Positions 1 to 64,000 of a DNA stretch of 64,000 nucleotides are shown piece by piece. The stretch spans positions 14,625,694-14,689,693 of the forward strand of contig CM119267.1 in NCBI GenBank assembly GCA_051294375.1, given 5' to 3'. The translations under genes were made by a program, and so were the position numbers. Under the pieces are notes generated by a model. It had not been told where the DNA came from and did not search any database. It saw only the letters and a program-made list of their open reading frames with translations. The first letter of the stretch is position 1. The number at the start of each line of letters is the position of its first letter. Origin of the DNA: Paraspadella gotoi (lineage: Eukaryota > Animalia > Chaetognatha).

Positions 1-127
1 CCAATATCACTGGCTTGGAGAGAACTCCGGACGAAAGGAGTAGGAAAGGTCGGTTGGGAAGACGTTGGTCACTCTTTGCTTTAAAAATGAAAAATTCAAA
101 TAACATTCGTCGTGCGTAGATCGTAGA

Positions 128-2094
128 AGACGACATAAAACTGCTAGCCGACTTTCCGCCGTCGCCTCTTCATTCTCATCCTCCGCATCTCGCGAACCTC
201 CGGCGCCCGGTCGAATTTCCACGGCGACGCCTTTAGTCATCGACGTCGCTGGGAGTGACGTGGTCGAAAGATCCGCTACTTCGCTGGTTTGTAATTGACA
301 ATGAACAATTTTTAAATTTTATTATTGACGAGTCGTAAACATCCGTAACTTTACTTTTTAGTCTGGGTGGGAAACTCCGCTTTGGTTCCCTTCGTTCCCC
401 ACGACGAGAATCACCCAACTTTCTCCATCCTTAGTTCCCTCTACGAGTAGCGGAGAAAATTTTGAACACAAGGTTGGTGTTATGGCTTAAAAGCATTGAG
501 GACCAACTCATCAAATTAATAGTATTCTATGGCAACAGTCGGGTTACTTGTGATGCCCAGCTGGGTGGGGCTTCAGGCCCTCTGTGGCGATGCCTGCCAC
601 TGAGGCAATTAGGACTGGATTAGTCGTTAGGACTGGAGATAGAACGCATGGCTCTGATGGTGCACATACTCCCGATGAGCCATAGGGATCGACTGAATGA
701 AGGCTGAGGAGAGGCGGTGGTTATTCCGCAATAATTTTAATAAAATTAATTAGTGAATGTAAGATTTTTATTTCCTCGTCCTCATAACGTATGAGTCCCG
801 AAATAATCCTTATGCTTCTATCTATTTTTTTTTTAGGAGAAGTCGCTACAAAATAACCCTATTACCCTTTCCCATTTTCTATTCCCCTCCCTTTTTTTAC
901 TCCCTTGACAACAATTCATCTCTTCCCTCATCGATCGTCATTCACGCTGATCAGACGGACGCGGAATCCAGCCAATCTCTGTCCGACTGCGAAGTGGTGG
1001 GTTACGTCAAACCATTGTGCGAACGAACGCCGATCGAGGTGACTCTCTCTTCGGACGACATCGAATCGGATCACGACGCGGACGTGAAGCTCGAGTGTCG
1101 CAAGAAGCGGAGCAACTTGCAGAATTTAAAGCGGCGGCGGCGGCGGGGAACATCTCCCGCCGCGGAGAATGGGTTCAGTAGCGACGAACCGATGAGCCAA
1201 CGAGGATGGTCGACCGCGTCGTCGTCGTCGTCGTCGAAGTCCTCCCGCGTCGGAAGACGGCATCTCAGAGAGGAAAGACGGAATCCGAGCGCCCCCGGCT
1301 CAAACTCCTCCGATCTCGGAGGCTCAAGGACCAGCACCGATGAAGTGATCATTGGAGACAGCAGCGACGGAGAGGACGGCGATGTCGTCGTGGAGAACGA
1401 AAAAAGAGGCGACTCGCTGCCGTCGAATCCGGCCCCCTCGTCCGTTATCAAGGCGAAAGTCTGGAGCTTTTTGGAGGCTGCTAGGAAAGAGAGAGAGGAG
1501 GAGGATCGAGCTAAAGCAGGACAGAGAGACTCGCGAACGTGGGACGCCGACCAGGAGGATGATGGCCGGAAAAGTGGCGAGACCACGACAAAGAGAAATG
1601 GATCTCCTAAGCCCAAAGAAAAAGGAAAAGGAAAGGGAAAAGGAAAAGGGAAGGGTAAGAACTCGAAGGAAACTGATCCGACGACGGAATCTCCCGCCAC
1701 ATCAACGACTTCATCGACAACAGCATCCACGTCAGTTATCTCCTCTCAACCGTCTCCAGACCGAAACGAGTCGCGCCCTTCCAAGTCGTCCTCACCGACG
1801 AAACTTAGATCCGTCGTTTTGGCCGTCAATAAGGATGCAGCTATCAATCCCGGCTCTGCGATCGACGAGCGCGACAAAAGCGTCCAAGAATCATTATCTG
1901 CACCGCGGGAACGTAGCGGATCACGCCGTCGGAACAGTGCCACCCGCGACGCCGGCCGGAAGCGCGAACGATCTCATGGAGATAAAGACGAAAGTCGATG
2001 TCGGAAGTCGAAGCGCGAGACAAAGAACGAAGATCGCCGCAGTCGTGATAAAAAGAGCAAGAGACAAACTGTGAAGAGAAAACGGCAACATTAG
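128..2094 (+). CDS. TOPORS: E3 ubiquitin/SUMO ligase Topors-like, 3' part (inferred exons ~128-286 and 955-2094)
   Basis: The motif SDCEVVGYVKPLCERTPIEVTLSSD resembles the conserved Topors IVGFVKPLAERTPELVELSSD, followed by an RS/acidic low-complexity tail. A phase-0 donor at 287 matches a CAG acceptor at 952-954. The RING domain would lie upstream of the window. Confidence 0.75.
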
Positions 2095-2689
2095 ATATTT
2101 TATTTACTTTCACTTGTGATGTACGTTTTACAATATTTGTATTTTTTTATAAAATAAAAAAAGGATATTCTGTAATCTGTATTTGAATTAAGTTTTTTTA
2201 AGTTTGATAGTTGATATTTATTCAAATTTCTCGTTTAGAAGGTTTAAAATCTCAAAATATTAGGCGTAATTATTTTAAAACTAATTAAACTAAAATTATT
2301 TAAATTTAAATTTTTATGGCTGTGGAAACTCCTATATTTACATACTTATGCCTATTTTATGCATCTGTATATGTTGTTAATTGTTAGGTTTCCAACCGCT
2401 TTTTGTTTTGGCTTGTTAGTGAGCCGAAGCCTGCGGAAGAACTTCGGAAAAGGACCTAATAACATAATGATGCTTATCGAATGAAAAACCCGACGAAGCT
2501 TTCGGTTCGTGACAAACAGGGCCTTAAGTAGCCATAGCCGATGAAATTTAAATGCTAATGTATACAGCGTTAAAATAATCTATCATGACCATAGATTATG
2601 GTATTAAAATATTTTTTGTCAAAAATGCTTTCTTCTGAGGGTACTCGCCTAATTAAAAATATTATATTACTATATAGAGCAAAAAATAT

Positions 2690-3112
2690 TTTTTTAAAAT
2701 CTCAAAATTTTTTGATGGATTCTGATAGAGCATAAAAAGTTAAACAAGAAATATAATTACAGCTTTTAAAAATTCTTACGTTTTCTAAGTGAAAATATAA
2801 AAAAACTGATAAAATCATCGAAAGATGATGATGATGATGATTTTTCATAGTTTTCTTTTTTTTGACACACTTATCGTAAAAATATTTAAAAAAGAATCAT
2901 ACTTTGTGCAGACAACTTTTTATGAGCTATCTGAATCTGGTCTTAAAATTTAAAAAATTCAAAAAATAATATTAAAAAATTAATACTAGGGTATAGAGCC
3001 ATATTAGAAATTTTTTGTCCATTGAAAGTATTCTTAAAAATGTCTAAATATTCGTTTGAGCATGTACTCCTCTAAATTTTTGACTCACCCCATTGAGTGC
3101 GGCTACCCCTAC
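2690..3112. repeat. dispersed repeat, probable non-autonomous TE fragment
   Basis: 3053-3112 and 2975-3030 match the reverse complement of 60481-60540 and ~61240-61290 (e.g. TTTTTGACTCACCCCATTG and GGGTATAGAGCCATATTA). Confidence 0.6.
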
Positions 3113-3695
3113 CTTTAGGAAAACACTGGTTTTTTTTTCAATAGTACGCTTACAATAAACGTGTTATTGTCATTTAATAGATAATATTTACCATTATTTA
3201 CAAAAAATTTAAAGTCGATTTTTCGTATGAAAAGGGTGTTATAAATTAAAAGTAAAATAGTTTTAAAGTTAATAAATTAGTGGTGTTTACATAATTCAGG
3301 AATTTTATAAGAAATAAATTATCTAATTATAAAATAGATAAGACATTTTAGTAATTTTATTTTTAATTTTACTTAGTACGTTAGATTGGTTAAAAATATT
3401 AAATTTGTTACCATTGTTCAAGAATAGTTGATTCTGTAACAAATTGCAAAAATGAAGTTGCTTAATTGGTCTGAATTTGTTATGTTTGAATGGATATATC
3501 GGTTTGTTTACGACTAAATAAAAAAGTACCTGTTTGCCTACTATCAAAGATTGATTTTTTTAACGAATGGCGTTTTTTCTTACCGTCATTATTAAGCGAA
3601 ATAGTAAATATTGAATTAAAGGTTAGTCGTATGAAAGCGAACTTTTTTTAGCTTTCCCTTATTTTGGTTAATCAGAAACATCCTAGAACACCGTT

Positions 3696-5130
3696 ATGGC
3701 TGAGACCAATTCCACTCCGGCACCTTCCAAGGACAAATACGAAAACATTACTCCAGGATATAAAGATCGGGAACAACTATATCGTATGATTATTTCCCAA
3801 CTTTTCTATGACGGCTTCACCTCCGTCGCCGTTAACCTATCGAACATGGTCAAGGCTCACCCTAGCTGCCCACCCTCCAACAAGCTCCTCAAAATGGCCG
3901 CCGTTGGAATTCGTGAGGAGATCGAAAAGAAGGAGGCGTCGCTGGCGCCGCCAGTCACTCGCGCTCTCGACCTTGAGTTCGAGACGGACGTTCAGACCAT
4001 CTCGCCAGAAGCCGTTACCTACGAGACTTGCTACGTGACCTCGCACAAAGGCCCTTGTCGCGCGGGCGCGTTCAATCTACAGGGCACGCTGGTGGCAACG
4101 GGTTCCGAGGACTCTTCCATTAAAATCCTCGACATCCACCGAATGCTGACGAAAGCCTCGTTGCCACCGGACCAGAAAGATTCTCAGAAGCAGAGCATGG
4201 AGACTCACCCGGTGATTCGCACTCTATACGACCACAACGCTGAGGTCACCTGCGTCGAGTTTCATCCGACGGCGCAGATCCTCGCCTCCGGCGGCCGCGA
4301 CTACACTCTCAAAATCTTCGATTTTTCCAAGCCCTCCGTCAAAAAGGCGACCAAGTACGTGAATGAAGCCTCGGAACTCCGTTGTCTCGCTTATCATCCT
4401 TCGGGCGATTTCCTCTTGGCCGGCACCAACAACCCAACATTGCGGTTATACGACACGGAGACTTTCCAGTGTTTCGTCAGTCCCCACGCCAATGACCAGC
4501 ACAACGGACCGATCACTGACGTCAAGTTTGCGTTTCATGGCAAGTTCTACGCGACTAGCTCGAAGGACGGGGACCTAAAGCTTTGGGACGGGATATCGAA
4601 TCGGTGCGTCAACACTTTCTCTAAGGCTCATGACGGCGCCGAGGTTTGCTCCATCCAGTTCTCCAACAATGGGAAGTACTTGCTCTCGAGCGGAAAAGAT
4701 TCTCTGGTCAAGTTGTGGGAACTGACGGCCAGTCGATGTCTCATATGTTACACTGGCGCGGGTAAATTTTGTATTCTTCAATGCAAGCTTGGCTTTTTTC
4801 CTTTTTTTTTATTGTCATTATGCATTTTAGTTTTTATCCCCTAAGCGTTTCAGAACTAAACTTAAAATATTCATAGGTGCGACGGGTCCCCAGCTTCATC
4901 GGACCCAAGCCGTATTCAACCACACCGAAGACTTTGTATTCTTTCCCGACGAAAAGACAACCTCCCTCTGCAGTTGGGACGCGCGGAACGCAGAGAGGCA
5001 ACGTCTTCTTTCCTTAGGTCACAACGGCCTCGTCAAGCGTATCGTCCACTCTCCAAACGCCGCCGCTTTTCTCACTTGCTCCGACGACTTCAGGGCAAGG
5101 TTTTGGTGCAGAAAGGTGTCCATAGTGTGA
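3696..5130 (+). CDS. CSTF1: cleavage stimulation factor subunit 1 (CstF-50); exons 3696-4761, 4877-5130
   Basis: N-terminal dimerisation motif [19 protein letters not shown], then [15 protein letters not shown] and WD40 repeats. Exon 2 gives [14 protein letters not shown]...[17 protein letters not shown] at 5136. Confidence 0.95.
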
Positions 5131-5406
5131 CACCAAATAAAACATTTGCCGATTCATTCTTTTTAAAAGATTAAACAAGTTTTTTGTCTTTTTATATTGA
5201 GGAATGAGGATGACGTATAAAGTAATTTTATGATAGGATTCGTTTATGCATTCATTTATGAAGATTTCCACATATGTTGTCCTACATTTTCATTTATCAC
5301 CTAATTTTTGTTCGCAAAAGTCAATTAAATTTTACTTTCAAAGGAAAGTCGTTTCAAAATACAAATGAAATAAAAAAAATCTGGGCGATTTTTATAGCTT
5401 TAGACA

Positions 5407-6693
5407 ATGTTGGCTTCAGCTTTATTGACGATTTCCTTCCTCGTTGTCGGCGTCTCTACCTCCCAACCGGGAATCGTTCGCCACATTTCCTTTTCTTTAA
5501 ACCCCGAGTGCCATTTGCCCGCTTGCACGCATCCCAACGAGACCGACGCCGTCAACCTCGTGGTCGCGCGTTCCGTCGGTCCCAGAGACTCTGTTCTCGC
5601 CCTATGGAGTTCGGTGGGTGCCCCCGCGGTGTTGATGGCTCGCTGCGCTAACGAAACGAAAGTCAGCATCGACTGGAACTCATTTCTCAATTCCTCGCTG
5701 GATCCTTTTAAAAATTCCACGATAGAGTTTTCGCCCGAGCCTTTGACGGTTTTTGGGGTTTTGCTGCGACGGCTGGTTGAGTACGATGACGTAGACGATC
5801 AAGCCGATCCAGAATATTACGTCAAGAAAAACAAAACGATTGGAACGCGAGAATACCGACTGGATCAGATACAGTGGTCGCCGGTTTCTTTGGACAACGA
5901 CTCGTTAGAATTTCGCACGTCCAACCTTAGCAGCTTGGGGGCGTCCTTGGTGTTAAAGATTTCGTTGAGTGGGACTCTGACCCGTGGTGCTAAGCTCCCC
6001 CATCTGCAAATAACTCCTAACAATTCGCTTATTGACGTTATCTTGGACAAGAAGCCCCCAAGCTACAACCATTCAAGGTTTTACGTCGAGCTCGTCGCCG
6101 TTAACTCTCGACGTCCCATGGCTTTTGGTTCGTCGAGTTCCATCGACGACGAATACACCCCCGGCGTTTTCACTTCGTACCGATTGTCTTCTCACGCCGC
6201 CGACGATGATAACGTTTATGTCGAGTGGAAGCCAGTTGCCTACACAAGCGAGTCGAGGAACCTCGACCACCTGACCTCCGCCAAGGCTTTCGGCGACGCC
6301 TACGTCGACCCTGATATTCGCGAGGTTCGCAGCGTCGTAGGCGAACTCTTTCGCGAATGGACATTCAATCGCACCATCAAGGTATCTTTCGGAATCAGTC
6401 AAGATAAGTTTTACAATAACACCGGCTACAGCGTTTGGTGCCTCGTTATGGGATTTGGCGCGACGCCGGAAGACGCCATCTCCACACTCGTTATCGTGGT
6501 CATCTCCTTCGGTCTTGGGATACCCTTTGCGGTTCTGATCGGCAGCGGCGCCTACGCCGGGCTCAGGGAGAAGGGAAAGTCAAGGAAGAGGAAGAGCACG
6601 ACGGCATCCAGCGGAGTGAGGGCGCCCTTGGTTGAAAATGAGCAGGAGGCGACCGGGACGGGATCGCGGGATTATGGGACGGTAAACACTTAA
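5407..6693 (+). CDS. GLMP: glycosylated lysosomal membrane protein (NCU-G1 family), intronless
   Basis: Signal peptide, many N-glycosylation sequons, SIDDEYTPGVF and WKPVAY family motifs, a C-terminal TM helix and a YGTV tyrosine sorting motif. Confidence 0.9.
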   Translation: MLASALLTISFLVVGVSTSQPGIVRHISFSLNPECHLPACTHPNETDAVNLVVARSVGPRDSVLALWSSVGAPAVLMARCANETKVSIDWNSFLNSSLDPFKNSTIEFSPEPLTVFGVLLRRLVEYDDVDDQADPEYYVKKNKTIGTREYRLDQIQWSPVSLDNDSLEFRTSNLSSLGASLVLKISLSGTLTRGAKLPHLQITPNNSLIDVILDKKPPSYNHSRFYVELVAVNSRRPMAFGSSSSIDDEYTPGVFTSYRLSSHAADDDNVYVEWKPVAYTSESRNLDHLTSAKAFGDAYVDPDIREVRSVVGELFREWTFNRTIKVSFGISQDKFYNNTGYSVWCLVMGFGATPEDAISTLVIVVISFGLGIPFAVLIGSGAYAGLREKGKSRKRKSTTASSGVRAPLVENEQEATGTGSRDYGTVNT

Positions 6694-7144
6694 TCGTTAT
6701 GCCTGTTGTTCCCATTTCTTTCCAGTAGTATGCCTATTCTTTATTTCCGGGATAGGAATTGTTGAATTATTTATTTTTTGATTGTATTTTGGTGTTTGCT
6801 GATTCATTTTTGATTTTTCACTTTGGTGAATATCTGGTTGTTTTTTTTAACTTTCGTGACCTTTATTTGAGGGGCCCGTGACAGCCACTCTGTGCTTACA
6901 ATTAACAAGTTGACGAGAATTTTATATTTCCACGTTGGTTGACTTTACTGTAATCGTGTTGAAATTAAATTTCGAGAGCCAAAGACGAAAAACATTTTTT
7001 AACATTAACATGTATTTGTTTTTATATTTCAAAACTAATTGCTGAATGTTCTTTTGACACAATAATAAAGATTAAAGAATCTTCTCAAAGCGTAAAATGT
7101 TAATTTTAATTTGGTGATATTGCTACACTTTTTATAGAAAAGAA

Positions 7145-9610
7145 ATGAATAAACTCAACCCGGAAACGATAAAACTTATAACGAGCACTCAAGTTGTCAC
7201 CACCGTCGCGACCGTCGTCAAGGAATTGGTTGAAAACTCTTTGGACGCTGGCGCTGCTTCAGTTGACGTCCTCCTCGCGAACGTCGGGCTCGATCGAATC
7301 GAGGTTCGCGATGATGGAGCCGGCATCGCCAGAAAAGATACGCCGTTTATGTGCGTCAAGCACTACACGTCCAAAATATCATCCGATGAAGATCTGGTTC
7401 GTCTCGAAACCTTTGGGTTTCGTGGCGAGGCGTTATCGTCTCTATGTGCATGCGCTGATGTGATAATCACGACACGGACCGAGGACGACTCCACCGCCGT
7501 TTGTTACACGCTCTCTCGCGACGGAAGCATCCGCAACTTTAAACCCTCGGCCGGTGGACGTGGCACCACCGTGGTGGCGACCAAGCTTTACGCTGATATT
7601 CCTGTCCGAAGACAAATGTACAGCGAGGAAAAAAAGAAGCGGCAGAGCGTCAAAGAAGTGGAACAACTCATGACTTTTTTCGGATTGGTGCATCCAGGAG
7701 TCCGATTCAGCCTGAAAAATGACAGGAGTCAAATTTATTTAAAGAATAAATCCGTCGACGTTCAGGAGGCGATAGCTACGTCTTTGGGCGCTGCTGTATC
7801 GTCGTCGGGATTGAAAGTTATCGATCGAAAACTGGAAAATGACGCTAAAATTTCGATAGTTATATCATCACCCGATACTCGTCATGAGAAGACGTCAAAA
7901 AAACCAGAGGTTAAAACTTTCGTTTCCGTTAATAAAAGGCTGGTAATTATTAAAGAAATCGAGAAAATGGCCCGAAAATTCTTCGCGGAGAATGGTTTGA
8001 ACCACAGCTTCAAGACGGCGGTTTGCTTCGTGGCTCTCACTCTGTCCCCGACGGATTTTGATGTGAACCTTACTCCTAACAAGTGGGAAGTGATGATCGA
8101 GAATGCGAAGACGATCTTAGAGGCAGTTGATGAGGCGATATCTTCTGCCGCCCAAAACTACGAAACGCACGTCAAAGGTAAAGGGACGGGAAGTGCGGAC
8201 GAATCCATAGAAGGCGACTATTTTGCTCGAGTGACCAAAGAATCCGAAAATTTGCTCGACAAAGAAAACGCTGGAGATATAAACGTAAGTCCCGGGTCGG
8301 GTTATTCGCAGTCGCCAATGACCTGGTCGAAAGGGATCTCTCTGAAAGGACTCGACGATACAAACCCTGAACCCGTTTCGATCTTTACTGTCAATAAATC
8401 CGCAGTTGATTTTAGCCTCGAGAAATCCACCAGGGTTCCTCCTTTAATTCGTTCCCGCGACTCTTCGATGTCCGCCGCACAAAAAACTTTATTCGAATCG
8501 TTTTCTTCTGACAAAGATGGTGCATGTTTGACTAAGGATCGCGACCATCCCGGTTATCGCGAGTTTTCGGTGTCTGTCAGGCCCAGGATCATTAAAGAAA
8601 ATTCTGGCAAGACTTTTCCCCTCATCAACGACGCCGTCGACGCCGAGTGGGGTAGGTTAAGTGACGATGAAAAGCGGGACTTTGCCGAACGAGCTGGCGC
8701 AAAATCACGGCCATCCGTTGGAATTTCGCCCAACTTTAAACGAAGTATTGACGGCGAGTTCCTGCGTAAACGAAAGTCCTCCATTCCCAACGATTCAAGA
8801 GAGTTGATGAAGGATTTCGTCGCTAAACGACGCAGGGTAGTATTTCCCGCTGTTCGTGTCGTCGAAGTGGACTTTTCGTGGAACGAACTCGCACAAAGAG
8901 CGACGAAGCCCTCCGGTTCTAACCCTTCGGTCAAAGAGGATATCGTCGTTTTTGGCAGTGTTCTCGTCGAGAACGAAAAAGCTTGGATTTGTTCGTCTTC
9001 CCTCGATCCCTCAACAATGTACGCGCTGAATTCATGTCGTCTGTCAGAGCGTAACATATTCAAACGCAGGATGGAGGACTTCATAGTGCCCTTCGAGTCG
9101 TCCATTCCTCGCCAGATCCCACGCTCCGTGGCCCATTCGATCGCCGGACGCATCGCCGATAAACCCGTCCGCGTTTTAGACGTTTTAGCCGATTTGGCTC
9201 GATCTTCCAACGAAAGCGAATTTGCCCGCGGCGGCGGAGTGACTTTGAATAACGAACGACTCGTCAAAAACGGATTCAAAGTCGTCGTTCGACGCCGCTC
9301 ACCGAAAGATCCTGTCGAGGCTCAGCTCCATTCCGTCTCCACTCTAGTCGACGACGAAGACTTCTTGCACGTAATGGGGTCGTTGACCCGTCAGTTGCCT
9401 CTACCAGAGACTCGGTCTCCCAAAGTGGAGGCATTCCTGCGAAGAGAAAGTATGATGGCCGCCGTTAACGAGCCCCCTTTCGTCGATCGTCGGGCTGTCG
9501 TCCGGGCGTTGGCCGGCCTTTCTATACAAGATGGATTCCTAAATATTAAGTGCCTTCACGAACGACGCGTTTTTGAGCCGATAAATTCTTTAAAAAAAAT
9601 TATTTGTTAA
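7145..9610 (+). CDS. PMS1: MutL-family mismatch repair protein PMS1 (with HMG box), intronless
   Basis: GHKL ATPase motifs VKELVENSLDAGA, DDGAGI and TFGFRGEALSS; DVNLTPNK; HMG-like segment VRPRIIKENSG...WGRLSDDEK; C-terminal CLHER. Confidence 0.9.
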   Translation: MNKLNPETIKLITSTQVVTTVATVVKELVENSLDAGAASVDVLLANVGLDRIEVRDDGAGIARKDTPFMCVKHYTSKISSDEDLVRLETFGFRGEALSSLCACADVIITTRTEDDSTAVCYTLSRDGSIRNFKPSAGGRGTTVVATKLYADIPVRRQMYSEEKKKRQSVKEVEQLMTFFGLVHPGVRFSLKNDRSQIYLKNKSVDVQEAIATSLGAAVSSSGLKVIDRKLENDAKISIVISSPDTRHEKTSKKPEVKTFVSVNKRLVIIKEIEKMARKFFAENGLNHSFKTAVCFVALTLSPTDFDVNLTPNKWEVMIENAKTILEAVDEAISSAAQNYETHVKGKGTGSADESIEGDYFARVTKESENLLDKENAGDINVSPGSGYSQSPMTWSKGISLKGLDDTNPEPVSIFTVNKSAVDFSLEKSTRVPPLIRSRDSSMSAAQKTLFESFSSDKDGACLTKDRDHPGYREFSVSVRPRIIKENSGKTFPLINDAVDAEWGRLSDDEKRDFAERAGAKSRPSVGISPNFKRSIDGEFLRKRKSSIPNDSRELMKDFVAKRRRVVFPAVRVVEVDFSWNELAQRATKPSGSNPSVKEDIVVFGSVLVENEKAWICSSSLDPSTMYALNSCRLSERNIFKRRMEDFIVPFESSIPRQIPRSVAHSIAGRIADKPVRVLDVLADLARSSNESEFARGGGVTLNNERLVKNGFKVVVRRRSPKDPVEAQLHSVSTLVDDEDFLHVMGSLTRQLPLPETRSPKVEAFLRRESMMAAVNEPPFVDRRAVVRALAGLSIQDGFLNIKCLHERRVFEPINSLKKIIC

Positions 9611-9688
9611 TTTATGTTTGTTAAATTGTTTTTTTAACTTTTCGATATTTTGTTAGTTATCTTGAAAGCGCAAAAAGTTTTTGGCACC

Positions 9689-10783
9689 ATGCTTAAAGGC
9701 AAGAAATACGATTACAAAGACTCGAACCTAGCCCTCTTTGGCTCCGATCTAGAAAGAAATGTGAAGGAGGCTTCGGCCGAATCTGAAGAGGCTTGGGAAG
9801 GCTCTGGCGATGGGCCTGGCCTCGAGATTTGGCGTATCGTCAATTTTCAAGTGGTGCCTTGGCCCAAGGATCAGTACGGCGAATTTTACATGGGCGACTC
9901 GTACATTGTGCTCAACACTTACCAAGAGGAAGATTCCGAGGAGCTCAAATACGATGCGCATTTCTGGATCGGGAAGCACTCGACGCAGGACGAGTACGGC
10001 ACGGCCGCCTACAAGACAGTCGAACTAGACACTTACCACAAGGACAAGCCTATCCAGCATCGCGAGATCCAAGGTCACGAGTCCGATCTCTTTAAATCCT
10101 ACTTTCAAACGATCGAGTACCTCGCCGGCGGCGCCGATTCTGGCTTCCGTCACGTAGTGCCTGAAGAGTATCAGCCCCGCCTGTTGCGAGTCAAGGGCGG
10201 CCGGGATCACGTCGAGGTTACGCAGATTCCTAAGGCCAAGGCTTGGGTCAAGCCGGAGGACATTTACATTCTCGATCTTGGACGAAAGCTGATTCAGAAT
10301 AATCGCCATGGATGCAACCTTCAAGAAAAGAGCCGCGCTATGCAATTTCTTCAAGAGCTGAAGGGCAAGCGTAGCCATGAGGAGATGGAGAGCTCCGTCT
10401 GCGACGAGGGCGATGACGACGAATTCTGGGAGGCCTTTGGCGAGGACGAAGACGCCGACGATGATGCCGACGACGACGACGCCCCTTTCGAGGAAGGAGA
10501 CAAAGAGCTGTTTCGTCTTAAAGAAGACTCTACTTTCGAGAAGATCGCGGAGGGAGATGACGTCAACAAATCTCTCTTGCAAACCGAAGACGTTTTCATT
10601 CTCGACGTGAAGTCCCAGTGTTTCGTCTGGATCGGGAAAGCTGCGAGTGAGGAGGAACAGAAGAGAGGAATGGAATTGGCTCACAATTATCTTATGGAGA
10701 CGGACCACTTCCAGACCCCGGCGACTTGCATATTGGAGGGCAAAGAAAACGCCTCCTTCAACGCCTTAATTGAGGCCTGTTAA
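9689..10783 (+). CDS. three-domain gelsolin/severin-like actin modulator
   Basis: KKYDYKDSNLALFGSDLE, GLEIWRIVNF, FYMGDSYIVL, STQDEYGTAAYKTVELD and DVFILD gelsolin motifs. First ATG at 9689. Confidence 0.92.
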   Translation: MLKGKKYDYKDSNLALFGSDLERNVKEASAESEEAWEGSGDGPGLEIWRIVNFQVVPWPKDQYGEFYMGDSYIVLNTYQEEDSEELKYDAHFWIGKHSTQDEYGTAAYKTVELDTYHKDKPIQHREIQGHESDLFKSYFQTIEYLAGGADSGFRHVVPEEYQPRLLRVKGGRDHVEVTQIPKAKAWVKPEDIYILDLGRKLIQNNRHGCNLQEKSRAMQFLQELKGKRSHEEMESSVCDEGDDDEFWEAFGEDEDADDDADDDDAPFEEGDKELFRLKEDSTFEKIAEGDDVNKSLLQTEDVFILDVKSQCFVWIGKAASEEEQKRGMELAHNYLMETDHFQTPATCILEGKENASFNALIEAC

Positions 10784-11440
10784 ACAGGAGGGGGAATCCC
10801 AAACATTGACTTGTAACTTGAGTCGATGGAATCAAACAACTCTTTTTGACACTTTTCGTTTTGATATTTCTTATTCTTTTCGCTTTATCATTCTACAAAA
10901 TAAAGCTTTTTATTTTAATTATAATACATTTTTTAATAAATTTTTTTTATAACATTCCGCCTTTGCTGCCTTAGTGTTTGGGTGATATTTTCAATAGCTT
11001 TTTCCTGGCTTATATTTTACGCAGTTATGCACACACGGCTTAATTTTTTTCTTGTTATGGTTTGATCATGTTGAGTGTTTTTTCTAAATGTATTGGAGCT
11101 TAGTAAAAAGTAATACCATGATGTTCCGGAGAAGTATCTTCATTAAATATTATGAGAAAATCTATCGAACTAGATTTCTTCTTCTAATACACACACAATC
11201 TATGTATAAAAGTTTACTCAAGTTTAATTTCACTTTTTATAATAAAACATTAGGATAAGTAAATTAATGAATATCAGTATCAATAGTATAAATCCGAGAG
11301 TTTCAATTTAAATAAGAAGACGTTACTGAGCTCCATTGGTGTCTGGTGTCAATTTCACACATCCTTTTATGTTTTTTATTTACTATATACTTTTACGTAC
11401 TTAAAATTATTAAGTCTAGTCTTTCTTCAGATCTACGAAA

Positions 11441-13737
11441 ATGGGCAGCTCCATACTTCGGAAATCCGATCATTTGGCTACCCTTATGCGGACTAACATT
11501 TTTCGTTCGTGCGCTCCGCTATCTCCTTCGGATGGGTCGTCCCCTAAGTCTCCATTTTTTTTACCCTCCTGGACCCCTCATCGAGTTCCCGTTGCCACGC
11601 GGTACATGAGAGGACGTAGAAGGTGGAAATTTCTCCCTAAACTCATCGGGGAGGAACACGTGCAGCCCGACGTCCACGTTCGACACAATTTTGAGCAGCG
11701 ACTGAAGGCCATCCAGCGAGTGGACGAAGAGATTCACAGGGTGCACGACATTGGTTTGCCAGTCGTCGTTTTTCCCGCTCGGCGCTTGGAAAAAGACAAA
11801 GAAATGCGTGATTTTCGGAGAAAAATTAGGGATGACTTCGAGATGGAGCGCGACTCAAGGCTGCAGCGTTCGACCTTTGACGCCGCTGAGGTGGAACACG
11901 AGGATGGATGGGAGGTGGACGACGAAGACTCCAAGGTGGCTCGGTCCCGCATCGAGCATTGTGGGGTCTTTCGTGACCTGTTCGGCTCGTACGCTGTTTT
12001 TCGCGACGCCTTTCGCCTCGACATTGGCTATGACGTTGAATCTCCCGGCGAGGATGGATTGATGGCGCCAGTTTATTACGGAAACTTCGTTGACGCTAGT
12101 CATTGCCAACGCTCGCCCGCCGTTCAAATCGAAAGGGTCGACGAAGAGTTTCTTTGGACGCTGTTAATGACGTCTCCGGATCAAAATTTGGCGCAGTCAA
12201 ACGTGAGGCTTCGAAATCGAATTTAAAGGGATCATTCACTGTTATCCTATTTCAAATAATTTAATTCTAGGCTGAAATCCTTCACTGGATGGTCGGAAAC
12301 ATACGTGGTTCTGACGCGTCTACGGGGCAAGTCGTCGTGCCTTACATGCCTCCTTTCCCCATGCGCGGATTTGGTCCACTCCGTTACGTCTTCATCGCGT
12401 ACAAGCAGGAAGCCCCTCTCGACTTCTCCGCCTTAACTTCGGTTCTCTTCGACGACTCTCGCGCCCTCGCTCAGCGCGGATTCTCCACTTATTCCTTCTA
12501 CCGCCGCCACCAGGATGTTTTCACGCCGACTGCGCTCCGCTTCTTTCAGTGCCACCACGAAGATTGCGTCACCGATTTTTTTCGCAATCGTCTCGAAATG
12601 AAAGAACCTTCCTATGCGTACGATTGGCCAGAGCCCGTGAGGCCGCTGCAGGCCAAGACCGAAGAACGAACCTCATTTAACGAGTACTTGGACCTTTTTC
12701 GTGACAGAAAAGAAATCAATGAACAGGTAAACTTGGTAACAGATTTTGATTGATTGTAATAAAAGTGTATGTTACATGCGAAAAATAAATATGCAGCTAA
12801 CAGCTGTTTGTAATAGAATTTGTCAGCATTTGCTGCTCTGCTCAATGCTCGGGTACTATAATATATAATAGGGTGGAGTGATGAAAAGATTGAGCGATTG
12901 AACATGATTTTTTTGCTGCCTATGGATAATTGGATATGTAATTAACGAATTTTAAACCCTTTAAAAACTTTTTTAACTTAACAGTATATATATATACAGT
13001 TGTAATATTCTTTTTAAAAACATTAAATTTCAAAATTATTTTTATTTTATTTTTAAGAACAGATTTGAATTCGCCGTAAAAAATTAAGAAATTTTTATTA
13101 AATTTGTTATATGATATTTTAATATTTAAACCGCTAAAAATCATTAAAACGTTTACCATATATAAATTTCTACTTTTCCCCGTTTTAAATGCTGAAGACA
13201 ACATAATTTTTGATGTTTTATATATTTGATTTAATTTTTTATAAAGAATTTAAATCTTTATTAGAAATCTAAAAACAATTATTTTTAAAATTTACTATTT
13301 TATAAGAATATTACTACAAATATATTGCATTTTACTATTTTGTTCCCGAAATAATATGAACAAAATATTTTTATACTAATTAATCATACTATCTCACGTT
13401 TAAATATCCTTGTTTGATCACTCAAATAATTTTTTTGTTCTTGAGAGCTCCACTCTAATATATAATTTCATAATTTCATATATTGATGTCTAATGAGGAT
13501 TAGCGGGATAAAAATTATTCGGGACTGAAGATTTTAATTATTATATTTTTTTTTTCTTTTGAGGTTTTGAAAAAGCGACTGTCGATGGGTTCTCCTTTTG
13601 AAGGCTACCCACCCAGAGACGCCTGGCCTAATGCGCTTGTAGACATCGTGGATGAAAACCCAACTTGGTTAAGTGACGAACTTTCTGAGCAAAAATTGAG
13701 AAGAGGGAAGTGGAGAGATCTGGAAATTAGAGACTGA
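11441..13737 (+). CDS. MRPL38: mitochondrial ribosomal protein mL38 (PEBP fold); exons 11441-12202, 12271-12726, 13564-13737
   Basis: Basic presequence, HCGVFRDLF, PVYYGN, WTLLMTSPD, HWMVGNI, PYMPPFPMRGFG, FSTYSFYRRHQD and FNEYLDLFRD motifs. The last exon uses a GAG acceptor. Confidence 0.9.
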
Positions 13738-13938
13738 CCGAAATATCGTTTTAAAAAGTTTTCGTTAAAGTCCTCAATATCGTTTTTAGAGGATTTTTTT
13801 TTAAATTCTTTTGATTTATTTTCCGCCTCTTGTTTGTTTTAGTAACTCTCGACCATGAACCGCTGATAGTTCACTGCTGCTAGATCGAACATTAGAAGTA
13901 ACCTTATTTAAATCTAGTCACAGTACGATCGCCCAAAC

Positions 13939-15824
13939 ATGTCTGTCGCCAACCAACAAGTTCCTGAAGTTCTCAAATCCCTTCTTTCTCATCCAAAAGT
14001 CAAAATTCGCGACACCGAGGCAGTCTCCGAAAAGGTTTTTTACTTAAACTTTAGTCGGGCCGCGAGTAGTCGGTCCGCCTGTTGGTCTATCCCCTTTTCG
14101 TTTTAATTGCTTATAATTCGGGTAATACTACATTGATTTTGTTAATACTTGAGTTATAAGGTGATGTAATATGTGATGCTTAATGTGCACACGTTTCATA
14201 CCTGTGTAGTCACGTGATCCCCAAAAATACGATAACTTAACTAAAAAATAGTAAGTACTCGTACTCATTTGATATTTCTCAGAAAGGTGTAGGATCCATG
14301 TGACTACGTATAAATACGGAAAAACGTCAATGCGGCTTATTTCTCTATCACTTAACAATAAAATAACTAAAACAATCTTTTTGTCAAATGTGCTTATATT
14401 TCATATTAGTGTATATACTATGTAGTCACGAAATCATCGGGAAATGCATCCGCATAAAGTGCAATGCTTCCATAAGGCCACTACGGCGCAACACCTCGAA
14501 CTCGCCAGTTCTTGGTTGTAAATTGCTTTAGCGATTTACTTACTCCCTGAAATAGTACAATTTTCTTTAAAAAAATTTGTTTTTCGGTTATTTAACTTTT
14601 TTTTTTTCTTACTAGCATTTATCTTTTATTCTTTTTATTAGGGACTTTTTATAGAAATTTGTTTATGTCTTCACCCAGTAGATCTTTACTTGCACCGCTT
14701 TATTTAAAATAAGACAAAAGAACATTAAAAATATATTTTATTTGCACTTGTTAGATCTTCATTTGCACCTGCTCTTTAATAAAATTGTAATTATTTTTTT
14801 AAATTATCATTATTTTAAATTTTTTTAAAAATATTTTTTTTTAATTTTATTTTAAAATTCATCTTTTTAATCAATATCCGATATTTAATTAAATTATTTA
14901 ATAAATATTTTTATTTTAAAATAAAATTTTAACATATTTTTAATCTTAAATGATTTAAGCACTTGAAAGCGATTTAAATATATTAGTTTTACTGGTTTTA
15001 CTGATTTTCATCTGGTTTTATTCTAGCTTTCCAAACTCGTTGCGGGAGGCTTGGACTCGCTCCAGGTGTTTTCTGACTTCGACTTTACTATCTCGCAATT
15101 GTGGGACGACCACGACGTGAAATGCCGTTCCAGTCACAACGTGATCGAAGCCTTTCTCCCTCACGAGTATTGTGCCAAGGCGGAAAAGATCCTCAATAAG
15201 TATTACCCCATCGAGATCGACCCCAACCTCACGCAGGAAGAAAAGACCCCCTTGATGGTCAAATGGTGGACGTCTTCCCACGAAAACATCGTAGAGTCGG
15301 GCCTTACGAAGCCGCGCCTCGAGGAAGCGTGCCGTGCTTCCGGGATCCTCGTTCGCGACGGTTTCAGCCTCCTCGTCCAGTCGCTCTGCGAACACAAAGT
15401 GCCTCTGCTGATCTTTTCGGCTGGGATCGCGGACGTCTTGCAGGGCGTCCTCGTAGCGCTCGACCTTTCCCAGCCGAATCAAACGATTATCGCGAATCGC
15501 ATGAACTTCGACGACGAGGGTCGTCTCGTCGGCTTCCACGACCCACTCATTCATGTCTTCAACAAGAACGAGGCGTTGAAGGTGCACGTCGACTACTTTG
15601 AGTCGCAAAAAGGCCGCAAAAATTATATTCTGATGGGCGATTCTCTTGGCGATCTCAAGATGGTCGACGGGGTCTCCTCCGTCGCCCATTGCCTTACCAT
15701 CGGCTTCCTCAACAACCATCTGGACGCAATGCTAGATCGTTACATGGATAATTTCGATATCGTGCTCGTAGACGACCGCACCATGGACGTGCCAAATTTG
15801 ATCGTTAAGTACATTAGTAACTGA
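13939..15824 (+). CDS. NT5C3: cytosolic 5'-nucleotidase III (pyrimidine/m7GMP nucleotidase, HAD family); exons 13939-14034, 15027-15824
   Basis: HAD motif I SDFDFTIS, YYPIEIDP, FSAGIAD, GDSLGDLKM and FDIVLVDDRTMDVP. Exon 1 (MSVANQ...VKIRDTEAVSEK) joins in phase 0. Confidence 0.92.
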
Positions 15825-16292
15825 TGAGACTTGTAACGGCCAGAGTATACTAATATTATGTGTTTAATATATTATTAAATCAACTAAAACTAAATAAATT
15901 TTTCTATGGAGACAGGTAGCCGTGCGATATATTTTCAAGATCGATAAAAATAATGACGAAAACCGGGGGGGAAAGGCTGTTCCTTTATTTTTGCGCCAAA
16001 AAAAAGTTTGCCGTTTTTGTGTATGATAGATGAGCCCATTAGAACTTATTTCGTTTCGATGCATTACCTTGTTCAGTAAATTTTGGCGAATGGCAATCCG
16101 TCCAAGTCATTCATTTTCGGTAGCTTGACTTGCAATATTGCTAAGATTCAAGGTTTATTTGCGAATGAAAATCCTTTCCATGTCTTATGGATTTGCTTTA
16201 CAAATTATTTTTTCGTTCGTAACATGATTGTTCATGTTATCAACGAAAATATTATTCACTACTCAACCGTTTTTATTTTTAATTACGACTCT

Positions 16293-16883
16293 CAGTCGTG
16301 TGCAAAAAAACGCGCCACTTTATAACTTAAAATTTTATACATTCTTTTAAAATATTTTAAAAAATTATTTAAAAAATAAGTTTTTAAAAAAAGAATTAAT
16401 GTGTATAAATTTTATTATAATCGGTTAAGTGGTTTAAAAGATACGAATTTTTGAGTTTGAATGTTTCAAAGCTACAAGAGAAAATCAAATTTTATTTAAA
16501 AGTTTCATAATCATTAACTTATTATTTATCATATTTTTAATAACTTTAGAATTATTATTTAGGGATCTGGGTCAATCCAGTTGTCCAGCTATCCTTCCGA
16601 GTTGCCAGTGTAATTTTTGTTTCAATATATTATAAGGATATAAAAAATCAAAAGAAAAAAGATCAGTTTTAAAACAATCAGATTTTTGATTTTTAGCTTT
16701 GCGGTAGAGTACTTCATTTTAAAAAATCACTGCTCCTAAACGAATAGGCCGATTTTCATAAAATTTATGCCAAACTGTTTATCTTTTAATAAAATTTAAA
16801 TTATTTTTAAAGTTAAAAAAAAAATATATAGAATAAATTTAAAAGTCTGATATAAGGTGGCGCGATTTTTTTGCACATGAGTG
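16293..16883. mobile_element. non-autonomous Tc1/mariner-type TIR element (MITE)
   Basis: Imperfect ~32-bp terminal inverted repeats CAGTCGTGTGCAAAAAAACGCGCCACTTTATA / TATAAGGTGGCGCGATTTTTTTGCACATGAGTG, with TA on the right flank. Confidence 0.7.
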
Positions 16884-17161
16884 TATTGTTTGAAAAACCA
16901 TTGATATTTTTTTCTTCTTTTCCCTTTCATTTCAAGTAATTGTTTTTATTATATAAGGTACGATCTCCTTTGATATGAAGTGATTAAAATTCAGAAAATA
17001 AAACTAAAATTTACACTTATAATATTTTTATTTACACCGCCTCCTCCCCCCCAAAAATTCAACCCTCTACGACCGCAAAATAAAATAAAAAAGATAAGAA
17101 TATTTATCTGACTAAAACCCGAGTCATATTCTGATTATCGTTACGTCTAATTCGCTCTATT

Positions 17162-18079
17162 ATGGCTGTCCGGGCTCAAAGCCTCCAACAACTCTCTGCT
17201 CAGTTACAATATCTCGAAGACTCCATCGTTTCCATCATCGTGGAATTTTCTCATCGTCTTGCAACTTTGACCGACTTGAACGTTTTTGTTCTGTTGGAGG
17301 GTTCGGGCGGTCGACGATTGGCTGGAAAGAAACACCTCGTAGACGCCTTTCAGACCGATTCCCTCAAGCATGACCCGGCCGACGTGCGTTTGGAGGTCAC
17401 TGAATTCTCCAACAGCGTCGTTGCGCTTCCTCGGGAGTCGCCCGACCCGAGCAACTCGAGGAAACGCGGAAGCTTGGAACGAGTCTCAACCAATTCTCCC
17501 AAACGCTTCAAATGGAGCGACGAGGACGAAGTGGTTCTGCTCTTGGAGGAAGAAGAGAATTCCGTTGACGGCATGGAGAAAAAGCCAATTTGCATCGAAG
17601 ATAACTCGAGTCCCGATGTCGCTGCGACTAGCGTTGGGGCGAGCGAATACTCTGACCTTGGAGTCGATTTCGACCCGACGCTCTCCGCCTTATTTTCCTC
17701 CAGTACGCCTGACTCGCCCGAATACGCCGTGGACTTTTCCGCATTGCATCTCAATCCGCAAAAGCTGGAATTTCTCCGTCATCTCGACGACCCGATGGAG
17801 GCATTCTCTAAAGGGTCCGCCGCCATTAAGGTTATCTCCTCGACTTTCTTCGATTTTGGAAAGGAACTTTCTCGCTTTTGTCGCTTTGGTCTCGATTCGC
17901 CGGAAGCAAAAACGTTCTTCAGCGTCAACGTGGACCGGTTTATGGATTCCTTGCCCGTCATGCGAAACGATTCCAGAACGGGAATCATTAAGATTCAGAC
18001 AAAAACTCCGGAAGCCTACATGAGGATGAACGCGAGGAACGGGTTTCGATCGGGGCTCGGAAAAAGAAGCATCACGTGA
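17162..18079 (+). CDS. uncharacterised 305-aa protein with a possible divergent MADS-box-like N-terminal segment
   Basis: GC-rich intronless ORF with the same exon-like composition as its neighbours. EFSHRLATLTDLNVFVLLEGSGG resembles the SRF helix/beta segment ELSTLTGTQVLLLVASETG. Confidence 0.7.
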   Translation: MAVRAQSLQQLSAQLQYLEDSIVSIIVEFSHRLATLTDLNVFVLLEGSGGRRLAGKKHLVDAFQTDSLKHDPADVRLEVTEFSNSVVALPRESPDPSNSRKRGSLERVSTNSPKRFKWSDEDEVVLLLEEEENSVDGMEKKPICIEDNSSPDVAATSVGASEYSDLGVDFDPTLSALFSSSTPDSPEYAVDFSALHLNPQKLEFLRHLDDPMEAFSKGSAAIKVISSTFFDFGKELSRFCRFGLDSPEAKTFFSVNVDRFMDSLPVMRNDSRTGIIKIQTKTPEAYMRMNARNGFRSGLGKRSIT

Positions 18080-18463
18080 CAATGTGATCTGATAGCGATT
18101 TTTATTTCGAGCCGAATTCGTAATTAATTTAGAAACATGGCGTCTAATTAGTTGGTCGTGATTGGCCGGAAATCGTTTCCGTTCTCGTGATTTAAAAAAA
18201 TGTATGTTAATGTGATTTCTCGTCATTTTAGTTTTTCATGCAAATACTAATAGGATTACTATAACAAATAAATTTAACTATTATTTATTCGGAATACTTT
18301 TCGAAAGTTATTTTGAATACAAATCATTTTTTTTATGAAATTAGGATTTTTCATCTTTCGTTTTAAAAAATTGTTTCAAACCTGATGCGTTACACTCATC
18401 GTTATTTACAAAGTAATTATGTATTCATTTCATTTACTTTTTTTAAAACCTAGGAATTCAAAA

Positions 18464-21400
18464 ATGAATTTCGAAAAAATTCAATCTTTGTCAGTGCTGC
18501 TAGTACTTAGCTTCGGCCTTGTTGCTAGTGGCTCGCCCAAACACTGGGCGCTGATCGTCGCCGGTTCTAACGGCTACTACAACTACCGTCACCAGGCAGA
18601 CGTTTGTCACGCCTACCAGATCCTGAGAAAAAATGGAATTCCAGACGAGCAAATCGTCGTCATGATGTACGACGACATCGCACACAGTCCGGAAAATCCA
18701 ACCCCAGGTACGCGAACCTTACGATCTTTCTTTTAGTCTTCAATATTTCATTGATAGGGAAGGTCGAAAAAAATTAGATTAGCTTGCTTGAAAGTTGCAT
18801 ATGAAAATTTGAATGAAAAGTCAATCTTTAACAACCTCTTACCAATGAATAATAAAATCATAAAAATGTCATTTAATATTGAAGTGACCGAGAGGTCGTT
18901 TCAAATATTATATTATTAATTTTTATCTTTTATGACTTAATCATTAAGTTAATGAAGGAATTTTTTAAGAGTTATTTCTTAGAAAATGTTTGTATTTTGT
19001 TTTAAACAAATCGTTGTTGAAAATAAATTTCAAACTTTTTTCTAAATCTCAACACAACGAAAAAGAAACGATTATATATAGCAAAGAGTTATTTCTTATA
19101 GACTTTTCAAATAAAAATATCTAACATAACAATTATTTTAAAATTAAAGATTTTCTAAGGTATACATAAATACATCTTAATGCGTAAATTAAAAGTTATT
19201 GAAAGTTGAATTTTTTTATTCATAAATGATTATTAATAATATATTTTTCATTTAAGTACGTAAGATAGAGTATATTCCATAATCTATGAAATTGGTACAA
19301 CCAATATAAAATTATCCATTCATTTAATAAATAAGCTATCATGCCTCTGACTTTGTACAGGTGGTTTAAGGCCTCCATCACTCTTACAAGACAATGACAC
19401 AGCAGGACCCTGCAAGCTTTCAATCAAGACTTTCTCAGTCTCGTTTATTCACTCCAAGAGATGATTATTAATGCTTCTTGATATTTGTCTAGGATGATGA
19501 TAATACCTAAAAACTTTCAGGAATAGTAATTAATCAGCCGAATGGACAAGACGTCTACCACGACGTGCCCAAAGATTACGTCGGAAAAAACGTTACGCCC
19601 GAAGTCTTTCTAAATGTTTTGTTGTGCAACAAAACTGCGTTGAAAACAAAAGGAAGCGGAAAGGTAAGAGCATTTCGAGTTTTTACAATGGTTATAAGCT
19701 CGGCATTTCTTTTTTTTATTATTTCTAGTGCATCGACAGCGGTCCCGAAGACCACGTATTTATCAATTTCGCGGATCACGGAGCGCCGGGCCTCCTCGCT
19801 TTCCCCGACGGGGAGCTTTACTCTAAGCAGTTGATGCAAGCGCTGCAAATCATGTACTCTTTAAAGAAATACCACAAGATGGTTTTGTATATCGAGGCGT
19901 GCGAGAGTGGCTCCATGTTCGACGGCCTGCTTCCCAATGACATGAACATTTATGCCACAACGGCCGCTAACGAGGACGAGTCCTCTTATGCTTGTTACTA
20001 CGATGAGAAGCGAGGGACTTACCTGGGGGACGTTTATTCTGGTGAGCTCTTGTCTACTATATATTATAAAGCGACTCCAGCGTTGATAACTAGGCAAACG
20101 TTTTGTTTAGTTCGATGGATGGAAGATGCGGACAACGAATTAATCAACGCCGAAACCCTGATGGATCAATTTAACATAGTCCGGGCAGAAACTAACACGT
20201 GATAACCACAATTTTTTTGAAATTTCATTTTTTCAAGGAGTCAGTATTAATTTTCTACAGGGTAGTGATTCAAAACTTAAAAAATCCGTATAATTTCATC
20301 TTTTTTTATTTTGTGACGCATCGGGTGAATTTAAAGAAAAAAATGTAATTGAAGATACTTAACCAGACCTTGTTCTAACTATTAAAGCAATGCGACAAGG
20401 ACTACTGCAAAAACCACTCCTGCCACAGCACCTAAAAGAATGACAGCCGCTCTTCATAAACACTTCTGAAAGATCGGGCCACAACTTGTAGACGGTTTAC
20501 CATATGCCATTGATATTTTGGTTGAAAGTCATATGGGTCTCCCCTTTAAAACGCCCTACTTATCACATTTTAGGGAAATTAGATGTGGATATTTTCAAGC
20601 CCGAAAATCATTCAGTCAAAAATTAAAATGTTGCTGCAGCTGAAATATTTATTTTTTTTAGCTTTATACAACAATGCCCTTTGTTACAGCCATGCATAAT
20701 AACCCCAAGAGTATTTGCTGAAATGGAATATAAAAACAATATAGTAGAATGCTGCAAAGGATTTTTGTCCAGTAGCAAAAATGCACAAAAATGCAGCAGT
20801 AGATTGCATTAAGCAATTTACTTAATATTTTATACAGAGAGTCCCAACTACATCAGTTATTGATTTCATAAGTTCACAGAGATGGCACTCAACCAGAGTA
20901 GCCACTACAGTGTGAACTTTAGCAAAAATAAGAAATTTTTACAGCATCTTAAAATTGCTTGTTAAACAGCGGCAGTTTAATGGCCATAGTATAGTAAAGA
21001 TATGATGTCTGAGTGAATATTTCTAAATGGAGTTCTTCATTTGCACTCTTTAGAATTTTCCTTTCAGCATAAAAATGAGCTACTAGTGTAGCAGAATATA
21101 TAGCATGTATATTATTGGTTTTGGGTATGATACAATTGATACCTGTAGCATCCTTATAAATGGCACTAATCAAATCGGGCTTGATCGTACGTTTTCCCGA
21201 CTTAGAATAGTAGTTATTCCTATTCTTAATGGCCTTCTTAATAATATAACATACTACTAGGGAACCTTGAGGTGTATTGAAGGCGTGAAGAAATTTTTTT
21301 TTCCTTTTTTTTTTCTTAAAATAAAAAGATAATTTTCATAAAATTCAACAATTAAGGATCAATCGCGGACACTGCAAATTGGAAAAGTATTAAGTATACC

Positions 21401-22561
21401 AATGAAAATCATGAGTAAATATTATCATTATGGTTCCTAACATTTACACTAGGCCATTGGCAATTTTTTTTTTTTTAGTCAGACAGAAACTTGGCAAATG
21501 AAAATCACGAGTAAATACTATCATTATGGTACCGAACATTTACACTAGGCCATTGCCATTTTTTTTTTAAAGTCATAGACAGAAACTTGTCAATTTTTTT
21601 TAAGACTGAAAATAATGGTATACTTCGCGAAGAGTAGAAACGAGAGAATGTATCACTAGACAAAATATACCGAGGAGGAAGAAGAAGAAGAGGAGAATTG
21701 GACGGCAGGCTAAATCCTCCTCTGGGAACATTAACATAATTAGTAGTGGTTTTAAGACCTAAACCGTCGCAGAGCAAATTCAACCAAAGTTGCATTCTTT
21801 TTAGTAGCGAAGCGTATTGTAAAAGCAAGAGGAAAATAAAACCTATATCAGAAAGAGAAAACAAATTATTATTTTAATGTATTATAAAAAGACATTCGAT
21901 AACTTTTTGCCTATAAAATATGGTTAAATACTATTCTAAGTTTTGATTCACTACCCTGTATATGTATATACTTATGTAATATATATACGTATTTGGTAGG
22001 AGTCACGTCTCACAATTCGGAGACAGAGAGATAGGTGCTCATTACGAGGTGGGGGAATTCATCGGAACCGAGCGTTTCGGAGGCTCCAAACGTCCAAACA
22101 AACCGCGGCCGAAGCTTTCGCCCATCAAAGACGCCGTCCCTGCGCCCGACGTTCCACTCCACATTCTTCGAAAACGTCTTGACGCGGCCCAGTCCACCGA
22201 GATCGCGACAAAAATCCAACAGCAGCTTGAATCCTTGCAGCAAAATCGAAGGCGTCTCGATCGCATCGTCGAGGATATAGTCCATCATGTCGCCTCCGTC
22301 GCAGCCGAGTCCAACGGGGTGGGCGTCTCCTTTTCAGAGGTCCTCAATGCGAAACCCCGCATTCGACGCTACTCGTGTTTCGAGCGTGTAGTCTCTCATT
22401 TTTCTCGCACCTGCGCTCCTCTCAGCAAAAACGACTACGCTCTGAGAAAGGTCCGCGTCTTGGTCAATCTCTGCGAGATGAGCGGCGTCGACTCCGAAGT
22501 TATCTACGATACTGTCACCAAATTCTGTCACGGTCACCAGCCTTTCCTGGATGTTTATTAA
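18464..22561 (+). CDS. LGMN: legumain / asparaginyl endopeptidase (C13); exons 18464-18707, 19521-19663, 19729-20041, 20111-20198, 22000-22561
   Basis: Signal peptide, [25 protein letters not shown], catalytic DHGAPG and [26 protein letters not shown] and a C-terminal prodomain. Confidence 0.95.
19285..19456. repeat. dispersed ~200-bp repeat family (other copies at 58613-58820 inverted and 59537-59726; short end at ~29817)
   Basis: Near-identical ATGAAATTGGTACAACCAATATAAAATTATCCATTCATTTAATA...GCCTCCATCACTCTTACAAGA...CTCGTTTATTCACTCC in all three copies. Confidence 0.85.
20258..21958. mobile_element. 1.7-kb non-autonomous Tc1/mariner-type DNA transposon in legumain intron 4
   Basis: TIRs CAGGGTAGTGA(T/A)TCAAAACTTA at both ends, flanked by TA (20256-57 and 21959-60). 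Internal ~97-bp tandem duplication at ~21400-21595. No transposase ORF seen. Confidence 0.85.
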
Positions 22562-22873
22562 CTATTGTGACCACACGAGGAAAAACTATTAATGCCCACA
22601 CCGTTTGTTTTATTTCTCTTGTTTTGGTATTTTTGGATCGATTTTGGCTGTTCGGAATGTAATAATATTATTTGAATTTGTGGGCTATTATTTGAATTTT
22701 GCTTTCTCAATTTGACTTGATTTTAGACATTAGTTATTTTGCATTTTTGTGATATGATCTTAAGAAATTACTGATCTGAAGTTTAGTTGTATCCATTATG
22801 TTAAACACAAGGATACTCGTGGACCTTAGGCTTAGTATGTAATAACCCCAAATTTTTTAAATGGCGTTATAAC

Positions 22874-22918
22874 ATTTGACTAGTTTTTCGTATTAATAAT
22901 ACGAAAAACTAGTCAAAT
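22874..22918. repeat. perfect 22-bp-arm palindrome
   Basis: ATTTGACTAGTTTTTCGTATTA-A-TAATACGAAAAACTAGTCAAAT. Confidence 0.9.
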
Positions 22919-23260
22919 TTTATTATGTAAGAAAGTTATAATTTATGAATATTTTTTTGAGATTTTTTAACTTCTCATTATTTTGTTTTAGGTTTTTCTT
23001 TTATATTGTATCATCAACTGGTGTCGATCGTTTTTATAATTTTAAACATTGAGAGATTCTTGACAGTTTATACCTTTTTATTTTGTATACTTTTTTTAAC
23101 TGATTCTGCGGTCTAATGTATGATGTAATCACTTCTGCGTTCATGATTGAATTCGTCTCATTTTTTCCACAGCATCATCGTCGTGTCAACAAAAATGAAT
23201 CGGAGATCGGATTGATTTTCAGAAAAGCCTTGTTGGTCTTTAAGAAAAAACCTTTTGAAA

Positions 23261-25155
23261 ATGGCTGACAGAAGGACTCGCGTAATTAAGTATTTCTCCC
23301 CCAACCTTAAGAAATATTCTTTTCACCATGTGAGCGTTTTTTTCCTGACTTTTTTCTGCTACGCCTTCTTTCACGCCTCGCGAAAAGTCTTTCCCAATAC
23401 GAAGCCCACCATAGCTGAAGTTTGGACTCCCGCGCACCGTGTATACAACAACGGATCGACGGAAGAATGGCGCCAAATTTCCCTCAAGCCGCGGGATGAG
23501 TGGGAGACTCACGACCTTTGCGTAGATAAGGATACCACCGACGATCTTTTGGGCACCATCGACATGGCGTTCATGTTCTCCTACGCTATCGGCCTATTTT
23601 TCAGCGGTATAATCGGGGATCGTTTCGAACCACGGTTCGTTTTGTCGATCGGCATGACGCTAAGCGCCCTCACAGTGTTCTTGTGGGGATTTTTGCTCGA
23701 AAGTCTGCACTACTACAACAAGTACATGTATATCGCGCTCTGGGCTCTTAACGGTTTCGTGCAATCATCCGGTTGGCCCACCGTCGTCGCGGTAATGGGA
23801 AACTGGTTCGGCAAATCGAGCAGAGGTTTCATTTTAGGACTATGGTTAGTCCAATATTTTTACCGTTTACGAACAAAGTATGAGGGACGGAGAATATAAC
23901 TGATTGACATTTTAGGTCGGCCTGTGCGTCCGTTGGAAATATAATCGGGGCAGCCTTGGTTGCAAGCGTTTTGGATTACGGTTACGAGTTCCCTTTCCTC
24001 GTCTCGTCGGCTGTCCTTCTTGGAGGGGCGGTGCTCATGTTCTTCGGCCTCGTTCCTAAGCCGGCCGACGTTGGTCTTCCGGAGCCCGAGGATTTTGAAG
24101 AAAAAGCGATTGTGAGTGACAGGGTCGCGAACGAATGCGACGCGGAAGATTCGGATCCGCTGCTGGCCCAGCCGGAAACGCCTAGCGTCCCCCCCACTCA
24201 CTCCAAAGTTTACGAGGACGAGGAAGTTCCTTCGGCGGAAAACTCGTCCCTGAATTTTCCGGCGGCGACTGTAACACGGCCAGTCCCGATTTCCTTTTTT
24301 AAAGCGGTTTTTTTGCCTGGCGTCATTCCCTACTCCCTTTGCTACGCGGCATTGAAGTTGGTCAACTACAGCTTTTTTTTCTGGCTACCGCTTTATCTTC
24401 ATGACGCTTATCGATGGTCCAACGACACGGCCAACGGCTTGTCGCAGTGGTACGACGTTGGCGGAATTATAGGGGGAACCATTGGCGGCTACGTTTCGGA
24501 TGTCGCAAGGAAGCGTTCACCAGTGCTATTTGGCCTCTTGCTTCTAGCCATTCCCATGTTATACATTTATCAAGGTGAGCGATAGTTTGCGAGCCGTCTA
24601 ACTAATTGCAAAATTCTTATTGTTGTTCAAACCAAACAATTTCTAACTTTCCAGTTTATGGCAGCGATGAGGTGTCGAACGCCGCGCTTATGGGCTTGGT
24701 TGGATTCTTTATCGGGGGCGCCGCTAATATCATTTCCGCCGCAATTTGCGCGGATATGGGCAGACTCGACCAGTTGCGTGGAAACTCTGAGGCTTTGGCC
24801 ACCGTGACGGGAATCGTCGATGGAACTGGATCCGTTGGAGCGGGTAATTTTTCATATTTTTTAACATTCGAACATTCATATTATTATTGATTTAAATAAA
24901 TTTGCTTGCTTAGCCATCGGCCAGGCCGTTTTGCCCAGAATAAGCGGAACCTACGGTTGGAAGTTCGTCTTTTATTTTTTCATCTTGTGCATCATTTTGA
25001 CTTGCGTCAGCACGTTTTACATGATGACCCGGGAGTTGGAATGTCTTCGTCGCTGCTTCGCATGCCGCAAGAGCGAGCATCGAGAACGCGTCCTCGAACC
25101 TTACCAACCGCCTCCCACGTTCGACTCTTCTGAGATTCATATCGATTCCCGGTAG
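23261..25155 (+). CDS. SLC37A3: sugar-phosphate exchanger (SLC37A3-like MFS transporter); exons 23261-23844, 23916-24574, 24655-24843, 24914-25155
   Basis: YAFFHASRK, QSSGWPTVVAVMGNWFGK, WSACASVGNIIGA, KLVNYSFFFWLP and ALATVTGIVDGTGSVGA motifs. Confidence 0.92.
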
Positions 25156-25600
25156 CGGATTTTTTTATGAATTGGACGAATCTTGGTTAAAATGCCAAAA
25201 AAGCCAAAAATGAACCGAGTTCCGTTTCGGGTCACTTATTTTATAAAGTCTTTCTATTTTTTTCTTGTTGGTATTAAAGATCAGTCATTAAACGGAGTTT
25301 CAAAACAAATATTTAATGTTATACTTAAATAATATTGTTTTGATTATCAAATTCTAATTTTTTATGTATACACAAAATAACCAACCTCCACTCTTTTATT
25401 ATAGTAACTTTGAGGGCTAAATTTAATTACTCCAAAATTTTTTTTTAAATCTGGCCACGTCAATTTCATATACTGCTGTTGTTATTATGTTTTTATTATT
25501 ATATTATTATGTTATGCTGTTATTATCTAATAGGAGAGATGGTTGCCTTAAACAACCATAACCATTTCCAAAGTCTAGGGGCAAGATGGCTTATTTATTC

Positions 25601-26990
25601 CCATGTTGGAAAAAAATTGTCGCGTCAACTTTTTAGCTGTTTTTTGGTATTTTAATGTAAGAATTTAAATATTACGAAACTTCGGCCTTTTGTAATTCAT
25701 ATGAGCTGAGTCTCATTTATATAAAAATATAAGAGTATTATTCAAAAGAAATGATAGTCGGTTTTGAAGGTCTCAGTTTGCCATTTTCTATGATGTATAT
25801 AATAATGATAATATAACATATTTGTAATGAGTTTTCTTTATTTAGTGACTGTCTATTAAGAGGAGGTCAAATGTGAAACTTTTTTCAATGCAATTTTCCG
25901 ATTTTTTCTGATGATTAATAAGTACTTAAAATTAAAGCGAAAATAAATATGAGGCAATGAACATGTAGCATTTTTTCTCCTCTAAAAAGAAATAAAATTT
26001 AAGTAATTCAAATATCAAAATACCACTGACAGCTAAAAAATGTAAATCAAGGGTATTAAAAAAGTTGTTAAGCATTAGTCATATTATTGTTCAATGCACG
26101 AAAACAAAACCTGTACCAAGTTTTAAAGAATGAAAAATATAATATTTTATATTTAATAAAATATTTAAATTTTATATTAACTATTAATTTCTTAAATTAA
26201 AAAAATTTATAAAATCAATTGACATTATATTAAAAAATATGAAATCTATACCACATTGAAAAGCAGGCAAAATGCTACATTTTGCGTTTTATACCTTATA
26301 CTATGTCAAACATTAAAATGAAAGAAATCAAAAGTTGATCCACAAATTTGATGAGTTCATTGGGGCAAAAAAGTTAATACTAAAGACTTATTAGAATTAT
26401 GTAAAAATTTATCGATTTAAAAATATCTAGGGTGAAGGGACTCTGAGATATCGCCACAGGAAATGTTACAATTGAGAAAAATCATACTGTATTGTAAAGC
26501 ATCAGTGAAAGTTATAAATTTCTGGGTAACCTTTCTGTAAGCAAAATTAAAATTTTTATTTATTTTTGAAATATTATCGGTAGCAAGTATCAAACAAATT
26601 TAAAAAAAACAAATCACAGATATGGTAAAAGATGGCAGACAATGCATCATTATATTATGCAGCAATAAAAAGCTTAATATGCTTCAAAGGGGATCACTCT
26701 TTTTTCCAGCTGGCCTAAGATTATTTCTCACCCCAAATCTGATAAAATATATCACGTTAAAGATAAAATATTATTAATAATGTAAGTTATTTACTTTATC
26801 TAAAAAAAATAAAAAGTTAGATGAAACCTTTCCTGTACTCATTATATAATTTTATGTTGTTAAGAATAAATATTTTTATTCCGTTCTAAAGAGTTATTTT
26901 ATATTAAAACCTATTTATTTATAAAATTAAAAAACGTGATAATAAAAATACCTAATTTTTCCCAACCGCGATAATTTTTTTTCCATCACG
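25601..26990. mobile_element. degenerate TIR element; second copy inverted at ~57172-59226
   Basis: Ends CCATGTTGGAAAAAAATTGTCGCG / CGCGATAATTTTTTTTCCATCACG. The internal block CTGGGTAACCTTTCTGTAAGCAAAATT (~26522) matches the reverse complement at ~57961-57988, and 25601-25720 matches the reverse complement of 59100-59226. Confidence 0.65.
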
Positions 26991-27134
26991 ATAAATGAAT
27001 GGAATATTTTTATAATGATTGTACCAATTTTATGCGGGTGTTAGTTATTAAAATATTCAAACATTGACTTTTAACCGAACTGTAACAATGAACATTCCAC
27101 CTTTTTGGACACTGCCTTAGGCATGCTGGGTTGT

Positions 27135-27135
27135 A

Positions 27136-27177
<42 letters not shown>
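27135..27177. repeat. (ATT)n microsatellite
   Basis: About 14 ATT units. Confidence 0.95.
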
Positions 27178-27378
27178 TATAATTGAACCTTTTTACCGCA
27201 ACTAGCTTTAGTATGTAGTCTTTGACTATTCAACTCACTTTCACCAATCGATAAAGGTTTTTTTTTCCTGATGAATGATCATGTCCTAAATTTTAAACAG
27301 TTTAGCTAGCCAGAGACTTTAAAAACGAAGTCATTCAAACTAAATTTAAGCTAGCTACAGACACTTTTTCTTCGTGCG

Positions 27379-27798
27379 ATGACCGACCCCAATTCGCCCT
27401 TCACCCCGGCTTCGGCTTTATTATTTCGCTCGAGCCTGGCTTCCTTTAGCGCCGCAGTTCCCACTACGCCCATCATTGAACGCGCGCTTTTTCCTTGTTC
27501 CTCTTCTGCTTCCTCGTCGCCCGCGTTACTCGTCCCGTCCCCCGTTCTTCGCCGAGCGATTAAGTTGTCTTCTCCTTTTCCACTGGAATCACCGTCTTCG
27601 GCCTCTTTCGTTCGCTGCGTGCCCACTCTCGTTCGAAAAGAGCGAAATAAAAACGAAGACGAGGATGAAGACGACGATCAAGTGGTACCCGACTGCGGCG
27701 TCATCGCAGAGAACGTGGTGCGAACAACCACGGAGGTTAAGAATTGTCGCCCTAAGAGATCGCTTTCCCATTCTGTCAAAGTTTTAAGGAAAAAATAA
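27379..27798 (+). CDS. orphan Ser/Pro-rich ORF or exon (139 aa)
   Basis: GC-rich island with an upstream CAG acceptor-like site and an ATG. No recognisable domain. Confidence 0.35.
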   Translation: MTDPNSPFTPASALLFRSSLASFSAAVPTTPIIERALFPCSSSASSSPALLVPSPVLRRAIKLSSPFPLESPSSASFVRCVPTLVRKERNKNEDEDEDDDQVVPDCGVIAENVVRTTTEVKNCRPKRSLSHSVKVLRKK

Positions 27799-27958
27799 AC
27801 TGGCGTTTCAAATTTTGATTTTGATTTAAAAAATAAAACCCCGCACTGAGGTCACCGAGGCTTTATTTAACAGTTTTGTGTTTTTGTTATTTTTTTCCGT
27901 TCGATTATGATAGAGGTTTTTTCCAATCAATAAATTTTGAAATACTTCATTAATTCTC

Positions 27959-28948
27959 ATGGATGTCGACCCAAAATCGGATTCCTGGCCTGACGCCGTT
28001 CCATCCCTGCCCAAAACTGATACGATTCGTGTGAAAGAGGAAATCGGAGTTAATCGCTGTTTGGAATCAGTCGACGATAGAATCCGAGAAGTGCGAAGCA
28101 GAATCGAGGCCGATTTAAAGACGAGGAGCAGCGAGTCGCGGAATTTCGGACACTTCAACGAATCTCCCTTTGATTATTCGAGAGAAAACTCCGGCGCGCA
28201 CTCCCTTCAATACCCAGAGGTTCTTTTAGATCCTGCTGGCCGTAGAGTTGTCGAGGTGCCTTCTTTCTCCAGTCTTACAGAGTACCATCAGGTTCCCTTC
28301 GAGAACGTTCCTCGATGGCGCCGGCGTCCTCCTTTGGTCCGCTACATTCCCAGCGGCTACGACGAGATCAACCGTCAATCCTTGTCCTCTGCCAACGACT
28401 TTTCCTCCGAATTGATGGGTTACGTCAGAATGAGGAAGGAGATGCTTAAAATGGACCTCCGCGAGAAACTTCGCAAACGCAAAGAAACAATGGCGGCGGC
28501 GACGGCGGCGGCTGCAGCGGCCTCGTTGGCAGCCCTTCGCACTCATAGATCAAGGGCTTTGCGCCCCGACGAAAGAGTGAAAAACTCAAGACGACCGGCC
28601 TATAGACGTAAATTCGTTCGGCGGGAAGACGGGGTCAGCTCCGATAATCATTGGAAACGTGAAGCGAGTCGAAGCAGCAGTAGCAGCAGTTCAACGTCCT
28701 CCTCATCTTCCTCCGAAGGAGATGAGAAGGAAATGTCGTCAAAGGGGTCGAACCGTGCCGGAGATTTTATCGAGGAAGAAGGCCGTCTAAGGACCGGGAC
28801 ATCCAGGCAGATGGGAGCAAGGGGACGATCCCCATCTCATTTGCCGCCCAAGTCTTATTATGAAAGGAGATTGTGGGGACAAAGTCCCCCGAGGCAAAAT
28901 TATTCAAGAATTGAAAGCATTGATTCCGGATGTCGTAGAAGCTCGTGA
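27959..28948 (+). CDS. orphan 329-aa protein (Arg/Ser-rich, poly-Ala)
   Basis: Long GC-rich ORF in an AT-rich background. No recognisable domain. Confidence 0.55.
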   Translation: MDVDPKSDSWPDAVPSLPKTDTIRVKEEIGVNRCLESVDDRIREVRSRIEADLKTRSSESRNFGHFNESPFDYSRENSGAHSLQYPEVLLDPAGRRVVEVPSFSSLTEYHQVPFENVPRWRRRPPLVRYIPSGYDEINRQSLSSANDFSSELMGYVRMRKEMLKMDLREKLRKRKETMAAATAAAAAASLAALRTHRSRALRPDERVKNSRRPAYRRKFVRREDGVSSDNHWKREASRSSSSSSSTSSSSSSEGDEKEMSSKGSNRAGDFIEEEGRLRTGTSRQMGARGRSPSHLPPKSYYERRLWGQSPPRQNYSRIESIDSGCRRSS

Positions 28949-29929
28949 GTAACCAAGGAATGATCAATGAAGAGTAGTTAACGGTTGATGTTATCCTATC
29001 GACTTTCATGTTTGAATGTTCTGCGTTTCGGAATCCGTTTAAAGCTTAAAATCACGCGCCGGCGGAGACGCAAAAAATGTAGATGTAATTAACTAGAGTC
29101 GGCGTGTTTGAGATCTTCTCATTTGACTTGGACCCCGATCGTAAATTACAATGTAGTTATTTTTTTATTTCGAAAATTAAGATAGTAACTGTGATGAACT
29201 GTTTTTCACTTTTAAATCATTCTTAGATGTTAGAAATACGCTTTGAAAACCTAATTCCTAATTAGGTTTAAATTAACGAGTTGTTATTTTTACATAAAAA
29301 TAGTCCTTTAAAACCTAAATTTTATTTTAGAGTATTACCGGAAATATAATTTTTCGTTGAATTTCGATTTTAGATATGGGTTATATGTTGATTTTTTTTA
29401 AAATTTTAATACATTTTTTACACAAAATATTTTTTTTTATATGCAAACAGATTTTTTATGTTCTACTTTTCTGCTGTTAGTATATAAATATCAGTATATT
29501 ACAATAATATAATAATTGTTGCAAAAGTGACAACTCTTTCGAAAATCCGGAGTCTTCTACCGTATTTGCCCGTTTTGAATCGCATTTTCGAAATGGAAAT
29601 TTGAAAGCACGCTAACGAGAACGAATCGTCGAATCATTTCTCGAAGGACTGCGTAATTTTTTCAGCGATTTTGCTTAGGTAGGATGTTATCCAGACGACG
29701 AACTTGGAGACAGAATTTTAAGAACACCTCGACGAGACGTCACCACTGGGCGGATTTTAGTTGACAACGTTTATTAAATATATTTAAAAGTCGTAATTGT
29801 TTATGCTCGTTATCATATGAAATTGGTACAACCAATATATATGTTATCTATTAAAATTATAACTTTTTTATGATTTTTTTTTGAGCAATGAAGAAATTTT
29901 AATAAGGAAAACTTTTGGACGCTAAAGAA

Positions 29930-32851
29930 ATGGAGGGAGGAGATCTTAGCGAAGTGGGTTATCCTCCTCGCCCGTTGCCATTCCTCGTGAAGACTGACGA
30001 CATCAACGCTGTCCGTGGCGGCGAAGTCTGGCGATCGGGGAAGATACACCGGCTGGAAGAGTACGTCGCCAGCATCGTTGAGCTGACTCTCTTTAAGTGG
30101 GATGTTCTTTACAGACTCAGCGAAGGCTCGGAAGAGGCTGGAGCCGCCGACGCCTCCGGCGAGATGGGCGGAGGCGAAGCCGTGGGAAGCGTACCCTTGG
30201 AGCGCGAACCCCCTTCAGAGCCACCCGACATCGTCGGTAGCACAGAAAACGCGGAAAGCAGCTTGGCCGCCTTCGTCGACCCTACGCGGAAACTCATCAA
30301 ACTGATTCAACTTCAACTTGAATGCTCAAAGCTGCAGAGTACGTTGTTCAGCATGGGCGAGAGTGACAACGCGGATCGATTGGGCCTAGGCGGTAGTAAC
30401 GGAGGACGGAGAGAACCCCTGTTGGCAGTCATGTGTGGAAACGGTTACGATCGGGCGGCCCAAGCGTTTCTTGAAGCCGCCGCTGCTCTGGAAGTGGCAA
30501 TTCACAACGAAGGAGTTCAAAATGGCAATTCTGATTTGATCGAAGCTTGGAAATCTGATTCCCGTTTAGCCGAGTTCTCACCGGAGAGACCAATCCCAGG
30601 CAACTTGCTGAAATCTCTGCTGGAGCACCCGACGCACCCTCGGAGCCATCGCCCGTTGCATATCGCTGCCCTGCATGGCAAGAAAGATTTTTGCCGTCTT
30701 TTGCTGCACTATGGCGCCGACATCGACGGTCAAGACAAAAAGGGTCGCACCGCGCTGTTTTGGGCCTTAAAGACGCATAACGCCGACATGGCAATCATGT
30801 TGTTGCAGCAGGGCGCCACCGTCACGGATAGAGAGTTTGCAATGGCCCTGGAACATCTCTACAGCGACGTCGTTGAGCTTATGCTTCAGCGAAACTCAGG
30901 TTGCTCTGGTCCGAATATGATCCGAAGGTCCAAGCGAAAAGGAAGAACCTTAAACAGTTTCGCTGACATCATCTCGTCGCCCATGAAGATCGTAGTGGAG
31001 GTGAAGCAAATTGCCCCCAGGTTAAGGGACGATGTCAGATTGGGAGACTCTTCCGACGACTCTATTCACGTCGCCCTTGGTCGTATCTTCGAGGAGGATG
31101 AAGAGGAAGTTGCAGTGGCTCCTCCCCCGCGAAGCGTGTCTCCGGAAGACGAGGAACAAGACATCCTGGATCTGTTCGAGCAGGACGCCAATCGACGAGG
31201 TTTTAAACCCAAGACTGAAGTCATATCCTTGCTTCTTAACGCCGACGCCGATATCAACGTGCGAGACACCCGACTTTCGCCGCTTTTGGCCGCCGCCAAG
31301 TCCGGCGACGAACCTCTGTTGGATTGGTTCCATCGCCGTGGCGGTGATCTCCTCTTAACCTTCGAAAACGCACATTTCGACAGCTACTTGGGAAACATTG
31401 CAAGCGACGCAAATCTTCTCCACTATGCCTCCTATCGCGTTATTCCTTACCTGATCTCAAAGGGCGTGGATTCGGAGCACCCCGACGCCGAAGGTCGAAC
31501 TCCATTTTACGTCAAAGCCAAGGTGGGCTGCGTCCTTTCCATGAAGGCACTTCTTCGTCATAACCGTTTCATCGACGTCAACGCCCGGACCAAAGCGGGA
31601 AAGTCACCGTTTTTGGCGCTGCTAGTCAAAATGTCGGCGCCGCGCATGATGGATTTCGTTATGAGCGAAGACTTCGATCCGCAGCGGACGGTTGACTCGG
31701 ACGGATGGACGGTCCTTTTCTATGCCGCGGTGTTGGGCAGCGTCGAAATCTGTCGTTCTCTTTTGATCAAAGGGGCGCGATCCGACTCGAAAGACGTCTT
31801 CGGAAACTATCCATTCGTGTACGCGTTGGTAGCGCACAACTTTTACTGCGCCTCGCTGCTCGCGAAGCAGGTGCATCAGGGCTTCCCGCGACGCTGGGTT
31901 TCCGACTTTTCCTCCGTTGACAACATCTCCGTCGTCACGCGCAAAGTCAAAAACGTTTTCAACGGAATCTACAAAAATCTCTACGAATCGGTCGACGGCG
32001 CAACCGACGAGGAGCCGTATTTAACGGTAGCCGGTCAGCCAATGCTCCACCTGACCCTTACCCACGGCTTCCTTCACGCTCTGGAGGATCCTTTAAATAC
32101 TTTAGTCGGACGCCCAGTAACCATGTCTCGGGCTAAAGTCGTCACAAAACTGGTTCGAACCCTTCTGCAGATGGGATTCGATCCTAACGTTCGGTCGTTA
32201 CGGAACGAGACGGCGCTGAGTTTGATTCTGGGCATACGGCGTTGGCATCATGGACTCGACATCCCTTCCGTAACTCTTCTCCTCCTTCGTTACGGCGCCG
32301 AAGCTACAGTACTCGATGGGCGTGGCCGGAACTTAATCGATTTATCCCTACGGTCGGAGAGTATAGAGACCGCCACCTACGTTTTTCTCGCCGGAGCCGC
32401 GCTGAAACCGCGGCATCGAGAAAGGTTGCGCGAGTTAAATCAAACTCATAATCCCCACTACAGGCGTAGTCGCAGCGACAAACCCGATTGTCCATACGCT
32501 TCTTATCAGCCCTGCATGATATGCCTCCTCTCGGCCCCGCTCAGCCTCAAATCCACCGCACGCATCGTCATTCGGAGAAACGCAGGCTCCTCACTCGCCA
32601 ATACGCGGGCGTTTAAGCGATTGAAGTTGCCGCGTCAGTTGCTGCGTTATTTGTATCTGGACGACATGAGAGGTTCGACCGCGAGCGACGATGAGGATCT
32701 TGGCGCTGATTGGCTCGACGACGACGACGATGACGTCGACAATAGGAACGACGATCGAAAATGCGTTACTGCCGACCAGAAAGACGTCGAGTCGTTGCCT
32801 TCCGGTCGGAACGACGACGCCTTTAGCCAGTTTCTTGCAAGCGACTTTTAG
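29930..32851 (+). CDS. ankyrin-repeat and SOCS-box protein (ASB-like)
   Basis: Ankyrin repeats (PLHIAALHGK...GADIDGQDKKGRTALFWA) and a C-terminal SOCS box PLSLKSTARIVIRR...LKLPRQLLRYL. The start is uncertain and an upstream exon is possible. Confidence 0.85.
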   Translation: MEGGDLSEVGYPPRPLPFLVKTDDINAVRGGEVWRSGKIHRLEEYVASIVELTLFKWDVLYRLSEGSEEAGAADASGEMGGGEAVGSVPLEREPPSEPPDIVGSTENAESSLAAFVDPTRKLIKLIQLQLECSKLQSTLFSMGESDNADRLGLGGSNGGRREPLLAVMCGNGYDRAAQAFLEAAAALEVAIHNEGVQNGNSDLIEAWKSDSRLAEFSPERPIPGNLLKSLLEHPTHPRSHRPLHIAALHGKKDFCRLLLHYGADIDGQDKKGRTALFWALKTHNADMAIMLLQQGATVTDREFAMALEHLYSDVVELMLQRNSGCSGPNMIRRSKRKGRTLNSFADIISSPMKIVVEVKQIAPRLRDDVRLGDSSDDSIHVALGRIFEEDEEEVAVAPPPRSVSPEDEEQDILDLFEQDANRRGFKPKTEVISLLLNADADINVRDTRLSPLLAAAKSGDEPLLDWFHRRGGDLLLTFENAHFDSYLGNIASDANLLHYASYRVIPYLISKGVDSEHPDAEGRTPFYVKAKVGCVLSMKALLRHNRFIDVNARTKAGKSPFLALLVKMSAPRMMDFVMSEDFDPQRTVDSDGWTVLFYAAVLGSVEICRSLLIKGARSDSKDVFGNYPFVYALVAHNFYCASLLAKQVHQGFPRRWVSDFSSVDNISVVTRKVKNVFNGIYKNLYESVDGATDEEPYLTVAGQPMLHLTLTHGFLHALEDPLNTLVGRPVTMSRAKVVTKLVRTLLQMGFDPNVRSLRNETALSLILGIRRWHHGLDIPSVTLLLLRYGAEATVLDGRGRNLIDLSLRSESIETATYVFLAGAALKPRHRERLRELNQTHNPHYRRSRSDKPDCPYASYQPCMICLLSAPLSLKSTARIVIRRNAGSSLANTRAFKRLKLPRQLLRYLYLDDMRGSTASDDEDLGADWLDDDDDDVDNRNDDRKCVTADQKDVESLPSGRNDDAFSQFLASDF

Positions 32852-33017
32852 TCAATTCTAATATATTTCGTAGTTGTTTTAAACTACTAGGTTTTTTTAG
32901 TTTTTTTTTCTTTCTAATTTTCACCTATTGGCTTGTCCTTTAGCTGTATATTTAGTACGTAGTTTGTTTCCCTCACTTTTGGTTTTAGATTGTATTGTTC
33001 TTTTTACTTTCTACACT

Positions 33018-34196
33018 ATGGATTGCGAACTTCCTCCTGTGGCGCGTCGAAACACGTCAGTCAATTCTCCCCAAGACAGGCACAAGGCGATGCATTTCAG
33101 AACTTCGCCCTCCCCTATGGCATGGAAGGCCACTTACAGGCAAAAATGCATACAGAGACTTAGGAGCGGCAGGGAGAAACTTCTCGATCGATTCCGGAAC
33201 ATCAACGTGAAAATCGCCAACGAAAATATTGAAGAATCCATGGAAACGGAGAACGGGTAAGGCAGTGATTTTGATCGAGGAATTCAGAAAAAAAAACCAC
33301 TTTTTGCAATATTGCTAGAATATTATCTTCAAAATTGATTAATTTTGAATCCTAAGACAAAGTGAGCTCGATTACGGATTAATTGAAATCATCTGCTGCA
33401 TTTTCTAATCAAGAATAAATATCATTTTTGCTACTTTTAATAAAAAAAATTATGTCCATTTTTGTCCATTTTCACTTTTGTCTTGAGATTTGAATGCCAA
33501 GATCATTGAAGAAAATTTTTTTACTCCGGCTTTCGGGTCCTTCTTATCTTCTTTACCTCTGAGTTGGTTCATTTTCAGTTGGTCATTTATTGTTTACCTA
33601 TGAATTAATTTTTAAATTGACTGGTCAAAAACTTACATTTTTACATTTTATTACAATTTGTTAAACAAAAATACTTCAAAATGTTCACAATTCTAATAAA
33701 ATATTCCCTATGAACGGTGCTTCTGGTACCTAAAAAATTAGAGCAAAATATTTAATACTTTTGCTGCAAAAAAATTTTTAAGTCAACTTTTAATTTGTGA
33801 GGATTTGTGAGGTCGTTTTATTTGAACTAAAACACGGTTTTTAACTCATTTTATAGTTTTAACAGATGATAAACATACTAAGGTTGACAAATTAAAAAAA
33901 ACCGCCTTCTTTTATTGAAAGGGGAAGCGTCAGCAAATTAATTTCTCTCAATCGACAGCTTTTTGCGGAAAAAATTTCCGCAAAAATCTGTCGATTTTTT
34001 AAATCTGCTTGGCAACCAAACTTTGAATAAAATCATACGCTACCGAAGTTTTCGCGAAATAAAATTAAGAGAGAAAAAGTTTATTTTTGTTTACAAACAA
34101 CGACTTTTTTTTTTGAAACGGACATGTTTCGATTCTTTTTAGAGTCTTCTTCAGCACAGTGTGAATTTTATAAGAAATTTTGTCAAACATTATGAT

Positions 34197-34233
<37 letters not shown>

Positions 34234-35480
34234 CCACCAAAGAATTGAGTAATGGATAGTATTGAAGGTGAGGACAGCTGAAGGACAGAAGTTACTGACT
34301 ATGTCGAAATAAAATAAAATTTAACGCTTATTATGGGGGCGTGAAGCATCAAAATACTTAACACAGAGAGAAAGAGAAAAAGAGAGAGTCAGAGCAAAAG
34401 TTCGAAAAAGAAAGAAATTAAGAAAAGAAATGAAAAACAAGAAAAAAGTTTCATAACATAGTGTGCCGATTTTTTGCCTAAGTAGTAGTATATCTAAAAA
34501 ACGCAACAGTTCTTACGAGCAATTTTATCTTTAAAAGTTGTTCTTACCATGAAAAATCGTTTTTAGTTTCTTCTTAATTAAGGCTGATACCGTAATTGGA
34601 ATGATTGACGTGAAAGAAATAATGTCTTACCGTATTTTGAAAGCATAGAAATTTACCCAGTGAGTTTTATGTTATAAGGAAAAGATAACTAATGCCAACC
34701 GTTTTTTTAAATAAAGAGTGTTTCATATTTATCAGTGGGAAAAAAGAATTAATAGTTATTTAAGTTCCAATTTCATTATTGAAAATACCCAAAGCAAAAT
34801 CACTGCCGTAAGGATCGATGAAAGTACACATTTTAAATCCAAGGCGGTTCACAAAACCTTTCTTGGCTCAGGGAAGACGAGACTCGAAACCTTCGTGATC
34901 TTATGCGCGAAGAGTGGGATTTACTCATGAAAACTCGATCTCGGACGGAAAGTTGGGATTTCGACGAGCAAGAGATGATGAAAATGATGGAGGAAGTGGA
35001 GGCAGAATTAATGGTGATTTTCGTAGTTTTAATTTAAGTTTAAATTTCGATCTCCTTTAAATGATAACAATTCTTCAGTCGGAGAAAGCGCTTATTTTCG
35101 ACGAATACGAGAAGAGTCGAGCTTTGGAAGAGGCTGAACTTTGCGCCATCGTAGACGATTATCTGACTACCTCCGACGACGACGTTATCTGCCCAGTTTG
35201 CATGAGAGAGAAACTCTTCAAGCCTGCGCACAACTTGATCGCCTGCCCTTGTTGCGGGACTCGCCTCGACTTCGATGCCGACGTAGTCTCGATGAGAGAA
35301 CTAAAGTCACGCCTGCAACTCGCCGTGGAGCGCCACGCCATCCAAGATTCGACTTTTTCAAACAATAGTATCGTTTGTCAATCCGCGCCTGTGTTTACGG
35401 TTGTGACCGAACCCACCATGCGCTGTCAAAATTTGGCAATGATATGCGCGGATTGCGATCATTTCGAAATCGTCGTTTAG
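33018..35480 (+). CDS. RPAIN: RPA-interacting protein; exons 33018-33256, 34872-35013, 35079-35480
   Basis: WKATYRQKCIQRLRSGREKLLDRFR, middle LMREEW...MEEVEAEL, C-terminal Zn ligands VICPVC...CPCCG...CADCD. Confidence 0.88.
34116..34159 (-). ncRNA. minimal type I hammerhead ribozyme motif (Penelope-type)
   Basis: Minus strand reads CTGTG-CTGAAGA-A-GACTCT-AAAA-AGAATC-GAAA-CATGTC-CGTTT: CUGANGA core, stem II, GAAA, palindromic ACAUGU stem III and GUC cleavage triplet. Stem I is weak. Confidence 0.65.
34199..34228. repeat. (AG)n microsatellite
   Basis: About 15 AG units in RPAIN intron 1. Confidence 0.95.
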
Positions 35481-35755
35481 TTTTATATATATATATTTCA
35501 ATCACTGCCTAAAATTATTTCCGCTATACAGCTCAATTCTGATATTGTTGTCTGTTTTAAATAATTTGACCCACTTTTTTATAATTAATTATGCTGCCTT
35601 TTTTGGAAGATTTGTCTTCTCGTTTTCTCAAAATTATTTTTAAATAAAAATATATTTACATTATTTCATTGATAAATATTTTTTTTAAAACGCTGCACGT
35701 CTGTTTATCAAATTGATTATATTTGTAACTTCATCCTATGGAAGTTAGTTGTAAA

Positions 35756-37512
35756 ATGGAAGTTGTGCGCTCAAACTTTGAAGAAACTTTTCCAACAATT
35801 TTGTCCGCCCTAGAGCGTGGGGCCTTTGTTGCGATCGACACAGAGTTCACCCTTCTGGTCGACGACGAATCCTCACGCCCTAGCCTCTTCGATTCCGGCG
35901 AAGAACGATATCGGAAGCTTAAGCGGATCGTCGAACGAGTCACGCTCTGTCAAATCGGCCTTTCAGTATTCGAGGATGTTTCCGATGTTGGGCTCGGGGG
36001 ATCGGACAGTCGTTACGTTGCTCACACTTTCAACTTTTACCTCTACCCCAAAGCCTACGGTCCTATTGACGTTCGGTTCAAGTGTCAAGCTTCCAGCCTA
36101 GAATTTCTCTGCCAGCATTCTTTCGATTTTAACAAATTCGTTTACGAGGGGATTCCGTTTTTAAACCGGGAGCAGAAGCGACAATTGTCTTCGTATTTGG
36201 AATCGCAGACGTCCTTGGCGGGTCTCGATCGCCAACTGGACGAAGAACGTCTTCAGGCCGTCTGCTCTCGCGTCGCCGAGTTTTTAACCGATTCGAACAA
36301 TGGGGAGGGCGCCGTGCTGCTCCTTGCTCCGGAAAAGACTCTCAATGAGTTCACGGTGCACGCCGAGCTCCGACAACGCTTTCCCGAACGCGTTTGGACT
36401 AACTTTAAGAAAGACGGGATCGTTGAGGTCGTCAAAGTCTCTCCTTCGGAAAGGCAACGGCTAAATGTCGAAAAGGGTGAAGCGCTGAAAGAGAATACCC
36501 TTAAATACATGATGGGGTTTTCACGAGTCTTTGACGAAATCGTCAAACAACAAAAGCCCGTCGTTGGGCATAACCTCTTCATGGACTTGATGTTTTTGCA
36601 CGAAAAATTTTATGATCCGTTGCCGTCACGGTTGAAAGTCTTTAAGAAGAACATCAATCGGTTGATGCCGGCCGTTTTTGACACGAAAAACATCATTCAC
36701 ACCGAAAAGAGGAAGCTGGAGGACGATATGGGTTTCGACTTTCAGACTACCTCGCTCATGGAACTGTTTCGTCTGATGGACACTGACAAGGGCAAGTTAG
36801 GATCGTTGTATTCTCCCGTCATAGATTACGCGGCGCCGGGCAAATACTCCCAGGGTCAAAAGATTCCGCACGAGGCGGGTTATGATAGTTACCTCGCGGG
36901 CTATGTATTTCTCCGGCTTGCTCACTTGATCACCACGAGGGTGAATAGAATTCCTTGGTGTGTAACAAATTATATTCTCATGCGTGTAAGATTTTTTTTT
37001 TTTTTTTTTTTTGCACTCAGGACATCAAAGCTACAGAAGCTGCCCCTGTTCGCTGCGCTTGGTACTTTCACTCAATGCGCCGATTCCTCAACAAAATCAA
37101 CATTATTCGCGCCAGCATCGATCATTTATCCCTTGATGCCGATCAGCGCGACCCACTTTCCCGCCGCCCGCAACTGATCGTCGTGGCTTCCCGCCGACCC
37201 TCGATCCCACTCGAGCCAGCCTTCGTCGCTTCTCAACTCGCCAACTTCGGCTCCGTCGACATTCGCCCTCTGACGCCATTTTCGGTCTGCGTGGCCTTGG
37301 GCACTTTCCGCGCCTACAATGACGTCCTTGAATTTTGCGCGGCCAGCGAAGAGCTGGCCTGTTATCGTTATAAGTTCTATAAGGATTCTTCCGTTGCTAA
37401 GAAGTGGCTGTGGGGCATAGCGGTCGTTAGCAGTTGTCTCGCCACCTTTATACTTTTCAAAAACGACTTCAACTCGGTGCTGCGCAAAGCAAAAGAAATC
37501 CTTGTTCACTAA
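35756..37512 (+). CDS. PNLDC1: PARN-like DEDDh exonuclease PNLDC1/Trimmer; exons 35756-36940, 37021-37512
   Basis: MEVVRSNF...FVAIDTEFT, FDFNKFVYEGIPF, PVVGHN, FDTK and PHEAGYDSY. A hydrophobic C-terminal helix (WLWGIAVVSSCLATFILF) is typical of PNLDC1 rather than PARN. Alternative ATG at 35738. Confidence 0.8.
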
Positions 37513-37599
37513 TTGAGACCTTTTGTTTTATTTTTCATTTTTTTGTTATCCTTGTTTTTTGTTGTCCTTTTTTAATTTTTAATTTTATTTTCAGTCACG

Positions 37600-40188
37600 A
37601 TGGCCTTTCTTAACGATTTAGGCGAAAAAGAAGCTCTTAAAAAACGGCTTCTTGCTCTGAAAAGAAAAGAAGAGAAAATTAAAGCCCGAGTCCTCTCGGC
37701 CGATTGGGCGGAAAAGGTCCCTCTCTCGGTAGTTAGGTCGCCTCCCCCAGTCCAGCCTCCCATAGTCAAATCGAGATCGACCCCGACCTTCGTGGAAACG
37801 CAGGATTTATTCGATTCCCCGGTTTTTTGTGAAAATCGTTTCCTTATAAACCATGAGTCGGAAAAAGAAACGACACAATCCGATCGTCGGGGAAATCACG
37901 CTTCCTACTCGAAACAACAAGAAAAGGCCTCTTCCGAAATAGACGAAGTCGCCGACACGGCACAGGTCATTCCCCCGACTCAGGCTTCGATCCGAGGTCG
38001 AAAATCCAGATCCAAAGCCTCGAAATTTCCCACCACAAAACCAAAGCCTCGTTCCAAGGCGAAATTCATCGACGGTTTGGATTTGAACAGCATCATCACC
38101 CTCGATGTCTTCGAATCTGTATCCTTAAGTGTCGGCGATGTCTCTTCGCCGTCCGGTAACGTCGCATCACCCGTGGGTTCTGGTCGTCGGTCCTTGCGTT
38201 TGGCGGGGAAAGCGACGACACCGCGATCCGCTCCTCTCTTTCTCGGTTCCTCCTCCACTGGGCGTGGACAGAAACGGTCTCTATCGGAAGGAAAAGAATA
38301 CGAAGATACAGTGAAGAAACAGAGGAAAGATGTGACGCGAATGTTCGAAAAGCTCGAGCGACGATCTGAGAGCGAACAGCAAGAATTCGATACAGTCATC
38401 AAGAATTTCGGGGATGTGCTTTTGATGGAGTCCCGTGAGCCAGGGAAGAAAACTTGCAACCACTCCGATTTAAAAGGAGATGGTGAGTCTTCGATCATGA
38501 AGTCTGCCTCCTATACGGAATCCGATAGATTAATTTTCGTCGAAGCGGAGCCTGTCACATTCGAATTGTCGGGAAATCTAAATTCCGCGTCCATTTCAGA
38601 AAATAAACCAAATAACCGCGAATGCTATTTTAATAAGACGGATACCTTGAATGTCCTTAAGAAACAGAATTCTCAGGGTTTCTCTGATTCCGATTCGGCT
38701 CCTGATGGCCCATTTATCAGAAGGAGAACCTTGAAGAGATCAAGTACAAAGTCCTTATTCGAAGCGAGCAGTAATCAGACGACTGTTAGCCGATCTGAAT
38801 TCAAACTTTCTTCCCCTAGTAAGGACTTATCTTCCCGCAAAGAATGTGACACAACTTCCAATATTTTCCCCGATAAGGAAGACTCTCAAATTAGTACGTT
38901 TGGTCCCACCAACGAAACGTTACTCCTGTGTAATACTCAAGAAAATGTTTTGTGTCATGATACTTCGGTAATGGACAATGTTGACCTTGGTTCATCCGTT
39001 TCCAGTGGGGATTCCGTCGGGTTCGTTCTAGGAATAAATTCGTTGCCCCCAACTAAACAGACTGTTTTATCGCAACGAAAACATTATCTCGATACGAAGA
39101 ATTTCATCGAGCTGAAAGAGAAAGAGTACGAATCAACTTTACCTTTGAAAGCGAAAGTGGACAAAGTTCGATTCGGCCTCGGATTCGCTTTCATTTCACT
39201 CGGTCATGAACTCTGGATTTTCGGTGGAAAAAATAAACAGATTTGCCTTCCCAAGTCATTTCGTAAAATAGTGGACCTGAGAATGTTTTCCAGCTCAATG
39301 TCAGGCGACATTATAGTTTTCATCGTTTCGGAAAACGAAAATTCTAATTTCTGTTGGTCAGTTTGGACGTTAGTCGTAGCTAAACTGCTGAATATAGTTC
39401 CATTAACGATGTCATCGAAATTGGGTTCTTTCACTGGTAACTGCGATGATATTATTTTGGCATCGGATCCTTCAAAGCCTTTGATTTTTTTTGGCATTAA
39501 TGAGGAGATTAGTAAATTAGCCAGGCTCGACCTTGATGATGTCGAGCCGTGTGTGCAATCTTTCAGCGACCACTGCATTCGGAAAAACGTAAAAATTATC
39601 TCTCTTGCTTTAGTTCAAAATATGAACATTTGCGTCGTCGGTTTGCTCAGGGAAAGCACTTCGAAAGAACGTTTAAGGACGTGTTTTGGACACATATGGG
39701 ATGGTCAAACTGGGGAAATTCTTGTTAATTTCCTTCATCCCCTCGGCTTGGAGGCCCCTATTTCCAACAAATCTAATGAGCAGATGCTTTTTGTTCGTCA
39801 AGAACTTTCTGGGATCCTATTTTACTGCTTCACAAAGTGCCAAAATGACCGCGGAGTTCCAGTTCCTTATGTCATTGCTCAAAATCCTTTCAACAACGTT
39901 TCAATCAGTTTGCTTAAGTTTCAAGAGCCAACACTGATAGATAAATGCAAACATTTACACATTACTGATTGCTCAATAGGAAAAAGATTACTGTGCCTGT
40001 CATACAACAACAATCAATCCTGCATTTGGCGGATTGATGACGGTTCAGTTGTTGGCGAGTTCTTCACTAATGAGAATAGGACTGGCATTTTTTCAAGTTT
40101 GGATGAAAACAACAACCTTTTACTTTGTGATAGTTTTTCGGGAAATTGTAAGTTTAAATTTTGGAGGACGTTTGAAGAATTTCTCTAA
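37600..40188 (+). CDS. PALB2: PALB2-like protein (N-terminal coiled coil, disordered middle, C-terminal beta-propeller-like region), intronless
   Basis: EKEALKKRLLALKRKEEKIKARVLSADWAEKV resembles the PALB2 coiled coil [32 protein letters not shown]. The C-terminus is beta-rich (HIWDGQTGEIL, CIWRIDDG). Confidence 0.65.
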   Translation: MAFLNDLGEKEALKKRLLALKRKEEKIKARVLSADWAEKVPLSVVRSPPPVQPPIVKSRSTPTFVETQDLFDSPVFCENRFLINHESEKETTQSDRRGNHASYSKQQEKASSEIDEVADTAQVIPPTQASIRGRKSRSKASKFPTTKPKPRSKAKFIDGLDLNSIITLDVFESVSLSVGDVSSPSGNVASPVGSGRRSLRLAGKATTPRSAPLFLGSSSTGRGQKRSLSEGKEYEDTVKKQRKDVTRMFEKLERRSESEQQEFDTVIKNFGDVLLMESREPGKKTCNHSDLKGDGESSIMKSASYTESDRLIFVEAEPVTFELSGNLNSASISENKPNNRECYFNKTDTLNVLKKQNSQGFSDSDSAPDGPFIRRRTLKRSSTKSLFEASSNQTTVSRSEFKLSSPSKDLSSRKECDTTSNIFPDKEDSQISTFGPTNETLLLCNTQENVLCHDTSVMDNVDLGSSVSSGDSVGFVLGINSLPPTKQTVLSQRKHYLDTKNFIELKEKEYESTLPLKAKVDKVRFGLGFAFISLGHELWIFGGKNKQICLPKSFRKIVDLRMFSSSMSGDIIVFIVSENENSNFCWSVWTLVVAKLLNIVPLTMSSKLGSFTGNCDDIILASDPSKPLIFFGINEEISKLARLDLDDVEPCVQSFSDHCIRKNVKIISLALVQNMNICVVGLLRESTSKERLRTCFGHIWDGQTGEILVNFLHPLGLEAPISNKSNEQMLFVRQELSGILFYCFTKCQNDRGVPVPYVIAQNPFNNVSISLLKFQEPTLIDKCKHLHITDCSIGKRLLCLSYNNNQSCIWRIDDGSVVGEFFTNENRTGIFSSLDENNNLLLCDSFSGNCKFKFWRTFEEFL

Positions 40189-41610
40189 TTTTTAGTTCAA
40201 GATAGTTATAGCATTTTTGCCAAGGCTTTTTAAGGCTTTAACTAGTTTTACGTACGTTTTAAGAAGGTAATAATGGTTTCAAGATCAGAAATCATGTTCT
40301 TACTCTAGTCAGGATTTGTCTAGAATTTGAATGTTTGTGGGTTTTATCTCGCCAGACGGGCGTAGGTCCGTCTTTGGCGAGATAATCGTTTACCATTTCT
40401 TCTTTGTAACCGTTGTTGTCGTCGTTGTCGTCGTTATCACGCTTTTTTATAATTTGAAATTATAAAAGTGTTACATGAAAAGATGATTATTTAATATGAT
40501 CTTAAATGAGATTGAATCTCTCAATCTCATTTACATATTGCAGTATTGAATCTAAATGTGTCTAATTTCATTTTGGATTTTGATATTAGTTCTGTTTCAT
40601 GGTTTTCTAGTAGCTAAATATAGTCTTTAGCAATGTTAATGATTAACATTAGTCATAGTACTATTTTAACTAATTAATTAATAATAATACTTTAACATTT
40701 TATTACTTAAAGATTTGACTTGCTCATATTTACTGATTCCTTTATTTGTTCAGAAGTTAAATCATTATTCAGCTTTGGTTTTGGGGACGCAATCTCATTT
40801 CTCCTTATCAGAGTTAAATCAGCATAAGATTAACATCTTAACAGTTAATCACTAATAGTGCAAAATTGTGTTCAATAAGGTCTAAGTACAATATAATAGA
40901 GATAAATAAATAGTGTTTAATTGCGTTTCCATTTCTCTACTTCAGGCAAAGCTAACTAGCTATACACATTAAAGACAGTTTAGATAGTAAGCGAGCATTC
41001 TTCACCAATGCCAAGTCAAGTCAACATACCATCAAGTAAGATATTAATGAACACTGAACCTTTTGGTACCTAGTTATATGCCTATCTAATCACAGGCAAC
41101 AACACCCCTTATATCCATTTAGAATATTATTTTAATTATTTTTACATTTACTGATAGGAAATGATGTCAATATTGTTGATAGAACATTTCAAATCAATCG
41201 ATTCACGCGTTGAGAAATAAGTAAAATAAATTATCATTTTGTTCAAAAAAAAAAGAAATAATTATGTAGTAACCTTTAAAAAAATATTATTTAAATATAA
41301 ACATTTAGGAGTTAAAACTTTGTTCCGGCTGATTTAAAAACTACAAACAAAAGGCTGTAAGACTATTATCAGATTTTTAAATTTTGGTCATCTTTAAAAC
41401 CTTTGCATAATGCTCATTAGCTATATGAATATTAAAAATTTTTATTAAAAAAACAACTATAATCTTTAAATAACATAATAAAATTAATAATGCATAGGTT
41501 AAATTATTATTTTTAATTATAATACAAAGCGTTTATCAATTAAGGGATAAATTATAAAAAAATGAGGTATTTCATAATTCCATATTGATATTTTTCAGCA
41601 GATTTTAAGG

Positions 41611-41825
41611 ATTGCTAACATATATCCATCAGCACTTACTGTCAATAAATCTAATAATATAGATACAAATGTAGATTATTTAGACATTAACGTCAAATCA
41701 GAAAACAAAAATCTTACTCTTTCTGTATATGATAAAAGGGATTCCTTTTCTTTTGAAGTAGTTATTACCCATTTATGGACAGTTGTATTCCTAGAAAAGC
41801 AGCATTAGGTTTATTTATTAGCCAA
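41611..41825 (+). pseudogene. degenerate reverse-transcriptase fragment, Penelope-like element
   Basis: Translates as NIYPSALTVNKSN...VDYLDINV...SVYDKRDSFSFEVV/(frameshift)YPFMDSCIPRKAALGLFISQ, the IYP...YLD...YDKR..F.F....P...S.IP......FISQ pattern of PLE RT C-terminal regions. Confidence 0.75.
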
Positions 41826-41945
41826 TAGACCTTTTCCCAGTATGTATCCCTATCAGAACATACGATTCTACTTCGTAGTCTTATCCCTATTGGTAAAAAA
41901 AATCATATATAACTTTGGTCCCCCTCAAAAAATTATCCATTCCCA
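41826..41945. repeat. dispersed repeat (inverted copy at ~60850-60972)
   Basis: Shared CCCTATCAGAACATAC...GTAGTCTTATCCCTATT...CCCCTCAAAAAATTATCCATTCCCA. Confidence 0.8.
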
Positions 41946-42009
41946 TTATTCATTTCATTTCGTTTTATTGATTCATTGGATTTTTTAAACGTTTTCCCAT
42001 AATTGATTT

Positions 42010-42205
42010 GCTATCATCGCATCAATGATTGGTTATCATCCCATCAATGATTGGTTATCATCGCATTAATAATTTTTTATTATCGCATTAATAATTAGTT
42101 ATGATTGCATTCATAAATTTTTATTATCGCATCAATAAGTCATTATTATTGCATCAATAATCAGTTACTATCACATCAATAATTCGTTATCGCATCAATC
42201 ATTCG
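42010..42205. repeat. degenerate minisatellite of ~21-bp units
   Basis: Repeated TATCATCGCATCAATGATTGGT-like units. Confidence 0.8.
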
Positions 42206-43038
42206 TTTTTTTTTCCAAGTTTTTTCATTAATTTCCTTTCATAGTAACGTCTGGCGAAATCACTTGACTTTTTTTTCAATTTGCCTTGGAAAGTAGGAAT
42301 ATTTATCGCGTTGTTTAATTGTTGTAAACATTTATATTAAATAAAATTTGTTAAAGAAATATTCAATTCTGTTACCTGAATTAGATTTTTCGGTTACCGT
42401 TCGTTATCCCATCGATTTTAGCATCTTGCAAGTTTATTCCATCCAATAAAAATATCTGTCAATTGCAAATCGCCTTTTACTAAGTCATTTTTTTAAGGTA
42501 ATAAATTCATTTAAAAAATTTTGAAACTTATGAACATTTCGTTATTAATAATTTGTTATATTTCCGATGGCCCCTATTAAATCTTTTTTAATTTTTTTCT
42601 AGTGCATAAGAGGAATGAACCGGTACAGTTGACTTTAAAAAAATTTTATTCTCGATAAAAAAAAATTAAGCAAACTTTGGATTTTCAAAGATATAAATTT
42701 AGTAAATTTATTTTAGTTCCAGTTTTAGGGACGTTGTTATCTTCATATCTTTGCGGTTCTCTGTTTAGAACCAAGATTAAAAAATTGCAATGTTTTAAAA
42801 TATGTAGCTTGACAAAACAGTGACTGCCTTATCATGTATATTTCTCGTGACGTTATACGACATAACATTACGTAACATGACATCACTGAATGATTACAAT
42901 AACCTTCTTAGCTTGTGTATTTATAACAAGCACTGCATCGGAATTTCTTTCTTTTTTTATTGATTTAGGATTTCCTGAAGGCGGCGCTAGCAGTCACTTA
43001 GATTTGATGTTTTTCTTGACGTTCAGCGTCTTTTAAGT

Positions 43039-43114
43039 GGGACAGACCGACGGACAGACCGACCGACAAGTGACATAGAATTGCTCCACGAGTACTCGCG
43101 GCGCAACTAAAAAA
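43039..43114 (-). mobile_element. DINE-1/HINE-like element end
   Basis: Minus strand reads TTTTTAGTTGCGCCGCGAGTACTCGTGGAGCAATT (hairpin) followed by a (GTCG/GTCT/GTCC)n microsatellite. Confidence 0.5.
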
Positions 43115-43211
43115 CATAACCTTCCCTCGAAAAACATTGTTTTACGTTAAGTTTAACGCATTTCTACGTATTTCTTATCAATCAGCAGGTTGTTTATTTT
43201 GATTTCACGTA

Positions 43212-43577
43212 ATGAGTTGGTTTGGTCGAAGGATGTTAAGCCCGCTGTCGGGGCGCCTGCTCACACAGCGGAAAATCCACGAGAACTCAACCACGGCGTC
43301 CGGCCACCAAGTGAGCGTGGTTTATTGCGGCGCCTGAGGATACCAAAGTCGTTTCGACGCGCTGCATGGTCAACTTCGTGAGGTTTTTCCCGACCTTTTC
43401 GAAGGGTCCGCGGCCATCGAAGTTACCGGCTCAAAATCGCTCGACAAATCTGGCGCCTTCGAAGTCTCCGTCGATGGGAAGTTAGTCCACTCCAAGTTGA
43501 ACGGCGACGGCTACGTCGATAACGAAGAGAAGCTCGACCGGATTGTAGAGGCCATCGAAGAACTGGGACTGCAATGA
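43212..43577 (+). CDS. SELENOW: selenoprotein W (Rdx family, CxxU), in-frame TGA at 43335-43337 read as Sec
   Basis: Reading through TGA gives 121 aa: ...VSVVYCGAUGYQSRF...SGAFEVSVDGKLVHSKLNGDGYVDNEEKLDRIVEAI, a close match to SelW motifs. A SECIS follows. Confidence 0.93.
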
Positions 43578-43592
43578 GAGACCCTCTTAATG

Positions 43593-43657
43593 CTCGGCCC
43601 GATGACGAAGCAAATATCAATCCCTAGCGGTTATTTGTTTTCGATGCGTACGCCGGG
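43593..43657 (+). promoter_or_regulatory. eukaryotic SECIS element
   Basis: Helix I CTCGGC/GCCGGG, ATGA core at 43602, helix II GAAGCAAATA/TATTTGTTTT, apical AA and a 3' GA at 43643. Confidence 0.88.
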
Positions 43658-43816
43658 ATCAGTTTCCAAAGTTTTGTTCAGTTTTATTCAGTATGACCAT
43701 TACTGAATTAGATTCAAAAGATCAAGATTGTCAAGTTGCGGGTTCTCCTGTTTATTGGGGTTTTTTTTCCAGATTTTAATTTGGTTTTTTCTTGGAGTCG
43801 TCCAAAAGAAACTGAA

Positions 43817-45022
43817 ATGTCCAAACTCGAGAATGTCAACGTTCACAGGGATATTATCACCGAGTCTTTCTCATACGCCCTCCTTCCTCTGCACAAAGTA
43901 ACAAAACTGGTGTCTTGAATGTGATTAAAGAATTCGCAACTATAATTCAATAATCAATAATTAAAGATTCAATATTAATCTAATAATTATTTTTTATGCA
44001 GCATCCTCATTTGGCAGAAGCTTGTGCTTCGATTTTAAACGAGGAGTGGCCTCGCAGCATCGGCGCGCGTCTCCATCAAGTAAGCGTTTATAAATGATAT
44101 TAATACAAAAGATTTATGGACCTTCATAGTATTTCTCTTCTTCTGGTCTGTGTTATTTGTTTGTATTTGTTTCAGCGCCCCTTTTGCAGGTGGAGAAATC
44201 TTTTGACGACGGACCGACGTCTCTCGTTTTGATCCAAGACGCTGAGGATGGACAAATCTCTCCCGACAAAGTCATAGGTATTAGGTAATTTAATTTCAAT
44301 ACAAACGTTAAAAGTGTTGAGAATTAGGTGGTGAATAATCAATGATCTGTTGAAAATTTGAAATAATGGAATATTTTTTTATTCCTTTTCTTCTTGGCAG
44401 TTTTCTGTTTATCAAAACATTATATAGGTTATAGCAAAATATCGCAAGTAGTGGGCATTGATGACGCCATCATCGTGGAATCAGTCATCGTCTCCAAACC
44501 CTTTCGCGGTCGCGGGCTAGGCCGCCTACTTATGGAAAAAACTCACGCCTTTGCCAGGAATCGCGGCTTCGCCACCGTTTATCTCTCAACTCATGACAAG
44601 CAGAACTTCTACGCGCGTCTTGGTTATGAATACTGCACCCCGGTTTGCAGCCTTCATTCTAACGGTGGGATCAACGCAGCCATTGAGTCACTTTTCATAG
44701 GTAATTTCGGGTTCGTTGTTTTTCACCTCGCGTCCTGGCTAAGGAAATAAACCAATAACCAATAGGAAAATGTTCTCTGGGCGTACCTTTGTCGCAACTT
44801 GAATCTGCATCCGCGAAGACCGACACCGACTCGACAATCAATCCCTTTGACGTCTCGTCGTCTTTTTCCGCACCACCGGCGCCTCCTCCACCTGTTCTCA
44901 GTCATTTTCGGGGCAAGAAAACAGAGTCGACGAAGTCATCGAAAAGCCCAAACGTGGTTCGTATGGACCCTCGAAACATCAGCTGGATGCGTCTCGATCT
45001 TCTCCGCAATCCTTTAAAATAG
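43817..45022 (+). CDS. NAA80: actin N-terminal acetyltransferase NAA80/NAT6; exons 43817-43897, 44002-44079, 44190-44277, 44428-44700, 44766-45022
   Basis: LLPLHKHPHLAEACASILNEEWPRSIGARL, GNAT motif ESVIVSKPFRGRGLGR, LSTHDKQNFYARLGY, a proline-rich loop and C-terminal WMRLDL. Confidence 0.88.
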
Positions 45023-45104
45023 TTTCGCCCGCCGAATATTATTTATAAGACTTAAGATTGCCGTGTGATTTTTCTTTCTTTTTCTTACTTTGACAACAAC
45101 AAAT

Positions 45105-48044
45105 ATGGATCCTAATCGACGTTTCCTTCACCCCCTCTACCATCAAACCGCTCCCGTTGCTGCGCGGCCGATATTCTACTCCGCCTCCCCGTTCCGCGCG
45201 CCCGAACCCGTGGTCCGCCTAGTTCAGCCAACCATGGCGACTCCCATGCATCGCCCTCAGTCTGCTGCCATGCCATGCGTCTTTCAGACTAACTCCGTGC
45301 CGTTTCAAGCCGCAGTTCAGCGCACCCCCGCGGCGGCTGCTGCGGCCGCCGCCGCTCTTTATATGCGCAGTGGCCCTCACCCATCGCAGATTCCAAACTC
45401 TCACCCCGTTCCGGTCACCATGGCAGCCGTACAGACGTTGACTCGTCTCACAACCCATGTATCGGTGCAGGCCGCCGCACGCCATCTGGTTCCCCCTCAG
45501 CCGAATGCGGGTGTTCGATGCGTCATGTTGCCGCTGGGCGGACAGCGGTCGCCGGCTAATCCGCTGCAATTTTCTGCTCAGCAATTGGCCGGAGTTGGGC
45601 TTCAGAGACCGGTTTTTCAGACGGCGCAGACTCTCTTGGCGGGACCTCCGGTTCATTGTCAGGTGGCACAGGCGGCGCCTGGCATCGCCTCTTTCCGTCC
45701 CGGACCCATCATCGTCCGTCGCGTTGCTTCCGCCTCTGCGTCAACATCCCCGACACCAAAGATCGTTGAGATTACGGAAGAATCGCCGCCGCGTATCGTG
45801 GAGGGGATGGACGTCGTCCGCGCCCGGCCACTCGACGCTGACCTAAAAAGCGGCAGCGTTGACGCCCTCGCCACTTTAGGAACATCTGACGATGGGGGCC
45901 CTGCATTACTCGCTATTCCTCGGTCCCGAAGTCAATCAGCCCCAGTTGTTCTTGATGCTTCAGTCGACGGCGCGGCGGCTTCTGTGATAGCGCCGTCTGC
46001 TATCGAGTCGACGCCCGCTCTCATCTCACCACAATCTGTTACTACGGCGTCTGCTACAACCACCTTAACATCGACGCTACCAACTCCTTTGATTATTGGC
46101 TCCGGAGAAACGGTTTTTACGTCTTCTAGCGAAAAATTTGATCCCAATTCTCTCTACTTAGAGAAAGAGGCCCGAGCTGAAAGCGGCGGTCTCAAGGAGA
46201 CAATTACTGACCTCGCCTTGCAACCCCAATTACCTCAGTCGTCGTCGTCCACACCAGAATCCGGCTGCACTCCGATGGATGACAAATTGCAAGACAGCGG
46301 TTTGGAATTGGCTTCGAGTGCGCCCGAATCGCACGACTCAAACGATGATCTTTCCGCTCAAATTTTTCACGAAGACAAAGAGGAACTGAAAACTCTGGGT
46401 TCGAGTGTAGCCATGACTGACATTGCAGAAGTCGGAATTTCAAAGGACAGCGAACGACCGCCTAGTGATTCGACGCGACGGAAAGCAGGAGATGTTTCTT
46501 GCTCATTTTCAGAAAACGAATCTATCAGTTTCATTACTTTATCAAGTCATAGAAGCGATAATAATCCAAAATCTTTTGATCACTTAACGGTGGACAATGG
46601 CACGCTATTGCCCCTCAGTTATGTTGCTAGCGGAACCCCCGTTGAAGATGACCCCGGGATAAATAACTTTTCCGCGCCTACAAGCGACCATGTTCTACCG
46701 GTTTACGTAGTTAACACAGTATCACCTACAGCACCATCTTACGTGGCCGGAGAAGCTAATACAGGGCCTCACTTTTGTCTTCAGTGTAGTCAAATCGCCT
46801 CAAGTACTTGCCAAAAGCATCTTCAGTTCATAGTTAAACCATCTAGCATTACGTCGCAGCACATCCGGGACACTGTCGTACCTTCCCAAGCCAGATTATC
46901 GATACCGCAGTGTTTAGAGATAAAGATCGTCACGAGAATGGTACAATCTACTCTTTTCACGCTCAACGATTCGAGGGAAGGAGTTTGGGTGCGTAACGGC
47001 GAGGAAACCATTCCCGCCGGCACTCTTTTTGGACCTTTAAAGGGAGAGTTAAGGTCCGTCAAGATCACAGATAAAAAAAACATTTTATCGAGTGGTTTGA
47101 TGTGGAAGATCAGTTCGGACGGCGATCACTATACCTTTTTTGATTGCTCCGATGAGCAAAAGAGTAATTGGATGCGCTTCGTCAAAAAGTTTGAAGGTGA
47201 CGAGACTGAAGGAAGCAACTTGACTGCTCTGCTTCACGATAGCAAAATATTTTTTGTAGCGTCTCAACCACTTCGGCCCGGAGAAGAGCTGTGTTTCTGG
47301 TTCGCCAAAGACTATTTGGCCATTCTCGATCACGAGAGGAGCAGCAAACCGCCGTCTTTAAAAGATAACGAAGAAGGGATGGTTTCTTCGGATATACTCG
47401 ATACCAAATCGGTCAAGAAAAACGAAAACATGCACTCTGTTCTGGGGTGTTACATCTGTAAACGGTCCTTTGGTACGAAGGAACTACTTTTGGAACATAT
47501 TGGAGTAGATCATCCCCAGGAAGTTATGATTGGTGAGGGTGAACTGGTGTGTCCGATATGTCGAAAAACCTTTTCTAAACTGTCTGTTTTAAACAAGCAT
47601 AAAAGATATCATATGGTGAGCAAGAAGTACAAGTGTCATACGTGCAATATTTGCTTTAAACAAAAATCCCATTTAGCTAATCATTTGATTATGCATACGA
47701 AAGAAAAACGTTTTTTATGTAGAAAATGCTCAGCTTTTTTTGGACGTGTATCAGACCTAAGAAGTCACGTCAAGTACGTCCACAATAATGACAAAAACTT
47801 TTCATGTAGATTCTGTTTTAAAAATTTCAAGACCTTAAAAACTTTGAACCAGCATATAGCTAAACATTTGTCACGATTTTGTTGCGGTCAATGTAACAAG
47901 AGCTTTTCAAGTAATTATCATTTAAAACGACATCAAATGTTTAGTTCATGTTTGAGTAAAGTAATGGTGCGAATGAACAATCCAAATAAATGTTTTGTTG
48001 AGCCGATTGCGCCGAAAACGAATAAGTCAGGGAATCAGATTTAG
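45105..48044 (+). CDS. PR/SET-domain zinc-finger protein (zinc knuckle + PR + ~6 C2H2; PRDM4/10/15-like), intronless
   Basis: Knuckle FCLQC...CQKH, DTVVPSQARLSIP, GTLFGP, SNWMRFV, GEELCFWF and tandem C2H2 fingers. Confidence 0.88.
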   Translation: MDPNRRFLHPLYHQTAPVAARPIFYSASPFRAPEPVVRLVQPTMATPMHRPQSAAMPCVFQTNSVPFQAAVQRTPAAAAAAAAALYMRSGPHPSQIPNSHPVPVTMAAVQTLTRLTTHVSVQAAARHLVPPQPNAGVRCVMLPLGGQRSPANPLQFSAQQLAGVGLQRPVFQTAQTLLAGPPVHCQVAQAAPGIASFRPGPIIVRRVASASASTSPTPKIVEITEESPPRIVEGMDVVRARPLDADLKSGSVDALATLGTSDDGGPALLAIPRSRSQSAPVVLDASVDGAAASVIAPSAIESTPALISPQSVTTASATTTLTSTLPTPLIIGSGETVFTSSSEKFDPNSLYLEKEARAESGGLKETITDLALQPQLPQSSSSTPESGCTPMDDKLQDSGLELASSAPESHDSNDDLSAQIFHEDKEELKTLGSSVAMTDIAEVGISKDSERPPSDSTRRKAGDVSCSFSENESISFITLSSHRSDNNPKSFDHLTVDNGTLLPLSYVASGTPVEDDPGINNFSAPTSDHVLPVYVVNTVSPTAPSYVAGEANTGPHFCLQCSQIASSTCQKHLQFIVKPSSITSQHIRDTVVPSQARLSIPQCLEIKIVTRMVQSTLFTLNDSREGVWVRNGEETIPAGTLFGPLKGELRSVKITDKKNILSSGLMWKISSDGDHYTFFDCSDEQKSNWMRFVKKFEGDETEGSNLTALLHDSKIFFVASQPLRPGEELCFWFAKDYLAILDHERSSKPPSLKDNEEGMVSSDILDTKSVKKNENMHSVLGCYICKRSFGTKELLLEHIGVDHPQEVMIGEGELVCPICRKTFSKLSVLNKHKRYHMVSKKYKCHTCNICFKQKSHLANHLIMHTKEKRFLCRKCSAFFGRVSDLRSHVKYVHNNDKNFSCRFCFKNFKTLKTLNQHIAKHLSRFCCGQCNKSFSSNYHLKRHQMFSSCLSKVMVRMNNPNKCFVEPIAPKTNKSGNQI

Positions 48045-48257
48045 TTTTGCATTCTCATAAAAAAAATAAATAAATAAAAAAAAGAGAATAATTTTGATCT
48101 GGGACTTATTGGAATGTTTGTTTAAAAAGGGTACACCTTAAAAGCGAAAGTTTATACCCTTTTATGTAAAAAATATACTATTAGAACTGAACTTATTAAA
48201 ATTATTATTTTAACCAGCAATACTAAAATATTAAATATTTGGTCGATTTTTAGTCGA

Positions 48258-48815
48258 TTTTTAGTCGGATCTGCTTATCGTAGATTCCGACTTTATAATT
48301 CACTTTGTTTGTCCGCCGGTCCTCCCCCCCAAATCGGTCGGTAAAACATCGAATTATGATAAATTATGCTAAAAGAATTATGTCCGTCCGTCCGTCCGTC
48401 CGTCTGTCTGTCCCGTCCCCCCTTAGCATTAAACTCCTATTACTCGTTTTATAAAGAAATTTATGAATCGTTATGTTAAAATTTGTTTAAAATGTTTGAT
48501 GATTACAAATTGAAAGAATCATCATGACTTATCTGATTAGCTGCTTTCCACAAAATCTTTTCACTTACATAACTCATAATTATTTTAATTAATAATAATT
48601 GGATGGATGGATTAAATTAAATTTTGTGTGTGGGTAGGAAAGTGTGTGATTTTGCTGGATATTAAGTTAATCAGTTAATCAATTAGTTATTTAATTAATT
48701 AATTTATCAATCTATTAATCATTGTTGGTGTTTTCGTCGTAATTAATTATCTAAATAAATATATTAATTACCACTAAAGAACGTGGGCAGATCCGGCATT
48801 GTTTGTTCAAATTTG
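48258..48815 (+). mobile_element. DINE-1/HINE-like non-autonomous element
   Basis: 5' TTTTTAGTCGGATCTGC with an inverted partner (AGATTCCGAC), a (GTCC)n/(GTCT)n microsatellite at ~48382-48415 and a distal inverted GCAGATCCGGC. A related end lies at ~58035-58056. Confidence 0.65.
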
Positions 48816-49398
48816 TTATATAGACATGCTTAAAATAATGGGTTGCTGTCATAAAAATTAAAAACTTTAATACGTAAATTTTAAAGGTGAATTTTTGTTT
48901 TGTCCTACTTACATATTAGTATTTTACATTTTTTATTGTAATTTATCCGTGCTATGAGCTTTTTAATTTATTTTAGCTTCTTTATATAAATACGGTTTTC
49001 TTTTTAGTATTCTTTTTATTTTTATTGTTATTCTAATTAGTTTTAGCCTTCTACGATAACCCACTCGCACTCGGGTTAAATACCTGTTTAAGGATATTAA
49101 TCAAATTGTTTTTGCTCATAGGACAAAATCAGTATCGACTATCGAGCTTAGTATCTTTATTACGGAATTCCTGATGTATTTATATCACATACTCTATATC
49201 CATTATAACTGTTCTAAAAGCGTTTTTTCGATAAATTCCTTGGCGCAAGTATTTGAAGTCTTAATGGTCTGTAATTTATAACGCTCAGTGATTCGTTCAC
49301 CTATCAGTCCTCTTGTTTTATGATTTTTTCTTATTGATCACCTAAAAGAAATCAAATAATTTTTCCCAATTTTAGATGCTATTTTAAAAATCTATGTC

Positions 49399-50643
49399 AT
49401 GGCAGAAGATCCCGAATTAGAGGATCTTCTTGGGTCAGTAGACCCTCCCACAAGCCAAACTAGCAAGGACGATCCGGAATTGACTCAACTTTTGGACAGT
49501 GCACTCAAAGAGTTTCCTTCTATTCCACATCGAGATGTCCTATCTCCCGATAGAGAACTTGGCGCGACCTCCGTGACCGAAAATTTCACTGATTCCAAGA
49601 TCCCGGAAGAACAGTCGTCTGACTTTTCTTATCTTAACGAACTCTTAACAGGTTCGCCTTCTTTATCGACTCGTCGAAAGAAAAAAAAATATTACGCGTT
49701 TCCCCTTTTTAAACAAATTAGGATTCGCTAATTATAATCAAAGGGGAGAGAGGCCTGACGAAAACGAATCGGAACCACTGGAGATGGATTATTTAAAAAA
49801 TCTTCTCCAAGAAGATCCAGAAATGATGGGCCAGTTCGAGCAGTTAGCCCAGTAAGTCTGAACTCATGTTTTTTAAACATTTAAATTTGCTAACGCTTCA
49901 GTTTTTGCTGCACGTACATTTGTTTTTAGAGCCGCTTGCAAAGTGGACGAGAGTGAAACGTCTCAACAAGAATTTTCCAATTCTTTGACATCAACGTTGA
50001 CTGCTTTAACGCAGAACATGGAATCTTTACAAGGCCAGTTATCCGAAGAGGAAATGATGGCTGCATTATCGGGGTTGAACTTAGCAGATCAGCCTCCCTT
50101 GGATGGTAAGAAACGTAAATAAAATAATTGTTTTAGTTTCATAGAAAATTAGCATTTCAAAAAATGTTTTCAGCCGGAGAATTGAGAGATGACATTAGTC
50201 TTGATGGCGACGACGATCCTAACGCCCAAACGGATTCCTCCGTCCCTAATGGACCCAGTCCTGCATTTCTTCCTATGCTCGGTGGGATGATGAGGAGTAT
50301 ATTGAGCAAGGAAGTCTTGTACCCTTCCTTGCTAGAGATCGCGAATATATATCCCGCTTGGCTCGAGGAAAACCGAGAGAAACTTCCCGACGAAGACTTC
50401 GTCCGGTTCGAAAAACAATACATCGTCATCTCTCAGGTTTGCCGAGATTTCGAGGAAGAGACCGAGTCGAGTGGCGAGGAGGAGAAGCAGACTCGTTTCG
50501 AGAGAGTATTGATTCATATGCAAAAGATGCATGAACTTGGACAACCACCCAAGGAGCTTTTGCTGAAGTTGGACCCATCAATGGAGGCATATCCCGGAAA
50601 CGTGCCCATGATGCCAAGAGCGGACCAGTGTAATTTAATGTAG
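49399..50643 (+). CDS. PEX19: peroxisomal biogenesis factor 19; exons 49399-49651, 49722-49851, 49930-50105, 50174-50643
   Basis: DPELTQLLDSALKEF, MMRSILSKEVLYPSL, YPAWL, MHELGQPPKEL and a C-terminal CaaX box CNLM. Confidence 0.93.
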
Positions 50644-50870
50644 CGTTTTTTAAACTTTGACATTTTATGCTTAAAATGGTTAATTTTGCTTCATTAATTT
50701 ATACGGAATTGTTTTTTTTACTAGTCATAATCAACTTAGAAACAATCAAGTCAACATTTTTAACATGCCAATAAGTCTATAAGGCAAACCAAAAAATAAA
50801 AAGTAAAAAGAAAACAAAAACAAAAAACCAAACAAAAAAATAAACAAGGTCTAAAAAATCTATACTAATC

Positions 50871-53800
50871 ATGGCGGATTACTTGAACTCTTCGGTTCAG
50901 AATGACATGGCTTCACTGTTGCCCAACGGACTCATCTCAGACGAGGATTGGATCACGACGACAACAATGAACCACCGTGTTCCGGAGTTCGTTCCATCGT
51001 CATTTTCCCCTGCCCATAATGCTTCCCATAACTCTATCCACACTTCTGCCCAGGGTGCCGTCCACAATCCTGTCCACAATGCAGGTGTCAATGCCGACCC
51101 GGTATTTTCTTCGGCAATGATGGGAATGAACGACATGATGAACGGTTTCCAGGGCATGTCGTTGGACGGTAACATGGGTGGTGGAATGCATTCGCACGTA
51201 GGCGCTGGGAGTATGGACGGTTCAATGGTTCACATGGCGAATCATCATATGGGAGGGCACTTGGGTACTCATATGGGTGGCCAGATGGGCATTCAGATGG
51301 GGAACCAAATGGGTGCTCATCATATGGGTGGACAAATGGGTAGCCACATAGGCAGTCAAATGGGTAGCCACATGGGCAGTCAAATGGGAAGCCACATGGG
51401 CGGGCAGATGAATAGTCAGATGAGCGGGCAGATGAATACCCAGCTGGGCGGGCAGATTGGGGCTCAAATGGGTGGTCAAATGGGTTCACAATTGAATCAA
51501 CCAACATCTGTAGCCGCCCCCGTCTCCAACAACTACATGGAAGTAAACACCATTATGGCTGATGGTGGACACAAATACGGGGTGACGTCACTCGCCTTCG
51601 ACCATTTTGAGGAGTTACTTTGGATGGGAAACGGGGGCGGCCACGTCACGTCATACTTTGGCGCGGGCCTACAAAAGTACACGTCTTTTCAAATTGCCTC
51701 CACGGCGGAGGAGATACTTCACATCCTGCCGACAGACAACAGCGTGTTGGCGTTGACTCGGGACAGTCTTATCGCCCGGCAACGTACTGGCATGCCAATT
51801 TATGTTTTTAAAAGCGAGCATTTGACCCAAGCGCAATCAATGTTGCAGATGGATCCTACGGTACCCAATGTGATCATTTCCGGTCAACAGCCGAACATAG
51901 TTGAACTCGATTTTACCACAAAACAAGAAATTCGGGCGATCCGCCTCGACGACGAAAACGGTCGCGTTGTTCTTCGTCGCTCTCAAAAGTATCTGATGGC
52001 TGGGGACGCGAGCGGCCGCGTGACGATGCACGACCCGAGAACCTTACGGCAGGAGCACGTCATCGATGTGCATTCTGGAGCTCTATCGGATTTGGACGTG
52101 CATGGCACAACGCTTGCCACGGTGGGCTTTTCCACTCGCGGCCCATCTGGTACTCTTTTTGGTGAAAGGTTCATAAAGGTCTACGACATTCGATTCATGC
52201 GCAGTACTTCGCCCATTCAAATACATATAGCCCCATTGTTTCTTCGTTGTCTGCCGCTTTTCTCTGCCGCCAACTTTCTCGTACTGTCACAGCACGGTCA
52301 GTTTCAGATAGTCGAGCCCTCGGGTCTCGCCGGCTCCTTCCAAGTCAGCAACGCCGGTACCATCGGCATGTCTATGATGTGTCTCGACGTTTCCAGTAAC
52401 TACTCGTGTTTAGCCATGGGCGATTCCATGGGGCTGGTTCATCTGTTCACTAATTCCGGCAACATGATAGATCCAACCCCCTTTAATGTTTATTCGCGGC
52501 CGACTACTTTTGCGGACCCAATGGAAACTTATCCGCCAATTCCGTTTACCGACATTATGTCTCCACTATCCATGATTCCCAATCCCATTACAAATGGCAA
52601 ACTGGTCTCTGATTGGCCCTCTTTTACCACCAAAAAGGTGTATCGCGTCCCAGAACCTACTCATCCAGAATTGATGGAAAACATGAAGATGGTTCAAGGA
52701 ATAGGTTATGCTGCTCGCCCACCATGGATGAGACGGAACATGAACATGCATCAGCCTCGAAACGGAGAAGTTGTTCCCAGAAAGGGCGGAGCTCGACCAA
52801 ACCATTCCACCAGCATCTCCCCACAGGAACGTTCTAGTCCCTACGCATCAAGCGCCAGCGGAAGTCAGATCGTTACTATCCCCAAGAAGTATCAAAAAGT
52901 TGAATTAAAGTATTCCAAGATTGGCCTAGAAGACTTCGACTTTCGATTGTATAACCGCACTTCTTTCGCTGGTTTGGAAACGGACATTCCTAATTCTTAC
53001 TGCAACTCCATGTTGCAAGTTCTTTTCTATCTGGAACCGCTCCGATGTTACCTTTTGCAGCACCTGTGCAATCGCGAATTCTGTCTATCTTGCGAGTTAA
53101 GCTTTCTGTTTCATATGTTGGATAACACTAAAGGCAATACCTGCCAGGCCACCAACTTTCTCCGAGCTTTTCGTACTATTCCAGAGGCTTCAGCACTTAG
53201 CCTAATCTTAGCCGATGCTGACGAAGAGACAGGAAAAGCCAATCTTCCTGGTCTAATTCAATCGTGGAACCGATTTATTCTTCAACAGATCTACTCTGAA
53301 ACTACGACGCCTCCTCCGGCGCCTCCGCCAGTAGCTGACGCAGAGTATCCTTTTAGAATGCCTGAAATTAAAGAAAGTTCCCCAGAGGTTCGGTCTGACC
53401 ACGACGTTGTGAACGATATCTCCCGCTTGTTTTCAATGAGAACTATTAACATCTTCACCTGTCGCGAAGGGTGTCGCGTTACCAAAGAGACGTCGACCAT
53501 GGTGACATCTCTTTCTTATCCCGACTGTTATCCGGACGGAGAAAGCGCTCCTCCTAAGCAAATCCCTTTCATCGAAGTCGTGAAGCACAGCCTAGATTAC
53601 ACCCACCACGTCACGGCATTTTGCGAAAAATGCAGCAAATATATGTCTACAACGCAGCAGAGAAAACCCATTACTATTCCAGATAACCTGACTCTTAATT
53701 GTCAAGTGGTTACCGGGAAAGACCTGCAGTTTTGGAAAGCACAAATTGAGCTTCTCAATGGACCGGAAGAGGAGAACGAAGCGGAGAAATATGTGACCGA

Positions 53801-55864
53801 CCCAAATGTCCCCGCTTGTCGATTCGGCGCTCGATGCAAAAGGGGCGACTGTAGGTGAGATTTTAAAGTGTATACGTTAATATGAAAGTCTCATTCAAAT
53901 TTTAATTGAAACAGCGGAGAAGTAAGTTGTAGTGAATATTTTTCATACTTGTGTAATCACGTGACGACATAGGAATGCAGTCATTTGATCGGAGAGGCAA
54001 TGCGTCTTATTCCCTTTTAATTCAAATGAAAGTCTCTGGATCAAAAATTTTATTTAAGATATATTACATACTATATATTTATAGTAATTTGCCTATAAAA
54101 TTGTCAATTTTCCAAATGGCTTGTTCGATATCTTCGGTTATGTTAACAAAATTTTATCATTTACTTATAGAAAGCCATCAAAATAAATCACTCAATCTTT
54201 TTATCTCTAAGTGATAAACCATAAGAGGCTTGTTGTGTATAGAGGACAAGAGACTTGTATTCTCGTGATCATCTGGAAAGATAATCTCTGCGGCAGAACT
54301 CCTTAAACTTTTCGGTTCTTGTTTTAAAGGTATCGTCACGACACTGGGCCCGACAGATCATCGGGAGAATCTAAACCGAAAGTCGCTTACATTCCCACCG
54401 AGTTTAAGATCCGTATCCACCCACGCACGAAGGAATTGCAGATCAAGCCGCTCTCGCCTGCGGACAGCAAAATCGAGGCTGCCGAAGATCGAGAAGAAAT
54501 AATTAAGGATGCAGAGCGCGGAGGCGGCGGTGACAACGGCGATGACACCGATTTCGCCCCTTGGCCGCAGGGCGGCGGATGGCAAGTCTATCAATTGGGC
54601 GGCAACATCATGCACATCCACGAGAACAGTCCGTTAAAACCCGGTGGAAGTCTCGTCGCCCATATCTTTGTCGGGGAAAAAGCTCACAAACGCAAAGAGG
54701 GCATCACCTCGACCCAGTGGTACGTCTTCAACGACTTCTCCATCGAGCCCATCGAAGAGCACGAGGGCCGCGTCGTCGATCTCAACTTCATGACGCCCAC
54801 CTGCATCTTTTATCGACGAAAGAACATGGAGAAGTCTTACGATCTGCAGCCAAACTACGAATCCATTATCACCTCTGACGTGCTCACGGAGACCGGCATC
54901 ACTTCGGCTCCCTATCTCCAGAAGCGACGCCTTCACGTCACTTTCACGCCGCTGGGGCCCGAAGAGGTTGTGTCCCCTGGTTATCTCGTCGGCCTCGATG
55001 CCGAATTCGTCACCCTGAATCAGGAAGAGTCGGAGATCCGGTCGGACGGGACGCGTTCCACGCTCAAACCGTCACAGATGACTTGCGCGCGTATCACTTG
55101 CATCCGGGGCCAAGGACCGTTGGAGGGAGTGCCGTTCATCGACGACTATATTTCTACTCAGGAGCAAGTAAGAATAGGAATCAAAATGGCGCTTTAATTT
55201 AAAAGTTTTTAGGTATAAAAGTTGCCTTTTACCTCTCAAGGATTAATTTGTCTTTTACGCGTTGCAACCATTGCATTGCAAAAACAACATTTATTAAAAA
55301 AAGAATCAATAATGACATTGTCTTCCGTTACGTTCGAAGGTCGTTGATTACCTGACGGAGTTTTCCGGCATCAAACCTGGTGATCTCGACGCGAATATCT
55401 CTTGCAAGCACTTGACTACATTGAAGTCGAGTTACCTCAAGCTGCGTTACCTTATCTCTCGCGGCGTAACTTTCGTTGGCCATGGGTTAAAGAAGGACTT
55501 TCGCGTGATCAACCTTGTTGTTCCTAAAAAGCAAGTCTTCGACACGGTCACCCTTTTCCATCTGCCCAAACAGAGGATGATTTCGTTGAAGTTTTTGGCC
55601 TGGTATTTGTTAGCAACTAACATCCAAGAAGACACTCACGATTCCATCGAAGACGCCAGGTTACTGCCGTATAGGGTTAGGCTTGTTTTTTTTTATTTTA
55701 ACGCAAAATTTGTATTTTTCTTTTCTGTTTTCAGAACCGCTTTAAAGTTGTACCGAAAGTACAAGGCGCTGAGCGAAGATCAGATCGGGTTCCAAGACGT
55801 TCTTAAAAATCTGTATGAAGAAGGAAGGAAATATGGCTGGAAAGTGCCATCTGCCCACCAGTAA
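50871..55864 (+). CDS. PAN2: PAN2 poly(A) deadenylase catalytic subunit; exons 50871-53854, 54330-55167, 55340-55659, 55735-55864
   Basis: WD40 ([16 protein letters not shown]), [20 protein letters not shown] pseudo-UCH and DEDD nuclease motifs ([28 protein letters not shown]). Confidence 0.95.
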
Positions 55865-56144
55865 ATCTAGATCATTTTCAAAAACATTAACCCTTTGTAC
55901 AACCATGTATTGTCCCTACGTTTTTCTCTCTCAACATATATATATATATACATATATTATATCTGTACATGTACATCTATATCATTTACTGTACCATTTT
56001 TTCGGTATCGAATGAAATTTTATTGTTGGAATTCATCTTTATTGTATGTTGACTTTGTTTTTATAGAAACGCTAATGAATAGAGTTTATCAACCGGTTCT
56101 ACAGTTATGCCTTAATTCCCACATTAAATATAAACGGACAAACA

Positions 56145-59100
56145 ATGAAGGTGTTGAGCTCCACTATTGACGAGGACGACCATGGCGGCGATGCCGACAA
56201 AGAAAATCAACGAACGTTGAAGAAGCCTTTCCACAGTTCGTCCGACGACTCGCTTCAACGTTGCTTGCCGCACGCGTTGACCGCCACTGCGTCAGACCAT
56301 CTTCAGGGGCCGCCCGGTTTCTCACCGCCAGAGCGAGCACAACCTCGAGATATAGATTCACGCCTTCACGATGTCGAACCCTTGCTGGCCGCGTCGCCCA
56401 ACATTCTTAACAAAGGCTCCTGTGGAAGAAATCGTGTACAAAAAGGAGTCGGAAATCCTCCTGCCGTGGGGGCCTTGTACCGAATTTCCTACACGTCTCC
56501 TCAACCAAGAAACGGGTGAAAGAAGATAACGTTGGAGGAAGCGGATGGCGACCATAATTTCTAGATTGCTACTTTTCATCCAGGTTTTCTTCGTCTGGAA
56601 ATGCCACTCCGAATTCGGAGACCTCGGGTTCTGACTTACATCCTAAAGATAAAATTAACAACAGATTACTTGCCGATTCTGTAACAACCTTGGAGACGAA
56701 AAAGGAAGTGTGAGTTGCTCATCGTTTTTCATCGATATTGGTCGTGTAGGAATTCCCTGCTATTTTTTTTTTTTTTTTCAGAAACGAACTCGGCGACAAA
56801 AAAATCAGTTCATCCTTGCACTCAAGACTTGAACCGGTTAGTTCCAGCAGCAGCTTGGAAGCTACTGGTCAAAGCTTCATGAGTCCTTTACCCGGTAAAT
56901 TCCCAAGAGAGGATCACTAAGAGGATACTAAGAGAGGATCACTACGAATTGCTCGTTAAATTTTACTACTTTTGTCAGGACGGAAATCGAACAGTTATCG
57001 ACTTACCCCTTGCACGCCGCGAACGAATCCCTTCGATGTGTGTGACCCTTCGGAGCTGACGATGTCGATCGTCAGCCCTTCGGTATTTTGTATCTCCAAA
57101 GAACGTTCGAAAAACGGTAACCGTAGCTAAATAATTTAACAATTCAAAAACATATTCTATAATATATTCTAGCATGATGGGAAAAAAATTGTCGCGGTTT
57201 AAAAAAAGTTGTTAAATATATTTTTTACAAGTAAATAGGTTTTAATATATAGCAAAACCTTCTTAGGACAGAATATAAATATACATTTTCATAAGCATAA
57301 AATTATGAAGGTCAGGGATCACTCAATTCAAATTATAAATAGGCTACAACCGAAAGGAGAGCTCTTGACGATTCCGAAAATGTATTCACTTTACTATTTT
57401 TTCAAAGGCGTTTCAAATTTTGTATTACTATATAAATCTATCTGAAGAGTTGCAGCCCAAACGGTAAAGCGGTTCCTCATGAAATTTGACTTTAATTACT
57501 TTTAGGTCACGTACTCCAATTCTATGAAATATTTTCAAAATTTGCCCTCCTTTATAGAAAATTTGGTTATTTTAGTCATATTTGGCATTAATTTTGTATA
57601 AATTTAAAAGTTTTCGATTTTTTTTAATAGAAGACCCTCTACAGGATATAAGAGAAGAATTAGGATACAGTAAATTGAGATTTCCACAATTTTAGGTTGC
57701 GTGATCCCAAGACAGGTTGTCTTTAACTTTTTGAACTTCTTTTAGAACACGGAGACAACTTGCATTATTGTTATTATTGTATCTTTAACAAAATATTTTA
57801 TCAGATTTGAGATGGGGAATGGTCCTTGGCAAAAAGTACAATGTACAATATGATAATGCATTGTCTTTCATCTTTTATAAAATCTTTGATTTTTTTTTGG
57901 TTTGTTTTATATTTGATACTGATACTTTATTACATCCAGAGGTAAATATGTGCAAATATTAATTTTGCTTACAGAAAGGTTACCCAGAGCTTTATGACTT
58001 TTATTGATGCTTTGAAAAATAAATAAGTTTCAGCAAACAATGTCGGATCTGCTTACGATAATTAAGCGATAATCAGCTAATCAAATGATAAATCACAATA
58101 TGTTTGTGATCCTAACTGATTATAAGGGATTGTACCATACCATACCACACAAGTGTCTGTGCCAATACATGTAAATTCAACATTTTTGACCAATTTAATG
58201 AAAGAATTTTTGAAAAAGAATTATACTTTCTTATATCAACTTTTTGCAAGGAATCCAAATCCAATCTTAAAATTTAAAATCTTAAAATTTAAAAAAAATT
58301 ATTTTGAAATTTGAGCTATTATATACTTATTACTATATAAAAATATAGTTTACTGGCACCCACTATTGTATAAAATTAAAAAATAAATTTACCAAAGTAT
58401 TTTTATTGGTTTTTGTTTTCATGTTCTATTTGCTAAATTTTAATTTCATAAAATTTTATTATTTTCACATCACTCTAATATTGTACCAATTTCATAAAAT
58501 TCAGCTCCTTGTATTTTGATGCTAGTGCGGAGTACAATAAGTATTCCCCGATCTAATACTTAAGGGAGTGGTCTTTTCATACAATTGAAACATTCTTTGA
58601 CATATTTTCCACTTCATTGATAGGGAAGCCAGGTACTTTGGGAGTGAATAAACGGGACTGTGAGAGAGTCTTGATTGAAAGCTTGCAGGGACCTGCTATG
58701 TCATTATCTTGTAAGAGTGATGGAGGCCTTAAACCACCAAAGCCTGTCCAAAGTCAGGGGCAAGATAGCTTATTTATTAAATGAATGGATAATTTTTATA
58801 TTGGTTGTACCAATTTCATACAGTATCAGTGTAATTCAATGTATTATTAATGCTACTCTTTTTTGACATATGAATTAAGATTCATCCCTGAATCTATCTT
58901 AATAGAGATGATGAAATAACCATTTGACAAAGGCAGTCCCCGTAAATCATACCGGTTAAAGTCAAAAAGCCATAAAAACGAGTTGGAATTGAGTATGTAA
59001 TACAAATATAGAAAAATATATAAAAATAAAGAAGGAAACATTTTTTTGACAACTGATTTTCTTTTGCATAGTACTCTTTTTTTTTTTTTTTTTGTACATA

Positions 59101-62100
59101 AATGGAAACACAGCTCATATGAATCACCAATGGCCAAAGTTTTTCGATATCTAAATTTTAGTTACATTCTTACAGTGCCAAAAAAATAGCTGAAAACTTG
59201 CCACGACAATTTTTTTTCCTTCATGGTATAACATTTTTCATCAATACAATAAAATATCTTCTTTTCAGGTTCTCACACCGAACGCGATCCGTCGGAAACG
59301 ACAAACTCAGCCCAAGTCGGAGATTCTCCAGACCATTTAAAGCCTTTTAGATGGTCAATTGATCAACTGGCCATCCTTTACCCTGCCGACATCGATATCA
59401 CCGACAAGGAAGTCAGCCGACAGGAGATACATAAAACTCCCGACATCGAATACGAGAGAAAGGTAAGAAAACAATTTGATTTACGTTTACAGTTTAACCT
59501 CATGGTCGCTGTAGTCTAAATTGGTTTTTCACGATTTATGAAATTGGTACAACCAATATAAAAATTATCCATTCATTTAATATATTAGCTTGCCCTTGAC
59601 TTTGGACAGGCTTCGGTGATTTAAAGCCTCCATCACTCTTACAAGATAATGACACAGCTTTCAATAAAGACTCTCTCACAGTCTCGTTTATTCACTCCCA
59701 TAGTACCTGGCTTCCCTATCAATGAAATAGTATAATGTTTCATTATATAATTTTTTTTTTCAAAAATAAATAAATCTAGGTCGACGCCGCCATCGATGAA
59801 TATTTTAGTCAAAACCTTATCGTACCCTCTCCTTGGATCGGTCAATCCGGTGCCAAGTATCAGTCTCGGTTGCCGAACATCATGGAATGCAATGGGTCAC
59901 CTATGCTTTGCGTTAACCACGCCTCTAGCGTCCTCGAAATTCCTCAGACGGACGCCAACGCGTCCGCCATGAACGTCACTACTTCTAACGCCAGGTTTAA
60001 TTCGTTTTTGTCGATCGGAGAGATCATTGTTGCTATCAAGTTTTAGATAATCTTTTTATTTTTTAATCGCGTTTAGATTAAATAAATCCGCCAACACCTC
60101 TACTCAAGTAAACGTTCGCGAAGTCTCTTGTCAAACAAAACTTACAATTCCCGTAGACGTTGATCTAGAGAGATTGTTGGCCGACTATTACTCTGCCACC
60201 GAGGAGGTCGTCATAATCCAATCGAATGATTCTAGGTGCGTATGATTTAGTTTTTTTTTTTATCTCGTTTAGAATTGCTTCTTTGTGTCGTCGTCGTCTC
60301 GCTTTTTTACAATTAGAAATTGTAAAAGTAGGTAACCATTAAAAGCTAAAAATTTGGATATAGCTTCTCATCATCAAGATCTTTTATAACATGTTTCATA
60401 TTGCTATACGCATTTGTTTTATTTATAAAACAATTTTTATATAAAAACTACTACAAATTATAATTACGTTTTATTTATATTAGGGGTAGCCCCACACAAT
60501 GGGGTGAGTCAAAAATTTAGAATGAGTACCTGCTCAAACAAAAATTTATGAAAATTTGCAAATTACTTGTTTCACTATTTTCTATTTTTATATTTTATGA
60601 AGGATTTAGTATTTAATCTTATTATTTAATCAAATATATATTGCTTTCTTTCTTAAAAATGTTTTATTTATCTAATAATTCAATTTGGGAAGGGGAAGTC
60701 AGTGTTGTCTTCTGGAAATAGAGGGAGCATCTATACAACACAAGGTTAGATTACTATCTGTCCTAGTTTTCTAATAGATATTACACATCATTTCTGTTAG
60801 AAAGTCATTAATGAAAAATCATAATATCTAAGAGGCTGAACAGAAAGGGGTGGGAATGGATAATTTTTTGAGGGGTGATCAAAGTTATATATGATTTTTT
60901 TTACTAATAGGGATAAGACTACCATGTAGAATTGTATGTTCTGATAGGGATGCATACCGGGGAAAGGTCTATAGGGGCACCTTTATGTCATGAATATAAT
61001 TTTAAAATTATATTTTTTCTTTATTCTACTTTTTAAATTATTTCTTTTTTGAATATTTTTTATTTTTATACAATGGGAAGGTCATCAGTTGGGAACCTAT
61101 ACCCTTCATGGATTTCGGCTCTTTAATCCCAATATCCAGGTATAGGCGAGCCATCACCAAATGGTGATCCTTCATTGTTGCTTATATTTTAAATGTATAT
61201 CTTGAATGTTTATCTATATTTTTATGTATACTTTCAATGAACAAAAATTTTTTAATATGGCTCTATACCCAAATAATTAATTTTTTAACATTTATTTATA
61301 GATAGGAAAGGCTAAAATTATATAAAATTCTATTTCTTGTTTAACTTTTTTAAAAAATTTGAAGATTTCAAAAAAAAATTTATAATGTGAAAAAAGATAG
61401 ATAACATTTAATGTAAAAAAGATAGATAACATTTAATGTAAATTTTTTTGGAAAATGATTGCTCAAATATTTAATCAAGACAACTAAAAAAACTTTGCTA
61501 ATAGTCGAAATTAAAATTATCTCCCGAGTTTTTTTCTTTTTTTTTCTGAAAAGAAAACAGAGCAAACAAATAATTGCGGGAATGGTTCAAAAATATCTTA
61601 TGTTAACAATAAACGTGAACGAAAAAGGAAAATAAAAAGAAAAAGAGATCGGGAGACAAAGTTGGTCCCTAATTATATGCTCTGCTTAAAACTGCAGAAA
61701 AAACGTGTGCCAGATAGCGCCCTAAATTATGCTAAAAATGTCTAGAGTTTTTTTTAGTATGCTAAATATTGTGCCAAATTATCTTTTAGCTAATTTAATG
61801 CAAAACTGTTACAAGAGTACAGAAAAATGATTATTATTAGAGCCTATTAAAAATTATTTAGACAGATAAAAACAAAAAAAGACGAAAAAAATGAGAGTTT
61901 GTGAATTGATTAATGCTTAAGCGATGAGCCATATAACCAGTCAAGTCCTGTAAAAGGTGTTTTGCAGCAGTAATTTTAAAACAGACCAACCAACCGACGC
62001 CATAGTATTTTGCTCTTGTAAAGTTGCTTTAACATGCTATTAGGATTACAGAACTACACAAGCATCTCAGAGGAAAATCGGGAATTAACATGATTGTTAT

Positions 62101-64000
62101 CAAAGAAATAAATAATAAAATAAGCAAATAGCATATTTAATACAGATTTACATTTCCAAAGGATAGAAAAACCTTAAATTTTTTCAGAATATGCCAGATT
62201 GTATGCTATACAGAAGGCTTCATATTATAAAATGTGGTACCCCTTTTTTGTGACCAGAACTCGTTCCGAGAAAACTACTGGACCAAATTTATTGAAATTT
62301 GGAATGAACGATCCCTATGTGAATACTGATAAAACTATCAATGGGAATTTCAATATTTGACCGCTTAGCCGAGAAATGGGGGCCCCCCGGGGGGTCACCC
62401 ATGGGGGCAAACAATTTTTTTTATAATTTTTGTTTTGAACAGTTGCACAGACATTTACTCTTCCACAAAAACATATTTATTACCTCAAAAATATTCATTT
62501 ACCTTAATTTTTAGCTTTATGAACATCAGCAGTAAAAGTCAGATTTGGAATAATTTGGGAAAATTGGAAGTAAAAGGATGAACCATGCATCTTCAACCAT
62601 GCTTAATTATTGCAAATTTATCAATTTTAGTTCTAAAATGTCTTTTTCTTATGTTTAAAACGTCAATGCACCTGATGCCATTAAAAACTTTGAAAAATGA
62701 AAAAAAAAAATTTAGCCCTTTTTGGCCCCCCAGGGGTCCACCCCCAGGGCCCTGTATCTCTTGTCAGGGGTTGAATATCAAAATTAGCCTCGATAGTTCC
62801 ATTTATATAGTCAGCACTCTTAAATAATGTAAAATTTTATTAAATTCGATAGGGTAGTTTGGTGGGAACAGATTCTGGTCACAAAAAAGGGGTACCACAT
62901 TTTATAATATGAAGCCTTCTGTATGCCTGATCATTTTTTTACTGGCTCAACGGTCTGAAATTATACCAGATCTATGAGATTACTATACTTTTAAGATTTT
63001 TTTTTTTTGTTAATTGAATCGTTATTTTATTTTGAAACAAAATATTTTTTTAAAAATTACTTCAGAATCTACTCATGAAAGTAAATAAGTCCAGTTAGGT
63101 CAAAAAAAGGTTAGTTAAGGCAAACAAAGGCTAGTTTTAGCAAGAAAAGGCACGTTAGGGCGATGAAAGGAATGTTAAGGTATGTTGAAAGGTAAGTTAA
63201 GTCAAAGACAAGAAAATGGCAGAAAGATATTGGACATAGTGTTTTAGTTTAGTTTTAGTTTCAACCATAGCCCTTTCTTTTTGCGTTGTGTGAGGAATTA
63301 GGAAATGGCGACAATTTTTGAGTTTCAACAACGAATTTACTTTGATAATAAAACGGACATGTTTCGGTTTGACTTCAAGCCTTCATCGGCGTTTAAGTTT
63401 ACTGTTAAACCAAGCCAAAACTTGTCCGTTTTGTTGTCAAAATAAATTCGTTGTTAAAATTTAAATATTTTTTCTATTTCCTAGGTAAAAAAAAATATTT
63501 CGGATTTCTGTTCTCTTTTATATTTATAGATATTATTTTTTTTCTCTGCTGATTATTTTGTTTCAAATACCACGCCAGCTTTACCTCTCGCAACACGAGT
63601 TTGACCAACGACTGCTCTGGCGGCGCTCCGATTTCCAGCGATGTTCTCAGCACCTCTACTCTTAGGCGAAAGCTCTTTACACATTTGGAGGAGGAAGAGG
63701 AAAAGCGTCTTGGAGAAACTGCCACTTCTGGCGGCGAAAAAGAGGGAGCAAAAATTAGTCAAGTCCGACGGTCACGTTCAGGGTCAAATTTGAAAGTCGG
63801 GGTTAGTCCAGTTGAGCCCAATTTGATACTATAGATAAATACTGTAGCTTCTCTTTGTTGTCAAGGCGCTCTTTCACGACCCGGCCGTCTCCGGTCAGAC
63901 ACCTCCAAAGGCGATATCAATCGAGGGTGACGAGGCGACCACGCCCTCCTGTCTTCAGTATGTCGCTACGAGCCCGATTCGTGAGTCTGCCAAGACTCGC
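56145..64000 (+). CDS. BORA: Aurora A activator Bora, incomplete at the 3' end; exons 56145-56515, 56584-56709, 56782-56894, 56978-57116, 59269-59462, 59780-59994, 60077-60235, 63579-63801, 63866->64000
   Basis: Spliced frame gives NPFD...SPSVF, FRWSIDQLAILYPADID, AIDEYFSQNLIVPSPW, CQTKLTIPVDVDLERLLADYY, LSTSTLRRKLF and TSPI, all Bora motifs. Exon phases are consistent. Confidence 0.88.
57172..59226. mobile_element. second (inverted) copy of the 25601-26990 TIR element, with nested repeats
   Basis: Ends CATGATGGGAAAAAAATTGTCGCG and CGACAATTTTTTTTCCTTCATGG, plus shared internal blocks. Confidence 0.6.
62211..62921. mobile_element. young MITE with perfect 49-bp TIRs and TA target duplication, in a BORA intron
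   Basis: CAGAAGGCTTCATATTATAAAATGTGGTACCCCTTTTTTGTGACCAGAA at 62211 and its exact reverse complement ending at 62921, with TA on both flanks. Confidence 0.92.
63351..63394 (-). ncRNA. minimal type I hammerhead ribozyme motif (Penelope-type) within an inverted repeat
   Basis: Minus strand reads AAACG-CCGATGA-A-GGCTTG-AAGT-CAAACC-GAAA-CATGTC-CGTTT. Stem I is perfect, with one core substitution (CCGAUGA). Inverted repeat arms at 63327-63371 and 63411-63455. Confidence 0.65.

Follow-up and report, generated by a model that had tools for sequence, protein, structure and literature searches.

A one-way run of 22 operon-like genes in a 64-kb window of the chaetognath Paraspadella gotoi

The window, which is the whole stretch of 64,000 nucleotides of Paraspadella gotoi DNA that was analysed, contains 22 gene models, all of which (22/22 across 64 kb) are on the + strand. 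These are mutually unrelated, mostly housekeeping genes, arranged head to tail. At the 5' end is the 3' exon of an upstream gene (934..2094), an open frame without a Pfam match for which the + frame is best in the codon model; a motif suggests that it may be TOPORS-like, and a follow-up search found no match. This is followed by CSTF1 (3696..5130), identified through homologues, with two exons and an intron (4762-4876) that is spliced in an RNA contig, and by the intronless GLMP / NCU-G1 (5407..6693; PF15065), which has an RNA contig in common with CSTF1. An intronless PMS1-type MutL homologue (7145..9610; Pfam, TIGR00585) is likewise represented on the same RNA contig as the next gene, encoding a gelsolin-like protein (9689..10783; intronless; Pfam and homologues). 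MRPL38 (11441..13737) has three exons, matches mL38 in the PDB at E 1e-12 and has both introns spliced in RNA, and exon 1 of the two-exon NT5C3 pyrimidine 5'-nucleotidase gene (13939..15824; PF05822) is on the spliced MRPL38 contig.

The central part of the window begins with orfA (17162..18079), a 305-aa orphan with a codon score of 41.6 in the + frame and no homologue among 2,208 candidates. Gene models were built for legumain (18464..22561; five exons; PF01650, PF20985) and for an MFS transporter (23261..25155; four exons; PF07690), which may be SLC37-like. Two further orphans are orfB (27379..27798; 139 aa), which has a codon score of 8.8 in the + frame, no Pfam match and is the weakest of the models, and orfC (27959..28948; 329 aa), a low-complexity open frame that is the best of the six with a low score. 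These precede an intronless ankyrin-repeat gene (29930..32851; Pfam), RPAIN (33018..35480; three exons; PF14766, PF14768), a PARN-type CAF1 ribonuclease gene of two exons with a second in-frame ATG at 35756 (35738..37512; PF04857) and an intronless gene for a coiled-coil and WD40 protein with three relatives (37600..40188). The name PALB2 given to this last gene in the preliminary description is weak, as one relative matches PALB2_WD40 at E 0.0046, below the cut-off, and PALB2 is found in the PDB at E 0.032, ranked after generic WD40 chains. It is referred to here as PALB2-like.

The 3' part starts with a SelW-type selenoprotein gene (43212..43577; PF10262, TIGR02174) containing an in-frame TGA at 43335, the sole exception to the open frames of the models. 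A GNAT acetyltransferase gene model of five exons (43817..45022; Pfam), which may be NAA80-like, is followed by an intronless gene for a PR/SET and C2H2 zinc-finger protein (45105..48044; Pfam), PEX19 (49399..50643; four exons; PF04614) and PAN2 (50871..55864; four exons; PF20770, PF13423, PF00929). The window ends within the 5' part of BORA (56145..64000), where PF15280 is found in two exons, the introns are repeat-rich and the exon limits are partly modelled.

Homologues or Pfam families back 18 of the 22 models: 16 through Pfam, CSTF1 through homologues and the PALB2-like WD40 protein through its three relatives. Of the 130 + strand frames with a length of at least 65 aa, 77 were searched against Pfam; those that overlap a longer ORF were omitted. 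On the minus strand of the window no Pfam family was matched at E<=0.01 by any of the 111 frames of 70 aa or more, and the earlier statement that every gene and ORF is on the + strand is upheld. Short minus-strand candidates at 40,334-40,456 and 61,083-61,175 were rejected, having no Pfam match; the first overlaps the end of a repeat. Of 19 coding stretches left out of the codon model, 18 were assigned by it to their annotated + frame, and it prefers the + frame for all five of the ORFs with less support (TOPORS-like, orfA, orfB, orfC and PALB2-like). In the 20 complete genes there are 24 modelled introns, all GT-AG, at 0.77 introns per kb of CDS. The chance of such a run under random orientation is 2^-17 for 18 genes and 2^-21 for 22 genes, values that exaggerate the surprise because genes in operons are not independent. 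Given blocks defined by a 1-kb gap cut-off, p is only 0.03 for all five long gaps being tandem, in a window that was chosen for this feature.

The 21 gaps from stop codon to ATG have a median of 280 bp, with 11 at or below 300 bp, 13 at or below 500 bp and five above 1 kb. The ten gap lengths reported previously (78, 82, 87, 166, 201, 227, 239, 275, 276 and 280) were all recomputed identically. A cut-off of 1 kb divides the genes into blocks of 1, 6, 3, 6, 3 and 3, while a cut-off of 300 bp generates 11 blocks of one to four genes each. Short spacers and introns are both T-skewed, with T-A skews of 0.175 and 0.149. Each of the five gaps above 1 kb has a repeat piece in common with the BORA introns. 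In the 2.2-kb gap 3' of the MFS transporter gene, pieces common to the BORA introns and legumain intron 1 are found at 25518..27033. The longest gap (40189..43211; 3,023 bp) contains a tandem array of 22-nt units as well as repeat pieces, and is the best candidate for a boundary between transcription units. That most of the gaps above 1 kb are filled by transposable elements is true only in part: all five carry the repeat pieces, but these cover just 3-31% of each gap, which are lower bounds since only matches within the window were used. The CpG observed/expected ratio is 1.27 in coding sequence, 0.56 in the repeat-rich BORA introns and 1.28 in the long gaps. With this repeat cover and without CpG depletion, the long gaps could hold promoters.

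RNA contigs from one run (X1) of one study were aligned on positions 3,300-14,800, covering 5 of the 21 junctions; runs X2 and X3 gave low-complexity matches only. X1 represents spliced RNA, with three GT..AG joints and zero depth in two short introns. Single contigs bridge three of the five junctions (CSTF1 to GLMP, PMS1 to gelsolin, and MRPL38 to exon 1 of NT5C3), two of these contigs being spliced, where a contig is not equivalent to one molecule. Contig cover also continues for 396 nt or more in front of the CSTF1 ATG, within a gap of 1.6 kb. Of the 4007 letters of the PMS1 contig, 3998 align from 7138, the first base after the acceptor AG at 7136..7137, and nine letters at the 5' end are unaligned. 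This AG had been named in advance in the preliminary description. The contig upstream of PMS1 ends at 7127, and no cis joint is listed in X1 for the nine letters.

The published chaetognath leaders end in A, and SL2 and SL3.1/3.2 have a 9-nt 3' end in common (PMC2481426, Table 3), which would stay unaligned at the PMS1 acceptor. The nine letters are leader-like, as a hint only; contigs are unable to show where a transcript starts. The MRPL38 contig begins at the A of the acceptor-like AG itself (11429..11430) with no loose letters, a start that is not accounted for by a leader with A as its last letter. The stretch before it, 11,136-11,428, has zero X1 cover, which proves nothing by itself. 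The acceptors of GLMP, gelsolin and NT5C3 are crossed unbroken by three contigs, and no loose end at an acceptor was found among the 15 listed of 62 in X1.

An acceptor-like AG is present upstream of 3 to 18 of the 21 ATGs over nine settings, with p 0.008-0.36 against spacer controls, and a plain YAG is found within 60 nt of 15 of the 21 ATGs, against 67% in controls. PAN2 and orfA have no good acceptor-like AG upstream of the ATG. The short spacers are donor-poor, with a best donor score of at most 1.1 in 10 of 11, where real donors, scored in-sample, reach at least 2.9 in 21 of 24. The previous description of unpaired acceptors upstream of most ATGs holds only in part, the enrichment of the AGs being marginal. 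The upstream regions have no motif in common except T tracts. Few TATA-like boxes occur, in 2 of the 21 upstream regions; housekeeping genes are frequently TATA-less. A promoter scan with a bacterial model, which has no bearing on animal DNA, was at chance level. For SL RNA, there were no Rfam matches and no leader-like matches in the 64 kb.

From the sequence comparisons themselves a chaetognath host is probable, by exclusion. In a quick CSTF1 tree with one open fork, the window gene forms a long branch among spiralians, with named kin at 63% or lower, and the gelsolin tree has an 18-row clade with three paralogue-like subclades. No named members occur in the 22-member CSTF1 cluster or in the 20 clusters examined for gelsolin. 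Gnathiferans were absent from both trees and no named chaetognath sequence was among those compared. MERC, among the sources of the gelsolin relatives, is presumably a marine plankton catalogue. A metagenome scan found 22 loci with relatives, none close (47-78% in pieces). In P. gotoi methylation is confined to transposons, and the CpG pattern of the window, with 1.27 in coding sequence and 0.56 in BORA introns, fits this without being unique to the phylum. Two features expected of Chaetognatha, CpG loss in repeats without loss in gene bodies and lineage-wide gene duplicates (here the three gelsolin subclades), are both present and neither is phylum-specific.

Operons resolved by a spliced leader have already been published for chaetognaths. 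About half of P. gotoi genes are trans-spliced and operons are present; under a gap rule of <250 bp, chaetognath operons hold 18% of genes, with a mean of 2.35 genes and the longest having nine (PMC12460157). The trans-spliced genes of P. gotoi have few open-chromatin regions, the non-operonic ones resembling the operonic, and for one chaetognath an assembly at chromosome level is reported as public, together with ATAC data and full-length transcripts (PMC12460157). Spadella cephaloptera has an RPS14-PCNA operon of the spliced-leader type, and the same 2008 text mentions clustered co-oriented genes as possible operons (PMC2481426). In its table for Spadella BAC 35A21, the 14 oriented rows other than transposons, spread over 120 kb, are all +, the four minus rows being transposons, and one direction is kept over seven gaps above 1 kb (p ~0.008). 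The mechanism is known; in the parts of PMC2481426 and PMC12460157 used here no measurement of strand-run lengths was found, and no published description of co-orientation on this scale was met with.

We suggest, with a probability of about 0.5, that the 22 genes belong to a few long polycistronic units, resolved by a leader, with spacers that have been widened by repeats. A few long polycistronic transcripts would be converted into single mRNAs by spliced-leader trans-splicing, the leader joining at the AG just before each ATG and the upstream mRNA being cleaved and polyadenylated nearby. Most of the gaps above 1 kb would be former spacers, widened by the repeats that also widen introns, and internal promoters are probably present within some of them. 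If spacers have been widened in this way then the units, as outlined by the 1-kb blocks, are longer than a 250-bp rule detects. The operon-like reading is supported by the spacers, by the RNA that bridges junctions and by the leader-like loose end at PMS1. A single 64-kb unit, or an organisation like that of kinetoplastids, is less probable, and the 24 cis introns differ from kinetoplastids. The claim of a run on a scale beyond that of usual operons holds, and has its parallel in BAC 35A21.

The window may instead be part of a single polycistronic unit, constitutively transcribed and longer than 64 kb, in a phylum whose housekeeping genome consists largely of one-way blocks between strand switches. 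We consider this somewhat unlikely. It would account for the lack of any strand switch among the 22 genes here and the 14 oriented host genes in 120 kb of Spadella, for RNA reaching into the gap before CSTF1 and for the few open-chromatin regions at P. gotoi trans-spliced genes; at the published operon share, and assuming independence, a genome should contain about 0.06 runs of 22 genes. Quite unlikely, in our estimate, is a housekeeping-rich region of ordinary chaetognath operons of one to four genes with their own promoters, sharing a direction by chance or history and seen through the choice of window. The 11 blocks at the 300-bp cut-off do fall in the published size range and the long gaps, in which repeat is identified in a minor part only, are not depleted in CpG, but 11 blocks in one direction have p 0.001 and BAC 35A21 is likewise one-way across its long gaps. 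Very improbable is a compact genome without trans-splicing, in which each gene has a promoter and abutting or overlapping UTRs are fused in assemblies. Overlapping UTRs would also yield bridging contigs, the acceptor enrichment is marginal and the leader-like letters at PMS1 are known by count only. However, gaps of 78-87 bp (3 of 21) provide little space for a 3' UTR plus a promoter, and the PMS1 letters have no listed cis joint. Compact monocistronic genomes are usually of mixed orientation and favour head-to-head pairs, unlike this one-way run.

Arrow worms may keep a large part of the housekeeping genome in polycistronic blocks that run one way, each with tens of genes over 50-150 kb. Such blocks would be the animal equivalent of kinetoplastid directional clusters and would have been overlooked through the 250-bp rule and transposon-widened spacers; this we regard as rather doubtful. 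Animal operons in print have 2-9 genes, and shared transcripts here would exceed nine, the reported arrow-worm maximum. Units of at least 20 genes, if they exist in an animal whose cis introns and development are normal, would mean that housekeeping transcription is largely constitutive with control being post-transcriptional, and that operon counts made by a gap rule are underestimates. They would also be a test case for the spread of trans-splicing and its constraint on inversions in a fast-rearranging genome.

Kinetoplastid directional clusters are long one-strand runs of unrelated genes, tens to hundreds between strand switches, with leader trans-splicing coupled to polyadenylation, a near absence of cis introns, every mRNA trans-spliced and no gene-specific promoters. 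The window is similar in its long one-strand run of unrelated genes, 22 here with both ends beyond the window. It differs in being rich in cis introns, three of which are seen spliced, and the leader is on only about half of the genes in P. gotoi (PMC12460157). Operons of Ciona reach six or seven genes, spaced by about 1 bp; the intercistronic distance is about 30-60 bp in Oikopleura and about 110 bp in C. briggsae, where a specialised leader, SL2, is used (PMC7986045). These tunicate and nematode (Caenorhabditis) operons resemble the window in having leader-resolved polycistrons, the leader resolution being proposed here, and short spacers, whereas one-way runs of 20 genes are not described in the part of that paper used. 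Like the chaetognath operons described in PMC2481426 and PMC12460157, the window has unrelated housekeeping genes, head to tail, with spacers below about 250 bp, and upstream RNA approaches the next acceptor, to 10 nt before the PMS1 AG here and 3 nt in Spadella (PMC2481426). Unlike those operons, with gaps of <250 bp and at most nine genes, there are 22 co-oriented genes with gaps of up to 3 kb, a one-way layout that is like that of Spadella BAC 35A21.

All 22 gene models in the window are on the + strand. In order, these are a 3' exon that we take to be TOPORS-like, CSTF1, GLMP, a PMS1-type MutL, gelsolin, MRPL38, NT5C3, the orphan ORF orfA, legumain, an MFS transporter, the orphan ORFs orfB and orfC, an ankyrin protein, RPAIN, a PARN-type nuclease, a PALB2-like WD40 protein, a SelW-type selenoprotein, a GNAT, a PR/SET zinc-finger protein, PEX19, PAN2 and BORA. 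The genes are mutually unrelated and 18 of the 22 models have library support. None of the 111 minus-strand frames of at least 70 aa has a Pfam match. The codon model, which recovered the annotated frame for 18 of 19 withheld stretches, picked the + frame for all five weak ORFs. The one-strand arrangement claimed in the preliminary description is real. Coding islands are G+C-rich (51%), whereas spacers and introns are A+T-rich (28–29% G+C). No homologue of orfA (17162–18079), an intronless 305-aa ORF with a strong codon signal, was found in homologue and Pfam searches, and it is possibly lineage-specific. The run carries three mRNA 3'-end/deadenylation genes (CSTF1, PARN-type and PAN2) as well as three linked to DNA repair (PMS1-type, RPAIN and PALB2-like).

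Half of the complete genes (10 of 20) are intron-free; overall there are 0.77 introns per kb, and 17 of the 24 introns are 65–172 nt long. Intronless ORFs of 800–980 aa include the PMS1-type, ankyrin, PR/SET and PALB2-like genes. The PAN2 N-terminus has approximately 200 aa of M/G/Q/H-rich repeats. The best named relative of CSTF1 reaches at most 63%. In a quick tree CSTF1 groups with the homologue P0001, from a cluster of 22 members, on a long branch among spiralians with the fork open, and gelsolin falls within an 18-row clade of three paralogue-like subclades; both trees are free of named chaetognath or rotifer sequences. One source of the gelsolin cluster sequences is MERC, a catalogue of marine plankton. 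This marine source, the lineage-wide duplicates and CpG that is kept in genes yet lost in repeat-rich introns fit a common group of marine animals, and by exclusion the probable host is a chaetognath. The CSTF1 intron is also present in the homologue P0129, while another, P0121, appears to end at an intron position absent from the window's CSTF1. Within 43212–43660, the SelW-type gene has an in-frame TGA at 43335, and directly 3' of its stop lies a SECIS-like hairpin that folds with z -0.17 and matches nothing in Rfam at the gathering score. This hairpin sits in a 239-bp spacer that also has to serve the 5' end of the next gene.

Contigs assembled from an RNA run (X1) were compared with positions 3,300–14,800. 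X1 contains 0.92 of the sequence words from 3,600–12,800 and is spliced RNA: three GT..AG joints agree with modelled introns and, by bin-depth arithmetic, no depth remains in two short introns. Three of the five tested junctions are bridged, because single contigs join CSTF1 to GLMP (spliced, including at least 396 nt upstream of CSTF1 and ending at 7,127), PMS1 to gelsolin, and MRPL38 to NT5C3 exon 1 (spliced), although contigs from one run show neither single molecules nor true starts. The PMS1 contig aligns over 3,998 of its 4,007 letters from 7,138, the first base past the AG named for PMS1 in the preliminary description; the other 9 letters lie upstream, unaligned, as a leader stub would. 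The joints listed for X1 include no cis joint at this acceptor. The loose contig ends listed are 15 of 62. PMC2481426 reports leaders of 36 nt with a final A. The MRPL38 contig has no loose letters and its first base, 11,429, is the A of the AG named for MRPL38; a leader whose last letter is A does not account for such a start.

Median length across the 21 stop-to-ATG gaps is 280 bp; 11 measure 300 bp or less and five lie above 1 kb. Short spacers share the T skew of introns, and donor sites in them are scarce. An acceptor just before most ATGs can be seen by eye, but barely exceeds chance in T-rich DNA: acceptor-like AGs gave p 0.008–0.36 over nine settings, and a plain YAG precedes 15 of 21 ATGs against 67% in controls. 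Unlike the other short spacers, that between PEX19 and PAN2 (50644–50870) is A-rich (47% A) and lacks an acceptor-like AG in the 120 nt before the PAN2 ATG.

Each of the five gaps above 1 kb contains a repeat piece common to the BORA introns, yet within-window matches cover only 3–31% of these gaps. CpG o/e is 1.27 in coding sequence, 1.28 in long intergenic gaps and 0.56 in the repeat-rich BORA introns (57200–63480). Non-autonomous inverted-repeat elements lie at 58613–59726, 19279–19460, 25518–27033, 29816–29852 and 62208–62924. One BORA exon lies between two copies in inverted orientation, and relatives occur in legumain intron 1 and two intergenic gaps. The longest gap has a degenerate tandem array of 22-nt period (41995–42192). 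A repeat in MRPL38 intron 2 (12866–12931, 13340–13459) is matched by X1 contigs at a summed depth of up to ~7,500.

It is proposed that polymerase II would transcribe several of these genes in one pass, that a leader would be trans-spliced at an AG shortly 5' of each ATG, and that the upstream mRNA would be cleaved and polyadenylated close by. Genes expressed with no trans-splicing at all are very improbable. We favour, as the simplest reading and with a probability of about 0.5, units exceeding those found by the published rule (gaps <250 bp), with promoters in some of the long gaps; units would be longer than the rule finds because repeats invade spacers as they do introns.

Short independent operons are a doubtful alternative, since joining gaps of up to 300 bp leaves 11 blocks that share a single orientation (p 0.001). 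Joining gaps of up to 1 kb leaves six (p 0.03), in a window selected for its one-way feature. Assuming independent pairs, an assumption that does not hold, the published operon share predicts ~0.06 runs of 22 genes per genome. The one-way layout of the Spadella clone BAC 35A21 persists across 7 gaps >1 kb, also against short operons. One continuous unit of the kinetoplastid kind is unlikely, though less so than short operons.

The mechanism is probably one already known in chaetognaths, the probable host. PMC2481426 gives 3 nt from poly(A) site to acceptor in the RPS14-PCNA operon and records further clusters of co-oriented genes. According to PMC12460157, nearly half of P. gotoi genes are trans-spliced and 18% are in operons (gap <250 bp), with 2,151 candidate operons that together contain 5,061 genes, the longest having nine. 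The word 'strand' is absent from its main text and three supplements; its gene table may show similar runs. In the literature searched, subscription papers being outside it, long unidirectional clusters appear only in kinetoplastids, diplonemids and dinoflagellates, and no description of this extent of co-orientation was found. A second species supports it. For BAC 35A21, Table S5 of PMC2481426, limited to predictions with a SwissProt match, has 14 of 14 oriented non-transposon-type rows on +, from 0.1 to 120 kb, a count that omits a tyrosine recombinase row, four + transposon-labelled rows and one unoriented row, and in which two rows may be one gene and one start has a misprinted coordinate. 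All 4 rows on the minus strand are transposon proteins.

What the first reader, a model, noticed from the sequence alone, without database searches (positions are those of the whole stretch)
43212..43657. Hidden selenoprotein W with an N-terminal extension resembling a mitochondrial presequence
Seen: in-frame TGA in CGAUG, a canonical SECIS starting 16 nt after the stop, and about 30 extra N-terminal residues (MSWFGRRMLSPLSGRLLTQRKIH) that are Arg/Leu/Ser-rich with no acidic residue until position 24. Known: SelW is normally a short cytosolic protein starting a few residues before CxxU. Inference: a mitochondria-targeted SelW variant. The SECIS must also fit in a 239-bp intercistronic gap. The ORF track missed this gene.
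Basis: partly seen in the sequence, partly recalled or inferred. Interest (0 to 1): 0.72.

Follow-up and report, generated by a model that had tools for sequence, protein, structure and literature searches.

The report
Arrow-worm mitochondrial selenoprotein W paralog
An intact, transcribed gene, likely from an arrow worm, encodes a selenoprotein W relative with an extra 30-residue leader that three related proteins also carry, so it is likely a second copy of this normally cytosolic antioxidant protein, predicted to be imported into mitochondria.

Summary
Observation confirmed. 43212-43577(+) is an intronless 121-aa SELENOW-type gene: Pfam Rdx E 2e-15, best structure mouse SelW, in-frame TGA in CxxU. 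A hairpin 16 nt after the stop fits the strict SECISearch pattern (48 of 3000 shuffles do), although Rfam misses it. A spliced-RNA contig spans the gene unchanged.

The leader is real. The only ATGs lie 32 and 39 residues before CxxU. All three full-length relatives, which share a 5-6-residue insert, have an Arg/Leu/Ser/Thr-rich, acid-poor leader of the same length, while 34 of 38 SelW-type proteins start within 17 residues of the motif. Leader sequence turns over (5-7 of about 30 identical to ours) but its chemistry is kept, as presequences do.

A separate, short SelW carrying arrow-worm spliced leaders exists, so this is likely a retargeted paralog. Import is only predicted: no TargetP or MitoFates run, our leader is the weakest of the four, and about 9% of random peptides pass my screen. 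I found no mitochondrial SelW/Rdx member in six literature searches; three note look-ups found no earlier report in this scan. New variant of a known kind.

The parts
43212..43577 (+). SELENOW-type CDS, 121 aa plus stop, no intron
   Evidence: Translation with TGA=U; X1 contig covers 43086-43897 with no gap or other letter
43212..43307 (+). N-terminal leader, residues 1-32; predicted mitochondrial presequence, predicted MPP cut 2-3 residues after R20
   Evidence: 4 Arg, 1 Lys, 1 Glu in 24 aa, hydrophobic moment 0.54; pLDDT about 48, no fold; coding-like GC 0.59 against 0.31 upstream; same length and chemistry in P0002, P0029, P0192. Cut site inferred from the R-2/R-3 rule (PMC12895284, passage)
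43233..43235 (+). Second in-frame ATG (M8), possible alternative start
   Evidence: aligns with Leu in the three relatives, so not conserved
43308..43574 (+). Rdx (thioredoxin-like) domain, residues 33-121
   Evidence: Pfam PF10262 E 1.9e-15, residues 33-111; Foldseek best hit 2npb, TM 0.83 by target length
43326..43337 (+). CxxU redox motif, C39-G-A-U42, with TGA at 43335-43337
   Evidence: aligns with the motif of mouse SelW
43392..43409 (+). 5-6 residue insert after helix 1 that marks the clade (approximate limits)
   Evidence: Alignments
43593..43657 (+). SECIS-like hairpin; AUGA at 43602, 265 nt after the Sec codon
   Evidence: not detected by Rfam
43578..43816 (+). 239-bp gap to the NAA80-like gene: 3' UTR, SECIS, and a T-rich candidate acceptor ending at 43772; no AATAAA
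   Evidence: bridged by one X1 contig
43163..43188 (+). Candidate splice or trans-splice acceptors (CAG ending 43185 and 43188) upstream of both ATGs
   Evidence: Pyrimidine count like the RNA-seen acceptors; use not shown
43817..45022 (+). Downstream GNAT acetyltransferase gene (NAA80-like, label recalled), likely the next cistron
   Evidence: Pfam GNAT; four GT-AG introns skipped in X1 contigs; 258-aa open product

Best explanation
This intact, transcribed gene, likely of an arrow worm, encodes a SelW-fold protein whose in-frame UGA is likely read as selenocysteine and whose conserved 30-residue leader is predicted to be a cleavable mitochondrial presequence, making it likely a mitochondrial paralog of cytosolic selenoprotein W. 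Shown: open intronless frame, Rdx fold, TGA in CxxU, SECIS-pattern hairpin in the 3' UTR, RNA cover, leader kept in three relatives, a separate short SelW with arrow-worm spliced leaders. Inferred from established mechanism: SBP2 and eEFSec use the SECIS to recode UGA42 on cytosolic ribosomes; translation starts at ATG 43212; the Arg-rich leader takes the precursor through TOM and TIM23; MPP cuts after R20 (R-2 or R-3) and leaves a CxxU oxidoreductase of about 100 aa in the matrix that reduces or regulates protein thiols. Inferred: the gene heads a SelW-NAA80-PRDM operon resolved by spliced-leader trans-splicing.
For: Family and fold. SECIS pattern and shuffle control. RNA contig with no splice or edit in leader or TGA. 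Leader: nearest Met lies 32-41 residues before the motif Cys in 4 of 38 motif-bearing proteins, and these 4 are exactly the full-length members of the insert clade; the other 34 start within 17. First-Met spacing 39, 41, 40, 41 (P0192 counted from its second Met). Among the three relatives the leaders are 13-20 of 32 identical against 59-66 of 91 in the core; against ours only 5-7 of 30-31. All 4 pass a presequence screen; of 16 other window N-termini only the MRPL38-like one passes (label recalled), and 0 of 2 short SelW controls. Relatives have hydrophobic moments 0.73-0.98 and end in an FH(P/T)SS-type stretch. Short SelW with translated SL2/SL3: 3 of 212 proteins, one 90% cluster, apart from the leader clade in the tree.
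Against: No trained predictor or experiment. The screen is my own and its thresholds were set after seeing the query; 56 of 724 random ATG peptides (29 of 308 GC-matched) pass. Our leader is the weakest of four: moment 0.54, Pro11 inside, no TOM20-like motif by my pattern, no helix in the model. The frame-specific codon test did not favour the reading frame in the leader (-2.4, -5.0, +2.8 bits). The product of ATG 43233 fails the screen. Rfam does not see the SECIS, and no relative's DNA was available to test SECIS conservation. The relatives are unnamed, so their phylum is not shown; the W at their CxxU position is inferred to be TGA. No genome was held, so both paralogs in one genome is not shown. 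The tree has 88 columns, support 93/89, unsettled bootstrap, and I chose the group by its insert beforehand.
Confidence: 0.7

Rival explanations
1. A genuine selenoprotein W with a translated but non-targeting N-terminal tail (as in SELENOV or MIEN1/SELENOW2) that stays in the cytosol or nucleus and uses the basic tail for partners or nucleic acid.
For: Extended Rdx members with no import are known (SELENOV N-terminal region, SELENOH RKRK motif; PMC10650576, passages). Leader unstructured in the model. About 9% of GC-matched random peptides pass the screen. The three relatives conserve leader sequence at 41-63%, fairly high for a disposable peptide.
Against: Leaders are Arg-rich, Lys-poor and acid-poor with amphipathic moments up to 0.98 and no basic cluster. 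Sequence turns over between our protein and the relatives while chemistry and length stay.
Confidence: 0.17
2. Dual localisation: ATG 43212 gives a mitochondrial form, while leaky scanning or trans-splicing at an AG just before ATG 43233 (or a GTG start at 43311) gives a cytosolic form.
For: Two in-frame ATGs, both with a purine at -3; AGs end at 43216 and 43231; GTG at 43311 has A at -3; the ATG2 peptide fails the screen; the GC step lies between the two ATGs.
Against: M8 is Leu in the relatives, and P0002 and P0029 have no second Met before CxxU. Those AGs are GAG and AAG, unlike the YAG of all four RNA-seen acceptors. A short paralog can supply the cytosol.
Confidence: 0.1
3. UGA42 is a stop and the gene is a dead or truncated copy; the hairpin is a chance match.
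For: No Rfam SECIS hit; z-score -0.05; the strict pattern occurs 12 times in the window.
Against: The frame after the TGA is intact and conserved (44-50 of 90 identical to relatives) with strong in-frame codon bias (+29 bits). The TGA sits exactly at the Sec position of SelW. The hairpin lies at a workable distance, and 1.6% of shuffles match.
Confidence: 0.03

Closest known systems
SELENOW / SelW1 (mouse SelW, PDB 2npb; Pfam Rdx PF10262)
   Same: Fold (TM 0.83 by target, 42% identity), CxxU after strand 1, GxFEV and HSK-x-x-GDG-x-VD stretches, SECIS in the 3' UTR
   Different: SELENOW is a 9-kDa cytosolic protein (PMC10650576, passages) that starts about 10 residues before the Cys; this one has a 32-residue basic leader, a 5-6 residue insert after helix 1 and only one Cys
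Short arrow-worm SelW (cluster P0003, P0017-P0026)
   Same: Same family; three members carry translated arrow-worm spliced leaders (leaders from PMC2481426 Table 3)
   Different: Starts 10 residues before the Cys, no insert, groups with ordinary animal SelW and apart from the leader clade
SELENOV
   Same: SelW duplicate that gained an N-terminal region (PMC13134290 section 14; PMC10650576 passages)
   Different: Placental mammals only, testis, cytoplasmic, N-terminal region of unknown function; an independent event
MIEN1/Rdx12 and SELENOW2 (PDB 2ljk)
   Same: Rdx fold with a short N-terminal tail
   Different: Much weaker match (E 1.9e-6 against 2.3e-15); sister subfamily to SELENOW/SELENOV (PMC13134290 section 14)
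Mitochondrial selenoproteins TXNRD2, GPX4 (long form), SELENOO
   Same: Works like them if the prediction holds: Sec inserted in the cytosol, then import (import route from my own knowledge; localisation from PMC12157226, PMC10650576, PMC13134290 passages)
   Different: Unrelated families; none is an Rdx member
Arrow-worm operons (Spadella RPS14-PCNA; Paraspadella, 18% of genes)
   Same: Same-strand genes with gaps under 250 bp (PMC2481426, PMC12460157 passages); here 239 and 82 bp, bridged by RNA contigs
   Different: Spliced-leader addition was not seen here; contigs cannot show it

Membership tests
Rdx family / SELENOW | Thioredoxin-like Rdx domain | tested here: met
   Pfam PF10262 57.2 bits, cut-off 22.6; model and Foldseek
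Rdx family / SELENOW | CxxU motif with in-frame TGA | tested here: met
   C39-G-A-U42
Rdx family / SELENOW | GxFE(I/V) stretch | tested here: met
   G81-A-F-E-V85; consensus from PMC10650576
Rdx family / SELENOW | Closer to SelW1 than to MIEN1/SELENOW2 | tested here: met
   2npb E 2.3e-15 against 2ljk E 1.9e-6; all named hits that carry a family name are Selenoprotein W
Canonical short SelW1 orthologue | Start within about 10-17 residues of the motif Cys | tested here: not met
   Nearest Met 32 residues before; 34 of 38 others within 17
Eukaryotic SECIS | Helix I, AUGA core, helix II of 11-13 bp, apical AA, GA (SECISearch1 patterns) | tested here: met
   Strict, default and loose patterns match; drawn structure -13.3 kcal/mol, inside the SECISearch3 limit of -4
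Eukaryotic SECIS | Core consensus UGAN/KGAW | tested here: not met
   UGAC/CGAU: C where K is expected (consensus from PMC3753652)
Eukaryotic SECIS | Covariance-model hit | tested here: not met
   No Rfam SECIS family at E<=10; the SECISearch3 Infernal and Covels models were not available
Eukaryotic SECIS | More than 51-111 nt from the Sec codon, in the 3' UTR | tested here: met
   265 nt; present on the RNA contig
Eukaryotic SECIS | Conserved in relatives; drives UGA read-through | not testable with these tools
   No DNA of the clade relatives was retrieved
Cleavable mitochondrial presequence | 10-70 aa, positive, Ser/Thr-rich, lacking acidic residues | tested here: met
   Net +4 in 24 aa, first acid at 24; relatives net +3; definition from PMC12895284
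Cleavable mitochondrial presequence | Amphipathic helix | tested here: inconclusive
   Moment 0.54 here, 0.73-0.98 in relatives; no helix in the model
Cleavable mitochondrial presequence | Arg at -2 or -3 of an MPP site | tested here: inconclusive
   R20-K-I-H fits; P0002 and P0029 have a matching Arg, P0192 does not; the loose pattern also fits 5 of 16 other window genes
Cleavable mitochondrial presequence | Trained prediction, import and processing | not testable with these tools
   No TargetP, MitoFates or experiment
SL-resolved operon | Same strand, gap under 250 bp | tested here: met
   239 bp and 82 bp
SL-resolved operon | Spliced leader on the mRNAs | tested here: inconclusive
   Only assembled contigs; no loose end with a leader

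The most novel reading that the evidence does not exclude
A whole animal lineage (likely the arrow worms) duplicated selenoprotein W and sent one copy into the mitochondrial matrix: the first mitochondrial member of the Rdx family and a fourth kind of mitochondrial selenoprotein in animals, away from the cytosolic 14-3-3 partners through which SelW is thought to act, and so a natural test of what the SelW CxxU motif does chemically.
Probability: 0.55. Interest if true: 0.65.

Novelty: new variant of a known kind. Interest (0 to 1): 0.5.

Why it matters
Rdx selenoproteins are described in the cytosol (W, V), nucleolus (H) and ER/Golgi (T), and their substrates are still unknown (PMC10650576, passages). 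A matrix-targeted SelW would add a compartment to the family and a new family to the short list of mitochondrial selenoproteins. It would also imply a SelW function that does not need its cytosolic partners, and would give a paired cytosolic and mitochondrial set for substrate trapping. In practice it shows a gene class that standard annotation drops: most relatives in the databases are cut at the TGA, which hides the leader.

Tried and rejected
No whole genome is held, so tRNA-Sec, SBP2, eEFSec and other SelW copies of this organism could not be sought. Rfam gave only chance hits. The run search listed no holder on record as RNA; X1 is called RNA here because its contigs skip four GT-AG introns. 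X3 and X4 gave nothing usable; X2 gave one 169-nt contig at depth 2.4. No spliced leader was seen as a loose end, which contigs cannot exclude. A search for stand-alone leader fragments found no candidate. The metagenome scan gave 59 loci; the 26 I translated showed no member of the insert clade and look like algal, ciliate or other protist SelW by eye. No Atlas result was obtained. Searching the held supplements of PMC12460157 for six gene names found nothing, so synteny with the published arrow-worm genome is untested. The frame-specific codon test on the leader was uninformative. Rejected: a hidden intron replacing the leader (contig unbroken); RNA editing of the TGA (no other letters); an ER signal peptide (no hydrophobic core in the sequence); MIEN1/SELENOW2 identity; the long N-termini of P0003, P0024, P0025 and P0118 as real leaders (5' UTR read through, with a Met close to the motif). 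Ostreococcus SelW ostta01g06300 is scored 'OTHER' by TargetP in the supplement of PMC8834552, so it is no precedent (I saw 2 of the 7 places for 'mTP').

Full report
1. What is there. The window is a compact animal genome with AT-rich introns and spacers and GC-richer exons. With TGA read as Sec, 43212-43577(+) gives 121 aa with CGAU at residues 39-42. The ORF list under code 1 does not show this gene. Pfam Rdx matches residues 33-111 at E 1.9e-15. Of 2 PDB sequences matched, mouse SelW 2npb scores E 2.3e-15 and MIEN1 2ljk E 1.9e-6. An AlphaFold2 model from a 16-row alignment has pLDDT about 48 for residues 1-30 and mostly 80-88 for the core; its best Foldseek hit is 2npb (E 6e-8, TM 0.83 by target).

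2. SECIS. The hairpin 43593-43657 begins 16 nt after the stop, with AUGA 265 nt after the Sec codon. Helix II pairs 11 of 12 positions, AA opens an 11-nt loop, and the drawn structure is -13.3 kcal/mol. I re-implemented three SECISearch1 patterns from the supplement of PMC3753652, and it matches all three. Controls: 12 strict matches on both strands of the 64 kb before an energy filter, 4 of them at or below -12.6 kcal/mol (threshold recalled); 48 of 3000 shuffles of the gap match, 38 with that filter. Against: Rfam reports no SECIS at E<=10, the folding z-score is -0.05, and the core is UGAC/CGAU, one base off UGAN/KGAW. So the architecture is canonical, but it is not a model-grade match. With an intact conserved frame and a TGA at the Sec position, I put selenoprotein status at about 0.95.

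3. Expression. Run X1 (type guessed as RNA) has a 918-nt contig covering 43086-43897 with no gap or other letter, then joined to exons of the next gene across GT-AG introns; a second contig joins that gene to the PRDM gene. A second study (X2) has one 169-nt contig at 43443-43611, depth 2.4. Hence no cis-intron removes the leader and the TGA is not edited in the assembled form. Contigs do not show 5' ends, spliced leaders or a single transcript.

4. Is the leader translated? The only ATGs are at 43212 and 43233. GC rises from 0.31 in the 100 nt upstream to 0.59 in the leader, and a coding against non-coding codon score gives +0.59 bits per codon (core +0.73, upstream -0.61). A frame-specific score did not favour the frame. 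The decisive evidence is from relatives. Three searches returned unnamed proteins that share a 5-6 residue insert after helix 1: three full-length (P0002, P0029, P0192) and eight C-terminal fragments used in the tree. Among 38 fetched proteins with a readable motif, 34 have a Met within 17 residues of the Cys; the 4 that do not are the window protein and these three. Spacing from the start is 39, 41, 40 and 41 (P0192 from its second Met; I read its first 19 residues as UTR). Their leaders are 13-20 of 32 identical to each other and 5-7 of 30-31 to ours, against 59-66 of 91 and 44-50 of 90 in the core. M8 aligns with Leu, so ATG 43212 is the likely orthologous start. The W at their CxxU position is inferred to be TGA, since the same collection reads a known TGA as W in a spliced leader.

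5. Is it a presequence? Presequences are 10-70 aa, amphipathic, positive, Ser/Thr-rich, free of acids and cut after R-2 or R-3 (PMC12895284, passage). My screen (first 24 aa: net >= +3, at most 1 acid, at least 3 Arg, Arg > Lys, moment >= 0.5) passes all 4 leaders, 1 of 16 other window N-termini (the MRPL38-like gene; label recalled) and 0 of 2 short SelW. It also passes 56 of 724 random ATG peptides and 29 of 308 GC-matched ones, and its thresholds were set after I saw the query, so one sequence alone is weak. The weight comes from kept chemistry and length under sequence turnover, and from moments of 0.73-0.98 in the relatives. Our leader is the weakest (0.54, Pro11, no helix in the model). 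The four are related and not independent.

6. Organism and paralogy. Two earlier notes of this scan call the genome an arrow worm (unchecked). The layout agrees: the genes I could recognise lie on one strand with gaps of 257, 87, 239, 82 and 227 bp among longer ones of 3023 and 1354, and P. gotoi operons are defined at under 250 bp (PMC12460157, passages). I have no direct taxonomic test. Independently, 3 of 212 fetched proteins (P0003, P0024, P0025) begin with in-frame translations of the arrow-worm leaders SL3.2 and SL2.0 (PMC2481426 Table 3), followed by a short canonical SelW. In a tree of 51 hand-picked rows of these proteins (88 columns) the insert group is one side of a branch in all 200 bootstrap trees against the other labelled groups, support 93/89, and the short cluster is 99/99 among ordinary SelW. 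Caveats: bootstrap unsettled, group chosen beforehand, long-branch P0070 falls with it, and P0075 was labelled vertebrate by eye. So arrow worms have a short SelW, and the window gene is likely a second paralog. Co-occurrence in one genome is untested.

7. Mechanism. Likely first cistron of a SelW-NAA80-PRDM unit; candidate acceptors end at 43185 or 43188 upstream and 43772 downstream; the gap has no AATAAA. The 3' end must form in the 114 nt between SECIS and that acceptor (inferred; in Spadella only three bases separate poly(A) site and acceptor). SECIS-directed recoding, import through TOM and TIM23, an MPP cut after R20 and a matrix thiol oxidoreductase role are inferred from established pathways, not shown.

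8. Literature. Searches (listings and abstracts; Creative Commons PMC and bioRxiv only) showed no mitochondrial SelW or Rdx member and no arrow-worm selenoproteome; one search showed nothing on a SECIS inside an animal operon gap. Read: PMC10650576, PMC12157226, PMC12895284, PMC3473315 and PMC12460157 (passages; supplement search for the last), PMC13134290 (passages, section 14), PMC2481426 (passages, section 12), PMC3753652 (passages, supplement passages and part 4; one supplement file was not searchable), PMC8834552 (passages, three supplement rows). These place SELENOW and SELENOV in the cytoplasm, H in the nucleolus, T in ER/Golgi, and name TXNRD2, GPX4 and SELENOO as mitochondrial. Invertebrates often have 2-3 SelW genes (PMC3473315), so duplication itself is ordinary. 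Subscription papers and unseen supplements could hold a prior mention. Look-ups of this scan's notes by words, place and sequence found no earlier report of this gene.

9. Verdict. Observation confirmed. A real selenoprotein W paralog with a conserved leader; mitochondrial targeting about 0.7 as sole location and about 0.8 with dual forms. New variant of a known kind; interest 0.5.

Noticed in passing
window 44176-44190: Intron 2 of the NAA80-like gene has two acceptors 14 nt apart. The X1 contigs use the upstream one (44176), which shifts the frame and stops at codon 72; the downstream one (44190) gives an open 258-aa product. It may be an unproductive isoform or an assembler's choice.
   Followed up: partly
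window 1-64000: All the roughly 20 genes I could recognise lie on the + strand, several with gaps under 260 bp; RNA contigs bridge SelW-NAA80 and NAA80-PRDM, and a 5811-nt contig ends at 40510. The longest P. gotoi operon reported has nine genes.
   Followed up: partly
proteins P0003, P0024, P0025: Database proteins whose N-termini are translated arrow-worm spliced leaders; such peptides can serve as a phylum tag for unnamed metatranscriptome proteins.
   Followed up: yes
window 40300-43115: The 3-kb gap upstream is filled with repeats that have many copies in X1, including a short element at about 43040-43115 that ends about 100 nt before the ATG and tandem units near 42020-42200.
   Followed up: no
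window 37600-40188: Intronless 862-aa ORF with no Pfam hit; by recall it resembles PALB2 (N-terminal coiled coil, C-terminal propeller), untested.
   Followed up: no
window 44766: The fourth NAA80-like intron (65 nt) has an A-rich acceptor with almost no pyrimidine tract, yet it is skipped in the X1 contig.
   Followed up: no
L017, L020, L022, L023, L037, L046 and proteins such as P0012, P0050, P0085: Protist SelW-like domains followed by an acidic linker and a hydrophobic segment with a second in-frame TGA, apparently N-terminal to a longer membrane protein.
   Followed up: no
L045; P0093 cluster: A SelW-like protein with a 35-residue Ala/Gly-rich N-terminal extension unrelated to this clade's leader.
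   Followed up: no
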